DNA from: Candidatus Sumerlaeia bacterium
GTDB taxonomy: Bacteria > Sumerlaeota > Sumerlaeia > SLMS01 > JAHLLQ01
Length of the DNA: 45,092 bases
Assembly: GCA_033761985.1 (NCBI GenBank)
Contig: JANRMB010000292.1
Span: 1-45,092, forward strand
Reading direction: 5' to 3'
Shown here: positions 1-45,092 of the stretch, piece by piece
Position numbering within the stretch: the first letter of the stretch is position 1
How the letters are laid out: each line of letters begins with the position of its first letter
Notes under the pieces: model-generated
Told to the model about the DNA's origin: nothing
Databases searched by the model: none
Seen by the model: the letters and a program-made list of their open reading frames with translations, nothing else
Translations under genes and position numbers: made by a program

Positions 1-177
1 GCGCCTTCCAAGATAAGAGTTTACAGTTGGATTATTTTCTGATAAACGTCTTGTTTTCAACTAGGTATACCATGGGATTAGGTGTATTTTTTCTATTGCC
101 ACAATTGCCTAAATGGTCTAACTTCAGTATATAATATTAAATTTATACTCTAGAAAATCAAAAAAAAGAAACTAATC

Positions 178-453
178 ATGGCACGATATGCTTATTACGT
201 CTTATTTGTATCCATTAGCATAATCTTATTATTTTATTTCGTTGGTGAATACTATTACAGTAGAAAGCTTGGCGTTCGGCCTTTCTTTGAAAATGCAAAC
301 AATCCCAAGGGAAAAGGTGTTGTAGAGTTTGTTGGTCAAAATGAAACCATATACCTTCATTTGTCTGATAGGTTGTTTCAGGACGGCTTTATAATGATTG
401 TGGATAATTCCAAGAAAAATCAATACGAAATATATCGACTTGTGAAAGATTAA
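178..453 (+). CDS. Small hypothetical membrane-anchored protein in an AT-rich segment (possibly a gene fragment)
   Basis: 91-aa ORF with one N-terminal hydrophobic helix (YYVLFVSISIILLFYFVG); surrounding DNA visibly AT-richer than the rest of the window; no recognisable family. Confidence 0.4.
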   Translation: MARYAYYVLFVSISIILLFYFVGEYYYSRKLGVRPFFENANNPKGKGVVEFVGQNETIYLHLSDRLFQDGFIMIVDNSKKNQYEIYRLVKD

Positions 454-501
454 GAGTGCGATTCTCTTTGGTTACCTAATGTATCTTGGGTTGCTCATTC
501 A

Positions 502-1611
502 TCATCCCGCCAAACCCCTCAGGATTTTTCCCGCCATGCCCGGCCCTTCGTAAACCAGTCCGGTGTAAACCTGCACCAGCGAGGCTCCGGCGTTCAACTT
601 ATCCCGGGCATCCTGCGCCGTAAAGACTCCACCCACTCCGATGATGGGGAATTCCGGATCGTGAAGGCGTTTGCGCACTTCTTCAATCAACCGGGTGGTA
701 CGCTGGGTGAGGGGGCGGCCGCTGATTCCCCCGGTTTGTTGTTGCCATTCCGGATCAAAACCCGCCCGGCTGAGCGTGGTGTTGCTTACAATTATTCCCT
801 GAACGCCTGCTGTTTGTAACGCATCCAGCATTTCCTCCAGTTCGCGAGCCTTCACATCGGGGGCAATCTTCACCGCCACCGGGGGGTGTTTGCCATCGTG
901 TTCTTGGGCAAAATGGCGAGCCTCTTCCATCAGGCCCGAGAGCAGATGCAGGAGGTAATTTCCGCCCTGAAGTTCGCGGAGTCCTGGAGTGTTGGGAGAA
1001 CTGATGTTGACGGCGACATAATCGGCATAAGGGGCCACCGCTTGGAAGCACCTCACATAATCTTCGAGAGCTTGAGCCAGAGGTGTTTCCTTCTGTTTGC
1101 CAATACTGACACCCAGCACCCAGGAGCGTTTGACGCGTGAGAGACATTCCAACCGGGGAAGAACATCCTCAAGTCCGGGGTTGGGGAAACCCATCCGGTT
1201 AAGAATCGCTCCGCGCTCCGCAATCCGGAATACCCGGGGCCGGGGATTCCCTTCCTGCGGTTTTGGTGTTAGGGTTCCCACTTCAACATGGCCAAAACCC
1301 AGTTCCGCCAATCCCGGGGCAAGGCGAACGGTTTTATCAAAACCCGCAGCTACGCCCAACGGATTGGGAAAGCGCAGTCCCATCACCTTTAGCGGAAGAC
1401 TGGGGCAGTTTCCTGCAAGAAAATGGAGCGCCCGACGCCCCACCAACGAGGAGGAGGCGACCTCCAGCGAGGATGCCATGCGTTCATGGGCGTCTTCGGG
1501 ATCAAGTTGCTTGAAGAGAGGAAAGGCGAGATCTTTGTATAAATCCATGATGGGGTTCTGGTAAGCGGATTCGGGTTCAAAGGCAAGGGAAGAGCGCGTG
1601 GGAAACCGCAT
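502..1611 (-). CDS. pyrD: Quinone-dependent dihydroorotate dehydrogenase (class 2)
   Basis: Motifs NPLGVAAGFDK, EVGTLTPKPQEGNPRPRVFR, NRMGFPNPG, VNISSPNTPGLR, KIAPD, SNTT, GGISG, IGVGGV, LVQVYTG; start could be the downstream MDLY ATG. Confidence 0.96.
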   Translation of the reverse strand: MRFPTRSSLAFEPESAYQNPIMDLYKDLAFPLFKQLDPEDAHERMASSLEVASSSLVGRRALHFLAGNCPSLPLKVMGLRFPNPLGVAAGFDKTVRLAPGLAELGFGHVEVGTLTPKPQEGNPRPRVFRIAERGAILNRMGFPNPGLEDVLPRLECLSRVKRSWVLGVSIGKQKETPLAQALEDYVRCFQAVAPYADYVAVNISSPNTPGLRELQGGNYLLHLLSGLMEEARHFAQEHDGKHPPVAVKIAPDVKARELEEMLDALQTAGVQGIIVSNTTLSRAGFDPEWQQQTGGISGRPLTQRTTRLIEEVRKRLHDPEFPIIGVGGVFTAQDARDKLNAGASLVQVYTGLVYEGPGMAGKILRGLAG

Positions 1612-1749
1612 TCGTTATTCGTTCAAAAACGAGTAGTTGCATTGATTCGACGCACTATCGGAGCATCAAGATGAAGAGATATTCTGCGTGAATTTCGGGC
1701 AACTGAACGAAAATCGGTCGGTGATGTTCATGAATATGGCACATAAAGT

Positions 1750-1794
1750 TTGACAGTCCAGATGAGGGAAATTCCATAAATTACTGAATATAAT
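1750..1794 (+). promoter_or_regulatory. Possible sigma70-type promoter region for the 1870-13446 operon
   Basis: Consensus TTGACA (1750-1755) and TATAAT (1789-1794) both occur in the AT-rich divergent intergenic region, but they are 33 bp apart, so they cannot form one canonical promoter. Confidence 0.25.
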
Positions 1795-1869
1795 AGACTT
1801 AGCAGTTTATTTTTGAACTTTCAAAAATCAGGGCACGAATTCTTCGTATATTAGCACTATAACTCCAAA

Positions 1870-2367
1870 ATGAAAGACCGTCTTTTCATGAAGAATGTTG
1901 AACTCCAACCGCTCGGAAAAGTTGTTGAAGTAAAGACCAATGAGCGCGTGCTCGATGCCATGCTCGCCAAGGAACTGAATGTTTTGATGGCGTGCGGCGG
2001 CAAAGGAATGTGCGCCACTTGCCATGTTTGGATCGACAAAGGGATGGATGAGTTGACCCCCATGAGCGCACGGGAGAAGCGCACGCTTTCCCGAGTGAGT
2101 GGGTGCGATGAACGCTCCCGGCTTTCCTGCCAGGCGAAGATTTTGGGTGAGGGCGTTGTTGTTCGCCTCCCCGATGGGATGTTCATCGAATCCACCAAAG
2201 ACCTCGAGTCGCTCATCGGCCAGCGTTCCAAAACCAATATTCTTCACCCTATTGACGGCCGCATTTTGGTGGAGCGGGGGAAAATCATCACCCGTAGCCG
2301 CATTATGCAGTTGGAAGAACTCGACGTTGATATGAACCGTCTTCGCCAGGAAGCGGAAAACATCTGA
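1870..2367 (+). CDS. 2Fe-2S ferredoxin with C-terminal extension (Slr0148-like)
   Basis: CGGKGMCATCHV...RLSCQ cluster motif; ~60-aa extension LIGQRSKTNILHPIDGRILVERGKIITRS; alternative ATG at 1888. Confidence 0.92.
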   Translation: MKDRLFMKNVELQPLGKVVEVKTNERVLDAMLAKELNVLMACGGKGMCATCHVWIDKGMDELTPMSAREKRTLSRVSGCDERSRLSCQAKILGEGVVVRLPDGMFIESTKDLESLIGQRSKTNILHPIDGRILVERGKIITRSRIMQLEELDVDMNRLRQEAENI

Positions 2368-2418
2368 TCCCCAAAATCTAGCCACCCACCACACATTTTT
2401 TTTTCAGGAGACGACCCC

Positions 2419-3078
2419 ATGTCTATCAGCACCAACGAAGGCGGAAACAACAAGATCCTTCACCCGTTCTATTCCCTGGCCGACTATATGAAGCACGACC
2501 ATTCCGCAGGAACGATTCAGCTCGCCACGGGTGTTCGGGGGATTCAAGTAACGGAGGATTTCATCGTGGGTTTGCAAAGTGGGTTGGAAGAAGAAGTCGG
2601 CGACGCCGCCGGCATGGTAATGTACAAAGCCGGTTTCGAGTGGGGCATGCAGGACATGAAAGCTTTTGAACGCCGCTTTGAGGAAGAATATGGCGGCCGC
2701 ACCAAGATGAGTGAGGCGAACATTATGTTCGTCCTTGAAACTTGGTGGTGGCCCTTGACCAGTGAAGGCTGGGGGACATGGAACATCGATTTTTCTCAAC
2801 GCAAGCAGGGGTTGATCTTTGTGGATCTCTATGATTCCGCTGTGGCAAAGTCTTTGGGGAATATCGGCAAACCGGTTTGCCACATGTATGCGGGTTTGCT
2901 GGCGGGAATTTTCACGTACTTTAGTAAACGTGATCTCTCTTCGATTGAAATTCAATGCTACGCCATGGGCGAGGACTTCTGCAAGTTCCTGATTGGGGGA
3001 GAAAAGCGTGTGAACGCAGCCTCCTTCTGGGTGGAGGAAGGTGCTTCGGCAGATGAAATCCGAAGCAAAGTTTCCTAA
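2419..3078 (+). CDS. V4R (4-vinyl reductase) domain protein
   Basis: GWG motif and PVCHMYAGLLAG...EIQCYAMGEDFCKF Cys pattern typical of V4R; AGGAG RBS upstream. Confidence 0.9.
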   Translation: MSISTNEGGNNKILHPFYSLADYMKHDHSAGTIQLATGVRGIQVTEDFIVGLQSGLEEEVGDAAGMVMYKAGFEWGMQDMKAFERRFEEEYGGRTKMSEANIMFVLETWWWPLTSEGWGTWNIDFSQRKQGLIFVDLYDSAVAKSLGNIGKPVCHMYAGLLAGIFTYFSKRDLSSIEIQCYAMGEDFCKFLIGGEKRVNAASFWVEEGASADEIRSKVS

Positions 3079-3141
3079 TTCGTTTATCCTGTGTCCCCTT
3101 GTAAAATTCACTCTCCGCTTCCAACTTGTTCAAGGTAGCCT

Positions 3142-3774
3142 ATGATGGAAAATCGTCGTCTTCTGGATAACACCCCTGAAATACTCGAATTACTCAAGGC
3201 GCTGTTAGGTCCTCCTACGGGAACGGTCTCTTGGAGTTTGGAAGCAAAGCCGGTTGAATCTAGTGGTTTGCTTTCATCGCAGGGGAACACAATAAAAACT
3301 GTTGGTACTTTGGTGCGCAAAGAGGTTGCCCTGACTCCCGTGCCAGTGGGGGAGAGCCGAGTGGCCAAGGCTGTCCGCCCTGCCGCATCTGCTCCTTCTA
3401 TGAGCACGGAAAAACTGGAAGTTTTGCGGAAGCTCTCTTCGCCTGTTGTGACCTTTTTTCAATCGGTGGAATGGGATGGCTCTCTTTCCCAAGCAACGCT
3501 AAAGACTGCATCCCCCGCCTCTGCCTCCATCCTCGAGGAACCTGCCTCGGATTGGCAAATGGAGGAAGTTGGTGAACTTGTTCTCTCCGTCCCCGTTGCC
3601 GCATTTGTGTCCTCCATTCAATGGGATGGCAAAGGTTCCTACGTACCGCCCAAACCACAAAAAGTGGCGGCCCCAAAACATATCACCGAAACAAACGTTG
3701 CTGCTTTGGTGATGGAACCCGCGCGAGATACAAAATCCGCACAGAATTTGTTCAGTGATTTTGGTTTCGACTAA
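3142..3774 (+). CDS. Hypothetical, largely disordered protein with a twice-repeated F-x-x-S-[VI]-x-WDG motif
   Basis: VVTFFQSVEWDG and VAAFVSSIQWDG repeats; Pro/Ser/Ala-rich linkers; acidic-aromatic C-terminus LFSDFGFD; co-oriented within the operon. Confidence 0.75.
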   Translation: MMENRRLLDNTPEILELLKALLGPPTGTVSWSLEAKPVESSGLLSSQGNTIKTVGTLVRKEVALTPVPVGESRVAKAVRPAASAPSMSTEKLEVLRKLSSPVVTFFQSVEWDGSLSQATLKTASPASASILEEPASDWQMEEVGELVLSVPVAAFVSSIQWDGKGSYVPPKPQKVAAPKHITETNVAALVMEPARDTKSAQNLFSDFGFD

Positions 3775-3827
3775 TCGTTTTCTTTATAGTGCCCCACCAT
3801 CTGATTTTTTCCTGAAAGGTTTTCCTC

Positions 3828-4508
3828 ATGTCTCACTCCTCTGTCCCCGTTTTGGCCGATGAACTTGTCCCCAATTGCTTCGACTCGGAAAGCTATCTCA
3901 AACTCGATCTCCGCACAGGAGTGATTCGCAATCGATTTGGGACAAAATGTATCCTCATGTCGGGCTTCCTCCTTCGCGGGATTTACATCGGACTCAAAAA
4001 CGAAACTGGTCCCGCATGGAAGCTTATTCTGCGGAGTTGCGGAGAAGCTTGGGGTGCGAAGTTTACCGAGCGTTTTATGAAAGAAATTGAAGAGTTCTAC
4101 GGTCAAAACATGAACGAGATGAGCATGGCGCGGTTCAAGGCCCTGGTGGAGGAGTATTTCGCCACAGCGGGATGGGGACGCGTCACCGTGGATTTCAGTT
4201 TGATTCACAAAGGGTTGATTCAAATCGAAGTGGAAAATCCCATACTCGGCGATGTTCTTCAGGATGCGGGTGAAAAGTGCGACGTGCTCTTTGAAGGGGT
4301 TTTCAAAAAGCTTTTCTCGAAAGTCTCGGGTCAGCAACTTGAATGCTATGAAACACAGAGTGTGGTTGAAGGTGCGCCATCCTCCATTTTCTTGGTGGGT
4401 CTTGGTAAGCGTTTTGAGGATATGCCCGAGTGGATTGACGAGAAGAAGCTCGGTCACTTGGCAATTATCGAACGCCTCGATCGCGCGGCTTCCGCCACCG
4501 CAAACTAA
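3828..4508 (+). CDS. Second V4R domain protein (partial loss of Cys ligands)
   Basis: DLRTGVIRNRFG, CGEAWG, AGWG motifs; KCDVLFEG...LECYETQS...SSIF where V4R usually has E-x-x-C...C-x-F. Confidence 0.85.
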   Translation: MSHSSVPVLADELVPNCFDSESYLKLDLRTGVIRNRFGTKCILMSGFLLRGIYIGLKNETGPAWKLILRSCGEAWGAKFTERFMKEIEEFYGQNMNEMSMARFKALVEEYFATAGWGRVTVDFSLIHKGLIQIEVENPILGDVLQDAGEKCDVLFEGVFKKLFSKVSGQQLECYETQSVVEGAPSSIFLVGLGKRFEDMPEWIDEKKLGHLAIIERLDRAASATAN

Positions 4509-4550
4509 TTCAAATCCTCCCATCGCCTTTTTCTTTTTGGTATTGTCACC

Positions 4551-6974
4551 ATGATGCTTCACCTGTTGCCCAAAGAATTGACCGAACGCTACGAGCCGAT
4601 TGATATTCTCGGCTACGGGGCGTTTGCCATGGTGGTAAAGGCCAAGGACATCAAAACCGGTGAATTTGTGGCCATCAAACATTTGCAAACAAAGCAGGGC
4701 GACAAACAAAAATTCTTCCGAGAACTCAACCTTTCCACCCGTCTTCGGCATCCCCACATCGTTCGCTGCTTGGATGTCTACTGTTCATCCGATACCGCCA
4801 GTGACATGGTGTTTGAATTTGCAGATGGTGGTATGTTGCGTACATACCTTGAGGAAGATAAACCCTTCGATTTTTCCGAGGCACTGGCCGTTACTCATCA
4901 GATCGCCCAAGGGCTGGAATATGCGCATCAGGAAGGTGTGGTTCACCGCGATTTGAAACCTGAAAACATCCTTCTTTTTTTGCAGCAAGATCCTGGAAAA
5001 CGACTCTACAAAATCGCTGATTTTGGCGTGGCAAAAATCATCGGTCCCAATCAAAAAACTGCGACCAGTATTGGCTCACCCAGCTATATGGCCCCCGAGC
5101 AGTTTTATGATTCTTATGATATCACCTCCGATATCTATGCGTTGGGTATCATGTTTTACGAACTTCTTCATGGTTCTGTCCCTTTCCAGGGGAGCACTGC
5201 AGAGATTTTCAAAGGCCATCTGGAGGGGACACTCCAGTACCAATCCACTCTTGATCTTGATCTACAACGTCTCATCCATGACATGACCCTGAAGATTCCT
5301 TATGCGCGCCCCAAGGCAAAGGATGTGAAGGAGCGCATTGAATCGATTGCTTCAAAATCAGGAATTCTTTTGCATGACTTCTCGGCAATCTCACAGGTGC
5401 CTTCTTCGAAACAAGAAGTGCAACCAACAGGGACACTCGTATTCGCTGATTTTGAAGAACCTGCTTCGGATCTTCCCAAACCAGATCGTAGTCTTATCGA
5501 GTTGAACCCGGTGAGTTCGCCTGAAACTGCAGAAGAGTCTGAGCCAGTTGATACAACACAAGACAGCGTAGATACTCAGAATGTATCTCTCCCTCTTCTG
5601 GTTGAAGAGGAAGACGAAATCCTGTTCCCAGGCTTCCATGTGGAGGATGTCCCCAAGGTTGAGAGCCAGGAAAAAGAAGAATCCGAAGAAGCAATCTTAT
5701 TCAGTCAGGATGTTCTCACACCACCTGCATCTGAGGTAGAAAAATCAAAAAATAGCTCAAAACCTCCTCTGGAAGAAGAAAGCCTTTTCGATGATTTTCC
5801 AGGAGTAGATCAATCCTCGCATCAAGTCGCGATCAAGAAATCTGATGCCTCAACTGTTCGAGTTCCTGCAATTGTCACGGAAGCAAAAGTCCAACAGGAA
5901 TCCGCGGATGTGTTCTTTGAGGGCTTTGAAGATGAAGAGAAATTTGATCGCACGGAGATCAAGGAAGTCTCAAGTGTGGCGGAAAAAAATCTTAAGCAAT
6001 ATGGTCGCTTTCAAGTGGAGATCAAGTGGTCGCGTGCTGTGGAACGGAAAACAACCGGTCTCCTGAGCTTGGAGGATGGCCAGGATTTGTTGATGGTTAT
6101 TCCAGGCAAGGGTTTGCAGGAGATTAAGCCGGGTGGTTTGAGAGGCGGGATGGTTTACGAAGGGGTCTATGAGGTGCTTGGTCAGCCCGTACTCGGCCAT
6201 GTTTGCATGATTCGGAATCAAACCTTCTGTGTGTTGCAGCGGGGGGAGTTCTATGAGTCAGATTGGAAGTTTGACGATAAAACCACAAGCATCGCCATCT
6301 CCCAGGATCTTTCCACTGTGGCGAGTTTTTCCGGTGCCACTGTTACGTGTCGTCGATGGGGTGGTAAACTGATGTGGACAGGTCAATTCGATCGTACCGG
6401 GAAGGGTATTTTCCTTTCATTGAGTAATGATGGTAATCTCATTATTTGCTCGATTATGGGAGAAGATCAAGCGGTGCACTTTTTTGACGACGAAGGGGAA
6501 AGCCTTGCTCGTTTCTGGATGGATGCTCCCATTGTTTCCGCAGCGGTACACCACGATCGCCTTGGTGTATGGGTGATTGTTGCTGATTCTGATGAAGTCT
6601 GCACTCTCTACAACGTGACGCAACACCACAAACGCCCAGTGTGTGCCTTGGAAAAACCCCTTCACAACTTGAAGGCTAGTCGGGATTGGCTTGCTGGATT
6701 CGATGACGAGAACCGACTTCACTTGGTTGATTTGAGTATTGGGTTGGTAATGCCCGTGGAAGAAGTAACTGGGACACCTCTCGATATCTGTGTCGGAAAA
6801 TCCCTCAACGAATTGTACGTTCTCACCACACGTGATCAAGTAATGCGCTATGTCACTGGTATTGAAATCGGTCTTCGGGACTCAGAGTCCCGGGTTGTGA
6901 CCAAACTCGATCAATCTGAAAAACCCACTCTTTCCAATCGTTCGAATGAATCGGAGGCCTTGTTCAGTAAATGA
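4551..6974 (+). CDS. Ser/Thr protein kinase with acidic linker and C-terminal beta-propeller-like domain
   Basis: GYGAFA loop, VAIK, HRDLKPEN, DFG, GSPSYMAPE, DIYALG; last ~300 aa show repeated beta-strand units (SIAISQDLSTVASF, FLSLSNDGNLII); no TM helix seen. Confidence 0.93.
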   Translation: MMLHLLPKELTERYEPIDILGYGAFAMVVKAKDIKTGEFVAIKHLQTKQGDKQKFFRELNLSTRLRHPHIVRCLDVYCSSDTASDMVFEFADGGMLRTYLEEDKPFDFSEALAVTHQIAQGLEYAHQEGVVHRDLKPENILLFLQQDPGKRLYKIADFGVAKIIGPNQKTATSIGSPSYMAPEQFYDSYDITSDIYALGIMFYELLHGSVPFQGSTAEIFKGHLEGTLQYQSTLDLDLQRLIHDMTLKIPYARPKAKDVKERIESIASKSGILLHDFSAISQVPSSKQEVQPTGTLVFADFEEPASDLPKPDRSLIELNPVSSPETAEESEPVDTTQDSVDTQNVSLPLLVEEEDEILFPGFHVEDVPKVESQEKEESEEAILFSQDVLTPPASEVEKSKNSSKPPLEEESLFDDFPGVDQSSHQVAIKKSDASTVRVPAIVTEAKVQQESADVFFEGFEDEEKFDRTEIKEVSSVAEKNLKQYGRFQVEIKWSRAVERKTTGLLSLEDGQDLLMVIPGKGLQEIKPGGLRGGMVYEGVYEVLGQPVLGHVCMIRNQTFCVLQRGEFYESDWKFDDKTTSIAISQDLSTVASFSGATVTCRRWGGKLMWTGQFDRTGKGIFLSLSNDGNLIICSIMGEDQAVHFFDDEGESLARFWMDAPIVSAAVHHDRLGVWVIVADSDEVCTLYNVTQHHKRPVCALEKPLHNLKASRDWLAGFDDENRLHLVDLSIGLVMPVEEVTGTPLDICVGKSLNELYVLTTRDQVMRYVTGIEIGLRDSESRVVTKLDQSEKPTLSNRSNESEALFSK

Positions 6975-7744
6975 CTCAAATGATCGGCATATTGAGAACT
7001 CCATCATCACTTCCCGCCAACACGCTCTCGTTGAATATCGGTGCAGCCTTGGCGCAACGGGGCAGCCAAGTGCTTCAGCTTCTACAGGGGCAAAGCGCGA
7101 CTGTATCACAAACCGCCTACCCACGGCTTTCCAAACTTCAGGGGGGGACGGACCAATTGATGACAGGCGATGCCTCACTACAAAGTGCTCTGTCACCCTT
7201 CAATTGGGTGGTGTATGAAGTGCAGTCTGATTGGGCTCCTGCCAGTATCAGCCTTCTTGCCTCAAAAGCAACGCATCTGATTCTCGCCTATGAGGAGTCT
7301 TCTCTGTCACTCAACGCTCTTCCTCAATTGCTACAACCTCTGGCGAAGCTCAAGGCAGAAAACAAGTGTCCCCAAATCACCAACTTTTTAGTCACCAAAG
7401 AAAACAGCGCAGCGGAGAATTTAAAGAAATTCGATGCGGCGTGTGGTACGTTTGCCACCATCAAATCCTTGTATCCTGGCATACATAGTCTCCCAACGAT
7501 TACTCATGATCCCGATTTGATTTCTTCATCGATGAAGGAAACGACTGTCTTGGCTCAAAACCCTCTTTCCAAAGATGCCGAGGTATTCCGAACGCTTGCC
7601 ACACAACTCGCTCCCGGAACCGAAGGTGATGCTGTGGTTCGTCGTTCTCTGAAACGGCACATGGCTGGCAAACCTCCAGCAGTTGATTCATTTTTCGACA
7701 AGTTGTTCGATCAAATTGGGCAACTCTTCGGTGGCTCAAAGTAA
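6971..7744 (+). CDS. MinD/ParA-like protein with degenerate Walker A
   Basis: N-terminus IGILRTPSSLPANTLSLNIGAALAQRGSQVL follows the ParA/MinD pattern but lacks KGGxGKT; VLAQNPLSKDAEVFRTLA resembles the ParA C-terminal region; amphipathic tail SFFDKLFDQIGQLFGG; ATGA overlap with the kinase. Confidence 0.7.
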   Translation: MTQMIGILRTPSSLPANTLSLNIGAALAQRGSQVLQLLQGQSATVSQTAYPRLSKLQGGTDQLMTGDASLQSALSPFNWVVYEVQSDWAPASISLLASKATHLILAYEESSLSLNALPQLLQPLAKLKAENKCPQITNFLVTKENSAAENLKKFDAACGTFATIKSLYPGIHSLPTITHDPDLISSSMKETTVLAQNPLSKDAEVFRTLATQLAPGTEGDAVVRRSLKRHMAGKPPAVDSFFDKLFDQIGQLFGGSK

Positions 7745-7802
7745 AGACTCCCTAACACATCCAAAATCATACAGCACATTCCACCAATAAAGGGCGATAC
7801 TC

Positions 7803-10691
7803 ATGGACTTCACACTTCAGGAACTCATCGATAAAACGCGTCAACGGTTGATGACCGATCAGGAGATTGTGCTCGCGGAACGTAGGGCCCGGCGGATGGA
7901 ATTAGGAATTGCTTCTCTTGAACGTTGGCAACAAGTGGAAAGCACCCTCATTCCCGCTGCGATCAAAAAAGCTGCGGATGAGTCCGGTGTCAGTGATCCT
8001 GCAATCATTTCCACGTTTGATGAAATCCTTCGGGTGATTCTTCGTCAGGTGGCGTTTGCCAGTGGGAGTGATGATGCGACACGATTGGTGAAAAATCTTG
8101 AGTCTGTTCACCGGGCCTTTTGGAAGTCACCCGTCCCCACCGCATTTGTTTCTTTGAGCTTTGAGCATCTTCGTGATGCACTTAAGAAATCCTTCCCAGT
8201 GGCGGAGTTCAATCAACTTGATCGCATGATTCGGCTGGAGCAACTCAGCCTTGTCTCGTTGTGTTCTTTTGCCGGAATTCAGGAATCATTAATTCGCCAG
8301 AGCTTGGATGATCTCTTCAAATTGAATAGCAAATGGGAAGTGCAGGATGCTTCGTTGCGTCGTCGGCTTCAACAGTTTGCCGAAACATTGATGCAGTTCA
8401 GTGCTCGAGCCCTGCTTCCTGAAGGAGGCGGACCTCTCGCAGATCTCATCGCCCGCACGAATGAAAAAATCAAACGAGATCGTCTGTTTGCCATGGCGAT
8501 TGTTGAGTTGTTGGGTTTGATGATGGGGATGATGCGTTCTCGGGAACTCAACCGTTATCATCTTAAGACAAATCATCTTTGGTTGGAAGTTCAACGTTCC
8601 TTAAAAGTTGCGTTGGTGTTGAACCAAACACGCGATGCCATTAGCCAAAGTGTTTGGAAGAAACTTTCGGATGAATTTCGCAATGGGTTTGAGGACCTCA
8701 AAGAAGCGGAAAAGGCCATCAAGCAGGATTCGTATGAGTTGCTTGCGGCGTGTGTCATTTTGTTGACTCCCTCGGGGACAGAGAAGTTTCACAAGGCAGT
8801 ATTGGAAGTTGATCGCCGCATTTACCGCTACAAATTCCAGGAAGCAATTGTTCAGAGATGGTTGCATCTTCTACAGGAAGAGTCTGCTCGTATCATGGGT
8901 GCGGAGGCCTTCGGTGATATTGCAGAAACTCTGGAGCAATCTTGTACCTTCATTCTAGTAGCCGGTGATTTTGCCACCAAACGTGCTCAAATCCTTGTCG
9001 ATGTAGCCCAAAAGCTTGCCGATGAATTCCCTGAAGTCTTCGAACGCAAAGCACGCTACTTAAGCTACGTGATTCGCGACCACGAGGCGCTTCTGGATTC
9101 CGTTTATCAGACACTACTTCCCCAATCAGAACTAACTACCCTTGGGCGTATTGCCATTTTTGGTGATGTTCTGATAGCGGATAAGTTTCCCAAAAAACTG
9201 ATGTTCCGTTCCTTTGAATTACTCGAAGCGGCTGTGGCGGAGCGTTTCACTGATCGAGTTGCAGGTGTACTTCAACCCCGCTTGGAAGCCATCATGCGCT
9301 ATCTACGGGTGTGTGTGGAACTCGCCACCACCGAAGAGAAAATCCTCAAAGATGCAACCGAACCCATTCTTGCCCAATACAAGGATAAAATCTCCTCCTT
9401 CAAGAATGGCGAAACAAAAGTTCGCCGCGACGCGCGTACTTTCTTTCGTTCAGCTCTTGCTTCCATCATTCCGGGCAATGAGTACGATCTCACTTGGGGG
9501 CACGATGTTTTGTTTGAAACGCTTCAAGATCGCCAGTTTGACGAAGCGATGATGAATGCTCATATCAACAGCCTCATAGCCTCTGTAAAATCCAATTTGG
9601 ATGCGGAAACCTGTGCTTGGCTGGTTCCAATACTGGATCGCTGCCGCAAGTTCACCGTGGCTGCTTCAGCCCTCGCCTCCAAGGAAGAAAAAATCATCGA
9701 TCAAACGGTGAAAACGGTTTTGGAAAAGCATCCCCATATTGCTCTTTCCCATGCCTCCGCTTCACGTCACCTCTCTCGTGATTTCTCTCGTTTATTCCGA
9801 TTCTCCCTGCTTTCCCTTTTCCAAAAGGGTCAGGAGAAAATGGCTCACAACCTCGATATCTTCTACGATGTTATTGTCTCCGAGGAGTTGAGTGTTTCCT
9901 ACATTCGTGATTGTTATGAGGGGATCCGCAACGCTGTTAAGATAAACCTGAATGCCGATGCCGCATCCATTTGGATGGAAGTTCTGAACCCATCGTGTCA
10001 GGCAATTATTACCACCGCCGAAGTGATTGATCGGGCTCCCACTTTTGAAGGAATCCTCTCCTCACAAACAGCTGAACTCTCCGCTAACGACAAAGCCCAA
10101 CTTGCAACCATTACGAGGCTTTGTCTTCAAGCAGGTGCATTAACCAGTTTCCGCGGGGGACAGGTCAACTTTGCACGCGAACTTCGGAAAGAGGGACTGA
10201 AGCTTGCCGCCCACGAAACACTTACTCCGGAAATAATCTGGAAAGTATTGAGCGAGCTGCATTTGGGTGCTCAAAACTTCTTGGAAGGTGAGTCACGCAA
10301 CCTGATCGCCAACGCCTTTCAATCGGCGAGGGATTATCTGTCCCTTCAATCCAAAGTATCCCGCATGGAGTTGGAACTATTGAAAGTTGCTGTGGAGAAG
10401 GCACGCGCCAAAGGGACAGGTCCCTCCCTTCCTCAAAACATCTTCCAGCAAGATGGTCGTTATCTGCTTCAGGCGGCCCTGCTGTCACTCATCCCAGGGT
10501 GTGATGAAAGCTGCACTCAGATTCGGCAAACCCTTTCCACCATCTATCGCCACCATCGCCAAGGTAATCACGGTGTGATCACCTCCACCTTGGAACACAT
10601 GAAGGCAACGTTCCAGCAGGAAGTGAAGGTGGGTCCTGTGGGGACACTAAACGCTCATCTTGATTCGTTCGCCAAATCACTTGCCGCTTGA
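7803..10691 (+). CDS. Large all-helical protein of tandem phycobiliprotein-like (globin-fold) domains
   Basis: 962 aa with an exact 117-aa periodicity (D309/D426/D543/D660; P206/P323/P440/P557); repeat 6 aligns almost without gaps to the downstream 156-aa phycobiliprotein-like protein. Confidence 0.8.
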   Translation: MDFTLQELIDKTRQRLMTDQEIVLAERRARRMELGIASLERWQQVESTLIPAAIKKAADESGVSDPAIISTFDEILRVILRQVAFASGSDDATRLVKNLESVHRAFWKSPVPTAFVSLSFEHLRDALKKSFPVAEFNQLDRMIRLEQLSLVSLCSFAGIQESLIRQSLDDLFKLNSKWEVQDASLRRRLQQFAETLMQFSARALLPEGGGPLADLIARTNEKIKRDRLFAMAIVELLGLMMGMMRSRELNRYHLKTNHLWLEVQRSLKVALVLNQTRDAISQSVWKKLSDEFRNGFEDLKEAEKAIKQDSYELLAACVILLTPSGTEKFHKAVLEVDRRIYRYKFQEAIVQRWLHLLQEESARIMGAEAFGDIAETLEQSCTFILVAGDFATKRAQILVDVAQKLADEFPEVFERKARYLSYVIRDHEALLDSVYQTLLPQSELTTLGRIAIFGDVLIADKFPKKLMFRSFELLEAAVAERFTDRVAGVLQPRLEAIMRYLRVCVELATTEEKILKDATEPILAQYKDKISSFKNGETKVRRDARTFFRSALASIIPGNEYDLTWGHDVLFETLQDRQFDEAMMNAHINSLIASVKSNLDAETCAWLVPILDRCRKFTVAASALASKEEKIIDQTVKTVLEKHPHIALSHASASRHLSRDFSRLFRFSLLSLFQKGQEKMAHNLDIFYDVIVSEELSVSYIRDCYEGIRNAVKINLNADAASIWMEVLNPSCQAIITTAEVIDRAPTFEGILSSQTAELSANDKAQLATITRLCLQAGALTSFRGGQVNFARELRKEGLKLAAHETLTPEIIWKVLSELHLGAQNFLEGESRNLIANAFQSARDYLSLQSKVSRMELELLKVAVEKARAKGTGPSLPQNIFQQDGRYLLQAALLSLIPGCDESCTQIRQTLSTIYRHHRQGNHGVITSTLEHMKATFQQEVKVGPVGTLNAHLDSFAKSLAA
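8250..10007 (+). repeat. Degenerate protein-level tandem repeat, period 117 aa (351 nt)
   Basis: Aligned motifs AIKQDSYELL / VIRDHEALL / VRRDARTFF / LSRDFSRLF spaced exactly 117 aa; LLP/LTP/LLP/IIP also spaced 117 aa; further degenerate units flank it (FQQDGRYLL..LIP). Confidence 0.8.
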
Positions 10692-10734
10692 TTTTGCCAC
10701 CACGACCTTTCGCGCCACTCACCAGGAGATTTCC

Positions 10735-11205
10735 ATGAATACAGCACTTCGTCAACTAAGCCAGGAATTACTGACTCGTCCGATTCAAGGAGCAGACCTG
10801 CAACTCCTCAAAAGCCATAGCCAAAAGATTCGCGTTGGTGCTTCTGCTGCCATCCAATTCAAGGATGCCCAAGGAATCATTATTGATCGCACGGTACGCG
10901 AAATTTACAAAAAATACCCCGATAAGCTAAATCAATATCGCGACTGTGAAGCTAAAACCGCTCGCGATATGCACCTTGTGATTGGTTATTGTGTTTATTC
11001 TCTTCTTCTGGATGACCCCGATTATGCCAAGGAGCGGATGTTGTATTGGTTTCGAACTGTTTTGAAAAACTATGAGTTCGGTGATAGCTTCATCGCCGAT
11101 TGCTACACCATCCTCAAGAGTCATATTGCAAAGTATCTTGAAGAGCAGGAAGCGGTGATGATGAATCACATGGTGGATGAATCTATCGCCATTTTTGTCA
11201 GCTAA
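10735..11205 (+). CDS. Phycobiliprotein/allophycocyanin-like globin-fold protein (Slr0149-like) lacking the canonical bilin-binding Cys
   Basis: IIDRTVREIYKKYP...KTARDMHLVIGYCVYSLLLDDPDYAKERMLYW parallels the phycobiliprotein C-x-RD...LRY..YA.L.GD....ER.L segment; AGGAG RBS supports ATG 10735. Confidence 0.82.
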   Translation: MNTALRQLSQELLTRPIQGADLQLLKSHSQKIRVGASAAIQFKDAQGIIIDRTVREIYKKYPDKLNQYRDCEAKTARDMHLVIGYCVYSLLLDDPDYAKERMLYWFRTVLKNYEFGDSFIADCYTILKSHIAKYLEEQEAVMMNHMVDESIAIFVS

Positions 11206-11244
11206 ACTCCTGAATCGTATGGATCAGATTTGTTGGAATCTTTC

Positions 11245-13083
11245 ATGAGCAATTCCATTGCACCGGAACTCGCAGAAGTACTGCAGGAACTTGGGATTAT
11301 CTCCAAGTCCGGCCTAGAGGAAGCTCTCTTCGAAGCCGAACAGCAGGACGTTTCTGTTTGGCGTCTGCTGAAACAGCAACAGATTCTCACTCCCAAACAA
11401 GCCGATACGTTGGATATGTGCGAAAAAGGGTATATCCCCATCAAGGTTGCACGAATTACTCTGTCCATGGAACTGAAACAAAATGTTCAGAAACCCAATC
11501 CAACCAAAACAGTGCCGGCAGATACACAGGAAACCGTCAAGCAGGTTGTAAAGAGAAACGAAACACCTGCAAACTCTCCCAAGCAGGCTGTTTCGGTGCA
11601 GTCTCAAACCCCAAATTTGGATTCCTCTTCGGCTCATGTGATTGGACAGATTATCGGCGAAAAGAAGTTTGGCAACTACCTCAAAACTCCCTTACCCACT
11701 GCATCTGCCAATCAGCCCAAACCGGATCCGGTTGCTCTTAAGTCTCCCACACCGCTGCCACATTCAACTGAACCTTTTCTCGATGAGCTTTCGCCCTTAC
11801 CGCTGGATTCAACCTATGAGGAAAAGGTTGTGTACACCCCGGAACCTGAATCTAGGACTGAGGTGGAAGCTGAAGAATCCAATTCCCTCGGAAGTTCTTC
11901 GATTATTGAAAAACTCCGCGTTTTAGATCAGCGTAGCAATTCACCAACTCCAGTTGCACAGGAAGAAAGTAGCCTTCCATCCATGCAACCCTCCACAATT
12001 CAGCAGGTGTTCCCCAAGCCGCCGGAGTTTCTTTCCAACGGTGTGGAAAAGTTTACTCCGCAGCGTAAAAATCGCCCACTGAGTACCGTAGCAGGTCCTC
12101 TGTCCCCCAGTACCAACTCCAGCACCCAGCAGAAGTCTCGTCAGAAAACTGACCTCTCCTATCTTGTGGGGAGAAAAATTGGAAAGTTTCAACTCAGCAC
12201 CCAACTCGGAAAGGGGTCTGCTGGAACCGTGTTCCTTGCCCACCACGCCTCGTTGAACATGCCGGTCGCGATCAAAATTCTGGATCCTTTCCTTGCAAAG
12301 CAACACCCGGAACTTATCCATCGGTTCATGCTGGAGGCCAGTTCTGCCGCTCGAATTAACCACCCCAACGTCATACGTGTGCTCGACTGCGATCATGTGG
12401 ACGGATTTCATATCATCGTAATGGAGTATGTGGACGGCATTTCTCTTTCTGAACTGATCCAAATGAATGGGGCACTTTCTGAAGATCGAGGTTTGAAGTA
12501 TATTCTCTCCGTTGCTGAAGGATTGGAAGCCGCTTATCAGGTCGGTATCGTTCACCGCGATATCAAACCAGCGAACATCCTTATCACAAAAACCAAGCAA
12601 GTTCGTATTGCCGATATGGGCCTTGCACGAGCAATCAAAGATAACTCCATGGCCGATACCGCTCAGGGTGTTGGGCTCGGAACCCCCCAGTATTTCCCAC
12701 CTGAACAAGCCCGAGACGCCGCCAGTGTCGATCATCGGTCAGACATTTATGCCCTGGGAGTCACTCTGTACGTGGTTCTCTCTGGTGAACTCCCCTTCAA
12801 GGCCAAAACCTTGAGTGAACTTATCTACCAGCACGAAAACGAGTATGCCATTCCCCTCAATGTTGTGAATCCTTCCATCACCCAACGCACAACAAATCTG
12901 GTGATCACCATGATGCAAAAACACCCAAGTGATCGCTACCAATCCTATGAGGCCTTGATTCAGGCGATTCAATCCTGCATCGTGGAATGCCAAACCAAGT
13001 CCGAGGATATGGGTTCCGGTACAAGCAGATCAAGCTTCTCCATGCTCAACAAACTTGGAAACTTCTTTAATCGCAAAACTTGA
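11245..13083 (+). CDS. Ser/Thr protein kinase with N-terminal MshEN-like helical domain and Pro/Ser/Thr-rich linker
   Basis: GKGSAG, VAIK, HRDIKPAN, DMG, GTPQYFPPE, DIYALG; N-terminal LAEVLQELGIISKSGLEEAL; start may be TTG 11230. Confidence 0.93.
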   Translation: MSNSIAPELAEVLQELGIISKSGLEEALFEAEQQDVSVWRLLKQQQILTPKQADTLDMCEKGYIPIKVARITLSMELKQNVQKPNPTKTVPADTQETVKQVVKRNETPANSPKQAVSVQSQTPNLDSSSAHVIGQIIGEKKFGNYLKTPLPTASANQPKPDPVALKSPTPLPHSTEPFLDELSPLPLDSTYEEKVVYTPEPESRTEVEAEESNSLGSSSIIEKLRVLDQRSNSPTPVAQEESSLPSMQPSTIQQVFPKPPEFLSNGVEKFTPQRKNRPLSTVAGPLSPSTNSSTQQKSRQKTDLSYLVGRKIGKFQLSTQLGKGSAGTVFLAHHASLNMPVAIKILDPFLAKQHPELIHRFMLEASSAARINHPNVIRVLDCDHVDGFHIIVMEYVDGISLSELIQMNGALSEDRGLKYILSVAEGLEAAYQVGIVHRDIKPANILITKTKQVRIADMGLARAIKDNSMADTAQGVGLGTPQYFPPEQARDAASVDHRSDIYALGVTLYVVLSGELPFKAKTLSELIYQHENEYAIPLNVVNPSITQRTTNLVITMMQKHPSDRYQSYEALIQAIQSCIVECQTKSEDMGSGTSRSSFSMLNKLGNFFNRKT

Positions 13084-13101
13084 GGCAAAAGGCGAGCATC
13101 G

Positions 13102-13446
13102 ATGATTGAGTCTGACTTCATTTGTGCGGATTGCGGCGAGGCTCAGTCCGTTCGTCATAGCATCAAGGAGAAGCCCCTTCCAATTTGCCCAGCTTGCCAA
13201 ACACCCATGGAAAGACTCGTCGCCGGGGGGAGTCACTCCTTGATCAAAGGCGGAAAAGTGGATTCAAAGGTGGCCAAAGTCGTTACCGATAAAGACCGTG
13301 CTGATATGGATCATGCCCGAACCGTTGCACAGAATATCAAATCCTTCGCCCAGCCAAAAACTCAGGAAGCATTCCTTAAACGGGAATCAATCAAAGGCGA
13401 GACACAACCGGCGATACCTGCAAAGCGGACTCGCAAACCCCACTAA
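13102..13446 (+). CDS. FmdB-family zinc ribbon protein
   Basis: CADCG...CPAC...MERLV pattern; 18 bp downstream of the kinase. Confidence 0.8.
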   Translation: MIESDFICADCGEAQSVRHSIKEKPLPICPACQTPMERLVAGGSHSLIKGGKVDSKVAKVVTDKDRADMDHARTVAQNIKSFAQPKTQEAFLKRESIKGETQPAIPAKRTRKPH

Positions 13447-13523
13447 TTCCCCTTCTTTTGGTTGAGTCTCTCAGACTATCACTTTCATACATGGCCAATA
13501 TTTCATCATGAAAGTGGGAAGAG

Positions 13524-16433
13524 TTGGAAAAGTCTGTCGCCTTGGAGGGGAGTACCCCTACCACACCCCATTCCGAATACCGCAAAATTCTCCCGGAACT
13601 GCTTCTGATCACAATCGTTGCGGCTATCCTGAGGTTTTTGTTCCTCGATCGTCCAGATTTGTGGATGGATGAAGTACGCGTGTATTTTGATGCCATCCGC
13701 GGCACCAATGAAGTCGTCAGTGATGCGCACCGAGTCCACTTGGGAATTCTGGGATGGTTGTTGAACAATATATCGGATTCTCCATGGATGCTTCGGTTCT
13801 GGGGAGCATTAGCCGGTACGTTGGCGGTTCCAATTATGGCGCTAACGGCCTACCTTTTAGGTGGGCGCCCTCTATTCCGGGTTTGTGGATTTCTGGCGGC
13901 CTTCAGCCCATTTCTCGTCTTCTACTCGCGGGATGCAAACTACTATGGGCCCATGACGTTTTTTGCATCACTCCAACTCCTCTGTATTGCCCTCTTTGTC
14001 TGTAAGCAACGGGTCCTTTCCGTTATCCTGCTTTGTCTAACAGCGGTCATCACTCATTACAATCACCCGTTTGCATCGATCCATTCGGTTGTATCCATTT
14101 CGATTGTTGGGCTCCTGACACTTGTGGATTTATGGAATCACCGAGCCCATTTGATGAAGTATCTTTCCACCAAAGGGGTGGTTTTTTTGGTGATTGGGTT
14201 CCTCCTTTTTGCCGGTTTGCTGGTGTTTGTGGGAAAAGGATATTCTCAAACATTTGGTGTTTTGCAGGATAAATTCAGTTTTGGTAAACCCTTGGCGAAT
14301 GTTTCCCTCACTCCAACGTTCTTCTATCAACTCTTCACCTCCCTTTTAGTTGTTCATGTTCCTGTACAAGGCTATGAAACAGTCTCACGTTTCTTGGGTT
14401 TGATCCCGTTTGTCCTGGCGATCTTCGGAGTGTTTCAGGTCGTGAGAAGTTTCCTTCAGAGACTTCAGGGAGCCAGTGATTCCTCAAATCACCAAAACGG
14501 AATCGCCCAAATCGCCGTTGTTGGAGTAATCCTTCTCAGTCTGATTCTGGCGTTGTTTGTCATTTTCAATGTGAGTTATCGTACGTTCTACCCCCGGTAT
14601 TTTAGCTTCCTTGTTCCTGGAGGAATGCTTTGCGTTGCCCTTGGAATCTGCTCCTTGAGCTCTTTTGCAGGGAAGTCTTTTCGTTCCGAATACCTCCTCG
14701 CACCCATCCTCCTATTTTACGCTTTTCAACTCACTCCGCATTATTCTCCCAAAGCTGCAAACTTTAAGCTTCTGGACGAGTATGTGGAAAATGAATCCAC
14801 AGAAGATTCACGAGTCTTTTTCCCGGTGAATGAGGAACTCTCCCAGGCCCTCTTTTACTTCAATAGCGAGCAACTGGAAGCCTTTATTCTCCACCACCTT
14901 CGCCCCTCACTCAAACACTCCGCACGCAACTGGCTCAGCCTCTATCTTTATGGAAGAAAGGATGTCATCGTTGCATCCGCATGGCGCCATGCACCACTCG
15001 GTGAATTCTGGACACACTTGGACGCCATTACGGAAACAGTCGTCGCTGGAACTTCTGTTCACGGTCCTGAACAAAATGCCCGCGTTTATCACTGGAAAAC
15101 GGCAGACCGCGCCCTGCTCCCCAATATCGCCACCCGATTTGAATACGGTCCGGGAACGAATACAGTCGTCGTTGATGAGGGACACTGGAAGCTCCATGGT
15201 GACTCGAAATTAATCGACCAACTGAAATCCCGATTCTCCTCCAGCACTCCAGATTCCGTGCAAAACTCGGCTTCTGTACTTTACTCCTTTGATGCCCAGT
15301 CATCAGGAACTCTTCTCGCACTTCCGGTCATCCCAGAAAAATTGGATTTAGGTCCATTTGGTCACTATAATTTGACCAATGACACCCGGAACAAAGAAGG
15401 CATTTTGGTGGATGGAAAGGTCATCGTCCCCGGAGATTTTGAGGAGGAGCCTGAAGGGGAACCCGTCTTCCAGATGGCCTTTGATGGAGTCTTCAATTAC
15501 GTAATCTATCAACCCGCAAATGAACAACGCCATCTTGTTTTCAAGCGCTTTTGTTCAGCCGAACCTCTCCCCAAAGGCCATGGAAAGAACACATTCCTCT
15601 ACGAAGTCGCCGTGAATGGTGTACACCAGGGAATCTACCCGAGTGAGGATAAACCCGGCGAATGGGTGGAGACTCAGATAGATCTCGTGCTCCCTCCCGG
15701 TAATCAAAATGTTATGGTCTACGCCACCAAGATACGCCTCAATGATCCCTTCCATGATTGGATCTGGGGTGGTACTGAATGGAATCAGGGTCCTGCTACA
15801 AAACCCACGCTTCCCGTGCCCGATTCGTTACTGACAAAAATTCCTGATTCCTCTCCCTTCATTTGGGGCGAACCGGGTGCCGTGAATTTATCACCTCAAT
15901 TTGTACCCACCGCACCTCATTACAATCGCCACGTTTCCTCTGAGCGTACTGGCCCCAGTGGTAGTAAAGCTCTTCTATTCACCTTCAACGGAAATTATTC
16001 TCACGCCAAGGAAGTTTACTCCCAAACCTTCACCAAACCCATCCCCGTTCGCGAGGGGCAACTCTTCGTGTACTCCACCTTCATTCGAAATGAGTACGCC
16101 AAAGATTACGCCGCATCACTGATGAATCTCTTCCTCGATGCTAACGGCAAATCCATGGGGGCAACCCAAGGCAAGCAACAGCACTCCACTTATCCCCAAG
16201 CCCAACGTTGGGTACGTTACGTGGAGATTGTGCAAATCCCCAAAGGATGCGCCTACTTTGCTCCCGGCGTTTTTGTGTACCCACCAGACCCCGCCAAAAC
16301 CAAACAACAAGGCCGCTTCATGCTGGATGCGATTACCCCCGCCACGGGGCAGGAAGGGCCATTCACTCCCGGTTATCTTACGCCAGCGCTCTTCTTTGAT
16401 CCGGAACAGGCTCTCTCAGAACTCAACTCATGA
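13524..16433 (+). CDS. GT-C (PMT/GT39-like) membrane glycosyltransferase with large C-terminal extracytoplasmic region
   Basis: LRF...DLWMDE motif after TM1, SPFLVFYSRDANYY, about 10-12 hydrophobic helices in the first ~410 aa, PRYF motif, then ~550 aa beta-rich soluble region. Confidence 0.8.
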   Translation: MEKSVALEGSTPTTPHSEYRKILPELLLITIVAAILRFLFLDRPDLWMDEVRVYFDAIRGTNEVVSDAHRVHLGILGWLLNNISDSPWMLRFWGALAGTLAVPIMALTAYLLGGRPLFRVCGFLAAFSPFLVFYSRDANYYGPMTFFASLQLLCIALFVCKQRVLSVILLCLTAVITHYNHPFASIHSVVSISIVGLLTLVDLWNHRAHLMKYLSTKGVVFLVIGFLLFAGLLVFVGKGYSQTFGVLQDKFSFGKPLANVSLTPTFFYQLFTSLLVVHVPVQGYETVSRFLGLIPFVLAIFGVFQVVRSFLQRLQGASDSSNHQNGIAQIAVVGVILLSLILALFVIFNVSYRTFYPRYFSFLVPGGMLCVALGICSLSSFAGKSFRSEYLLAPILLFYAFQLTPHYSPKAANFKLLDEYVENESTEDSRVFFPVNEELSQALFYFNSEQLEAFILHHLRPSLKHSARNWLSLYLYGRKDVIVASAWRHAPLGEFWTHLDAITETVVAGTSVHGPEQNARVYHWKTADRALLPNIATRFEYGPGTNTVVVDEGHWKLHGDSKLIDQLKSRFSSSTPDSVQNSASVLYSFDAQSSGTLLALPVIPEKLDLGPFGHYNLTNDTRNKEGILVDGKVIVPGDFEEEPEGEPVFQMAFDGVFNYVIYQPANEQRHLVFKRFCSAEPLPKGHGKNTFLYEVAVNGVHQGIYPSEDKPGEWVETQIDLVLPPGNQNVMVYATKIRLNDPFHDWIWGGTEWNQGPATKPTLPVPDSLLTKIPDSSPFIWGEPGAVNLSPQFVPTAPHYNRHVSSERTGPSGSKALLFTFNGNYSHAKEVYSQTFTKPIPVREGQLFVYSTFIRNEYAKDYAASLMNLFLDANGKSMGATQGKQQHSTYPQAQRWVRYVEIVQIPKGCAYFAPGVFVYPPDPAKTKQQGRFMLDAITPATGQEGPFTPGYLTPALFFDPEQALSELNS

Positions 16434-17383
16434 ACCATTTTCTCCACGTTGGTGATCTCCACTTCTCCCGGTTTCCCAATCGATTGGCGGATTGGCGTGG
16501 AAAGCGCCTGCTCGGACTGCTGAATCTGGCACTCAATCGCAGAAAAGCTTTTCACCTGTCCCTTGCCTCCATCCTGATTGCCAAGCTTCAGGAGCAACTC
16601 CAACAACAATCCACTCACCTCCTCTGTTCCGGAGATTTTTCCACCACTTCCCTTCCCCAGGAATTTGGAGATGCTCTTCACCATTTCTCGCCATTGCGTC
16701 ACTCCGGGGCCACGTTCATGGCCGTACCTGGAAACCATGATCGCTACAATGGATTCGATTTTCGGCGACAGACCATGCTTAAGTCCCTTGTGTCTCCACT
16801 GTCCCCGTTTATCCAAAGCTGGCCCTTCCATTTTCTCACACCCGATCAAACTGTCTGTATTATTGGAATCGATGCCACCACTCGAAATGGAATCGGTTCC
16901 CACGGATTCTTTCGTGATGCTGACTACTTGAAATCTCTTCTCCAAAAACGACTCCCCAACACGGTAAAACAACTCATTTTCCTCTGTCACTTTCCGGCCG
17001 AATCACCCACCTCATTACTCCATCGAGATCGTGGCGAACAGCTTCGAAACAGTTCCTCCCTGTTGTCGATTCTTGAACAATTCCCAATCCCCACTTTGTT
17101 TTGTCACGGGCATTTTCACCAACGGTGGATCTGGCAAAGCCCCAGAATTCCACATCTTACCTACCTTAATGCAGGCGCACCGATGCTGCGCCTTTCCCAG
17201 CCCGGCAAAACGACCAAAGAAGCAGATCTGGGATTTTTCGAATTCGAGTCCAACCCAACGATTCAATCCATACGGCTGCATCGTCTCAAACTCAGCAACA
17301 CCAACATGGTCTGGAATTTCTCAGATCATCCCCTTCCTCAGAACTCCCAACCGATTGACTTACGGTCCATTGCTCTGGGTTGA
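16430..17383 (+). CDS. Calcineurin-like metallophosphoesterase
   Basis: GDLH, GDFS, PGNHD, CHFP, HGHFH motifs; ATGA overlap with the GT-C gene. Confidence 0.9.
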   Translation: MNHFLHVGDLHFSRFPNRLADWRGKRLLGLLNLALNRRKAFHLSLASILIAKLQEQLQQQSTHLLCSGDFSTTSLPQEFGDALHHFSPLRHSGATFMAVPGNHDRYNGFDFRRQTMLKSLVSPLSPFIQSWPFHFLTPDQTVCIIGIDATTRNGIGSHGFFRDADYLKSLLQKRLPNTVKQLIFLCHFPAESPTSLLHRDRGEQLRNSSSLLSILEQFPIPTLFCHGHFHQRWIWQSPRIPHLTYLNAGAPMLRLSQPGKTTKEADLGFFEFESNPTIQSIRLHRLKLSNTNMVWNFSDHPLPQNSQPIDLRSIALG

Positions 17384-17390
17384 TGGAAAG

Positions 17391-19208
17391 CTAGTTTTCA
17401 AGTTCCTCCCATTCTGAGGAATCTGCTGAAACAAAATCTCCGGAAATCAATAGTACATACTCCTGATTTCCATCTTCCAGTGTCCCCGTGTGCTCCACAC
17501 GGAGCCGAACCACTTGGGATGAACTTGTGGGCGCCCAGAAAATCTGTTCCACATTATCCCGCGTGTTTATTCCTTGGGTGGCGGAGAGGCTGGGGTTTGC
17601 AGGATCCAGAATCCAAGGCCTGAGTTCCTGACCCGATGGTGTAACCAACCCCACCAAATTGAGATCGTTCACTAGATTGGGCGTGGGATTATCGAGACCG
17701 GTTTGCTCCGTTCCGGCGGGATCCGTCCAACAGAGGGTAACCTTGAGCGGCTCGACATTACTGACCACAAAAACATAATCACGAAATGGCTGCACGGTGC
17801 TGAGTTCTCCCCGCCAAACGCCTGCTACTTCACCTGATATTGGCCACTCCGCATGGGCGTCTTCCAAGTAGCGAGCAGCTTGGAAAGCGTTCACCAATCC
17901 CCAACCGAACTCATAATCCGGGCCCACTCGCCCAAGGTCATCAGCTGTATGAATAATCAGCGCCTTCAGCCCTGCGGAAGTCATCATTTGGTTGTTCAGC
18001 CGAATAGCCCACTCCTGAAGCAACAACGCAGCCCCTGCCGTCGTGGGGGAGCTCATACTTGTACCGGAGATACTCCCATAACGATCATTCGCCTGTGAGA
18101 ATGTGGACAACAGCCCCACACCGTTTGCCACTACATCGGGCTTGATTCGACCATCATCCATTGGCCCCCAACCGGAGAAAGAAGACATCGTGGCTTTAGC
18201 CAAGTCTCGTGCTCCAGCAGTTACCGCATCATTAACGGCCCCCACTGTGAGAACATTTTTCCCCCCGTTGGAGCCGATCATCGTATCGTACCCGCCACGA
18301 CTAAAATCCGCCGGAGCATGGATGGCGGGATTGTATACTGCGGATTCCCAACCCGCACCCAACGCATCAAAATGCCAGAAGTTTGCACCCACCGCCGGAG
18401 CCGTATCATTCCGATCATTCCCCGCAGAAATCACCGGCAACCAATACGGATACTGAAAACACAAGCTGTCCCAATCCACCGCAATTGCCGTATACCGACC
18501 AAAATCCGGGTCCGTCAGATTCGTTACAAAATCCAACCAGTGAAATCCTGAAGTACCGGAGAAATTCACCCCGGATGTCCAACCCACGGCGTCGCCATAG
18601 GAGTGATTACTTACAGAAATCTTCAGTGTCCCCGTCACCATGTCATCCACCCCACTCACTGTATGCTGCACAATCTCACCAAAATCGTTGAAAAAATCCC
18701 CGGCAATGAGTTGCACCTCGGGAGCCATCCCTTTTGCCAACGGATTCACTCCAGCCGCTGAAAGCGTACCGGCTACGTGTGTGGCATGCAAATCCAAGGG
18801 GCTGATATCGATTGTGATGACCCTGCTCGTAAACTCTTGGTGAGTCTCCAGAATCCGACCACCATCCCAGATACCGAGATACAATCCTTCTCCATCCAAT
18901 GAGTAGGGTGCGGTTTGCCTGATTAGTTGAATGTTGGAGCTGATCGCGGCATTTTGATTGGTGGATTGGTAATAGATCGGTTTCCCATCAAAACCCACCA
19001 ACCCCCAGCTTGGTTCAAGATTCCCAGATTTATCATAGGTACCCGTTCCTCTAATGGGAACCCCAGCCTTTCTGGCCCAATCTTCTGCCTTTCCTTGTTG
19101 AGCTTCCTGATTTTGTACCACCGCCCTCGCGCCCGGTGGGGGAGCAGCAAATCCGGAGGTTGCCAACACAAGAAAGGCGGGTAGAAGAAAAACAGGCTTA
19201 AGGAGCAT
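17391..19208 (-). CDS. Secreted S8 (subtilase) serine protease A
   Basis: Signal peptide; catalytic WDGG (Asp), HATHVAGT (His), GTSMSSP (Ser); DDGRIKPD; C-terminal KVTLCWTDP...NDL...RDNVEQ beta domain. Confidence 0.93.
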   Translation of the reverse strand: MLLKPVFLLPAFLVLATSGFAAPPPGARAVVQNQEAQQGKAEDWARKAGVPIRGTGTYDKSGNLEPSWGLVGFDGKPIYYQSTNQNAAISSNIQLIRQTAPYSLDGEGLYLGIWDGGRILETHQEFTSRVITIDISPLDLHATHVAGTLSAAGVNPLAKGMAPEVQLIAGDFFNDFGEIVQHTVSGVDDMVTGTLKISVSNHSYGDAVGWTSGVNFSGTSGFHWLDFVTNLTDPDFGRYTAIAVDWDSLCFQYPYWLPVISAGNDRNDTAPAVGANFWHFDALGAGWESAVYNPAIHAPADFSRGGYDTMIGSNGGKNVLTVGAVNDAVTAGARDLAKATMSSFSGWGPMDDGRIKPDVVANGVGLLSTFSQANDRYGSISGTSMSSPTTAGAALLLQEWAIRLNNQMMTSAGLKALIIHTADDLGRVGPDYEFGWGLVNAFQAARYLEDAHAEWPISGEVAGVWRGELSTVQPFRDYVFVVSNVEPLKVTLCWTDPAGTEQTGLDNPTPNLVNDLNLVGLVTPSGQELRPWILDPANPSLSATQGINTRDNVEQIFWAPTSSSQVVRLRVEHTGTLEDGNQEYVLLISGDFVSADSSEWEELEN

Positions 19209-19298
19209 AAAGTCGACAAACAACGGCGAATCAAATACTGGAGAGTCTCGTCTTTCTTCGGTCGTTTGGCAACTCCAGCTTTCATCTCCTGCTGCAAC

Positions 19299-21131
19299 TT
19301 AATTCAAAGCTTCCCAATCTTCCACACTGGAATCGGTCGTGGAACCGGTGATGATCAGTGAGTACGCCTGTTCTTCATATTCCAGAGTGTTTTTGTGGCT
19401 TACAACGATTGTAACAAGGCCACCATCAGGAACTTCGTTGATCAACACTTGTTCCACGGTATCGACCACATTATCGCCAGTTGTGGCAAGTTCGGCGGGA
19501 TTTTCTGGGTCCAAAACATAAGGAAGATAAGTTTCTCCAGATTCCTCGGAATACACCCGAAGATCCAAATCATGCACCAGTGCGGGTGTGCGGTCATCCA
19601 ATCCCGTTTTTGCCTCACCAGCGGGGTCCGTCCAGCAAAGTGTTACTTTCAAAGGCTCTGTACCATTGAAGTAGAAAGTATAGTACTCCTCAGCAACGAA
19701 GGCGTCGAGTTTTCCAGTGATCAAGGAGGGTGTTTTGGGTTCGTTGTTTTGAAGAATCACATCACCGGCTCTTGAGGCATTCATCAGCCCCCAGCCGTTT
19801 TCATAGTCCGGGCCGGGGCGACCGATGTCACAAGTGGTGTGAATGATCAATCCCTTCAACATGGATGCGGGCATTGTTTTGCCATTTTCACGGCTGTACA
19901 AATCCTGAAGAAGCAACGCCGATCCGGCCGCATTTGGTGAAGACATACTGGTTCCGGAACCTACCGTGTAGGTATTGGTGGCATTCGAACGGATCGAGTA
20001 AATCGTCACACCATTGGCCACCACATCGGGTTTGATGCGACCATCATCCGTGGGGCCCCAACCGGAAAAGGCACTCATTTTTGCCATGGAGATGTCCCGA
20101 ACACCATTTTTCACCGCGTCGTCCACGGCACCGATTGTCATTACGTTTTTACCGGCACTTCCCCCAATTACCGTATCGAATCCTGATTTGCCAAAGTCTG
20201 CCATGGGGTGAATTGTGGGGTCGTAATTCGCTGAAACCCAGGAATACTCCACCGGATCAACATAATAGAACTTTGCTCCAGGAAGGGGAGCAGTGTCATC
20301 ACGGTCGTTCCCGGCAGACATAAAGGGAAGCCAGTAGGGATAAGCTTGGCAAAGGGCATCCCAATCGCGCGCCAGCGTATTATATTGGCCGAACTGAGGA
20401 TCAATTTGAGTGTCAATACTATGAATCCAGTGGTGACCCAAATTTCCCGAAAGGCTGACGTTTGCCATCCAACCACAGGTGGCCCCGTAGGAGTGATTGC
20501 TAATCGTCATTTTCCGGATGTTTTCCAGCGCCTGTGTTTCTGTTTGAGCAGCGTATTGGGGGATTTCAGTCATGTCAGAAATCAAATTGGCTGAAAGAAT
20601 CGTTGCTGCGGGAGCCATTCCTTTCGCCAAAGGATCAACACCCGTTGCCCCAATCGTTCCACCCACGTGACTGGAGTGAGCCTGAGCAGAGGAGCCATCC
20701 AGATTAATCACACGCCCCACCAATTCCTGATGGTTGCTATGCACCAAACCCGAGTCCCAAACTCCAATACTGAGTCCCTCTCCCGTAGCTCCAGCAGGTG
20801 CTTTCCCCCAGCTGGCATCGGCTGCGGTGGAAATCCCCGCATTCACATTATGAGTTTCATAGTACACGGGATATCCATCGGCCATCCCCATCAAAAACCA
20901 TGAACCAAGTAATCCCTTTTCCCCGTTATCTTTGGGGTTATGTGCCGTGGGGTATCCATTTTTGGAAGCCCAATCCTGCGCTTTGGCGAAGGATTGATTT
21001 TGATAAGCCCCAAGTGATTTAACGCTGGTGATCTGTTGAGGAGTTTCGGCGGATGATACGCCAGTGCTAAAGAATGTCAGCAGACTCATCACCAGAAGTG
21101 TTTTGTTTGTGGTGGGAAACAAAGTGTTCAT
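19299..21131 (-). CDS. Secreted S8 (subtilase) serine protease B, tandem paralog
   Basis: Signal peptide; WDSG, HSSHVGGT, GTSMSSP; DDGRIKPD; KVTLCWTDP; GGAG RBS upstream of ATG 21131. Confidence 0.93.
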   Translation of the reverse strand: MNTLFPTTNKTLLVMSLLTFFSTGVSSAETPQQITSVKSLGAYQNQSFAKAQDWASKNGYPTAHNPKDNGEKGLLGSWFLMGMADGYPVYYETHNVNAGISTAADASWGKAPAGATGEGLSIGVWDSGLVHSNHQELVGRVINLDGSSAQAHSSHVGGTIGATGVDPLAKGMAPAATILSANLISDMTEIPQYAAQTETQALENIRKMTISNHSYGATCGWMANVSLSGNLGHHWIHSIDTQIDPQFGQYNTLARDWDALCQAYPYWLPFMSAGNDRDDTAPLPGAKFYYVDPVEYSWVSANYDPTIHPMADFGKSGFDTVIGGSAGKNVMTIGAVDDAVKNGVRDISMAKMSAFSGWGPTDDGRIKPDVVANGVTIYSIRSNATNTYTVGSGTSMSSPNAAGSALLLQDLYSRENGKTMPASMLKGLIIHTTCDIGRPGPDYENGWGLMNASRAGDVILQNNEPKTPSLITGKLDAFVAEEYYTFYFNGTEPLKVTLCWTDPAGEAKTGLDDRTPALVHDLDLRVYSEESGETYLPYVLDPENPAELATTGDNVVDTVEQVLINEVPDGGLVTIVVSHKNTLEYEEQAYSLIITGSTTDSSVEDWEALN

Positions 21132-21913
21132 GGTGTTTTCTCCAATTGGATTTAAACCCATGGTAGAGAACTTCTTTTCCCCCAACAACTGTTTAATGAT
21201 TTACAAAAAAGTTACCTACCGCACTTCAAACCACCTAAAGTAGATAACAATCGTAGTTTAATATACAGCTTTTTCTCAACCCAACAGTTAACCATTATCT
21301 CACAATACAAAAATTCAAAAATTCGTGAATCAATAATCAGTTTTTTGAAAAATGCGAAGGATTAATTTCTCCAAGATTTTCAACCCAGCAGTTGTTCCTC
21401 ACAGAGCACACTTTTTTCTCCTGGCAGTTGAACAACCTTCTTCGATCAAAAATCGTCACATAACAAATCATGTTCAAGTTCTGAAGAAGTTCAATTTCTT
21501 CTCGAGATATAGAGTGCAAGTATAGCAATATCAGCAATCTAAAAAAACCTGAAGGAGTTACAAATCTGCAACCCCGTTATTCTTGGTGTTTTGTCTAGTT
21601 TTTGATTCGATTTCTCTCAATTTCCGCGGCCGTGGTTTTCTCGATCATTGACAACAAAATCCTGCATCAACTCTCCGTATGGAGGAGTATCAAGGACGCA
21701 TTTTGTACTATTTGAGGCTTTTGAAACGCATTATGACCAACTTCCAGTTCAGTGCAGCCACCAATAACTCAAAATCAGAATTTTCAAAGAAAAATACAGA
21801 AGCTTGCATCCGTGCCGGATAATATTTTTTTCAGACAGTAAAAATTATCTCCACAGATGAGGTTTTTTCAGGATTCCTTTCATCATCTGGATGAGAAAAA
21901 ACTGTTTCAGAAG

Positions 21914-22987
21914 TTATGATCGCTTCCCAAGATAAAACAAAACCAGCTCAATTGTAACCCCCGGACCGAATGCCATCCCCACCCAATAACCCGTCTTTTG
22001 TTGTTTCAGTATCTCGCTCAGCACAAAAAACAAAGTGGGTGACGACATATTTCCGTGGCTGCGAAGAACTTTCCAGGATGCTGCCAACCCCTTAGGCCCG
22101 CACCCCAACGCAGTTTCCACCGCCTCCAGGATTCTGGGGCCTCCGGGGTGCACCACCCATCCCGTAATCTGCTCCCGTTGAATCCCCCAACAAGCCAATT
22201 GCTCCTGAAGAATCCCATCCAGTGCACCCTCAATCAGACCCGGAACCTGATTGCTCAAGGTCATCCGAAATCCCGTATTCCCAATCAACCAGGTCATGGC
22301 GCTTTCGGAATTCGGAAGAAGAAACGACGCCGTCCCCCTTACTCTCAATCCAGCTTCTCCCAAGCCCACCACCAGTGCCGCAGCACCATCGCCGAACAAA
22401 ACGTTTGGCAACAGGTCATGCCTTCCTGAGCCGTATTGAAAATGAATGCTGCACAACTCCACACACACCAAAAGCACCAATCCCCCCGATTGCTGTGCAA
22501 GTCCTTGGGCCACTCGAAGCCCATTCACGCCGGCGTGGCAACCCATGAATCCCACGTGAACCCGTTCCACATTCTTCTGAAGTCCCAACCGTTGCACCAA
22601 CTCCGCATCCAAACCCGGTGCCATAAATCCTGTGCAAGATACCGTTACCAAATGCGTGATACTCGTGGGGTTTGACCCCGCATCTACCAGCGCATCCCTT
22701 GCGGCTTTTTCCGCCAACTCCGGAGCAAACTGTTGATACACTTTCATTCGCGCTTCAGTGCTGGGCGATGCCTCTGAATCTTCGTAAAACGGCCAGCGAC
22801 CTTCAGGATTCTGTTCCAGTACCACTCCTCGTTCCACTACTCCGGAATGCTCCACCGCCGCGTCAATCAATCCAACCAGGCGATCGCCCGCCCCAAGTAC
22901 GGCTTTCATCATTCTTCTGAAATCATCCGCCACCAAACGGTTTCGCCCGGTCGATAGACCCATCCCGATGATTCCCACATCACTCAT
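21914..22987 (-). CDS. Type III polyketide synthase (chalcone/stilbene synthase family)
   Basis: Catalytic triad contexts GFMGCHAG (Cys), VHPGG (His), HGNMSSPT (Asn); VSCTG, LFGDGAAA, FGPG; start trimmed to MSDVG to avoid overlapping the upstream gene. Confidence 0.94.
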   Translation of the reverse strand: MSDVGIIGMGLSTGRNRLVADDFRRMMKAVLGAGDRLVGLIDAAVEHSGVVERGVVLEQNPEGRWPFYEDSEASPSTEARMKVYQQFAPELAEKAARDALVDAGSNPTSITHLVTVSCTGFMAPGLDAELVQRLGLQKNVERVHVGFMGCHAGVNGLRVAQGLAQQSGGLVLLVCVELCSIHFQYGSGRHDLLPNVLFGDGAAALVVGLGEAGLRVRGTASFLLPNSESAMTWLIGNTGFRMTLSNQVPGLIEGALDGILQEQLACWGIQREQITGWVVHPGGPRILEAVETALGCGPKGLAASWKVLRSHGNMSSPTLFFVLSEILKQQKTGYWVGMAFGPGVTIELVLFYLGKRS

Positions 22988-23006
22988 TGGCTTTCCCCAG
23001 TCAAAT

Positions 23007-24101
23007 TCATCCCGTTTTCCCCACCCAGTGGCGGGCGTGTGAACTTGTACTGAGCAAGTTCCAGGCTGATGCTTGAAGAATTCGCCGATCCGCAAGAGCG
23101 CTCAGAAACGATGCCCAGCGTTGTTTTCTTCCGACTGAATGCTCCCAACGTCTCTGATAATCCGCTGCGGTATGATTGCCCCATCCCTCTCTCAGGGATT
23201 CTAAAGCACTTTCAGCAGATAACAGTGCCCAAGTCATCCCCTCACCGGTGATGGGTTCAACATACCCTGCCGAATCCCCGGCAAAGAGGATCCTTTCCCC
23301 CGATACCCGATTCAACCGCCGGGAAAGTTGCGGGGTGGTCTGCAAACTGTTCCATTCGGGATTCACTTTCGAAAGTCCGGCTGCATTGAGAGTTTTCTCC
23401 ACCAGAGTTGGGATGCCAACTGAGCGAATCGCTTCAGGAGTCGTTGCTGCAGCCAAATGAATTCCCTGCTCATGGGCCACCATCCCCAAGTAACCCCAAG
23501 GGGCGCAGATCATCCGGAATTCGGGAGCAACATCGCCAACGGCTTCCAAGGAAAAACCCAGCTTTGTTCTCCAGTATGTCGGTGATGTTTCCACCAACAC
23601 CCCTTCCCTTTTGGGAAGAATCCCTGCGAGACCTTCGCAACCTATAACCACACGCCCCAAAACAGTTTTGGATTCCTTGGCTTCCCCTTCCAGGTATTCA
23701 AGACTTCTCTGCTCTCCTTCCAACGCAATGTCCACCACCGCCACCCCTTCTCGAATCTCCACACCTTTGCTTCGAACGCGCTGCAGCAACGCCTCATCAA
23801 ACTCCCTCCGATCTACGAACTGATAAGGGGGACGAAGCGGAATACGTAGTGTACGCTTCCTTCCCAGTCGTTGAACATACGCGTCCTTCAGTGGGAAGGC
23901 GTAGGGCAAATCATCACCCATAAGACGAGACAATACCGCAACCCCTCTTGGGTTCAGGCAACCGCCGCACACTTTGGAACGCGGGAATTGTTTCTTTTCC
24001 AACAGAAGAACTTTCCACCCATACACTGCCAATCCATGGGCTATCACCAGCCCGGCCATTCCAGCTCCTACCACGATTGCATCGTAGAGTTGCTCAGCCA
24101 T
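23007..24101 (-). CDS. FAD-dependent oxidoreductase (geranylgeranyl reductase-like)
   Basis: VVGAGMAG Rossmann motif, FPRSKVCGGCL, RREFDEAL, GDSAGYVEPITGEGM; 8-nt overlap with the methyltransferase. Confidence 0.9.
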   Translation of the reverse strand: MAEQLYDAIVVGAGMAGLVIAHGLAVYGWKVLLLEKKQFPRSKVCGGCLNPRGVAVLSRLMGDDLPYAFPLKDAYVQRLGRKRTLRIPLRPPYQFVDRREFDEALLQRVRSKGVEIREGVAVVDIALEGEQRSLEYLEGEAKESKTVLGRVVIGCEGLAGILPKREGVLVETSPTYWRTKLGFSLEAVGDVAPEFRMICAPWGYLGMVAHEQGIHLAAATTPEAIRSVGIPTLVEKTLNAAGLSKVNPEWNSLQTTPQLSRRLNRVSGERILFAGDSAGYVEPITGEGMTWALLSAESALESLREGWGNHTAADYQRRWEHSVGRKQRWASFLSALADRRILQASAWNLLSTSSHARHWVGKTG

Positions 24102-24855
24102 CGAGGGGTTCACCCTGATTTTTCCACACCACAAACCATCGGCAGGGGAAGGCCGAGTACACCCGGGCGCCTTCCAGGCCAGCCTCTCTGAAAATCCGCC
24201 TTAGCTCACGCCGGGAAAACGCCCCTTGTACGGAAAGAGCACTGTCCACGTGGACCACTGGAGAACTGGTGAAGAGCCGTGCAGACAACCAAATCAACCA
24301 CCAATCCAGCCATCGGCGTCTCAGATCGCTGATGAGAATCAGTTTGGGATTCCGTGCTTTCCAATCCCGGAGGATTTTGATCAAATCCTCTTCGTCGAAA
24401 TGGTGGAATACGAGTGAACTGATGATCACATCCGGTTGCGGCGGAACAGCCTCAGGCCAATCCCCCAACAAATCCGCCACATGAAACCGCGTATCGGGCA
24501 AATGCCGAGTACCAGCGAACTGGGTCGCCGTACTGCTGATATCAAGCCCATGAAATTCCAGTCTTCCCCGTAAGGCCGAAGATAACCCGGCAATGAGATC
24601 GCCCCGCCCGCATCCCGCATCCACCAGCAACAACCGTCGCTTTTCCTTCTCCCACAATTTCCGGATCGGTTTCACAAAAACTCGGGAGGAGTTGCTCAGG
24701 CGATTCAGAGTGGCCAACCCTCGCAACGCCTGACGATGCATTTCCGGATCAAGCCCGGGGGTATCCATCCACTCAGGCACACGGCGCCGGCGTTTCAGCA
24801 CACCCGGAACCCACGGAATGATCGGTGTTTGGGAATGTTTCTGTTTGCTCAACAA
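24094..24855 (-). CDS. SAM-dependent methyltransferase
   Basis: EWMD, VDAGCGRGD motif I, SSLVFHHF, SDLRR, DSALSV...AFS; family typically found beside type III PKS; start uncertain. Confidence 0.88.
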   Translation of the reverse strand: MLSKQKHSQTPIIPWVPGVLKRRRRVPEWMDTPGLDPEMHRQALRGLATLNRLSNSSRVFVKPIRKLWEKEKRRLLLVDAGCGRGDLIAGLSSALRGRLEFHGLDISSTATQFAGTRHLPDTRFHVADLLGDWPEAVPPQPDVIISSLVFHHFDEEDLIKILRDWKARNPKLILISDLRRRWLDWWLIWLSARLFTSSPVVHVDSALSVQGAFSRRELRRIFREAGLEGARVYSAFPCRWFVVWKNQGEPLDG

Positions 24856-24936
24856 CTCCGCAACACTCCGGAAAAATCATTCAACAGCCCTACAACGGGC
24901 AAAAGATCACATCGCAACCAATTGCCAACAGGCAAT

Positions 24937-26712
24937 TCAATTTTGAAGACGCCACAAATCTGCAAACGCTCCGCCTTTTTGCAGAAGCTCCTCATGGGTG
25001 CCTTCCTCCAAAATGCGGCCTTTGCCGAGAACAATAATCCGGTTGGCGTGCCGTATAGTACTTAGCCTGTGGGCGATGATGAAAGTGGTGCGCCCTTTGG
25101 CCAATCTTAGGATGGCTTCCTGAACTTCTCTTTCTGTCTGCACATCCAGTGCCGAAGTTGCTTCGTCCAGAATAATCAACCGCGGATTTCGTGCAAAGGC
25201 GCGAGCAATCGCAACGCGCTGGCGTTGGCCACCGGAAAGGCTCATTCCACTTTCAGAAAGCCGCGTATGGATTCCCTGAGGAAGCTCCGAGACCACCTCC
25301 AACAGCGATGCAGCCTCCAACGCCTCCATCACTTCTTCATCAGTCAAGTGGGGAAGCCCATGAGCCACATTTTCTCTTAGGCTTCCGGAAAAGAGAAGCG
25401 GTTGCTGTGGCACCACAGCAATATGCCGACGAAACGTACGCATGTCCAACTGCTCCATGGGTACGCCGTCCAATAAAACACGGCCGTTTTGAGGGCGTCG
25501 AAAGCCTATCAGCAGACTCATAAGCGTCGTCTTTCCCGAGCCACTTTCGCCCACCAACGCAATTGTTTCCCCGGGTTGAACCCGCAAACTCAATCCCTTC
25601 AGAGTTGGCTCGTTGTCCTCAGGGTACGTGTACTCCACGGACTCAAACTCCACCGCACCATTCACCGATCCCACTCGTTCCTTCCCTTCGTTGCGTTCCA
25701 AGTCCGGGCATTCCAACACCTCGCCGATGGAGCGAAGAGACTCCATCCCACGGAAGGCAATCGGCACGGAGTTAATGATGCTTTCGATGCTCCCCACGAT
25801 CAAACCAAAGAAGCCCTGATACAACACCACCTCACCCACCGTGATGTACCCATGCCACGCAAAATAGGCGGAAACGGCCAGGGCATTCACCATAGAAAGC
25901 TGAAACGTTACCCAACTGCATGCCCCAAAAAGCGCGTTGAACTGATCCAAACGCTGGCCTTCCCGTTGAACGGAAGTGAACCGGGCGCCCAACTCTTCCT
26001 GAGTGTACTCCTCAACCCCGTGGGCCCGGGTAACGGGAATCATTTCAATCGATTCTGACACGCTCGCATTCATGGATTCCAGTTGGGTGCGATACGCCTC
26101 ATTTCGGGAGTTCATCGTCTTGCGAAAGAACCGGATCAACAATAGGCTCAAGGGCACCTGCAGAGCAAAAAAGCCCAGCATCAGGGGCTCCTGAATACTG
26201 GTGTAGAGAATCGCCACCAGCAGGTTGGTGATTGCCATGGGGGCAAACTGCGCCAAGTGGAAGCACATGGTTTGCAACTGCTCCACATCGCGCAAAATTT
26301 TGGACTGCAACTTCCCGGACTTGGTGGAATCCAAAAAGGAAAAGCTCAAGTGATGAAGCCGCGTCACCAGAGCCGCCCTTAACCGGGTCTCCATTTGACG
26401 AATATCACGACTAATCGATGTGAAGAAATACACCTGGAGGGGAATATTCATCGCCAAAAGCACAACCACACCCAACCCCAATCCCAGTAAGCCCGGGAGC
26501 TTGGCTGCGTCTGGGTTACCCAAAACATCAATCAGGTGTGCCACAAAAATGGGGAGCAACCAAACCGGCGAATGCTTAATGGTGTACACCACAAAAAGGA
26601 TACTGTACTCAACGGGGTTGAGTTTCAATAATCGGAAAAGGGTGCGGACCGGGTGAGTACTTCGGAAGTTTAATCCCAGAGGATCATCAGTGGTTGGCAA
26701 AGAAGCTTTCAT
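24937..26712 (-). CDS. ABC exporter, fused permease/ATP-binding protein
   Basis: N-terminal TM domain; GESGSGKT Walker A, LSGGQRQR signature, IILDEATSALD Walker B, AHRLST. Confidence 0.95.
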   Translation of the reverse strand: MKASLPTTDDPLGLNFRSTHPVRTLFRLLKLNPVEYSILFVVYTIKHSPVWLLPIFVAHLIDVLGNPDAAKLPGLLGLGLGVVVLLAMNIPLQVYFFTSISRDIRQMETRLRAALVTRLHHLSFSFLDSTKSGKLQSKILRDVEQLQTMCFHLAQFAPMAITNLLVAILYTSIQEPLMLGFFALQVPLSLLLIRFFRKTMNSRNEAYRTQLESMNASVSESIEMIPVTRAHGVEEYTQEELGARFTSVQREGQRLDQFNALFGACSWVTFQLSMVNALAVSAYFAWHGYITVGEVVLYQGFFGLIVGSIESIINSVPIAFRGMESLRSIGEVLECPDLERNEGKERVGSVNGAVEFESVEYTYPEDNEPTLKGLSLRVQPGETIALVGESGSGKTTLMSLLIGFRRPQNGRVLLDGVPMEQLDMRTFRRHIAVVPQQPLLFSGSLRENVAHGLPHLTDEEVMEALEAASLLEVVSELPQGIHTRLSESGMSLSGGQRQRVAIARAFARNPRLIILDEATSALDVQTEREVQEAILRLAKGRTTFIIAHRLSTIRHANRIIVLGKGRILEEGTHEELLQKGGAFADLWRLQN

Positions 26713-26723
26713 GATTTCATCAA

Positions 26724-26764
26724 CAAAAAAGAATCGTCCAAAAGTGCAGCACTTCCGGACGATT
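26724..26764 (-). terminator. Probable intrinsic terminator downstream of the metalloprotease gene
   Basis: Minus strand AATCGTCCGGAAGTG-CTG-CACTTTTGGACGATT hairpin followed by CTTTTTTG. Confidence 0.7.
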
Positions 26765-26786
26765 GCGTCGAACTAAACAGTTAAGG

Positions 26787-29696
26787 TTAACGGGATTCCA
26801 GAAATGAACCGTCGGGAGTTTCAAGAGTGTCGTCTTCGGCACCTGTAATAATCGTCAACGTGATTCCACCACCGCCAGAGTTCCCACCAAACTGAGTCAC
26901 CGCTTTGAGCGTGCTTTCAATCCGGGCATTGCTTTCCTGCAAATGGGCCAAGGTGTAGGGATCCAACCGTTGTTCTCCAACATCTTTCAACGCTTTGTTG
27001 ATGGATTGTTGAATCAACCGCAATTCCTGGTAAGCCAACGTACGAGCCACGCTGGGATACAAACTTTGCGTGGTGCTGTTGGTGATTTGAATCAATTGAG
27101 AAAGATGTGAACGCTGAAGATTGCGCCGCAGATTGCTCACCATGGGTTTGCGGTCGGTATAGGAGCCACTGTTTGACTTGATAACTTCGCTCCATATCGC
27201 CGTCCGCAGTGTGCTCATCAACTCTGGAAGCGTGAGCAGATCTGTTTTGGCGTCCACATGGAACTCCGCGTCGTACAAATACCGCACACGAGCGGGATTC
27301 AATAAGGAAAACAGCGCCTGATTCTGATGGAACAGAATACGATCCTGTACCGGATACGTCAGCGGATTGAGGAAATCATAGGAGCCCTCATGATACCAAC
27401 GTTCTGCAGAAAGGAACCTCATCACCTCGGGGTCCAGAACGATTGAATTCTCTTCAAAAGCCTGCTTCACAATAAATGCCAACGATGCCCGTTGTTCCGC
27501 GGCAGGAATCACCCGCACGGGAACATTCTCCGGGATTTTTCCTTTTTCATCCACCAACCGCACCGTACGGTTCAAATCATACCCGCCGATGTACTTGGAG
27601 GATTCCGTAACACCACGGAAGCGCTCAAACAGCAACAGATCAAATGCCTTCCGTGCACGGGCGTAGGTATCGCCCTTCTGCACGCTTACGTTGAGTAAAT
27701 CCGCCATAATCTTGTTGGAAATTTCTGCCCGTGCTTGGAAGAAGGCGACGGAATCCTTGGCTAAATCAAACCGCGTGATTCGTGGATCGGGTTCGCTCAC
27801 GTCTTCATCTGTTCCATATGCCAAGCCCGGCTCTTCAGACTTCGAGGCAATTTGCTCCAGCATTTTTTCTTCATTACTGGTCAAATCTCCAGAACCCGGA
27901 ACAGCATAACCGTAGGCAATCGCCCAGCGATCGTAAGGCCCAATGGTCGGAGTAATCCATGATTTGGGATACGTTCCATCAGCCCGAAGAACAAAGGGGA
28001 GATAATCCATCACCGATCCCGCCGTGGGGACGGTGGGGTCTGCTTCCAGAGAAATCTCTTCAAACGTTTTCCAGGAACTCCCTTTGAAGTTATGCCGCAA
28101 TCCCAACGAGTGACCCATCTCGTGAGCCACGATATAGCGAATCAATGGACCAATAAACTCCTCCGGCCATTCACCGAAGGGATTCTCCTCTTCTTTTTTG
28201 TTCTCGTCTTTCTTCTCCCCATCTTTGTCTTCCCCTTCCTTTTTTTCTTCCTCTGTCCCTGTGGAAGGAGTCTCAGCGCTGTCACCATCTGCCGCACGAG
28301 TAGCATTGAACATCAACCCAAGGGAGTGCAGCGCTAATTCCGATTGGAAATGAGAACCAATACTACAGAATTGATGACCCGCATGATCCTCCTGCATGGA
28401 CATACCGCCCCGGAGAACATCCTCGGCAAACAACTGTTCCGGGGTCTTGTTCTTCAATCCCTTTTGCTCAATCTCCAAGCTGTATCGCAGACTTAACTCA
28501 AACCAGTTTGGATGCATTTCGGGATTGCGGGCAAGCCAGTGGCGCACCATCGGCGGGTAATCTGAGTACGCCGTTTGTGAGTTTACAAATAAATCAAAGT
28601 CTTCCACAAATGCCCGAACCATCGACTCATCAAACAAGATATCGGAGTCCAAAATCTGTCCGGTGCGGGGATCCACACGGCTCGGAGCAATCGCGAAGGC
28701 CCGCTGAGAGGTAATCCAACGGAAGAAATTGTAGCGTGAATCCTCCGGATCGAAATCCGCAAACTGGTTGGTTTCTGTTTGCTGGCGCACTTCGATCGCG
28801 TCCACGAAACCAATTTCCTCAAATGCCTCGTTCCAAACTTCAATTCCTTCACGCACCCAGCGACGATACTTGATGGGCACTCCGCTTTCGATGTAGAATA
28901 CGATGGGTTCTTTGGGTGGGGAAAGGCTCAGGCTGGGGTCTTGTTTTTCCAAATGCCAACGATTGATTTTGCGTTCGAAAGTGCTGGGGGCGCGTTCGTC
29001 AGCCGAGAAGTTATTTTGCGCCGTAAGAAAATAGCCAACACGTTCATCAGCTTTTCGTGGTTTGTACCCAGTTGAGGGGAGCTTACCAATATTGAAGTAA
29101 ATCCCGACGGTTTGATTCCGATCCCGAAAGATCAACTCCACAATCGTGTTATCAGGGAAGGATTTGGCGCGGTTGATTTGCACGATTGTATTCGGAAGCC
29201 GTGCACGAAGAAAATCCCCGGCCTGCCCCTGAAGAAGAGCCTTCAAATCAAACAAAACGTCGCCGTTGGAGGACTCTGCCAAGATCGGGAAGCGAGCCAG
29301 AACGGCATCCGGGTAGCTTTTTTCAACAATCGGTTTCAGCCCACCCTCAGCCGTGAAGAAGATATTCGGCTGAATCAACAGCAAATCCTTCCCGCGGCGT
29401 TCAAACTTCAGCAACAAATCCGTTGTCTGCAAACCCGCCAATTGCCCCTTGGATAGGCTTGTGGCGATGAGGAATTCCGAACCAATCTGGCCGCCCTTCA
29501 GGCGAACCAATAACTCGTCCTCTTCGGCTTTCTGAAACAGGGTAAAGAAGCCTTCAATTTCTTTGAACCCCTTTGTCTTTTCCGCAATTTCCGGAAGTTT
29601 ATCCTTTTCCTCTTGGGCATTGGCCGGTGAATTCAACGCCAGCACCATGATTAGACCCAACAAAACGGTGAAAAACTTGCTCTTTATACTCAACAT
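26787..29696 (-). CDS. Secreted zinc-dependent metalloprotease (DUF5117/DUF5118/EcxA-like)
   Basis: Signal peptide ending ANA-Q; PRKADERVGYF, INRWHLEK, PIVFYI, DPRTGQIL, HEMGHSLGLRHNF, SVMDY, GPYDRWAIAYGY; start moved to MLSIKS because the longer ORF overlaps ispH. Confidence 0.9.
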   Translation of the reverse strand: MLSIKSKFFTVLLGLIMVLALNSPANAQEEKDKLPEIAEKTKGFKEIEGFFTLFQKAEEDELLVRLKGGQIGSEFLIATSLSKGQLAGLQTTDLLLKFERRGKDLLLIQPNIFFTAEGGLKPIVEKSYPDAVLARFPILAESSNGDVLFDLKALLQGQAGDFLRARLPNTIVQINRAKSFPDNTIVELIFRDRNQTVGIYFNIGKLPSTGYKPRKADERVGYFLTAQNNFSADERAPSTFERKINRWHLEKQDPSLSLSPPKEPIVFYIESGVPIKYRRWVREGIEVWNEAFEEIGFVDAIEVRQQTETNQFADFDPEDSRYNFFRWITSQRAFAIAPSRVDPRTGQILDSDILFDESMVRAFVEDFDLFVNSQTAYSDYPPMVRHWLARNPEMHPNWFELSLRYSLEIEQKGLKNKTPEQLFAEDVLRGGMSMQEDHAGHQFCSIGSHFQSELALHSLGLMFNATRAADGDSAETPSTGTEEEKKEGEDKDGEKKDENKKEEENPFGEWPEEFIGPLIRYIVAHEMGHSLGLRHNFKGSSWKTFEEISLEADPTVPTAGSVMDYLPFVLRADGTYPKSWITPTIGPYDRWAIAYGYAVPGSGDLTSNEEKMLEQIASKSEEPGLAYGTDEDVSEPDPRITRFDLAKDSVAFFQARAEISNKIMADLLNVSVQKGDTYARARKAFDLLLFERFRGVTESSKYIGGYDLNRTVRLVDEKGKIPENVPVRVIPAAEQRASLAFIVKQAFEENSIVLDPEVMRFLSAERWYHEGSYDFLNPLTYPVQDRILFHQNQALFSLLNPARVRYLYDAEFHVDAKTDLLTLPELMSTLRTAIWSEVIKSNSGSYTDRKPMVSNLRRNLQRSHLSQLIQITNSTTQSLYPSVARTLAYQELRLIQQSINKALKDVGEQRLDPYTLAHLQESNARIESTLKAVTQFGGNSGGGGITLTIITGAEDDTLETPDGSFLESR

Positions 29697-29792
29697 CACT
29701 CTGGATAGGCTCCCGGTAATCAATTGAACTGGGGGAAGATGGCGGAACTTCATGCCAAACCCAAGACCTTTTCCATCAGGCCAACAAAAATC

Positions 29793-31016
29793 ATGACGGA
29801 ATCGAAAACCTACTACAAAGCCAGTTTGGGACTCAAAAATGAGATCGTCGGTCTCGTGCAGGAGGATTACTCCAGCGATTTTGTCCTCCATCTGAAAAAT
29901 CAGGCTGATGGAATGCATTTCCCCAGTGCGAATTGTATCGCGTTTCTTGCCAAAGAGTTTGGCTTTTGCTATGGGGTGGACAAAGCGATCGACCTCGCCT
30001 ATGAGGCACGTCGAAAATTTCCAGAAAAACGAATCTTCCTCCTCACCGAAATCATTCACAACCCCCGTGTTAATCAGCGCCTGGTGGACATGGGGTTCGT
30101 TTTTCTTTCCGGGCAATACCAGCACCCGACGCTTACCAAGTCCGACATCACGGCGGAGGACGTTGTCCTGATTCCCGCTTTCGGAACAGCCGCTTCAGAC
30201 TTTGAGTTTCTTCGTTCCAAAGGGTGTATCATCGTCGATACCACCTGCGGGAGTGTGGTTCATGTTTGGAAACGCGTGGAAAAGTACGCCCGGGAAGGTT
30301 TTACCTCTCTGGTGCACGGCAAGTTCTACCATGAGGAAACAATCGCCACTGTTTCCATGGCGGCCAAAGAAGGCGGACACTACCTCGTGGTCAGAAACCA
30401 TGCCCAAGCGGATATCGTGATCGATTTTCTTCTTGGAAAACTGACCGGCGCCGAACTCCTCACCAAGTTTGATCCTCAAGCCTACTCCCATGGATTCAAT
30501 CCCGAACAACACCTAAACAAGATGGGTGTTGCCAACCAGACGACCATGCTTGCCAGTGAATCGCTGGAAATCGCCGCCAGAATTGGCGATGCAATCGCCC
30601 AGCGCGACGGTGCCCTTTCCCGTAACGAGGCGACCAACTTTCGTAGCTTCGACACTATTTGTAGTGCCACACAAGACCGTCAGGATGCCGTCAAATCCCT
30701 CCTCGCCAACTCCTCACTGGATCTCATGATCATCGTGGGTGGGTACAACTCTTCGAACACAACCCACCTACTGAGCGTCTCACAAGAATTCTGCCCCGCC
30801 TATCATATCGACGACTCCACCGAGATTCTCTCCTCCTCGGAGATTCTTCATCTCCCGTACGGCGCTGCGGAACCCGTGGTCTCCACGCCCTGGATTCCGC
30901 AAGTGGGGGAGCGTCCCCTGCGCGTGGGTTTCACTGCCGGTGCCAGCACCCCCAACAAAGTCATTCACGACGTGGTGAAACGGTTCGTGGAGATCCGTGG
31001 GGGCACTCTCAGCTAA
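29793..31016 (+). CDS. ispH: 4-hydroxy-3-methylbut-2-enyl diphosphate reductase
   Basis: FGFCYGV, EIIHNP, AFG, DTTCGSV, HEET, NQTTM, DTICSATQDRQ, GGYNSSNT, TAGASTP. Confidence 0.96.
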   Translation: MTESKTYYKASLGLKNEIVGLVQEDYSSDFVLHLKNQADGMHFPSANCIAFLAKEFGFCYGVDKAIDLAYEARRKFPEKRIFLLTEIIHNPRVNQRLVDMGFVFLSGQYQHPTLTKSDITAEDVVLIPAFGTAASDFEFLRSKGCIIVDTTCGSVVHVWKRVEKYAREGFTSLVHGKFYHEETIATVSMAAKEGGHYLVVRNHAQADIVIDFLLGKLTGAELLTKFDPQAYSHGFNPEQHLNKMGVANQTTMLASESLEIAARIGDAIAQRDGALSRNEATNFRSFDTICSATQDRQDAVKSLLANSSLDLMIIVGGYNSSNTTHLLSVSQEFCPAYHIDDSTEILSSSEILHLPYGAAEPVVSTPWIPQVGERPLRVGFTAGASTPNKVIHDVVKRFVEIRGGTLS

Positions 31017-31019
31017 AGT

Positions 31020-31655
31020 TTATACTCCATCCACATACCCGATGCCCGGGCCGAGAAGCAGAATATTCCCGGTGCTCACCGTGCCATTGGTGGGATCATA
31101 CACATCAAACTTGTCGAATTGTGAACCCGTTCCTCCCAAACCACCAGCCGTTCCGGCAGGCCCTCGGGAACGCAACAACCACTCGCTTTGTTGATACTGT
31201 GTCCCCCATAAATCACGGTATACATTGCGACCATTATCCCCACCGCTCAAGGCCTCGGTTACCCACTGAACGTATGTGCGGCGATCCACGTAAATCGGAA
31301 CTCGAATATCCTTGTCCGGGTAAATGTTGGATGTATCCCGACTGAAGATATCCGGAGGGACACTCGTGATATACGTGATTGGAGTGCTCAATGGTGCAAA
31401 ACGTTGGATGCGGGGATCCAGCGCTGTATCCACAGCCACATAGGAAATAGGGTACTTATTGTTATCCACAAAATAGCTTTCCAAAGCCGTCGCTACGGTG
31501 CGCATATCGGCTTTTGTGCGGCTGACTTTGCTGCGTGTTTGCGCTTCCAAAAAGTTGGGTACTGCAATAGCTGCAAGAATGGCAATAATCGCCACTACAA
31601 TAAGCAGTTCAATTAACGTGAAGGCTTTGAAAAATGTGCTCTCTCTCATATTCAT
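31020..31655 (-). CDS. Prepilin-type N-terminal cleavage/methylation (GspG-like pseudopilin) protein
   Basis: KA|FTLIELLIVVAIIAILAAIAVPNF type III signal peptide; ALESY..D...YP, SRGP and YDPTNGTVS motifs. Confidence 0.92.
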   Translation of the reverse strand: MNMRESTFFKAFTLIELLIVVAIIAILAAIAVPNFLEAQTRSKVSRTKADMRTVATALESYFVDNNKYPISYVAVDTALDPRIQRFAPLSTPITYITSVPPDIFSRDTSNIYPDKDIRVPIYVDRRTYVQWVTEALSGGDNGRNVYRDLWGTQYQQSEWLLRSRGPAGTAGGLGGTGSQFDKFDVYDPTNGTVSTGNILLLGPGIGYVDGV

Positions 31656-31661
31656 GTCCTT

Positions 31662-32414
31662 TTAGGAGCCTGTAAAGGCCCAGAGTGATGTAGTGCTTTC
31701 AGGGGCCAACGAACGAATCGTCAGCTTGGGTCTAAGAGCTGGATCTTGTGCTTCCGATGACCAAAAACGCCGAGCATTCCGCGCAACGGCTTCCGGGCCG
31801 ATCAACATCCAACCATGATTTTCCTCCGGATTGTTGCTCCATTCCTCCAGATCACGTGCTAGGTCTTCAGATTTGAACGTATAGATATTATTTTCTTGGC
31901 GTACATCATCCCATCGATTCACAGGAACGCTTGCTGAAGGGCTGGTGAGAAAGTCTCCACCAGCAATTGCCCACTGCTGCGTACCGAAAGCGGAGTGCGT
32001 CCACGTGGCATCCCCTGGTTCAGCCGGTTCACCCAATCCTCCCACATTCACATCCGTGGTGGCAACATCACCCTCTCCCCAAGCGGTTGTAACTCGGTGA
32101 AGAGAGAAAACATCTCCATTCGGCGCAAACAAACCGGAGCGATCCAATACCAGAGACACTTCCACCTCCCAAGGTTTTGGAGGAAGTGAAACGTTGCTCA
32201 GATCAAAGGCGATCAACCCACGGCGAACGCTGTTGACGGTGGCTCCGGAAAAAATGAGGGCAAACCCTCCGTTGGAATTCTCTGGACGGTCGGCATAAAG
32301 TGTTGCATCCCGGGTTCCTTCGTAGCTCCCCTGTCCCTGCTGAAGAACGAGTTCCATGGCTGAAACTGAATTCAAAAAAAAGGGACAGAGGAGCAGATGA
32401 AGGGTCCTTTTCAT
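31662..32414 (-). CDS. Secreted DNRLRE/CBM96-like domain protein
   Basis: Signal peptide; RDATLY...N.GG, RGLIAFDL, LHRVTTAWGEG, ATW, GGDF, NHGWML, SSE...RPKL pattern. Confidence 0.78.
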   Translation of the reverse strand: MKRTLHLLLCPFFLNSVSAMELVLQQGQGSYEGTRDATLYADRPENSNGGFALIFSGATVNSVRRGLIAFDLSNVSLPPKPWEVEVSLVLDRSGLFAPNGDVFSLHRVTTAWGEGDVATTDVNVGGLGEPAEPGDATWTHSAFGTQQWAIAGGDFLTSPSASVPVNRWDDVRQENNIYTFKSEDLARDLEEWSNNPEENHGWMLIGPEAVARNARRFWSSEAQDPALRPKLTIRSLAPESTTSLWAFTGS

Positions 32415-32437
32415 GGGATAAAGGCTTGAGGTTATCC

Positions 32438-33781
32438 TTATTGATAACTCATCCAACCAGCGGGGTTGGCTGAGGCCGATCCTTGGATGATTGGTATCTT
32501 CAGGTAATCGGGTTGAATCACATCACGATAAACATCGGAACCAAAAATGGGCCGGGCATCACAACCGAGCCACGCTTCCACCACATACGAGTAAATGGAG
32601 CGGAAGTCCACATCATGACGAAGATTACCCCGCTGAAGATTAGCGAGATTGGGCTGGCCACCATAAACTCCGCCGGCCACGCGCCCGCCAAACATCATCA
32701 GCGAGTTCGCTGCACCGTGGTCTGTCCCCAAGCTGGAATTCTCTTCCACACGGCGACCAAACTCGGAGAATGTCATGATTAATACCCGATCCAGATTTCC
32801 TGTGGCTTCCATTTCATCCAGAAAAGCTGAAACGCTGTTACCGAAGTTGGTCAACAACCTTGGGTGATTTCCGCGCACCGTGGGGTCGGCATCAATCACC
32901 TGGTTCGCATGGGTATCGAAGCCCCCTTGGCGAACGTAAAAGATTCGGGTTTTGAAGCCCGAGCGAATCACCTTGCTGGCCAGCTGCAATCCACGCCCCA
33001 AGGAATCGTTGGAATAGGAACCGTCCGGGGCAATATCGGTTGCAGCGTTTGCCACGGCGATATCCTCAATGGATGCCTCCATGATATTCTCACTGCGTTG
33101 AACGAAATCCAACACGGAGTCCACCACAGGCGCTCTGTTCAGGTTTGTGATTGCCGCAAGCCGGAGATCCTCATCCGTATTCCCAAACAAACGATAGTTT
33201 TCCGGATTGTTTACGGAAGCGGGAGTGTAGTAGTCCGCCCGTTCAAAAGTCTGGGGGACACGTGTCGTCCCTGTCCCAAGGAAAAACAGAGACTCCTCCG
33301 GAAGCTGGCAACCGCAGGCGTTATCGTACAATTTCGCCACCCACCCTTTGCGGTCGCGCGCCTGACCGGGAACATAACCATGTTCAAAGTATTCCATGCT
33401 GGTGAAGTGGGAAAGGTTGGGATTCACATAACCTACATTCTGAATCACTCCAAACTGGCCGTTCTGATACCGATCGGCCAGTCTAACCATTGCCGGGTGC
33501 ATACTATTTAATGCATCCATGGTAATAGCTTGATTGCGCAAAATACCCAGATTGGGTCGCGCGGCATAGTACAACGGATCAGTGGAGGGGATGATGGTAT
33601 TGAGTCCATCATTACCCCCGGCAAGTTGGATGAGCACCAGAATTCGATCCTCGTTTAGGCAACCGGCTTGGTTCAATGCCATGGCGCTGCGCATAATCCA
33701 ATTCGGGGTGGTGTTTTCCAAGGTAAAGAAGGCCAGAGAGCCCAAGCTGGCTTGTAGAAAGCCTCGACGGGAAACCGCCAT
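32438..33781 (-). CDS. DUF1501 domain protein with Tat signal
   Basis: SRRGFLQ twin-arginine motif; QLAGGNDGLN, NLSHF, GGFDTHANQ, FSEFGRR, GTDHG, VDFRSIY. Confidence 0.92.
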   Translation of the reverse strand: MAVSRRGFLQASLGSLAFFTLENTTPNWIMRSAMALNQAGCLNEDRILVLIQLAGGNDGLNTIIPSTDPLYYAARPNLGILRNQAITMDALNSMHPAMVRLADRYQNGQFGVIQNVGYVNPNLSHFTSMEYFEHGYVPGQARDRKGWVAKLYDNACGCQLPEESLFFLGTGTTRVPQTFERADYYTPASVNNPENYRLFGNTDEDLRLAAITNLNRAPVVDSVLDFVQRSENIMEASIEDIAVANAATDIAPDGSYSNDSLGRGLQLASKVIRSGFKTRIFYVRQGGFDTHANQVIDADPTVRGNHPRLLTNFGNSVSAFLDEMEATGNLDRVLIMTFSEFGRRVEENSSLGTDHGAANSLMMFGGRVAGGVYGGQPNLANLQRGNLRHDVDFRSIYSYVVEAWLGCDARPIFGSDVYRDVIQPDYLKIPIIQGSASANPAGWMSYQ

Positions 33782-33825
33782 AATGTTTCTTTCTCCAGAG
33801 AGATATCGTGTCGAAGGGTGGTGGG

Positions 33826-35418
33826 TTACTTGGTTTGGTATTCGGGGACAGTCATCATCAAATGAAAGCAACCACGGACTTTCCGGCGATACTTGTTCGT
33901 CGCCGATCCCGTGGAAGCATCAATCCCGGCAAAGAAGGTGTTGAACTCCGTCACCTGTTCCGCACGTAACGGACGCTGCACCAAACTTCTTCGGAAATAC
34001 TCCAGAATTCCCGCGTGGTCTGTTTGCGAGGAAACATGTGTTGGGATCAATCCATCGCACCAGGCATCCGTCATGATACCACTTCCAGAAAGCGTATTGG
34101 CATAGTTGAATCGAGCGATCATGGCGCCGGAATACATCCAAGAACGACCGTGGTCCCAGCCGTTCACATCCGGGGGGTTCAGCAGATCCATGCCCATTTC
34201 ATCGATTCTACCGGCAAGGCGACTCGCGTACTGTGTGTCTTCCAAATTCAACACGCGAAGCGGATGCATTACATAATCCAACGGATGTTTGATCATGCTG
34301 TGGCGGAACGCGGGATCATAGAAAATGTTACTGCGGAAGAGAGCCCGAAGTGCTTCCTTCACATCGTAACGATAACCATTTGTGGATGTTGCTTGAAACA
34401 GTGCGGCGAGTTGCGGAACCGCAGGGTGATCCATCGGAATATCCTCATTCACAAACCACAACAACAACCTCCAGGAGAGATAAATCGAGGCGGCAGGAAG
34501 AGTCGCATGGGCCGGAGTAATCCCACTATTCGTGACTTTACTCATCACCAAATCGATGGCTTGATTCGTTTCCTGACCGGGGACAGAGGAGAAGGGAATC
34601 GTACTCCCCAACACGAATTTTGTTCCGGTGGAGTGAATACTGGAACGCCATTCGTACGTGAGCGGAAAGTTCCGTGAACATCGATCGTCCACGGTTTCAC
34701 CCGTAAACACTTTGGCGAGTTCCACCACATCCTGTTCGCTGTAATTCCCCACACCCATGGAGAAAAGCTCCATCACTTCGCGGCTGAAGTTTTCCTGAAC
34801 ACCGGTGTTCTTGTTGTCTTTGTTATCCAAGTAAAACAACATCGCCGGATTGCGAGTGATGAGCTTGAGAAGAGCCGTGTAGGAGCCACTCCCCGCCGTC
34901 CGCAGAAGTTGATTCTGCTCTTGAATGAGACGTGCCGTCCAGCGGTCGGCGCGTGTTTCATCCGGAGGCAAGGGGTCGTCGATGTTTTCCAAATCAGCTG
35001 GCGTACAGAACTGTTCTTCCGGAAGAGTGCCATCATTGCCGGGATTCACACGATCGGCCAAATCCTGGTTAATCTTGCTCCATTCTGTGGTGATCATGTC
35101 ATGCAGAAACAGGGTAAGTTGTTCCTGCAAGGGATTCGGGGTGTGCCGAAAGTGGTAAAGCCACCACCCTTGAGTGGCGGATTTGTAGAGGGGATTCTTG
35201 ATGGCGGGGTAATCGCCCGTGTTGGGTTGAGCAGCCAGTTGCAAGGCCACTGTGTCGTCGAGTGGATCATAGTCAACATAAGAGGAGACGGCAGCATTTA
35301 TTCCTGAATTCACCAAGCTGGTGAGTTCGGAAATACCTGCCCCAAACCCGGCGCGGCGCGCCAAGTGGGAGGCCTCCTCCTCAGTCCATGAGCCTGAGTA
35401 GGGGTCTAGAAATGTCAT
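33826..35418 (-). CDS. DUF1800 domain protein
   Basis: HLARRAGFG, PLQEQLTLFLHD, PAMLFYLD, ENFSREVMELF.MG, YSEQDV, PPDVNGW, PEYQ; typical partner of DUF1501. Confidence 0.92.
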   Translation of the reverse strand: MTFLDPYSGSWTEEEASHLARRAGFGAGISELTSLVNSGINAAVSSYVDYDPLDDTVALQLAAQPNTGDYPAIKNPLYKSATQGWWLYHFRHTPNPLQEQLTLFLHDMITTEWSKINQDLADRVNPGNDGTLPEEQFCTPADLENIDDPLPPDETRADRWTARLIQEQNQLLRTAGSGSYTALLKLITRNPAMLFYLDNKDNKNTGVQENFSREVMELFSMGVGNYSEQDVVELAKVFTGETVDDRCSRNFPLTYEWRSSIHSTGTKFVLGSTIPFSSVPGQETNQAIDLVMSKVTNSGITPAHATLPAASIYLSWRLLLWFVNEDIPMDHPAVPQLAALFQATSTNGYRYDVKEALRALFRSNIFYDPAFRHSMIKHPLDYVMHPLRVLNLEDTQYASRLAGRIDEMGMDLLNPPDVNGWDHGRSWMYSGAMIARFNYANTLSGSGIMTDAWCDGLIPTHVSSQTDHAGILEYFRRSLVQRPLRAEQVTEFNTFFAGIDASTGSATNKYRRKVRGCFHLMMTVPEYQTK

Positions 35419-35685
35419 AGGAGTTGTTTAGGAAAAGAGTATCGTGGACCTAGACAAAGGGGACACTCTCATGTGTTGTCAACAAGAGAATGCGCAGCTA
35501 ATCAAGAACAAATTATTTAGGTTTTCTACGAAATATTTCATCGTGGAAATGGCACGTCGGGTAATATTCATCGAATTGATTTTATTTTATTCCACTTTCA
35601 GCTACGGTGCAAAAATGACTTTGCATGTCCCCTGTCCCTCCATTTAGCACCACGAACAAATTTGCATCTCCAGCGGAATTCTTCT

Positions 35686-36540
35686 GTGAATGACACCACC
35701 CCGAACTCCCAACCCTCAGAACCTGATTTCCTCATCATCCTGCGGAAGACTTGGCGCATTTACCTGGCCGATGGTTTTCTACTCTTTATTCAGTTGGTTA
35801 TTTTTTTCCTTCTCCTTACTTTTTTGGAAACTTGGAAGCATCCCTTGATCAGTGATTTGCCGGGGTACCCACATCGAACAGTAATCCTTGGGATTGTATT
35901 GTGGATAACCCTAAATCTGCTGATTTACTCGCCACTTGGCGCTTTCTCCGGTGCACAGATGAACCCCGCCATTACAATCGCCTATTGGAGAATCAAAAAA
36001 ATCAATACCATTAATACAATAGGATATATTACTTCTCAGTTTATATTTGGAATTATAGCTCTGCTCTTTTCAGTTTTTGTATTGGGGAAAAACTTTACAG
36101 AAAATCCCATCCATTATGCGCCGGTAAGGCCCGGAATTTTGGGGGTTTGGTCCACGGGGTTTCTCCACCTTATAATTTCTTTTTTCCTGATGATTTTGGT
36201 GCTCAAGTTTTCCAACACGCCAAAACTGAAGAAGTGGACGGGTTTTGCTGCCGCAACATTCAGCACGTTTTCTCTCTTGTTGGTCACTCCACTTACCACG
36301 CTCGCGCTAAACCCTGTTCGCAGCATTATTTCGGCTATTCCGGCGGGGGAGTGGAAACCGTTGACGGCCTATTTAGTCTTTCCAGTGCTGGGAATGTTGA
36401 TCGCCGTGGAAATCTATCGCCAACTTACCACCAAGAACCCACGCACGTTCCCGGCAGTGGCTTGCTGCAAACTCAATCACCAACACACCTACACCTGTCC
36501 CCATTGCCAACCCGAAGAGTTTTACGGGAAGAATAACTAG
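35686..36540 (+). CDS. MIP/aquaporin family channel
   Basis: SGAQMNPA and ALNPVRS loops; about 6 TM helices; Cys/His-rich C-terminal tail; start GTG 35686 or TTG 35662. Confidence 0.85.
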   Translation: MNDTTPNSQPSEPDFLIILRKTWRIYLADGFLLFIQLVIFFLLLTFLETWKHPLISDLPGYPHRTVILGIVLWITLNLLIYSPLGAFSGAQMNPAITIAYWRIKKINTINTIGYITSQFIFGIIALLFSVFVLGKNFTENPIHYAPVRPGILGVWSTGFLHLIISFFLMILVLKFSNTPKLKKWTGFAAATFSTFSLLLVTPLTTLALNPVRSIISAIPAGEWKPLTAYLVFPVLGMLIAVEIYRQLTTKNPRTFPAVACCKLNHQHTYTCPHCQPEEFYGKNN

Positions 36541-37652
36541 CCCAGTTCGGGGAATTTCTTCAAAATTTCCTGAACGTGTCGTTCGACTTCCTCTCCTGTG
36601 TCCCCCAGAACAGTGACATGGCCAACTTTCCGCCCCGGGCGATTTTCCTTCCCATAATGATGATATGCAACTTCTGGAAATGAAGCGATTCCCTGAATCT
36701 CCGGTATGCTCCCGATGGCGTTGAGCATCACCGCAGGGCGTACCAAACGAGTGCTTCCCAACGGATAATTGCAGACGGCTCTCAAGTGCTGCTCAAACTG
36801 GCTTGTGGCAAAAGCTTCCATCGTCAAATGCCCGCTATTATGAACCCTTGGAGCCATCTCGTTCACCACCAATTTTTCACCCACCACAAAAAATTCAATC
36901 GTCAGTAATCCCCGATACTCGAGTGCTTCCATCGCCATGGTTAGAATGTGTCGCGCTTGAAGTTCCAATTCATCCGAAGCGTTTGCTGGAACGGTGGAGC
37001 GTCTCAAAATCCCCCCGCGATGTACGTTTTCAATCAATGGGTAGGTTGCGATTTCTCCAGATTGCGACCGTGCTCCGATCATCGAGACTTCCCGTTCAAA
37101 CGGTACAAACGCCTCAAGCACGGAGGGCTTTTCACCGAACTCCACCCATGCGGAAGCGGTGTCCACCTCACGATTCAATCTCACCTGTCCCTTGCCATCA
37201 TAACCAAAACGTCGAGTCTTTAAAATCCCCCTTCCTTCAAACTCATTTAATCCCTGTTCAAGGTCCGATAGGGCATCCACCTGAAAGTACGGTGCCACCT
37301 CAATTCCAAGACCAGAAAAAAAGCGTTTCTCCAACAATCGGTCTTGAGATGTTTCCAAAGCACGGCGGTTGGGATGAATATCCACCACGCTGGAGAGAGC
37401 ATCCAACGCCGAGGTGGGGACGTTCTCAAATTCATAGGTGAGCAAATCCAATCCATCGGCAAATCTCTTCAGGCTTTCTATATCCTCATACGGCGCACAA
37501 ACATGTTCTGAACAAAGGCGGGCACAACAATCCGGTGAAGGATCAAAGACCCGGAATCTCAATCCCAAGGGAATACCAGCCAAGGCCAGCATTTGACCCA
37601 GTTGTCCACCTCCCAGTATTCCAATCAACGGGCTTCCCTTTCCGGCCACCAT
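36537..37652 (-). CDS. purK: N5-carboxyaminoimidazole ribonucleotide synthase
   Basis: GILGGGQLG.M, TYEFEN, QDRLLEK, GYDGKGQ, NEMAPRVHNSGH, SQFEQHLRA, YGK..RPGRKVGH; follows purE. Confidence 0.97.
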   Translation of the reverse strand: MVAGKGSPLIGILGGGQLGQMLALAGIPLGLRFRVFDPSPDCCARLCSEHVCAPYEDIESLKRFADGLDLLTYEFENVPTSALDALSSVVDIHPNRRALETSQDRLLEKRFFSGLGIEVAPYFQVDALSDLEQGLNEFEGRGILKTRRFGYDGKGQVRLNREVDTASAWVEFGEKPSVLEAFVPFEREVSMIGARSQSGEIATYPLIENVHRGGILRRSTVPANASDELELQARHILTMAMEALEYRGLLTIEFFVVGEKLVVNEMAPRVHNSGHLTMEAFATSQFEQHLRAVCNYPLGSTRLVRPAVMLNAIGSIPEIQGIASFPEVAYHHYGKENRPGRKVGHVTVLGDTGEEVERHVQEILKKFPELG

Positions 37653-38155
37653 TAGGAGAGCTCCTCAGCGGGGTCGGGATGATCCAGCACATCCTGTGTT
37701 TGTTTGAGACGAAACGCTGCCAACGATTCACAAATCCCGGGATACTTTCTCGCCAGAATCGCCGCGGCCAAAAGCCCGGCATTCGCTGCTCCCGAAGTGC
37801 CAATCGCCAAGGTGGCCACTGGAATTCCTTTTGGCATTTGAACGATGGAAAGAAGGGAATCGACTCCCTTGAGGATTTTGCTTTCCACGGGAACTCCCAA
37901 AACGGGGAGAATGGTTTTCGCTGCTGCCATACCCGGAAGATGCGCTGCTCCCCCTGCCCCTGCAATGATCACCTCCAACCCGCGCCCCTCGGCTTCTTCC
38001 GCATACCGAAAGAGTAAATCAGGGGTACGATGCGCGGAAACCACTTTGGCTTCGTACGCAATGCCCAGAAGATCGAGCATCGCCGCGGACTCCTTCATCG
38101 TTGGCCAATCGCTTTTGCTCCCCATGATAATCCCTACCAGCGGTTGTTGAGGCAT
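37652..38155 (-). CDS. purE: N5-carboxyaminoimidazole ribonucleotide mutase
   Basis: [49 protein letters not shown]; TAATG stop/start overlap with purK. Confidence 0.98.
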
Positions 38156-38265
38156 GATTTACGCAATCCCTTACGGTGGTCGCGGATTCCACTTGATGGA
38201 GTCCCGCTTTGGAATAAATTAAACACGTTCTTTCCGAATCCTGGGAACCGGGGCAAGAGTTCGAT

Positions 38266-38274
38266 TGTTATACT
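38266..38274 (+). promoter_or_regulatory. Possible extended -10 promoter element (TGnTATACT)
   Basis: TGTTATACT about 55 bp upstream of ATG 38331 in a divergent intergenic region. Confidence 0.35.
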
Positions 38275-38330
38275 TCGGGAAGAATATCCCGGTCGCTCCA
38301 GAAGGAGTCCGGTGCAGGAGTCATCCCACG

Positions 38331-39284
38331 ATGTTTTCTCTTCTCAACGCCAAAAATGCCATTACAGCTCTCACCATCGGTGTGTTGGGCTTTTCATCCG
38401 TCTCAAACACGGCCCACGCCGGTGGAGATTGGTACAACAGCGATGGCGCCTATGTTGGTTACGGTCTTGTTGCGGGCCTGATTATCGGCAGCCACCTGAG
38501 CAATCGCCATAGCCGCAGCCATGTGGATTACAGCTATTCCTACCACAGTGGATATCGTCATCGTGGTCATTCCAGCTTTTCCTATAGCTACAGCACCGCC
38601 CCCCGGTACTACCACAGCTATTCACGTCATTACTACAACAACGATTACTGCCCTCCCCGGTACTATCGTTCCTACCATCGGCCCGTTCACCACACCAGCG
38701 TGACGTATGTTCAACCCGTGCAATATGTGGAGCCTGAACCCGTTTACCAACCTGTGGAATCCGGAATCCAACCTGGTTCCTATGTTAAATATCGGGAAAA
38801 ATCAGCATTCCCCTTCTACCACAAAAAAGAGTTGGAAGTTATTCCTCCCCTTCCTCCGGTGCAGCCTGGTCGTAGCCAAGCGGTGAATAACGCTTCCTTC
38901 GCCAACCAGCTTCGCGGAAGCTATGCAGCCCCCCAACCCCAGCTATATCAAGGGGCTCAGGAGTATCAACAACCTTCCGCGGGTTCCCAATCAGCACCTG
39001 CAACCCAGCAAGTTCCTGCTGCGGCTGTAATGCCTCATCCTTCCGAGTACCGTGAAGTAATGACTGTTTCCAATCGTGCAGGAAGCCACTTGAACCAATC
39101 CTATGAGGAACCCCAAACCGCTGGAAAACCCAGCGCCTACACCTCACCTGTTGAAATGGTTTCCATGCCCAACAGCCAACGCGACCCAGTTCCTGTGTCC
39201 ACCACGCGCCGAAATGGTATCCTGACTCGTACAAGCAAGTTGGATACTGCCCAAACCGCTCTGGTTGATTCACCCAACTACTAA
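38331..39284 (+). CDS. Exported low-complexity His/Tyr/Ser/Arg- and Pro/Gln-rich hypothetical protein
   Basis: AGGAG RBS; signal peptide ending AHA; GLVAGLIIG hydrophobic segment; YSYSYHSGYRHRGH... block; Q/P/A-rich C-terminal half. Confidence 0.75.
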   Translation: MFSLLNAKNAITALTIGVLGFSSVSNTAHAGGDWYNSDGAYVGYGLVAGLIIGSHLSNRHSRSHVDYSYSYHSGYRHRGHSSFSYSYSTAPRYYHSYSRHYYNNDYCPPRYYRSYHRPVHHTSVTYVQPVQYVEPEPVYQPVESGIQPGSYVKYREKSAFPFYHKKELEVIPPLPPVQPGRSQAVNNASFANQLRGSYAAPQPQLYQGAQEYQQPSAGSQSAPATQQVPAAAVMPHPSEYREVMTVSNRAGSHLNQSYEEPQTAGKPSAYTSPVEMVSMPNSQRDPVPVSTTRRNGILTRTSKLDTAQTALVDSPNY

Positions 39285-39285
39285 T

Positions 39286-39816
39286 TTACTTCAGCTTCAG
39301 TTGCTTTTCCAAGGCCTCCCGCTTTTCCGGCGGGAGGTTTTTCATTTCCGGTTCATCCAACAAACGTTTCCTGAGTTTCTCCGCTTCCGGGTGAATGGCC
39401 CGATAACCGCATCCAGAAAGAAAAGGTGGTTCCCCTTCCCAAAGCAATAATCTCGGGTAATCACGGCACATCCCCGGACGCGAATCATAGGAATCGCAGC
39501 GGCGAGTTTGGGTATCGAAGTGACTGCAGCGGAATGTGGCCACGCGGCGGTTGACGTCCCAGTTGCGAAGCTCGAATCCATTCACTGCCCTCATCCACCA
39601 GAGCCAAGCGTGCCGAAGAAACCCGCTGCGGTTCACCATTTTACTCACTTGAACCATCGGCGATTCACAACATTGGGCGCACAGAGCACAATTCCCACCC
39701 AGCTTGTAGGGCTTTTCCCCGCGCATCTGTCGAAGTCTCCGCGTACACCACAAATCCACCCAAAAAACGCCCAAGGCCGCCCATTTTAAAACCTTCCGCA
39801 AAAGACCGTCTTTCAT
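39286..39816 (-). CDS. YkgJ-family (CxxCxxCC) cysteine-cluster protein
   Basis: CALCAQCC...FRCSHF....RRCDSYDSRPGMCRDYP...CGY. Confidence 0.85.
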   Translation of the reverse strand: MKDGLLRKVLKWAALGVFWVDLWCTRRLRQMRGEKPYKLGGNCALCAQCCESPMVQVSKMVNRSGFLRHAWLWWMRAVNGFELRNWDVNRRVATFRCSHFDTQTRRCDSYDSRPGMCRDYPRLLLWEGEPPFLSGCGYRAIHPEAEKLRKRLLDEPEMKNLPPEKREALEKQLKLK

Positions 39817-39932
39817 CAACAAACCGATACCTTTCCAGCAACGAGATAAAATTGGCTTGGGTTTTCTCCTCTGACAATCCAAATTCCCCAAGATGTTTTC
39901 CTTTGGGAAGGGCCAACCCAAACCACTAAACC

Positions 39933-40979
39933 ATGCACATTCTTTTTGTCTCCGATGAAGACCTATGCCGCGCTCCCATGGCCCGGGCTCTCGCCAATCA
40001 ACTCGCCAAATCCCTTCGAGTTCAGCATGCCACCTTCCATAGTTGTGGACTCAGCGTTCCCTCCCCCAAGTACCCCACGGTGGAACTCGTCCATTTCCTT
40101 GCCTTTAAAGAAATCAATCTCCGCAAACACCTTTCCACCCCTTTTCAACTCTCCCTTGTAAGGAATCACGACCTCATCCTTTGCATGACGCATCAACAAG
40201 CCGCCGCAGCGCGCAGTGCCGTTGGTGCTCCTCAAAGTGGTAAAATTCTCGTCCTTAACGATGCCATCAGCTTCGGAAATTCACCCGCAAAACAAAACAT
40301 CCTGCCCCCACCTGATCACAGTGAATTTCATCTGATGGCCCTCTATTCCCAACTCAAAGCAAGTGTTGGGCGCCTTGTGCGGAACCTTTCCGATGGCGAC
40401 GAAGTGGAAGATTTTGGAGCGAAACGCGTGGAAGCTACGGAGCGCGGACCCTTGGATGATCCCCGCCTGCGCCAATTCCTCAACCACAACATCCTTGAGT
40501 ACCTTCAACGGGCTTTTCAACCCGCCACTCCGGAGGATGTTGCTGAACATCTTCAGGCGTTGGGACAAAAAATTTCCGCTATGGAAATTGAAGAACTCCT
40601 GAAAACCGATCTCAAGAACCGAGTAATTCGACGCCCTGATGCCACTTGGGAACCCGATTCCCATGCCCAGGAGCGCGAGGAAGCCGAAAGAGCGAAGCAA
40701 AAAGCGGCATCACAATCGGAGAGCCAGTCCCGGTCGCGACGCCCCGCTGATCCCGAAGCACTCTACGGCGGCACGATGGACGAAGCCACGGCTCTCACGG
40801 TGCTCTCCATCACCCTCAACACCCCGCGTGACGAAGCCCGAAAATCCATCAAAAAACTGCTGACCCGATATCATCCCGACAAATTTCACGATGACGAAGA
40901 GTTTCGTATCTTGGCCGAAGAGAAAACCAAGCAAATCAACCAAGCTTGGGCGTTGCTCGAGAAGAAACTCCCAGAGTAA
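39933..40979 (+). CDS. Degenerate LMW-PTP/ArsC-like domain fused to a C-terminal DnaJ (J) domain
   Basis: ILFVSDEDLCRAPMA (P-loop-like), SCG, DLILCMT..Q; C-terminal ALTVL...IKKLLTRYHPDK...AEEKTKQINQAW. Confidence 0.82.
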   Translation: MHILFVSDEDLCRAPMARALANQLAKSLRVQHATFHSCGLSVPSPKYPTVELVHFLAFKEINLRKHLSTPFQLSLVRNHDLILCMTHQQAAAARSAVGAPQSGKILVLNDAISFGNSPAKQNILPPPDHSEFHLMALYSQLKASVGRLVRNLSDGDEVEDFGAKRVEATERGPLDDPRLRQFLNHNILEYLQRAFQPATPEDVAEHLQALGQKISAMEIEELLKTDLKNRVIRRPDATWEPDSHAQEREEAERAKQKAASQSESQSRSRRPADPEALYGGTMDEATALTVLSITLNTPRDEARKSIKKLLTRYHPDKFHDDEEFRILAEEKTKQINQAWALLEKKLPE

Positions 40980-40992
40980 ATCTAAATCCTCC

Positions 40993-42501
40993 TCAAGCTT
41001 CCCCCTCCATTCCGTGATCTGCGCCGGGAGTATCCTCCGAAAGGTTCAGCAGATCACGCAGTTTGAGTTCGTTGATCTTATTGAAGAGCGTCTTGCGGGA
41101 GATATTCAGTCGCTTCGCAGCCTCGGCTTTGTTGTTGTTGCAAAGCAAAATGGCGCGAAGAATGGCTCGCCGTTCCGCTTCTTGAGCCACATGCGACAAA
41201 TCATAGATATCGTCTCCCCGCCCGAGCCGTAGAGGATAAATGGCATCGGTTGGCGAACCCTCTTCCAGTCCATCCTCTTTTGGTAACGGTGTATGTTCCT
41301 CTACTCCTTCTGGCTCCAAGGAAAAGCGCAATCCCCCATCGGGAAGGATCATTTCGGCGTCTCCCATAATTACGGCTTTTTCCACGGAGTTTTGAAGTTC
41401 CCGAATGTTTCCTCTCCAGGGGGCGTTTTGAATCCGCTTCATTAAATCAGGGTGAACACTGATCGGTAGCAGTTGGTGCTTTTCCACAAACTGGTTAATG
41501 AAGTGATAGACAAGCTCGGGAATGTCGTCTCTCCGGTCACGCAACGGAGGAAGTTCAATCAGCAAAACATTAAGACGATAGAACAAATCCTGACGGAAGA
41601 GTTTTTGATCCACATCGCGGGAAAGATCGCGGTTGGTTGCGGCAATCACACGTACATCCACCCGAATTTCCTTTTCTCCACCCACACGTTGAATCTTTTT
41701 CTCCTGCAATACCCGAAGCATTTTTGCTTGGAGCGCCAACGGCATCTCTCCGATTTCATCCAAAAACAGCGTACCTCCGTCGGCCAGTTCGAACTTTCCT
41801 TTTTGAAGCGCATGGGCACCGGTGAATGCTCCCCGTTCATGACCAAAGAACTCCGATTCCAGAAGCGACTCCGGTAACGCCGCACAATTCACCGCCACAA
41901 ACGGTTTGTCTTTCCTATTGCCGTTAAAGTGAATCGCCTGGGCCACCAACTCTTTCCCCGTCCCCGATTCCCCTTGTATCAATACCGAGGTATCCAAACT
42001 TGAAATGCGAGAAATGAGGCGAAATATCTGCTGAAGCCGCGTACTTTTTCCAATGATATGAAATTCACCGGCCTCATCATCTGCCACGCGGGGTTTAGCA
42101 AGGCTCGCGTTTTCCATCAGCAACTGAGTATCCAGCGTTCGGCTTACCGCCGTGCGGATTTGCTCAATTCCAAACGGCTTGATGATAAAATCCACCGCTC
42201 CGGAACGCATGGTTTGCACGGCATTTTCCACGGTGGCGTGGGCCGTCATCACGACAACACTAAAACCAAATCCCAACGCACGGATTTGTTGAATCAACTC
42301 ATAACCATCCATCTCTGGCATGGAGAGATCGGTGATGAGCAGGGCATAGTTCCCATTGTTGGCTTGGATCATTTCCAAGGCCACTCGCCCGTTCTCCGCC
42401 ACTTCAACTTGGTAACCGGAGGCCCCTAAAATATCCTTCAGCAAACGTCGCATGTTCTTCTCGTCGTCACATACCAGGATTGGAGGGATTTTTTTGACCA
42501 T
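40993..42501 (-). CDS. Sigma54-dependent response regulator (NtrC/AtoC family)
   Basis: Receiver (VCDDE, ITDLSMP, KPF), [30 protein letters not shown], Fis-type HTH ([12 protein letters not shown]). Confidence 0.95.
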
Positions 42502-42550
42502 CGCACTGCCTTGATTGAGAATCATTGAAGATAGCATCCAACGCTTCGGA

Positions 42551-42572
42551 GAGTGTGTCAATTTTTACACTC
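42551..42572. promoter_or_regulatory. Dyad GAGTGT-N10-ACACTC, candidate enhancer (UAS) site
   Basis: Perfect 6-bp inverted repeat with a TGT-N10-ACA core between the two divergent bEBP genes. Confidence 0.5.
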
Positions 42573-42620
42573 ACAACTCCGGAATTCGACTGAAAAATCA
42601 ACTGGTTTGTATGAATCAAA

Positions 42621-42637
42621 AAGGCCCATCACTTGCA
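42621..42637 (+). promoter_or_regulatory. Candidate sigma54 -24/-12 promoter
   Basis: AAGGCCCATCACTTGCA: GG-N10-GC spacing with TTGCA at -12; about 45 bp upstream of ATG 42682. Confidence 0.5.
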
Positions 42638-42681
42638 AATAATGAATCCATTCTATCCGTACCCCGTTGAGGAGTGTCTAA

Positions 42682-44070
42682 ATGAGTCGCTCAGTTCTGA
42701 TTGTTGATGATGAAAAGAATACCCGTGAAGGACTCAAATGGGCCTTGGAAAGCCAAGTCGACCGCGTTCTTGTGGCCGCCAACGGCGAGGAGGCACTCGA
42801 TATTTTGGGGACGGAATCCGTCGGCCTTGTACTCTCCGACCTCAAAATGCCGAAGATGACCGGGATGGAGCTGCTGGAAAAAGTCCGTTCGGAACATGAG
42901 GAAGTCGAGTTCGTCATCCTCACCGGTCATGGCACAGTGGAAACCGCCGTGGATGCCATGAAGCTTGGCGCCTTCGATTACCTGATCAAACCGGTGAATC
43001 TCGAGGAGTTGAACATCCTCGTCAAACGTGTGTTTGAACAACGGGAACTCAAGCAGGAGAATGCCTCACTCCGGGCTCAGGTAAACGAGCGATACGGATT
43101 CGATAATCTCGTGGGCAACAGCGAGGCGATGCAGCGCATTTTCCAGATGATCCGCCAAGTGGCCCCCGCCCGGGCCAGTGTGTTGATCGATGGCGAAACT
43201 GGTACCGGTAAAGAACTGGTGGCCAAAGCCATTCACTTCAACAGCCCCCGGAAAACAAAGCCGTTCATCGCCGTCAACTGCGGTGCACTGAGCCAATCAC
43301 TTTTGGAAAGCGAACTTTTCGGCCACGAAAAAGGGGCCTTCACTGGTGCGGTTTCCCAACGCGCCGGGCGCTTTGAAGCCGCCAACAAGGGAACCATTTT
43401 TCTCGATGAAATCGGCGAAACCACGCCGGAGTTTCAGGTGAAACTCCTTCGTGTTCTGCAGGAACAAGAATTCGAACGCGTCGGTGGTCAACGTCCCGTC
43501 AAGGTGGACGTTCGGATTATTGCCGCCACCAATCGCGACCTGAAAAAAGAAGTCGCCGAAGGGCGCTTCCGCGAGGATCTTTACTATCGCCTCAACGTCA
43601 TCAATATCAAACTTCCACCTCTTCGGGAACGGCAGGATGATGTGGCTCTTTTGGTGCACCATTTTCTCCAGCACTTCAACAAGGAGAATGGTCGTCAGCT
43701 CACGCTTTCACCAAAAGCTTTAGAATTGTTGATGGGGTACAGTTGGCCGGGGAACGTGCGCCAACTTCGCACCATGATGGAGAGCATCTGCATCCTCACC
43801 CCTGGGAAGGAAATCCTCCCGCAAAATCTCCCCGCCGATGTTGCCGGACAGCAAACACCCCAACACCACTTGAAGCTCCACGTGGGCATGACGGTCCGCG
43901 ATGCGGAACGGGAATTGATCCGGGCCACCCTGGCGAAACTCGGTGGAAACAAAGCCAAAGCAGCTCGTGTTTTGGGGCTCGGTCGCAAGACCCTTTACCG
44001 CAAACTGGAAGAGTATGAGTTGGCCGAAGGGATGACCCCCGAGGAAGCCGATCTTTCGGATGAAGATTGA
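42682..44070 (+). CDS. Sigma54-dependent response regulator (NtrC/AtoC/ZraR family)
   Basis: Receiver ([14 protein letters not shown]), [32 protein letters not shown] ([16 protein letters not shown]); GAGGAG RBS. Confidence 0.96.
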
Positions 44071-44250
44071 TTAGTCTCCTCTGCCCGTAGGGGCTCAAAA
44101 GGGTGACTCAGGTCATCAGCAACATTCCAAGTTTTTACTCCACAATACATCGGGGTGCTCAAACGAGTTTCTGTGAACTCCGCTTGCCCCAAGCCCCGCC
44201 CCCTTGAAACGCTCACGCCCTGAAAAATTCACTCAAAGGAATACCCACCT

Positions 44251-45092
44251 GTGACTCACAATATCGCTGTAATCCATGGGGACGGAACCGGCCCCGAAGT
44301 CATGCGCGAGGGCCTTAAAGTCCTCAACGCCGCCAAGGAAAAATTTGGTTTCTCCGTGAATTTGGTGGACTATGATCTCGGCGGTGAGCGCTACCTCCGC
44401 ACCGGTGAAGTCCTTCCCGATTCTGTTCTCTCCGAGCTTCGCCAGATGGACGCCATTTATCTTTCCGCCATCGGTCACCCCGATGTGAAGCCCGGCATTC
44501 TGGAAAAAGGTATTCTCCTCCGTCTTCGCTTTGAACTCGATCAATATATCAACCTCCGCCCCATCAAACTCGTCCCCGGAGTAAAATCTCCCCTCGCCAA
44601 GAAAAGCACCGAACACATCGACTTTGTGGTGGTGCGTGAAAACACCGAAGGTCTTTACGCTGGCGCCGGCGGGAACCTGAAAAAAGGCACCCCCGACGAG
44701 GTGGCGATTCAGGAAAGCATCAACACCCGTAAAGGTGTTGAGCGCTGCCTGCGTTATGCTTTTGAACTCACCCGCAAACGCCAAAAATCCAAAACTCTTC
44801 ACCTGGTTGGGAAAACCAACGTTCTCACCTACGCCTTCGATTTGTGGGAACGTGCCTTCAATGAAGTGGGTGCCGCTGATTACGCCGATGTTCAACGCGC
44901 CTATCACCACGTGGACGCCTGTTGTATGTTCATGATCGACCGCCCCGAAGTGTACAACGTGATCGTGACCGACAACATGTTCGGTGATATCATCACCGAC
45001 GTTGGGGCGATTCTCCAAGGTGGTTTGGGTGTTGCCGCTTCCGGGAACATCAACCCGAACGGCGTCTCCATGTTCGAACCCGTGGGTGGTTC
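44251..45092 (+). CDS. leuB: 3-isopropylmalate dehydrogenase (partial, runs off the window end)
   Basis: My translation from GTG 44251: [16 protein letters not shown]...[15 protein letters not shown]...[10 protein letters not shown]...KTNVL...HVDA...[12 protein letters not shown]...SMFEPVGG; absent from the ORF track because there is no stop codon; a related beta-decarboxylating dehydrogenase is not fully excluded. Confidence 0.88.

Follow-up and report, generated by a model that had tools for sequence, protein, structure and literature searches.

Rockwell, Martin and Lagarias (2023, PMC10151467) placed the ancestry of phycobiliproteins among the bilin-binding globins of heterotrophs. The bilin-biosynthesis-associated globins (BBAGs) that their main text describes are phycobiliprotein paralogues of non-photosynthetic bacteria; their genes accompany those for an Fe-S protein, two V4R proteins and a ferredoxin-dependent bilin reductase (FDBR) of the pre-PcyA type. 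BBAGs were shown to bind bilins, with a low fluorescence yield in the members characterised so far; in Synechocystis, a BBAG/V4R/Fe-S cluster adjoins the kinase gene spkG (PMC10151467). The BBAGs described there are treated as single globins, whereas the protein analysed here, which we call octaglobin (a name coined in this work), fuses eight domains and lacks the Cys of the CXRD motif. The words "tandem" and "multidomain" are absent from the main text of PMC10151467, although multi-domain sequences may be among those in the globin trees of its SI Fig. S11; "tandem" is also absent from the main text of a 2026 follow-up preprint on BBAGs, and neither main text names Sumerlaeota.

The phycobilisome core-membrane linker ApcE is a long protein in which an N-terminal phycobiliprotein-like domain is followed by repeated ~120-aa modules, but its repeats are linker (REP) domains whereas those of octaglobin are globins. 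The N-terminal domain of ApcE has no canonical Cys and forms a pair with a beta-type subunit. Artemia haemoglobin, from a eukaryote, binds haem and has linkers between its domains; octaglobin differs from it in having no conserved His and in helices that are continuous across units. What the two share is the presence of many globin domains on one polypeptide, nine of them being concatenated in the Artemia protein (PMC1865544). Photoglobin domains are described as "stand-alone or multiply linked", and photoglobins and photocobilins are non-haem globins that lack X/Y helices, as units 2-8 of octaglobin do, and that are tied to signalling proteins (PMC8717448). Octaglobin has neither the CXQD motif of these proteins nor their B12-binding partner domain: there is no Cys at its motif and no B12-binding domain in any cluster protein scanned. 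The sequence-only reading had known of no described architecture like this one; that view needs qualifying, since multi-globin chains are known from Artemia (PMC1865544) and from linked photoglobins (PMC8717448).

The window, by which we mean the whole 45,092-nucleotide stretch of contig JANRMB010000292.1 that was analysed, comes from a Candidatus Sumerlaeia bacterium. The octaglobin ORF lies at 7803..10691 on the forward strand, begins with ATG and encodes 962 aa, as had been claimed. Its X/Y helices (aa 1-31) and unit 1 (aa 32-148) together occupy 7803..8246 and form a complete phycobiliprotein-type domain. They are followed on the same strand by unit 2 (aa 149-265, 8247..8597), unit 3 (aa 266-382, 8598..8948), unit 4 (aa 383-499, 8949..9299, with R425-D426), unit 5 (aa 500-616, 9300..9650, with R542-D543), unit 6 (aa 617-733, 9651..10001, with R659-D660), unit 7 (aa 734-845, 10002..10337, without the conserved Asp) and unit 8 (aa 846-962, 10338..10688, with Q883-D884). 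Units 1-6 and 8 are 117 aa long, and unit 7 is 112 aa long.

The repeat was tested by splitting a family alignment of 19 full-length proteins (alignment A2) into eight unit sub-alignments, which were compared all-vs-all with hhalign. In 27 of the 28 unit pairs, the probability was 94.2-99.5% (scores 44.5-121.5), and nearly all pairs aligned in register, 1-117 on 1-117; the single exception was the pair of units 1 and 4 (9.2%, score 21.3). Control comparisons gave at most 0.4% (score at most 12.4) with column-shuffled targets and at most 40.7% (score at most 26.6) with reversed targets, so the internal repeat, expected to be statistically significant, was found far beyond chance. Units 2 and 7 matched other units at 95.6-99.0% and 95.5-99.0%, respectively, the assignment of unit 7 being backed also by the family consensus, and units 3 and 8 were likewise recognised by hhalign. 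At the DNA level, the search within the octaglobin gene found nothing beyond weak 23-24-nt matches, so the unit duplications are old.

The repeated unit is related to phycobiliproteins. The sole Pfam family matched by octaglobin is PF00502 (phycobilisome protein; 30.3 bits; cut-off 22.2), with residues 620-728, in unit 6, aligned to profile positions 34-148; a Pfam scan gave no match to a linker family. When the units were searched singly, PF00502 was matched by unit 6 (21.4 bits) and, in register, by unit 5 (E 0.073), and the remaining six units gave no match. Homologues match PF00502 in other units, for example at residues 13-147 of P0018 (49.3 bits), and 29 of the 35 matches of the unit profile to PDB sequences were phycobiliproteins (best E 1.7e-4). 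These results bear out the proposal of about eight tandem phycobiliprotein-like units.

The AlphaFold2 model of full octaglobin (pLDDT 90.4, pTM 0.88) is all-helical, with a helix of ~42 residues every 117 residues. Helix H of each unit runs into helices A/B of the next, so the units are joined without linkers. The covalently concatenated globin-fold chain that had been proposed is thus supported, in the form of a chain predicted to be rigid. About 46 of the 50 matches listed by VIA-align for the full model were globin-fold proteins. Model residues 2-151 matched whole phycobiliproteins at Z 10.4-11.5, the highest value being for phycoerythrin (1b8d_A, residues 2-164; rmsd 3.1, 150 aligned). 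ApcE chains matched residues 2-210 at Z 10.4-11.4, and the ApcE domain 4xxi_A matched the N-terminus at Z 11.2. Globins and RsbR domains resembled residues 259-395, which include unit 3 (Z ~10), globins resembled residues 837-962, which include unit 8, and photocobilin 8j2w_B matched residues 815-962 at Z 8.6. For units 2, 4, 5 and 7, the globin fold is read only from hhalign to other units.

Unit 6 was also modelled alone (pLDDT 94.5). Its top VIA-align match was far-red allophycocyanin (8or7_A; Z 13.0, rmsd 2.8, 116 of 117 residues aligned), and 49 of the 50 matches listed were natural globin-fold chains; photocobilin and photoglobin scored lower than phycobiliproteins (Z 9.5-9.7 versus 13.0). 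With Foldseek, 40 of the 41 matches listed were phycobiliproteins or the allophycocyanin-derived smURFP, at probabilities of 0.99-1.00 and TM scores of 0.60-0.77 but with E-values of 0.025-0.2, none of them at or below 0.001. The haem globin of DosC (4zva_A) nearly equalled allophycocyanin on unit 6 (Z 12.9 versus 13.0), so fold alone cannot separate a phycobiliprotein from other globins. The unit 6 model covers allophycocyanin residues 37-156, which leaves out the X/Y part, and the X/Y hairpin is present in unit 1 only, with units 2-8 starting at the equivalent of residue 37; this agrees with the earlier claim that only the first unit carries X/Y helices. From these results, we conclude that octaglobin joins eight phycobiliprotein-like globin domains in one chain: unit 1 and its X/Y pair make up a complete phycobiliprotein-type domain, and units 2-8 are globin cores without that pair. 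The series of globin folds expected from structure prediction and search was obtained, with matches of Z up to 13.0.

In the octaglobin family (n = 19), five columns are invariant, and four of these (R15, G35, E46 and R81) lie in the X/Y helices and unit 1, the region of highest conservation. Among the globin cores, unit 4 has the highest mean column conservation (0.465). The Asp that contacts bilin in phycobiliproteins is invariant in unit 4 alone (D426, 19/19, preceded by R425 in 16/19) and is kept in 6/19 to 14/19 family members elsewhere, including 14/19 in units 5 and 6 and 13/19 in unit 8. In the window's octaglobin, the RD motif is retained in units 4-6, and the Asp is missing from units 1, 2 and 7. 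Unit 1 has Ile at the Asp column of alignment A3, and R81-Q82 was rejected as an RD equivalent, as the same alignment places these residues 6-7 positions past that column. The residues named in the sequence-only reading (D309, D426, D543, D660 and D884; P206, P323, P440, P557 and P898) are all correct, as is the series I/V/V/L/F three positions before each Asp; in unit 4 this position is V/T/M/L across the family.

The canonical CXRD chromophore Cys is absent from every octaglobin unit, and no Cys occurs at the motif column in any of the 19 sequences, so any bilin bound by octaglobin must be held non-covalently or at a non-canonical site. In the same alignment, neither Cys nor His attains 50% in any column other than 36 and 317 (Cys in 10/19 each), so there is no conserved proximal His. 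Homology and gene context suggest that octaglobin and its neighbour may bind bilin.

This neighbour, which we call monoglobin, is a 156-aa single-domain phycobiliprotein-like protein encoded at 10735..11205 (+) with X/Y helices, a KTARD motif and an invariant Cys71; it matches PF00502 at 50.6 bits and looks like an ordinary BBAG. The ATG at 10735 was taken as its start because homologues are also 156 aa long, and its gene lies directly 3' of the octaglobin gene in the genomes G000, G039, G042 and G045. Residues 15-150 align with 17-157 of phycocyanin alpha (2vjr_A, E 0.0057), where Thr takes the place of Cys84. Among seven monoglobin sequences, C71, T75, R77 and D78 are invariant, C71 standing four residues before the Thr of the motif. 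The claim that repeat 6 is colinear with this downstream protein held when the octaglobin unit profile (A3) was compared with a monoglobin alignment (A4), in which unit positions 1-117 aligned with 35-152 and the Asp columns coincided (hhalign 97.1%, E 5.8e-11).

A complex of octaglobin residues 1-151 with monoglobin was predicted with a median score of 0.72, compared with 0.05 for the best control. The prediction resembles solved alpha-beta phycobiliprotein dimers, so this pass may reflect nothing more than likeness; at the mark used, 58 of 80 solved complexes pass, compared with 2 of 110 mismatched pairs. Between runs, 93% or more of the contacts agreed, and the pLDDT of the partner was 89 or higher. 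The predicted interface consists of the X/Y helices and helix E on both chains, including the invariant R81 and Q82; X/Y and helix E also form the alpha-beta interface of phycobiliproteins. Interface columns of octaglobin are somewhat better conserved than the other columns of residues 1-151 (0.52 versus 0.44, permutation p 0.033), and the monoglobin interface is not enriched in invariant columns (6/29 versus 40/156). These predictions suggest that unit 1 may pair with monoglobin through X/Y helices, in the manner of alpha and beta phycobiliprotein subunits. In common with the alpha-beta "monomer" of allophycocyanin or phycocyanin, octaglobin has the fold and an aligned RD motif, and unit 1 and monoglobin both have X/Y helices; here, however, one partner heads a 962-aa chain, and there is neither a Cys84 equivalent nor a photosynthetic apparatus.

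The globin genes belong to a co-directional cluster on the forward strand. It starts with genes for a 165-aa 2Fe-2S ferredoxin-like protein (1870..2367; PF00111 Fer2, 37.4 bits, cut-off 21) and a 219-aa V4R-domain protein (2419..3078; PF02830, 66.7 bits, cut-off 31). Two minus-strand ORFs in this region (2404-3111 and 1828-2394) were rejected as genes, as they have no Pfam match and the V4R scan places the genes on the plus strand; ORF 2404-3111, which is longer than the V4R gene, is a shadow frame. The next gene encodes a 210-aa protein (3142..3774) of no known family, with no Pfam or NCBIfam match, a 42% identical homologue at the same position in G039 and no BLASTP similarity to the V4R protein of G045. 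It is followed by a gene for a 226-aa V4R-like protein (3828..4508) that matches PF02830 weakly and below cut-off (E 0.0047, 17.4 bits; 19.1 bits in a genome-wide V4R scan), resembles the MsvR C-terminal region (E 6e-4) and has orthologues in the same position in G039 (75% identity) and G045 (58%).

Two Ser/Thr protein kinases flank the globin pair. Kinase 1 (807 aa, 4551..6974; PF00069 at residues 14-261, 191 bits) has a long C-terminal region and is kept at the same position in G039 and G045. Kinase 2 (617 aa, 11230..13083; PF00069, 169.6 bits) has orthologues that come after the globin pair in G039, G045 and G042. Between kinase 1 and octaglobin lies a gene for a 257-aa protein (6971..7744), possibly a degenerate MinD/ParA-like protein, with only a weak match to MinD (E 0.0086); the G045 gene at its position encodes a clear CbiA/ParA-type ATPase, to which it shows no similarity by BLASTP. 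Across the window, no RNA family was found with Rfam and a promoter and terminator scan gave fewer sites than in shuffles; no lyase gene was seen in the cluster. With Fer2 and one V4R protein above cut-off and a second, weak V4R match, this is a BBAG-type cluster in the sense of Rockwell et al. (2023), and the eight-domain globin in it is new; octaglobin is a multi-domain member of the BBAGs. This bilin-type context, with its two kinases, gives octaglobin its meaning and had escaped the sequence-only reading. The two kinases are built into the octaglobin cluster, unlike in described BBAG clusters.

Octaglobin relatives form about 20 clusters in 1.84 billion representatives, nearly all of them 940-983 aa long, and those clusters with a named source are from Sumerlaeia. 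In the ESM Atlas, a search by features gave no cluster resembling octaglobin, and a search by structure gave only one single-domain Myxococcota "phycobilisome protein" cluster. An FDBR is present in four of the five octaglobin genomes, compared with 6 of 70 others in the phylum; none was found in G044, an 85% complete genome that has octaglobin. In G042, the gene order is octaglobin, monoglobin, FDBR, kinase. In G045, the FDBR lies ~6 kb off within the same cluster, whose other genes encode Fer2, V4R, a 179-aa protein, V4R-like, kinase, ParA-like, octaglobin, monoglobin and kinase proteins, in that order. The window's genome has a reductase and a haem oxygenase on other contigs, outside the cluster. 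This reductase may be foreign, because its contig (C239) is atypical (GC 0.583, where the genome averages 0.534, and a tetranucleotide distance in the 94.7th percentile) and its product is just 38% identical to that of a sister species. No reaction-centre gene (PF00124) or phytochrome PHY domain was found in this 90.5%-complete genome.

Our preferred explanation, to which we assign a probability of about 0.55, is that bilin-holding globins form a sensor or scaffold read by kinases. The haem oxygenase and reductase would make bilin from haem, and monoglobin, perhaps together with units 4, 5, 6 and 8, which keep the Asp, would hold it, in octaglobin non-covalently or at a non-canonical site. Unit 1 would dock the neighbouring monoglobin through X/Y helices in alpha-beta style, and the rigid eight-globin body would act as sensor or scaffold, its state being read out by the two Ser/Thr kinases. 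A possible but less probable alternative is that octaglobin is a ligand-free rigid scaffold or filament-like body that recruits or spaces the kinases, with bilin carried only by the monoglobin docked on unit 1. The lack of conserved Cys or His, the Asp that is invariant in unit 4 but kept in only 6/19 to 14/19 family members elsewhere, the rigid model with its continuous inter-unit helices (pTM 0.88) and the peak of conservation at the predicted monoglobin dock all fit such a scaffold, but the invariant D426 with R425, at the position where phycobiliproteins contact bilin, would be difficult to account for in a protein that binds no ligand. The ParA/MinD-like protein may position the scaffold in this alternative, and a ParA-type ATPase gene is indeed directly upstream in G045, although the assignment of its counterpart in the window is very weak.

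The remaining alternatives would give octaglobin another ligand, another function or another fold. A haem-binding polymeric globin sensing O2, NO or CO, like Artemia haemoglobin or globin-coupled sensors, would account for the match to DosC (4zva_A), as high as those to phycobiliproteins (Z 11.9 for the whole model, 12.9 for unit 6); we nevertheless consider it very unlikely, as no alignment column has His in 50% of the 19 sequences, PF00502 and no haem-globin family is matched, and the cluster is of the bilin type. Phycobiliprotein homology, the alpha-beta-like predicted pairing and a rigid multi-domain chain could also describe a light-harvesting or energy-transfer rod, a covalent "proto-phycobilisome" feeding a photosystem or rhodopsin. 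We give this similarly little credence in a genome in which neither PF00124 nor a PHY domain was found, for a protein that has no Cys for covalent chromophores and belongs among BBAGs, whose characterised members are weakly fluorescent (PMC10151467). That octaglobin is a generic alpha-helical solenoid that mimics globin helix periodicity and contains no globins is suggested only by the whole-model Foldseek search against the PDB, which is uninformative for a multi-domain chain, gave nothing at or below 0.001 and lists only solenoid proteins (Kap123, importins; E at least 0.04). Those matches have TM scores of 0.09-0.14 and rmsd above 30 A, domain-level searches and Pfam consistently give globins or phycobiliproteins, and we regard this explanation as almost certainly wrong.

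The octaglobin family bears on the origin of phycobiliproteins, including how the alpha-beta pair and higher-order assembly arose, in that it is a rare, conserved family with eight fused globins, a complete X/Y head and a second X/Y globin that always follows it and is the predicted partner of the head. It offers a tractable system for dating heterodimerisation and multi-domain stacking as well as a natural single-chain multi-globin scaffold, and the Ser/Thr kinases built into its cluster suggest that the output of BBAG clusters is signalling. We also consider, as a speculative and rather improbable proposal, that octaglobin and monoglobin represent a pre-cyanobacterial "proto-rod", a rigid bilin-binding array with an alpha-beta-type cap that would carry several chromophores, sense light or redox state and be wired to the Ser/Thr kinases. 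If this were true, X/Y alpha-beta pairing and linear domain stacking would predate phycobilisomes and would have existed in heterotrophic bacteria.

The octaglobin, a 962-aa protein of eight phycobiliprotein-like globin units (U1–U8), is encoded at 7803–10691 (+) from an ATG start. The residues from which the sequence-only reading had deduced an internal repeat (Asp at 309, 426, 543, 660, and 884; Pro at 206, 323, 440, 557, and 898; I, V, V, L, and F three positions before the respective Asp) are all correct, and four consecutive spacings of the motif residues are exactly 117 residues. Among 1.84 billion cluster representatives, HMMER returned 21 proteins with E ≤ 1e-3 (14 with E ≤ 1e-30; nearly all 938–983 aa long). 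A word-based search across 5.8 billion clusters recovered three, namely octaglobin and two others sharing 61% identity with it, one of which is named "Sumerlaeia bacterium hypothetical protein." An alignment of 19 full-length family members was split into eight units (U1–U8, aa 32–148, 149–265, 266–382, 383–499, 500–616, 617–733, 734–845, and 846–962), and all pairs were compared by hhalign. The probability was 94.2–99.5% for 27 of the 28 pairs, mostly in the register 1–117 on 1–117, the outlying pair being U1-U4 (9.2%); the maximum was 0.4% (score 12.4) for column-shuffled controls and 40.7% (score 26.6) for reversed ones. These comparisons confirm the internal repeat.

At the DNA level, just weak matches of 23–24 nt are left in the octaglobin gene. 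One 23-nt match (9322–9344 and 9673–9695, 83% identity), spaced by exactly 351 nt (117 codons), sits at the starts of units 5 and 6 and is the sole trace of duplication in the DNA. When 40 units of five genomes and four monoglobins (the single-domain phycobiliprotein-like protein encoded directly downstream) were placed in one tree, units clustered by position, with U1, U4, U5, and the monoglobins each forming one supported clade; 12 label changes are needed (minimum 8, shuffle mean 32.5). Because units group by position and the DNA-level repeat has faded to this extent, the eightfold structure is old, and it is older than the split of the five genomes compared.

When octaglobin was compared with Pfam, PF00502 (Phycobilisome protein) was the sole family over its cut-off (30.3 versus 22.2 bits), with residues 620–728 matching profile positions 34–148; no NCBIfam model matched octaglobin. 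Single units matched PF00502 only for unit 6 (E 2.6e-4) and unit 5 (E 0.073), and in homologs the matches fall on other units, such as unit 1 of the relative P0018 (49.3 bits). Two shorter relatives, P0023 (547 aa, PF00502 at the C terminus only, residues 418–538) and P0021 (251 aa, PF00502 in two stretches), are possibly fragments, or else multi-globin proteins of another architecture. A profile of the 40 units had 35 matches at E ≤ 1 among PDB sequences, 29 of which were phycobiliproteins (best ApcD, 1.7e-4), with profile positions 2–113 aligned to chain positions 38–155.

The AlphaFold2 model of octaglobin, built on the 19-sequence alignment, is all-helical (mean pLDDT 90.4, pTM 0.88), and its long helices (133–174, 254–291, 367–408, 484–525, 601–642 (kinked), 718–755, and 829–870) repeat at 117-residue intervals. 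In the register set by the Pfam match, each of these begins as helix H of one unit and carries on as helices A and B of the following unit, so that no linker separates them. Foldseek with the whole model was uninformative (no match ≤ 1e-3, TM ∼0.1). The matches from VIA-align, run on 48,161 chains, were globins, with Z scores in a range (<∼13) that is common among helical proteins: residues 2–151 match whole phycobiliproteins including the N-terminal X/Y helices (1b8d_A, Z 11.5, rmsd 3.1, 150 aligned, chain 2–164; ApcE domain 4xxi_A, Z 11.2), residues 610–738 match the DosC globin (Z 11.9), and residues 259–395 match RsbR and other globins (Z ∼10). Unit 6 folded alone on the alignment of 40 units (pLDDT 94.5) has far-red allophycocyanin 8or7_A as its top VIA-align match (Z 13.0, rmsd 2.8, 116 of 117 residues aligned, chain 37–156), followed by DosC (Z 12.9). 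Among the 41 Foldseek matches listed for this unit, 40 are phycobiliproteins or smURFP (probability 0.99–1.00, TM 0.60–0.77) at weak E-values (0.025–0.2). Given how common such Z scores are, the fold call rests on consistency and the sequence evidence. For units 2, 4, 5, and 7, we infer the globin fold from the hhalign comparisons and the periodicity of the helices. Together, the model, VIA-align, hhalign, and PF00502 bear out the earlier proposal of globin-fold units.

The octaglobin gene lies in a cluster of nine closely spaced, co-directional (+) genes. These encode a Fer2 protein (1870–2367, 37.4 bits), a V4R protein (2419–3078, 66.7 bits), an unknown protein (3142–3774), a V4R-like protein (3828–4508, a weak assignment), a Ser/Thr kinase (4551–6974), a 257-aa protein (6971–7744), octaglobin, monoglobin, and a second Ser/Thr kinase (11230–13083). 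Minus-strand ORFs at 2404–3111 and 1828–2394 were rejected as shadow frames of the V4R and Fer2 genes, both of which would be missed by naive longest-ORF annotation. Just past the second kinase is a 114-aa zinc-ribbon protein (13102–13446, +; PF09723, 31.2 bits, under the cut-off of 34.4), a homolog of which (41% identity) is found near the cluster of genome G045. It is followed (13524–17383, +) by a 969-aa protein without a Pfam family, its N-terminal part apparently hydrophobic by eye, and a calcineurin-like phosphoesterase; both are kept beside the cluster in genome G039. Farther along, ∼0.7 kb (21188–21914) has no ORF ≥ 200 aa and matches no Rfam family; it lies in the lowest-GC part of the window (21001–22000, GC 0.383 versus ∼0.50 overall).

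This gene content can be compared with that around the genes for bilin biosynthesis-associated globins (BBAGs), which Rockwell et al. (2023, PMC10151467) define as phycobiliprotein paralogs. BBAG genes accompany those for pre-PcyA reductases, for an Fe-S protein and a pair of V4R proteins, and in some cases for haem oxygenase. The same paper shows lyase-independent bilin binding for several BBAGs, and it describes a CXRD motif in BBAG-1 and -3, a different motif in BBAG-2, and (its reference 58) a similar Synechocystis cluster adjoining genes that include the kinase SpkG.

Full-length octaglobin is present in 5 of 75 genomes of the phylum, all within one order, with monoglobin directly downstream in four of the five. 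Gene order between the V4R-like gene and the second kinase is kept in G039 and largely in G045, where the cluster encodes Fer2, V4R, a 179-aa protein, V4R-like, kinase, an ATPase clearly of the ParA/CbiA type, octaglobin, monoglobin, and kinase. In G045, Fer2 has as its divergently transcribed neighbor a gene for a ferredoxin-dependent bilin reductase (57.8 bits), and in G042 one (72.9 bits) is placed between monoglobin and kinase. Genes for a sigma-54-dependent response regulator and for a protein with a weak HisKA match (L018, 5042–6544 (−) and 18773–19762 (−)) border the G045 cluster, a hint that its regulation extends further. Members of the reductase family were found in 10 of the 75 genomes, all within the same order (4/5 with octaglobin, 6/70 without), a co-occurrence among related genomes and thus not an independent statistic.

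In G040, of a sister genus without octaglobin, a single-domain unit-1-like globin that matches the X/Y helices plus unit 1 (profile 3–161) is encoded ∼4 kb from a reductase gene (contig C61; L010 and L022, 9937–10419 and 14540–15184). This arrangement suggests that octaglobin grew out of an ordinary BBAG, and the G040 globin may represent the single-domain state from which it arose. A further bilin reductase of G042 is encoded close to another single globin (contig C17, L016, 92733–93305 and 96727–97074), so there are two bilin-type clusters in that genome. In the source genome (90.5% complete), both a reductase gene (86.5 bits) and a haem oxygenase gene (76.4 bits) are located on contigs other than that of the window; neither a phytochrome PHY domain nor a reaction-centre protein was found in it. 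This reductase, its only ferredoxin-dependent one, has 38% identity to the sister species' enzyme and lies on the compositionally atypical contig C239 (L003; GC 0.583 versus a genome mean of 0.534, 94.7th percentile of tetranucleotide distance), which could be mis-binned or could carry a horizontally acquired reductase gene.

Monoglobin (10735–11205, 156 aa; PF00502, 50.6 bits) aligns over residues 15–150 with residues 17–157 of phycocyanin alpha (2vjr_A), KTARD standing opposite KCARD, so that Thr takes the place of the attachment Cys; C71, four residues before this site, is invariant (n = 7 sequences). The unit profile matches monoglobin residues 35–152 (hhalign probability 97.1%, Asp columns matched). 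Phycobiliprotein alpha-beta pairing is mediated by the X/Y helices. Because both unit 1 and monoglobin carry these helices, octaglobin residues 1–151 were co-folded with monoglobin. The complex scored 0.78, 0.72, and 0.72 (controls 0.00, 0.00, and 0.05). Of 80 solved complexes, 58 reach this mark, as do 2 of 110 mismatched pairs. The result shows likeness and not proof of binding, since alpha-beta phycobiliprotein dimers are already solved. The runs had at least 93% of contacts in common (partner pLDDT ≥ 89), and the predicted interface joins unit 1 residues 9–46 and 77–102, including the invariant R81 and Q82, to monoglobin residues 1–43 and 84–91. Conservation on the octaglobin side (0.52 versus 0.44, p 0.033) gives mild support for pairing, and that on the monoglobin side gives none (6/29 versus 40/156). 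Five columns are invariant across the octaglobin family, and four of these (R15, G35, E46, and R81) are in the X/Y helices and unit 1.

The fifth invariant column is D426, the Asp of unit 4 (19/19). Asp is retained less often in U5 and U6 (14/19 each), U8 (13/19), U3 (9/19), and U2 (6/19); U7 is without a conserved Asp, and U1 has Ile. No Cys or His column reaches 50% across the 19 sequences except columns 36 and 317 (Cys, 10/19 each). This pattern excludes both canonical modes of cofactor attachment in octaglobin, the covalent one for bilin and ligation of haem. Octaglobin may bind bilin noncovalently, and unit 4 is the most plausible site.

The words "tandem," "multidomain," and "Sumerlae" are absent from the main text of PMC10151467, as are "tandem," "kinase," and "Sumerlae" from that of a 2026 preprint (10.64898/2026.05.08.723791), and a literature search linking Sumerlaeota with phycobiliproteins returned unrelated work only. 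Photoglobin domains are described as "stand-alone or multiply linked" (PMC8717448), so there is some precedent for non-haem globins in tandem, and nine globin domains are concatenated in Artemia haemoglobin (PMC1865544). The ligand, overall shape, and biological role given here for octaglobin are ones that we infer. Octaglobin is best filed as a new, eight-domain type among the BBAG/phycobiliprotein-like globins, and its cluster is of the BBAG type, enlarged by two Ser/Thr kinases.

Follow-up and report, generated by a model that had tools for sequence, protein, structure and literature searches.

Recent work has traced phycobiliproteins back to globins that bind bilins in heterotrophic bacteria (PMC10151467), and the BBAG / slr0144-0149 cluster was recognized as the heterotrophic kin of these proteins (Rockwell, Martin, Lagarias 2023, PMC10151467). 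As described there, BBAGs bind bilins without lyases, the R and D of the CXRD motif form hydrogen bonds to the bilin, and BBAG-2 proteins form biliverdin adducts via a non-canonical Cys motif. The BBAGs studied are presented in the same source as having no known function, and both the function of the relatives and the origin of the antenna alpha/beta architecture are treated as still open (PMC10151467). The Slr0144-0149 proteins have been reported to co-purify (PMC9880817). The slr0144-0152 operon ends with spkG, and phosphorylation of ferredoxin-5 is reported to be lost in the spkG mutant (PMC11863333). Two plasmid-borne clusters of Acaryochloris are also of the type described in PMC10151467, with the order V4R, hypothetical protein, V4R, Fe-S protein and "allophycocyanin".

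Here, we describe a gene cluster in a 45,092-nucleotide stretch of DNA (hereafter, the window, meaning the whole stretch that was analyzed) that probably belongs to a Sumerlaeota bacterium. One of the genes specifies a full-length phycobiliprotein-fold globin that stands on its own and represents a lineage apart from both the antenna phycobiliproteins and the cyanobacterial BBAGs. This small globin is co-inherited with a 962-aa protein made up of about eight related globin units, along with two V4R proteins, a 2Fe-2S protein, and two Hanks-type Ser/Thr kinases. The locus is a variant of the published cluster that combines an Fe-S protein, two V4R proteins and a globin (BBAG / slr0144-0149, PMC10151467), and the small globin is probably the protein of a non-phototroph rather than an antenna protein.

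A phycobiliprotein-fold globin inherited with a conserved gene cluster

The reading frame of the small globin extends from the ATG at 10735 to the TAA ending at 11205 on the forward strand and yields a product of 156 aa (Table 1). A longer ORF starting at TTG-10660 was considered and rejected. The start was assigned to 10735 because the longer ORF would overlap the gene upstream and because all four close homologues (4/4) are 156 aa long with the same starting Met.

The Pfam profile PF00502 ("Phycobilisome") matched the product with an e-value of 2.7e-13 (50.6 bits, cut-off 22.2), aligning residues 15-151 with positions 11-152 of the 155 in the profile; photoglobins, by contrast, are reportedly missed by Pfam models, according to PMC8717448. 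An AlphaFold2 model computed from a 70-sequence alignment (mean pLDDT 97.0, pTM 0.87) was compared with the PDB using Foldseek, which produced 212 matches at E<=1e-3. The top matches listed were phycobiliproteins or engineered derivatives, with TMq of 0.74-0.83 for 46 of the 48 chains listed (0.69 for the remaining two) across 150-178 aligned columns, and the model together with these matches shows that the phycobiliprotein fold is present including its N-terminal X-Y hairpin. This model supersedes an earlier run with 5 sequences only (pLDDT 59), for which Foldseek gave 0 matches at E<=1e-3, yet the top matches were all phycobiliproteins. When the family profile was searched against the PDB, phycobiliproteins were matched down to an e-value of 3.2e-18 and made up all 60 of the 60 chains listed, and an Atlas search with the small globin returned PF00502 clusters from Cyanobacteriota and Myxococcota (score 0.96). 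Word-based homologue searches were shallow, with 5, 3 and 36 proteins recovered, and a tblastn search of a plasmid collection gave four records, all with E>=2 and hence meaningless. The first-pass annotation had called the protein phycobiliprotein-like, and both the profile and the structural matches bear it out, at a level well above what chance would give.

Genomic context was compared across three genomes: the window, L001 from Ca. Sumerlaeota (identical to the P0005/P0009 record) and L002 from a distant MAG labeled "Proteobacteria bacterium". In the window, ten genes lie on one strand, no more than 64 nt apart, in the order 2Fe-2S protein, V4R-A, small protein, V4R-B, kinase, 257-aa protein, 962-aa protein, globin, second kinase and Zn-ribbon protein (Table 1).

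Table 1. Features of the globin cluster, in window positions
Feature	Positions	Strand	Evidence
2Fe-2S ferredoxin-like protein	1870..2367	+	PF00111 E 2.4e-9
V4R protein type A	2419..3078	+	PF02830 E 1.9e-18
210-aa protein of no family, between the V4R genes	3142..3774	+	no Pfam match
V4R protein type B	3828..4508	+	PF02830 E 0.0047
Hanks-type Ser/Thr kinase 1, long C-terminal region	4551..6974	+	PF00069 E 3.1e-56
257-aa protein, weak MinD/ParA-like similarity only	6971..7744	+	TIGR01969 E 0.0086, well short of the cut-off
Chain of about eight phycobiliprotein-like globin units, 962 aa (P0002)	7803..10691	+	PF00502 and family profile
Unit 1 of the 962-aa protein, aa 1-153, predicted small-globin docking site	7803..8261	+	profile, complex model
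Units 4-6, aa about 386-733, x-R-D kept (YVIRD, KVRRD, HLSRD) without Cys	8958..10001	+	
Shine-Dalgarno-like AGGAGA, 5 nt 5' of the ATG	10724..10729	+	direct sequence reading
Small phycobiliprotein-fold globin, 156 aa (P0001)	10735..11205	+	PF00502, AlphaFold2, Foldseek
C71, candidate shifted attachment site, four residues (one helical turn) before T75	10945..10947	+	
K74-T75-A76-R77-D78, counterpart of K-C-x-R-D; Thr at the thioether Cys position	10954..10968	+	alignments
Hanks-type Ser/Thr kinase 2	11230..13083	+	PF00069 E 1.1e-49
Zn-ribbon protein, cluster membership uncertain	13102..13446	+	PF09723 E 2.2e-7, below cut-off

The cluster recurs in the same order in L001, where the small globin is 75% identical, and in L002, where the small globin and the octa-globin are 42% and 24% identical, respectively. 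Kinase 1 keeps its position in both loci, kinase 2 is found downstream of the globin in both, and the Zn-ribbon gene is present in L001 and not in L002. The 2Fe-2S protein is 88% identical to its counterpart in L001, 65% in L002 and 56% to the Fe-S protein of the V4R/globin clusters of Acaryochloris; V4R-A and V4R-B share 46-48% and 29-33% identity with the first and second V4R proteins of the latter clusters, respectively. The 257-aa protein is 49% identical to its L001 counterpart, and the 210-aa protein is 42% identical to the one in L001 and has no match in L002; its look-alikes in the Atlas are cyanobacterial hypothetical proteins (score 0.92), which we treat as a lead only. A scan of positions 1400-17800 for promoters and terminators detected fewer sites than in shuffled sequences and was uninformative.

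Genes for bilin metabolism were sought in the same loci. In L002, a heme oxygenase (PF01126, E 1.3e-26) is encoded 25 nt 3' of the globin. Neither the window (45 kb) nor the L001 locus (20 kb) yielded a heme oxygenase or bilin reductase, whether by Pfam (41 window ORFs) or by tblastn with two heme oxygenases, PebA and PebB as queries (E<=1), and a pre-PcyA-type reductase was likewise not detected at the window, L001 and L002 loci. The Pfam matches of the 41 window ORFs included no linker, lyase or photosystem genes, and no B12-binding match was obtained in the window, L001 or L002.

Attachment site and phylogenetic position of the small globin

Three independent alignments place T75 at the position of the Cys that forms the thioether bond in phycobiliproteins: phmmer aligned eaKTARDm of the query with qaKCARDi of Gloeobacter phycocyanin alpha (2vjr_A), MAFFT put K-T-A-R-D in the columns of K-C-V-R-D and A-C-L-R-D of Acaryochloris CpcA and CpcB, and the family profile agreed. 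The strings singled out in the first-pass annotation, RDCEAKTARD (C71, K74-D78), GYCVY (C86) and ADCY (C123), were all found, and its reading that the canonical attachment Cys is missing and the bilin-contacting R-D pair is kept agrees with the alignments, PF00502 and the fold. That the Cys was "replaced" by Thr holds only insofar as Thr occupies the Cys column. This state is not peculiar to the small globin, as the attachment column in 171 domain rows of the wider family contains Cys in 57, Thr in 39, Gly in 30 and Ala in 22, and Cys occurs at position 75 in none of the 12 representatives of the small-globin clade; furthermore, the tree lacks a root, so that loss of an ancestral Cys is indistinguishable from a Cys that was never present.

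The residues that the clade does keep are K74, R77 and D78, invariant in 12/12 representatives that share roughly 30-50% identity. Among the Cys residues, C71 and C86 are each found in 8/12 and C123 in 4/12, so that none is invariant, and the same is true of the His residues (H80 in 5/12, H28 in 8/12). The motif is KTARD, and the CXQD and RGMC motifs are absent from the small globin.

A shifted attachment site, with the bilin linked covalently to C71, for example, through the A-ring vinyl of biliverdin, is one alternative that these residues bring up. In the AlphaFold2 model, the long helix that carries K-T-A-R-D (71-91) begins with C71, which is invariant among the 5 closest sequences. Across 170 domain rows, a Cys in this column was found in 17 of 113 rows without the canonical Cys compared to 0 of 57 with it (Fisher p 0.0008, the rows being related and not independent), and such a Cys is seen again in distinct paralogues: P0024, P0033, and the second and seventh units of several poly-globins. 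The BBAG-2 adducts mentioned above supply a precedent (PMC10151467). Nevertheless, C71 is missing in 4 of the 12 clade representatives (Thr, Met, Ala and Ala in its place), including L002, the sole locus with an adjoining heme oxygenase, so that we consider attachment through C71 unlikely.

For phylogenetic analysis, author-chosen subsets of 75, 63 and 68 rows out of 184-190 were used, representing each FastTree clade. In the carefully searched, unrooted trees, eight antenna proteins formed a 100/100 clade with the small globin placed elsewhere, and the two Acaryochloris cluster globins fell within a 99/93 clade of 10 rows, with the small-globin clade beyond a 98/87 branch. The small globin thus appears to belong neither to the light-harvesting clade nor to that of the cyanobacterial BBAGs, the latter as represented by the Acaryochloris cluster globins. 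In a first AU test, based on a quick tree with 4 Cpc rows, a joint clade with CpcA and CpcB had p 0.788, the constrained tree being better than the free one. Because this tree was judged to be under-searched, the test was repeated with a careful search and 8 antenna rows, and the joint clade was then 9.0 lnL units worse (p-AU 0.046). The suggestion that this protein is relevant to the origin of phycobiliproteins therefore stands in part: it is phycobiliprotein kin, but its placement outside the antenna and cyanobacterial-BBAG clades makes the bearing on that origin only indirect.

The eight-unit globin chain and its predicted pairing with the small globin

The gene immediately upstream encodes the 962-aa protein, in which PF00502 matched aa 620-728 and the family profile delineated units at aa 1-145, 263-382, 355-501, 501-617 and 620-733, with a weak match at 828-870. 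In the relatives P0014 and P0025, the family profile recovered 8/8 units and, judging by these sequences, units 2 and 7 are probably present in the 962-aa protein as well. The units are visible to profiles only, and self-BLAST of the protein detected no internal repeat. Among the titles and abstracts searched, none describes tandem chains of phycobiliprotein-like globins; the word "tandem" appears once in PMC8717448 and not at all in the main text of PMC10151467, which contains "kinase" in a reference title only and does not mention an eight-unit chain.

Unit 1 differs from the units that follow. It matches profile positions 1-149, compared to about 36-154 for the later units, and positions 1-35, which correspond to the N-terminal X-Y extension, are matched by unit 1 and the small globin only. 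The R-D pair is missing from unit 1 in 11/11 proteins of this kind, and 15 of the 28 invariant columns in alignment A3 of the 962-aa protein fall within aa 1-140.

A complex model of the small globin with unit 1 scored 0.77 (0.79, 0.71 and 0.77 in separate runs), compared to 0.00 for the best of three controls. Among 157 solved complexes, 116 attained the mark used for this score, compared to 2 of 215 mismatched pairs; this calibration is only rough given that the alignments were the author's own. The runs had at least 76% of contacts in common, with partner pLDDT of at least 89, and the predicted interface joins globin residues 1-43 and 80-91 to unit-1 residues 16-46 and 77-98, a region that includes the invariant R81 and Q82 of unit 1. 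That the model passes its controls may be due, in part, to memory of solved alpha/beta phycobiliprotein dimers. The first-pass annotation proposed that N-terminal helices pair the small globin with unit 1 of the 962-aa protein; this proposal is supported by the model and also fits the shared N-terminal extension and the retention of the gene pair in three genomes. In the predicted arrangement, the small globin would use its N-terminal X-Y hairpin and helix E to dock on unit 1, giving a pair like the alpha/beta phycobiliprotein "monomer", with unit 1, devoid of R-D, as the pocket-dead partner and the small globin as the pocket-bearing one.

It is conceivable, although we hold this extension only tentatively and think it improbable, that the small globin and the eight-unit chain make up a phycobiliprotein-style assembly in a non-phototroph, in which the hairpin-bearing pair nucleates a covalently chained stack of globins. 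Up to four of the nine units in such an assembly (the small globin and units 4-6) would keep the R-D bilin pocket, none with the attachment Cys. If this were true, both architectural principles of the phycobilisome, alpha/beta pairing and multi-globin stacking, would have been in place independently of, or before, light harvesting, within a reversible complex for bilin or redox sensing that is connected to Hanks kinases.

Proposed function and comparison with known systems

Most likely, as far as can be judged from sequence, the small globin serves as a subunit of a sensor or scaffold linked to kinases and binds a bilin non-covalently and reversibly. The protein would bind a linear tetrapyrrole through K74, R77 and D78, with biliverdin as the likeliest ligand because the cluster of the distant relative contains a heme oxygenase and no bilin reductase. 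As Thr stands where the thioether Cys would be, the proposed binding would be non-covalent and reversible, which suits a sensor or carrier and not an antenna. The globin assembly would work together with the Fe-S and V4R proteins, and the two kinases would read or set its state. Docking, non-covalent bilin binding and linkage to the kinases, Fe-S and V4R proteins, taken as a whole, make up an explanation that we regard as evenly balanced between right and wrong.

A globin fold without any chromophore, acting as a purely structural or regulatory subunit, a kinase substrate or a docking module, would have a parallel in RsbR, a non-heme globin that serves in the stressosome. The canonical Cys is absent and no other Cys is invariant in the clade, no bilin-synthesis gene was found in the window or the L001 locus, the globin genes are flanked by two kinases, and unit 1 of the 962-aa protein demonstrates that pocket-dead units exist in this system. 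However, because unit 1 lacks the R-D pair in all 11 proteins, the retention of R-D in the small globin is informative, and the invariance of K74, R77 and D78 in 12 divergent representatives, along with the heme oxygenase directly 3' of the L002 orthologue, makes a chromophore-free protein doubtful. Binding of heme, through a His that was regained or kept, appears far less probable: the wider superfamily consists of globins, and H80, which follows R-D-M, and H28 are invariant in the 5 closest sequences, but neither His persists throughout the clade, H28 is located within the N-terminal hairpin of the predicted interface, and the structural neighbors listed are all bilin proteins. That the small globin is a true light-harvesting phycobiliprotein subunit of an unrecognized phototroph is the least credible reading of all, being in line with the full-length fold with its X-Y hairpin, the predicted alpha/beta-like pairing and the first AU test, but disfavored by the NCBIfam search, in which apcB was the only match, at 17.8 bits compared to a cut-off of 228.15, by the missing attachment Cys, by the lack of linker, lyase, photosystem and bilin-reductase genes among the window Pfam matches, and by the separate antenna clade together with the second AU test.

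The locus represents a distinct globin lineage in which the attachment Cys is uniformly absent and the K..RD pocket is invariant, tied to a poly-globin partner that is absent from the literature searched and that is predicted to form an alpha/beta-type interface with the small globin. The pair is expressible and allows one to ask if bilins are bound reversibly, and alpha/beta pairs formed, in organisms other than phototrophs, and the locus raises the question of the role that the conserved combination of Fe-S protein, V4R proteins and globin plays where no photosystem has to be assembled.

Among the described systems, photoglobins and BBAG-2 proteins (PMC8717448, PMC10979010) are likewise non-heme globins of heterotrophs with links to bilin and to signaling; unlike these, with their B12-binding partners, the small-globin loci encode no B12-binding domain, and the CXQD and RGMC motifs are not found. 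The resemblance to the BBAG clusters lies in a phycobiliprotein paralogue of a probable non-phototroph that is encoded beside a 2Fe-2S protein, V4R-A and V4R-B and, in one relative (L002), is adjoined by a heme oxygenase. The differences are that here the Fe-S gene comes first and that the 962-aa globin chain and two kinases are added. With regard to the association with bilin-synthesis genes that serves as a BBAG criterion, the window and L001 are without such genes, and L002 has the heme oxygenase only, with no reductase. The small globin is 24-35% identical to the globins of the Acaryochloris clusters, in partial alignments with e-values of about 1e-3 to 4e-4, and has T-x-R-D where the latter have C-R-R-D.

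The presence of Ser/Thr kinase genes in the small-globin cluster is shared with the Synechocystis operon that contains spkG, and the two such kinases next to the globin genes are reminiscent of SpkG and its link to ferredoxin-5 in cyanobacteria. By analogy, the proposed kinase step would parallel that link in the Synechocystis slr0144-0152 operon.

With the antenna alpha/beta subunits (ApcA/B, CpcA/B and CpeA/B), the small globin shares the full-length fold at the TMq values given above, the K-x-x-R-D pocket motif and the predicted heterodimer through the X-Y hairpin and helix E. It differs in having no attachment Cys, no linkers or lyases nearby, a position outside the 100/100 antenna clade, and a predicted partner that is one domain of a polyprotein, in contrast to the free subunits of antennae. 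The core-membrane linker ApcE contains one phycobiliprotein-like domain followed by linker repeats. Like ApcE, the 962-aa protein embeds a phycobiliprotein-like domain that pairs, by prediction, with a free subunit within a large multi-domain protein; unlike ApcE, it consists of about eight consecutive globin units and has no Pfam match to a linker domain.

Small globin and its family

P0001, the small globin of the window, matched the Pfam family PF00502 "Phycobilisome protein" at 50.6 bits (gathering score 22.2; E 2.7e-13), with positions 11–152 of the 155-position profile covered, and NCBIfam returned apcB alone, at 17.8 bits versus a cut-off of 228. A PDB sequence search gave 27 chains at E ≤ 10, headed by Gloeobacter phycocyanin alpha (2vjr_A, E 0.0057), in which K-C-A-R-D was aligned to K-T-A-R-D of P0001; in a MAFFT alignment with Acaryochloris CpcA and CpcB, the same residues shared columns with K-C-V-R-D and A-C-L-R-D. 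These alignments bear out the earlier proposal that Thr occupies the Cys site of the phycobiliprotein C-x-R-D motif, and the cysteines named in the first-pass annotation are present as C71, C86 and C123. AlphaFold gave a confident model with a 70-member family alignment (pLDDT 97.0, pTM 0.87), in contrast to a run on 5 sequences (pLDDT 59). Foldseek comparison of this model with the PDB produced 212 matches at E ≤ 1e-3; among the matches listed, all were phycobiliproteins or their derivatives, with the N-terminal hairpin covered, and TMq was 0.74–0.83 for 46 of 48 chains and 0.69 for the remaining two. Phycobiliproteins in the PDB were also matched by the family profile, with E as low as 3.2e-18. 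The phycobiliprotein/globin-clan match on which the annotation had staked its reading is present in both the PF00502 profile and the modelled structure.

An exhaustive profile search over 1.84 billion representatives recovered 153 proteins at E ≤ 1e-3, 39 of them reaching ≤ 1e-10 and 4 reaching ≤ 1e-30; about ten of the 153 are multi-unit proteins of 467–1174 aa. P0001 fell in a clade of 13 rows in FastTree (support 98) and 12 rows in a quick IQ-TREE (SH-aLRT 93), and two careful trees, for which 11 of its rows were sampled, recovered it again (97/97 and 99/96). In the latter of these, an unrooted IQ-TREE of 161 columns and 68 rows chosen by us out of 190, constructed without the named BBAG-1, -2, -3 (bilin biosynthesis-associated globins) and photoglobin sequences, UFBoot/SH-aLRT values were 100/100 for the antenna proteins (8 rows), 99/93 for the Acaryochloris BBAGs and relatives (10 rows), 99/96 for the small-globin clade and 95/80 for the poly-globin units (9 rows). 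A 98/87 branch set the small globins and the poly-globin units apart from the remaining 48 rows. Antenna references came from annotated plasmids: Acaryochloris CpcA and CpcB, Rippkaea CpeA and CpeB, Fischerella ApcB with two Apc-like genes, and one Chroococcidiopsis allophycocyanin. P0001 is a phycobiliprotein-fold globin without the attachment Cys, in a lineage of its own.

Gene cluster and predicted poly-globin partner

The genes between 1870 and 13446 are all on the + strand, with neighbours no more than 64 nt apart or overlapping by 4 nt (Table). A reference-genome scan gave 82 pattern matches and two confirmed loci. The first (L001), from a Candidatus Sumerlaeota MAG, carries all twelve genes in unchanged order, with a small globin 75% identical to P0001; this MAG and the NCBI "Sumerlaeia bacterium" record containing P0005 and P0009 represent one organism (100% and 99.9% identity). 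In the second (L002), from a MAG labelled Proteobacteria, the small globin is 42% and the large protein 24% identical to those of the window, and the order is Fe-S, V4R, small ORF, V4R, kinase, 973-aa protein and small globin, followed 25 nt 3' by a heme oxygenase gene (PF01126, E 1.3e-26), a ParA-type ATPase and a kinase. On this comparison the organism of the window is probably a member of the Sumerlaeota, a phylum known as heterotrophic. P0001 is co-inherited with a chain of eight globin units, the Fe-S protein, both V4R proteins and the two kinases.

The 257-aa protein resembled MinD/ParA only weakly (E 0.0086) and matched no P-loop ATPase family in Pfam; L002 instead has its regular ParA-type ATPase. 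The 210-aa protein is 42% identical to its L001 counterpart and was unmatched in L002 and the Acaryochloris clusters, each of which has a small unknown ORF at that place. The 969-aa protein, which lacks a Pfam match and has a hydrophobic N-terminal half suggesting many membrane spans, has a counterpart at the corresponding position in L001 (46% identity) and is missing from L002.

Table. Coordinates of features in the window and in related loci
Feature	Position	Strand	Description
Cluster gene 1		+	2Fe-2S protein, PF00111
Cluster gene 2		+	V4R protein (V4R-A)
Cluster gene 3	3142–3774	+	210-aa protein, no family; between the two V4R genes
Cluster gene 4		+	Second V4R protein (V4R-B)
Cluster gene 5		+	Hanks Ser/Thr kinase, 807 aa
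Cluster gene 6	6971–7744	+	257-aa protein, between first kinase and P0002
Cluster gene 7	7803–10691	+	P0002, octa-globin, 962 aa
Cluster gene 8	10735–11205	+	P0001, small globin, 156 codons; AGGAGA five bases 5' of start
Cluster gene 9		+	Second Ser/Thr kinase
Cluster gene 10		+	Zn-ribbon protein
969-aa protein	13524–16433	+	3' of the Zn-ribbon gene
Subtilase pair	17391–21188	-	Adjacent S8 genes, 610 and 629 aa
Four-gene set	21914–26712	-	Adjacent type III polyketide synthase, FAD-dependent oxidoreductase, SAM methyltransferase and ABC exporter genes; looks like a small polyketide cluster
Fusion gene	39933–40979		Low-molecular-weight phosphotyrosine phosphatase fused to DnaJ domain
Regulator pair	40993–44070		Two sigma-54-dependent response regulators, divergently placed
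L002 gene pair	15806–17756	-	PIN-domain gene adjoining nucleoside-phosphorylase-like protein with effector-associated domain (EAD7); looks like a defence system
L008 cluster	7941–11249		Acaryochloris marina MBIC10699, pREC3
L009 cluster	7905–11203		Acaryochloris marina MBIC10699, pREC2

Pfam recognized a single PF00502 domain in P0002 (aa 620–728). The 70-member family profile found six stretches (aa 1–145, 263–382, 355–501, 501–617, 620–733 and, weakly, 828–870), and all eight units in each of the relatives P0014 and P0025, from which we infer that P0002 also has units 2 and 7. Poly-globin unit 1 matches the profile from position 1 and the other seven, of ~117 aa each, begin near position 36, so that P0002 is a chain of about eight units: one full-length phycobiliprotein-like domain and then seven globin cores that lack the X-Y hairpin. 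Relatives 467–974 aa long are present among the 153 family representatives. At the CXRD column, R-D is absent from unit 1 in all 11 poly-globin proteins, units 4, 5 and 6 of P0002 read YVIRD, KVRRD and HLSRD, and Cys occurs in none of its units; one unit of the relative P0022 has K-C-N-R-D. In a 10-protein poly-globin alignment, more than half of the invariant columns, 15 of 28, fall within the first 140 residues.

The proposed pairing of P0001 with the first unit of P0002 through N-terminal helices was modelled with aa 1–155 of unit 1 (10-row alignment) and the small globin (70-row alignment). The complex scored 0.77 (runs 0.79, 0.71 and 0.77) and the best of three controls 0.00; of 157 solved complexes 116 attain the mark used, as do 2 of 215 mismatched pairs, a calibration only rough for our own alignments. 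Runs had at least 76% of contacts in common, with partner pLDDT of at least 89. The predicted interface, which does span the N-terminal residues, joins P0001 residues 1–43 and 80–91 to unit 1 residues 16–46 and 77–98, with the unit 1 invariants R81 and Q82 touching P0001 residues 9–17, and the modelled geometry is that of the phycobiliprotein alpha/beta "monomer". The model supports binding without demonstrating it, and the pass may reflect likeness to alpha/beta phycobiliprotein dimers, which have been solved many times over.

Possible chromophore and function

We infer that P0001 pairs in alpha/beta fashion with the pocket-less unit 1, that it would bind a bilin reversibly via K74, R77 and D78 of a predicted pocket, and that the globin assembly may be a sensor or carrier tied to Ser/Thr phosphorylation. 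The likeliest bilin would be biliverdin, since the L002 cluster is accompanied by a heme oxygenase but no reductase. Across 171 aligned domain rows, the Cys column holds Cys in only 57, so the Cys-less state is common in the wider family (Thr 39, Gly 30, Ala 22, Leu 6, Val 5, Trp 4, Ser 3, Ile 2, Met 1, gap 2), and R-D follows the column in 148. Among 12 non-redundant members of the P0001 clade, position 75 is Thr in nine, Ala in three and never Cys, and K74, R77, D78, R15, D94, W105, R107 and Y124 are invariant.

Covalent attachment through a shifted Cys is unlikely. Cys at position 71 was seen in 17 of 113 rows lacking the canonical Cys versus 0 of 57 having it (Fisher p 0.0008, for rows that are related; P0007 removed as a near-copy) and appears again in units 2 and 7 of the poly-globins. 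That keeps such attachment a candidate within single lineages, but with C71 in 8 of 12 clade members (C86 in 8, C123 in 4) it cannot be the clade-wide mechanism. We give about the same small chance to a chromophore-free scaffold. Neither the 45-kb window nor L001 yielded a heme oxygenase or bilin reductase in Pfam searches of 41 ORFs and tblastn with two heme oxygenases, PebA and PebB (E ≤ 1), which counts against the bilin reading and would agree with such a scaffold.

Much less probable than either is a heme-binding globin, and least of all a true antenna subunit: a thin quick tree did not reject the grouping of small globins with antenna proteins in one clade (p 0.788, constrained tree 13.06 lnL better), but once sampling was improved this grouping cost 9.0 lnL (p-AU 0.046), and for the deep placement we lean against a sister relationship. 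Reversible bilin binding by a paired P0001 is the likeliest reading, at about even odds.

Relation to known bilin-associated clusters

Phycobiliprotein paralogues of heterotrophs in Fe-S/V4R clusters are already known. What appears to be new is the distinct small-globin lineage, Cys-less throughout, its octa-globin partner, the prediction of alpha/beta-type pairing beyond phototrophs, and the two kinases embedded in the cluster; none of the papers listed in the literature searches dealt with tandem phycobiliprotein-like chains. Rockwell, Martin and Lagarias (PMC10151467) describe such paralogues from non-photosynthetic bacteria as BBAGs, of unknown function, in clusters that also encode heme oxygenase, a bilin reductase of the pre-PcyA type, an Fe-S protein and a pair of V4R proteins from separate clades, and derive the cyanobacterial slr0144–slr0149 cluster from them. 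They further report that no lyase is needed for BBAG-1 and BBAG-3 to bind several bilins, that some BBAGs contain CXRD, and that BBAG-2, with a different Cys motif, binds biliverdin.

BBAG-type references were obtained by searching a plasmid collection with V4R-A of the window, which led to two Acaryochloris marina plasmids, both with the order V4R, hypothetical, V4R, 2Fe-2S and "allophycocyanin"; the globins so annotated group with BBAG-like rather than antenna proteins. The Fe-S protein of the window is 56% identical to theirs, V4R-A 46–48% and V4R-B 29–33%, whereas P0001 is only weakly similar to their globins (24–35% in alignments covering part of the sequence; E between 2e-3 and 4e-4), which have T-C-R-R-D in place of K-T-A-R-D. 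The Fe-S/V4R module is thus homologous to the published cluster type, and the globin is of a different lineage. Slr0144–0149 are reported to co-purify (PMC9880817), and the last gene of the Synechocystis operon is spkG, which encodes a Ser/Thr kinase without which ferredoxin 5 is no longer phosphorylated (PMC11863333); the kinases beside the globins in the window fit this pattern.

Follow-up and report, generated by a model that had tools for sequence, protein, structure and literature searches.

A short tryptophan tail on exported proteins: a putative C-terminal sorting tag in Sumerlaeota, a candidate phylum

Four exported proteins encoded in the window (the whole 45,092-nt stretch of DNA analysed here) had been proposed to share a short C-terminal tail containing a tryptophan. 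The question raised by this locus is whether such a tail is a real signal and, if it is, what it could be a signal for. The four quoted C-termini are present as written in two subtilases (S8-A and S8-B), a DNRLRE-domain protein and a DUF1501 protein, and the family calls (Peptidase_S8 twice, DUF1501 and DNRLRE_dom) were all confirmed with Pfam or NCBIfam (Table 1). An N-terminal export signal is visible in each translation: Sec-like for S8-A, S8-B and the DNRLRE protein, Tat for DUF1501 (motif SRRGFLQ). Three unrelated folds (S8, DNRLRE and DUF1501) do share the tail; since S8-A and S8-B are paralogues (47% identity), the window provides three independent carriers, not four. The four are not equal carriers either. 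S8-B and DUF1501 are clear members of the motif (23.6 and 22.0 bits with the ungapped genome-wide tail matrix), and S8-A and the DNRLRE protein have degenerate versions: the latter scored 2.9 bits, and S8-A, which lacks the Val at W-3, appeared neither on the list of matches of at least 8 bits nor on the 0–16-bit list of the same matrix. In the AF2 model of DUF1501 the tail is a low-confidence appendage, the confident fold stopping ~17 residues before the C-terminus. The DUF1800 gene, the usual partner of DUF1501, opens a four-gene run and is devoid of a W tail; it is conserved in another genome (G006), in which the whole order DUF1800-DUF1501-DNRLRE-pseudopilin recurs.

Table 1. Genes of interest in the window and the segments coding for their C-terminal tails
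Feature	Position	Strand	Family evidence	C-terminus	Remark
S8-A subtilase gene	17391-19223	(-)	Peptidase_S8 E 2e-35 (Pfam)	...VSADSSEWEELEN	
S8-A degenerate tail	17394-17432	(-)		...VSADSSEWEELEN	
S8-B subtilase gene	19299-21188	(-)	Peptidase_S8 E 9e-29 (Pfam)	...TTDSSVEDWEALN	Start probably at Met residue 20
S8-B tail	19302-19340	(-)		...TTDSSVEDWEALN	
GspG-like pseudopilin gene	31020-31655	(-)	N_methyl + T2SSG domains		6 nt downstream of the DNRLRE gene, same strand
DNRLRE-domain protein gene, 264 aa	31662-32456	(-)	DNRLRE_dom E 2.2e-11 (NCBIfam)	...PESTTSLWAFTGS	Probable start 32414
DNRLRE protein degenerate tail	31665-31703	(-)		...RPKLTIRSLAPESTTSLWAFTGS	
DUF1501 gene, Tat signal	32438-33871	(-)	PF07394 E 3e-25	...SASANPAGWMSYQ	Probable start 33781
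DUF1501 tail	32441-32479	(-)		...SASANPAGWMSYQ	
DUF1800 gene	33826-35418	(-)	PF08811 E 2e-76	…TVPEYQTK	

The motif extends well beyond the window. In the 3.7-Mb genome (G000), 33 proteins end with P-[ST]-[SN]-V-[ED]-[DNS]-W-x-[MLV]-[YHF]-x0-2-COOH, a motif that was defined after inspection of the data; the gene calls (2581 proteins of at least 100 aa genome-wide) and the signal-peptide calls were made with heuristics of our own, neither coming from a benchmarked predictor. The tail is a linear peptide of about 12–15 residues, in which a flexible linker rich in S, T, P and A precedes V-x-[DN]-W-x-hydrophobic-[Y/H/F], with no more than two residues after it. The form initially put forward, W-x-x-[LY] with the Trp 5–6 residues from the end, is replaced by this consensus, in which W lies at -4 to -6. 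W and +3 stand out as anchor positions of aromatic or hydrophobic character. All 33 tails end 3–5 residues past the Trp and contain no hydrophobic stretch. The number of residues after W is 3, 4 or 5 in 10, 14 and 9 carriers, respectively, and this variable register argues against a strict single-register reading of the carboxyl end. Position was assessed in two ways. Among the 2581 proteins, a Trp is found at -4, -5 and -6 in 75, 52 and 55 cases, versus 23–45 for each of the other positions from -1 to -20. With leave-one-out scoring, 30 of the 33 tails reached at least 12 bits, among 268 Trp located 3–7 residues from the C-terminus. Of the 13,266 internal Trp, just 10 did so, a separation of more than 100-fold.

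Every one of the 33 carriers either has a Sec/Tat-like N-terminus or is interrupted by a contig end: the strict Sec/Tat rule was passed by 24, a signal-like N-terminus can be seen in 4 others, and the remaining 5 are truncated. A lipobox is present in none of them. The enrichment that had been suggested as a check was found: a Trp at -5 or -6 is present in 37 of 394 predicted exported proteins versus 41 of 1426 predicted cytoplasmic ones (OR 3.5, p 3e-7), and exported and cytoplasmic proteins showed no such difference at the control positions -10 to -13 and -20 to -23. Kinship among carriers is low, as only 3 of the 33 are related (BLAST, 1e-5) and the other 30 resemble no other carrier. Their families include S8, M14, C25, PAD, endonuclease I, GH16+CBM6, GSDH, LTD, FG-GAP, Laminin_G_3 and DUF1501; 9 of the 31 carriers outside the window match no Pfam family. 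Catalytic domains run directly into the tail, with no shared domain by Pfam, and in the PAD, C25 and GSDH carriers the last Pfam domain ends 15–18 residues before the C-terminus. No model covering the tail was found in Pfam (35 proteins searched) or in NCBIfam (13 of the 35, E≤1). Codon identity at the shared tail residues is 0.39 for an expected 0.35, which indicates that no recently disseminated DNA cassette underlies them. The domain boundaries, the BLAST results and the codon identity speak against a hidden C-terminal domain common to the carriers and against a DNA cassette. Literature searches, with term look-ups in PMC8092238 and PMC10866078, returned no description of such a tail.

To follow the tail in other genomes, a 20-position profile, blind to stop codons, was run on their six-frame translations. 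Sixteen of its 20 top matches are directly followed by a stop codon and 2 by one more residue and then a stop, so that 18 of the 20 are true C-termini. The motif is present in other families of the class Sumerlaeia, in which its canonical form ends W-x-hydrophobic-Y-COOH. Outside G000 the profile detects only 0–5 tails per genome at E≤0.01, which leaves range and copy number elsewhere uncertain. It also misses real tails, visible in the S8 orthologues of profile-negative families (G013 in f4, G030 in f10), and presence or absence by family is therefore not reliable. The three genomes labelled Kiritimatiellae/PVC gave 0, 1 (weak and not terminal) and 0 matches. G000 itself belongs to the Sumerlaeota according to its Rho homologues (87% identity to a record labelled Sumerlaeia), and homologues of its pseudopilin (68%) and DNRLRE (P0518) proteins are labelled Sumerlaeia too; an affiliation with Kiritimatiellae, suggested by three loci of no more than 43% identity, was rejected on these grounds.

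In relatives, a W tail ends 13 of the 16 complete S8-B homologues, even when 120–420 extra residues intervene. The DNRLRE orthologue of G006 ends with PAEEWVAIF, and a homologue in G052 (34% identity) with RPSLTITFTPPSSVNNWSVY. Among 86 small DNRLRE homologues, the W tail was found in 21; Pfam matches to Por_Secre_tail (6), CHU_C (1), Dockerin_1 (5), PEP-CTERM (3) and IPTL-CTERM (2) were also obtained, and a regular expression detected a terminal TM helix with a basic cluster in 18. For DUF1501, 39 of the best 120 homologues end with the W tail and about 19 have a dockerin; those labelled Planctomycetes stop at the domain end. The tail is consequently not an ending shared, as part of the domain, by homologues from other lineages: there Planctomycetes-labelled DUF1501 proteins stop at the domain end, and other homologues have a dockerin, PEP-CTERM, IPTL-CTERM or T9SS CTD. 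That the same position holds PEP-CTERM, a T9SS CTD, a dockerin or nothing in DNRLRE and DUF1501 homologues points to a modular sorting or anchoring tag. These sequence comparisons support the initial view of a putative modular C-terminal secretion or attachment tag without TM helix, akin to PEP-CTERM or the T9SS CTD. We consider it likely that the W tail governs localisation in some way, whether by secretion or by anchoring; it resembles a so far undescribed address label directing proteins to the surface of the cell or beyond it. On balance, our preferred reading is that it probably serves the Sumerlaeota (class Sumerlaeia), a candidate phylum, as a short modular C-terminal tag for export or surface sorting.

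A possible partner of the tail is suggested by gene neighbourhoods. A co-directional pseudopilin gene directly adjoins 6 of the 33 carriers, as compared with 31 of 2726 other genes (OR 19, p 3e-6) and with 5 of 360 other exported proteins (p 8e-5). The same adjacency was seen at 4 of 20 tail loci from other families and, reading by hand from coordinates, at 3 of 27 weaker matches in three further genomes (~0.3 expected). In families f1 and f7 alike, a Laminin_G_3 carrier is paired with a pseudopilin, an arrangement that is thus conserved between the two. Such a neighbour was found, however, for only about 18% of the carriers. The genome contains about 40 GspG-like pseudopilin paralogues, the window copy among them, and Sumerlaeota genomes have from 15 to more than 50. 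This expansion was found in every one of the 57 Sumerlaeota genomes, those of families without profile-detected tails included, and pseudopilins alone therefore do not predict the tag. A special subfamily of cargo-adjacent pseudopilins was rejected by the tree, for which the bootstrap was not settled: 7 rows need 6 changes, as in shuffles.

As to the rest of the machinery, six secretins over the Pfam cut-off (one in a Tad cluster, one in a PilMOQ cluster) and 14 T2SSE-like ATPases were found in the genome. A GspC/PDZ reader of the tail was rejected, since a search of the genome gave no match to the GspC-type domain PF11356 and the secretin neighbourhoods contain no PDZ protein. The T2SS-like machine initially invoked as the reader gains indirect support from the adjacency to GspG-like pseudopilins, but no GspC domain and no canonical T2SS operon tied to cargo accompany it; we only tentatively suggest that pseudopilins, or a T2SS-like machine, might read the W tail.

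The preferred reading could operate as follows. The protein would first cross the inner membrane by Sec or Tat, as predicted from the N-termini, and then fold in the periplasm with its tail left exposed, a step supported by the DUF1501 model and the domain boundaries. The tail, near the free carboxyl end, may next be bound by a component of a type-IV-filament (T2SS-like) machine, as gene adjacency suggests; the likeliest binder would be one of the roughly 40 GspG-like paralogues, often encoded beside cargo genes. Passage through a secretin would finally bring the cargo to the cell surface or the medium. A more specific and, in our opinion, rather doubtful proposal is that a type-IV-filament (T2SS-like) machine uses the W tail as a linear and transplantable signal for secretion or docking, which would be the first of its kind, with each of the dozens of GspG-like paralogues as an adaptor or filament subunit. 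These paralogues would capture W-tailed cargo by its C-terminal peptide and either carry it through the secretin or display it on a surface filament. If true, this would explain the pseudopilin expansions of the Sumerlaeota and how folded substrates are recognized there.

The tail could alternatively act after export by another route, as a dockerin-like retention tag binding non-covalently to a surface scaffold, and not as a translocation signal. The scaffold could be a cohesin-like protein, an S-layer, an outer-membrane protein or a glycan, and enzymes and adhesins would be kept on the cell. The cargo is indeed typical of surface display (proteases, a nuclease, a glycosidase with a CBM, adhesin-like proteins with FG-GAP and LTD), a short exposed tail with the two anchor positions W and +3 suits a peptide ligand, and Dockerin_1 lies at the same position in about 19 of 120 DUF1501 and 5 of 86 DNRLRE homologues. 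However, two genuine sorting signals, PEP-CTERM and the T9SS CTD, trade places with the tail just as frequently as dockerin, no candidate receptor came to light, and the pseudopilin adjacency is left unexplained unless the filament itself is the scaffold, in which case retention merges with the preferred reading. We regard this alternative as unlikely.

Distinctly improbable is a role in maturation, activation or quality control rather than in localisation, with the tail recognized in the periplasm by a protease or chaperone of the PDZ type, such as a DegP/DegQ-like protein or the one S41 C-terminal processing peptidase. PDZ-domain ligands end in hydrophobic or aromatic residues; the motif likewise always lies at most 5 residues from the free C-terminus, with a hydrophobic or aromatic end, and the genome has one S41 peptidase gene. 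But S41 is nearly universal (10 of 14 control genomes match), whereas the tail is lineage-restricted; its register to the carboxyl end varies from 3 to 5 residues, its swapping with PEP-CTERM, T9SS CTD and dockerin points to localisation, and the pseudopilin adjacency is again left without explanation. Finally, absence of function (chance similarity, C-terminal compositional bias, common ancestry of some paralogues, or the final strand of a C-terminal domain that the carriers have in common) could draw on the two weak tails among the four of the window, the S8-A/S8-B paralogy and the post hoc definition of the motif, but is hardly credible given the leave-one-out gap, the 30 carriers without kin, the true C-termini retrieved by a stop-blind profile, the exported-over-cytoplasmic enrichment and the position of the tail directly after catalytic domains that share no Pfam domain.

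In entire phyla, the proteins of the surface and the secretome are defined by C-terminal sorting signals, and the discovery of each such signal to date (LPXTG, PEP-CTERM, T9SS CTD) has led to a dedicated machine. The W tail stands out by its small size and by the lack of a membrane anchor, and it comes from a candidate phylum of which, to our knowledge, no member has been cultured. It allows the exoproteome of the Sumerlaeota, i.e. proteases, a nuclease, a glycosidase and adhesin-like proteins, to be listed from sequence alone, and it offers a testable handle on the role of the many pseudopilin paralogues. If a short peptide suffices for the passage of folded proteins through the outer membrane, this would bear on the old problem of substrate recognition by T2SS-type machines, and the peptide could be used as a secretion tag.

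How does the W tail compare with known systems? Like PEP-CTERM/exosortase and the other CTERM signals (LPXTG-sortase, GlyGly-CTERM-rhombosortase, IPTL-CTERM), it is a modular C-terminal tag on unrelated signal-peptide proteins of one lineage, and PEP-CTERM and IPTL-CTERM take its position in DNRLRE homologues. It differs from PEP-CTERM in having neither TM helix nor basic cluster and in ending 3–5 residues past the Trp. The PEP-CTERM model PF07589 gave no match in the genome, but it was also silent in all control genomes; the exosortase model PF09721 gave 0 matches in G000 (90.5% complete) and was found in 7 of the 57 genomes of the phylum. A complementary distribution of tail and exosortase holds only in part. 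Family f13 fits (exosortase in 5 of 5 genomes, no profile tail at E≤0.01), families f5, f9-f12 and f14 have neither exosortase nor profile tails, and two f7 genomes have both, which shows that the two systems are not strictly exclusive.

Short, extreme C-terminal and aromatic or hydrophobic sequences are also found in PDZ ligands (OMP C-termini sensed by DegS, Prc/Ctp substrates) and in the OMP beta-signal. In contrast to these, the carriers are by Pfam soluble enzymes and adhesin-like proteins, not beta-barrels, and the register to the end is variable, only 10 of the 33 in G000 ending at W+3. The upstream S-V-x-[DN] part is, as far as we know, not a feature of either.

The T2SS handles substrates that are Sec/Tat-exported and folded; W-tail cargo is predicted to be Sec/Tat-exported and would be folded. 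T2SS parts are present in the genome (secretins, T2SSE-like ATPases, many GspG-like pseudopilins), and cargo genes are enriched beside pseudopilin genes. A canonical T2SS has one major pseudopilin, whereas about 40 are found here together with no GspC domain. We know of no linear secretion signal for T2SS substrates.

The T9SS CTD (Por_Secre_tail, PF18962/TIGR04183) likewise marks Sec-exported folded proteins for a step beyond the periplasm. Its cargo families overlap with those of the W tail (C25 peptidase, PAD, S8, adhesin-like proteins), and the two alternate in DNRLRE homologues, where Por_Secre_tail and CHU_C matches together stand at 6 + 1 of 86. The T9SS CTD is, however, a folded beta-sandwich of about 75–100 residues and the W tail a linear peptide; PF18962 had no match in the 31 carriers, the four window proteins or the six-frame genome. 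Dockerin is similarly a C-terminal add-on without TM segment on secreted enzymes, and in other lineages it takes the place of the W tail in homologues of the DUF1501 and DNRLRE proteins. Type I dockerin, unlike the W tail, is a duplicated Ca-binding domain of about 60–70 residues with a known partner fold, and no carrier gave a family match to dockerin (PF00404) or cohesin. The W tail would be the counterpart in role of PEP-CTERM, the T9SS CTD and dockerin, which take its position in homologues elsewhere.

The four exported window proteins for which a lineage-specific sorting or attachment signal had been proposed are listed, together with other features of the window, in the table below. Their C-termini, each a short Trp-containing ending (W tail), were all found in translation as quoted in the original prediction, and the N-termini also agreed with it, being Sec-like on three proteins and carrying an SRRGFLQ Tat motif on DUF1501. 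S8-A and S8-B, the two subtilase-type proteins, are paralogues (47% identity), so that the window amounts to three independent cases.

Features of the window, with the C-termini of the four tailed proteins
Feature	Positions	Strand	C-terminus
Ser/Thr protein kinase	4551-6974		
Two Phycobilisome-protein (PF00502) matches	7803-11205	plus	
Ser/Thr protein kinase	11230-13083		
969-aa multi-pass membrane protein	13524-16433	plus	
S8-A (Peptidase_S8, Pfam)	17391-19223	minus	...VSADSSEWEELEN
S8-B (Peptidase_S8, Pfam)	19299-21188	minus	...TTDSSVEDWEALN
Type III polyketide synthase run	21914-26712	minus	
DUF4953/DUF5117 Met-zincin	26787-30125	minus	
ispH	29724-31016	plus	
DNRLRE protein, 264 aa (NCBIfam DNRLRE domain, E 2e-11)	31662-32456	minus	...PESTTSLWAFTGS
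DUF1501 (Pfam)	32438-33871	minus	...SASANPAGWMSYQ

On the genome-wide Trp-anchored matrix (see below), the tails of S8-B (23.6 bits) and DUF1501 (22.0 bits) were clear members; that of the DNRLRE protein scored 2.9 bits, and that of S8-A was absent from both the matrix hit list and the list of scores from 0 to 16 bits. Though weak scorers, S8-A and the DNRLRE protein are tail members by descent. S8-A, the S8-B paralogue, retains D-S-S…E-W-E-x-L. A DNRLRE homologue from another genome (G052, 34% identity) ends in RPSLTITFTPPSSVNNWSVY, the corresponding window sequence being RPKLTIRSLAPESTTSLWAFTGS. In G006, a genome of the same family, the gene order DUF1800-DUF1501-DNRLRE-pseudopilin is that of the window, and the tails read …RPAAWNAYR and …PAEEWVAIF. 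When DUF1501 was modelled with AlphaFold2 (72-row alignment, mean pLDDT 83), the model was confident up to about residue 430; the last two blocks dropped to 63 and 50, residues 436-439 fell below 50 and residues 440-446 formed a short helix. The tail is therefore a flexible appendage.

Elsewhere in the window, the phycobilisome-protein matches (globin-like; 181 aa, E 4e-13, and 962 aa, E 5e-7) occur in a non-cyanobacterial genome and are flanked by the two kinase genes. The polyketide synthase (chalcone/stilbene synthase domains) is co-directional with an FAD-dependent oxidoreductase, a SAM methyltransferase and an ABC exporter, a run that looks like a small alkylresorcinol/pyrone-type cluster. 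The longest Met-zincin ORF shares about 400 nt with the beginning of ispH; its signal peptide (MLSIKSKFFTVLLGLIMVLALNSPANAQ) begins some 150 codons into that ORF, so that translation probably starts close to 29666. The 969-aa membrane protein, which has a large C-terminal soluble part, gave no Pfam match at E<=1e-5.

The genome containing the window as its contig C292 (G000; 3.71 Mb, 372 contigs, 90.5% complete) yielded 2799 genes when called with a dicodon model of our own. Among its 2581 proteins of at least 100 aa, Trp over-representation within the last 20 positions was confined to -4, -5 and -6 (75, 52 and 55 proteins, versus 23-45 at every other position). The proteins with Trp at these positions, once listed, revealed a common ending, and a Trp-anchored position matrix converged upon iteration on 33 proteins (the carriers) with the consensus P-[ST]-[SN]-V-[ED]-[DNS]-W-x-[MLV]-[YHF], then 0-2 residues. 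The tail Trp is followed by three residues in 10 carriers, four in 14 and five in nine, and S (3.1x), T (2.3x), P (2.2x) and A (1.7x) are over-represented among the nine residues preceding the tail core. The expected bias towards exported proteins was confirmed: W at -5/-6 is present in 37/394 predicted exported versus 41/1426 cytoplasmic proteins (OR 3.5, p 3e-7), a conservative contrast because the cytoplasmic set includes carriers whose 5' ends were lost at contig edges. The same two sets showed no Trp enrichment at the control positions -10 to -13 or -20 to -23. A profile HMM built from the tails (A1), run on the six-frame translation, recovered the set plus two further tails, both in incomplete genes at the ends of contigs. 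Codon identity at shared tail residues was 39%, versus 35% expected from codon usage, meaning that the similarity is kept at the protein level. As a separate observation, Pro is the last residue in 57/394 predicted exported and 81/1426 predicted cytoplasmic proteins of this genome, far above its usual share; no further common motif was evident among the Pro-ending proteins.

Export signals are the rule among the 33 carriers: 24 pass our own strict Sec/Tat heuristic, four have obvious signal-like N-termini missed by it and five are truncated where a contig ends. A lipobox is absent from all 33, and BLAST at 1e-5 detects kinship among just three of them. Pfam searches of the 31 non-window carriers returned enzymes (M14 carboxypeptidase, C25 peptidase, protein-arginine deiminase [PAD], endonuclease I with LTD, GH16 with CBM6, glucose/sorbosone dehydrogenase [GSDH]) as well as LTD, FG-GAP, Laminin_G_3, SdrD_B and ice-binding-like adhesin domains, an RTX repeat protein, and no family for nine. 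In the PAD, C25 and GSDH carriers the last Pfam domain stops 15-18 residues before the C-terminus: the tag is thus the last 15 or so residues and not a hidden domain.

The strongest functional evidence for the W tail comes from module swapping. A full HMMER search with the DNRLRE protein against 1.84 billion representatives gave, among the best 150 matches, 86 small homologues (<=400 aa), which diverge immediately past the conserved RPxLxIxY that closes the domain. A W tail follows in 21 of them (e.g. RPRLTIDYTPPPAGVDAWSLY and RPQLQVTYQVPVSVSDWDVY), the background of the regular expression being 30/1426 cytoplasmic proteins of G000. Others carry T9SS signals (Por_Secre_tail 6, CHU_C 1), Dockerin_1 (5), PEP-CTERM (3) or IPTL-CTERM (2), and 18 of the 86 end in an uncharged stretch then a basic cluster (own regular expression); the rest include proteins stopping at the domain end. 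For DUF1501, the W tail is found in 39 of the best 120 homologues (28 of these within the best 40) and Dockerin_1 in about 19 (precomputed Pfam column); five have TM-like ends, six end in …PAGCAMP, and homologues labelled Fuerstiella, Pirellulaceae or Phycisphaerales stop at the domain end. The tail is therefore, as predicted, not part of either domain, and is interchangeable with known C-terminal sorting and anchoring modules. The metagenome DUF1501 homologues P0075, P0078, P0085, P0090, P0096 and P0099 have a Gly/Glu-rich low-complexity stretch then …(P/V)AGCAMP(A), a recurrent ending matched to no known signal.

Conservation was examined at 20 S8 loci of related genomes, 16 of them complete. 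In 13 complete homologues a Trp stands 3-6 residues before the C-terminus and is followed by a hydrophobic residue (e.g. SSVNDWRDLE, PSGVSDWFVVE, TSSVTDWEAFE, PAGYWIVY), one ends in …NAWQ and two are without such a tail. The tail is kept across lengths of 599-1104 residues, a spread due to different intervening domains. A single in-frame TAG interrupts the same-genus S8-B orthologue (L033, G001:C78:5582-7375) about 20 codons ahead of where the tail is expected, which could be a sequencing error or reflect a pseudogene. Over 55 genomes of the class, A1 gave matches in 28 at E<=0.05, the canonical form being PPxSVx[DN]W-x-hydrophobic-Y-COOH. The 20 best matches outside G000 were followed immediately by a stop codon in 16 cases and after one extra residue in two, and two were not terminal; as A1 is blind to stop codons, this terminal position is an independent confirmation. 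A broader profile, A2, run on all 57 phylum genomes at least 85% complete (55 in one class), matched 26 at E<=0.01 (Sumerlaeota families f1 6/8, f2 7/8, f6 1/1, f7 9/10, f15 1/4, f16 1/4). It found nothing at that threshold in f4, f5, f9-f14, f17 and f18, which is no proof of absence from a family: the profile is insensitive (0-5 matches per genome outside G000), and S8 tails can be seen in genomes of f4 and f10. Of three Kiritimatiellae/PVC-labelled genomes with 43% identical S8 genes, two gave no profile match and one a single weak match away from the C-terminus, and the only label among named W-tailed homologues is Sumerlaeia (P0041, P0518). As to G000 itself, its Rho is 87% identical to a Sumerlaeia-labelled protein and 68-80% to Candidatus Sumerlaeia, Sumerlaeota and Sumerlaeaceae ones, and one of its pseudopilins shares 68% identity with a protein labelled Sumerlaeia; G000 is accordingly assigned to Sumerlaeota.

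As for candidate machinery, G000 (90.5% complete) gave no match to exosortase, Por_Secre_tail, the GspC domain or PEP-CTERM, the last model matching in no control genome either. Exosortase is present in 5/5 f13 genomes, where no tails were found, and in two f7 genomes with tails, so that the two systems are complementary only in part. G000 has 14 T2SSE-like ATPases, about 40 GspG-like pseudopilins (39 by genome search, 40 by phmmer) and six secretins, of which one belongs to a Tad cluster, another to a PilMOQ cluster and four stand alone. For a genome of 3.7 Mb, this type-IV-filament inventory is unusually extensive (e.g. contigs C22, C240, C298, C236, C84, C165, C258), and four of the six secretins lie in no recognisable operon.

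When the genes within four positions of carriers were clustered, one family recurred, the GspG-like pseudopilins (8 genes). With the 40 phmmer-defined pseudopilins, a directly neighbouring, co-directional one at <300 nt was found for 6/33 carriers versus 31/2726 other genes (OR 19, p 3e-6) or 5/360 other exported proteins (OR 16, p 8e-5), and for 7/35 with S8-A and the DNRLRE protein added; four pairs have the pseudopilin upstream of the carrier and three have it downstream. The adjacency recurs in 4/20 fetched loci of relatives, in two of which the pseudopilin stop abuts the carrier start (several of the 20 have two or three carriers in a row), and, read by hand from coordinates, in 3/27 profile matches (E<=0.3) of three further f7 genomes, about 100 nt off, where about 0.3 would be expected. 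One Laminin_G_3 carrier and pseudopilin pair is conserved between f1 and f7 (carriers 49% identical). Counting against a simple reading, carrier-adjacent pseudopilins form no clade on the tree, pseudopilin expansion is universal in the phylum (15 to >50 per genome) and no pseudopilin gene adjoins four of five carriers.

From the motif, its restriction to C-termini, the class of cargo, its conservation, its interchange with sorting modules and its gene linkage to pseudopilins, we conclude that the W tail serves as a modular C-terminal tag, specific to the lineage, for the localisation of folded proteins exported by Sec or Tat. After export, the tail would guide them across the outer membrane or keep them there, and its reader might be a pseudopilin or some other component of a type-IV-filament machine. 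Chief among the rival readings is a dockerin-like retention tag, which draws on the Dockerin_1 modules found at the same position and which merges with the reading preferred here if the filament is the scaffold. A ligand of a PDZ protease or chaperone is less likely; G000 has one S41 peptidase. Chance is excluded: with leave-one-out matrices, 30 of the 33 tails reached at least 12 bits (268 Trp in total lie 3-7 residues from a C-terminus), versus 10 of 13,266 internal Trp.

No curated model (Pfam, NCBIfam) matches the localisation tag proposed here, and no description of such a tail was found in the openly accessible article texts covered. In its working it resembles PEP-CTERM, the T9SS CTD and dockerin, but lacks the TM helix and basic cluster of the first, the folded domain of the second and the Ca-binding repeat of the third. 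Should a T2SS-like machine turn out to read the tag as a linear signal, the tag could represent a categorically new kind.
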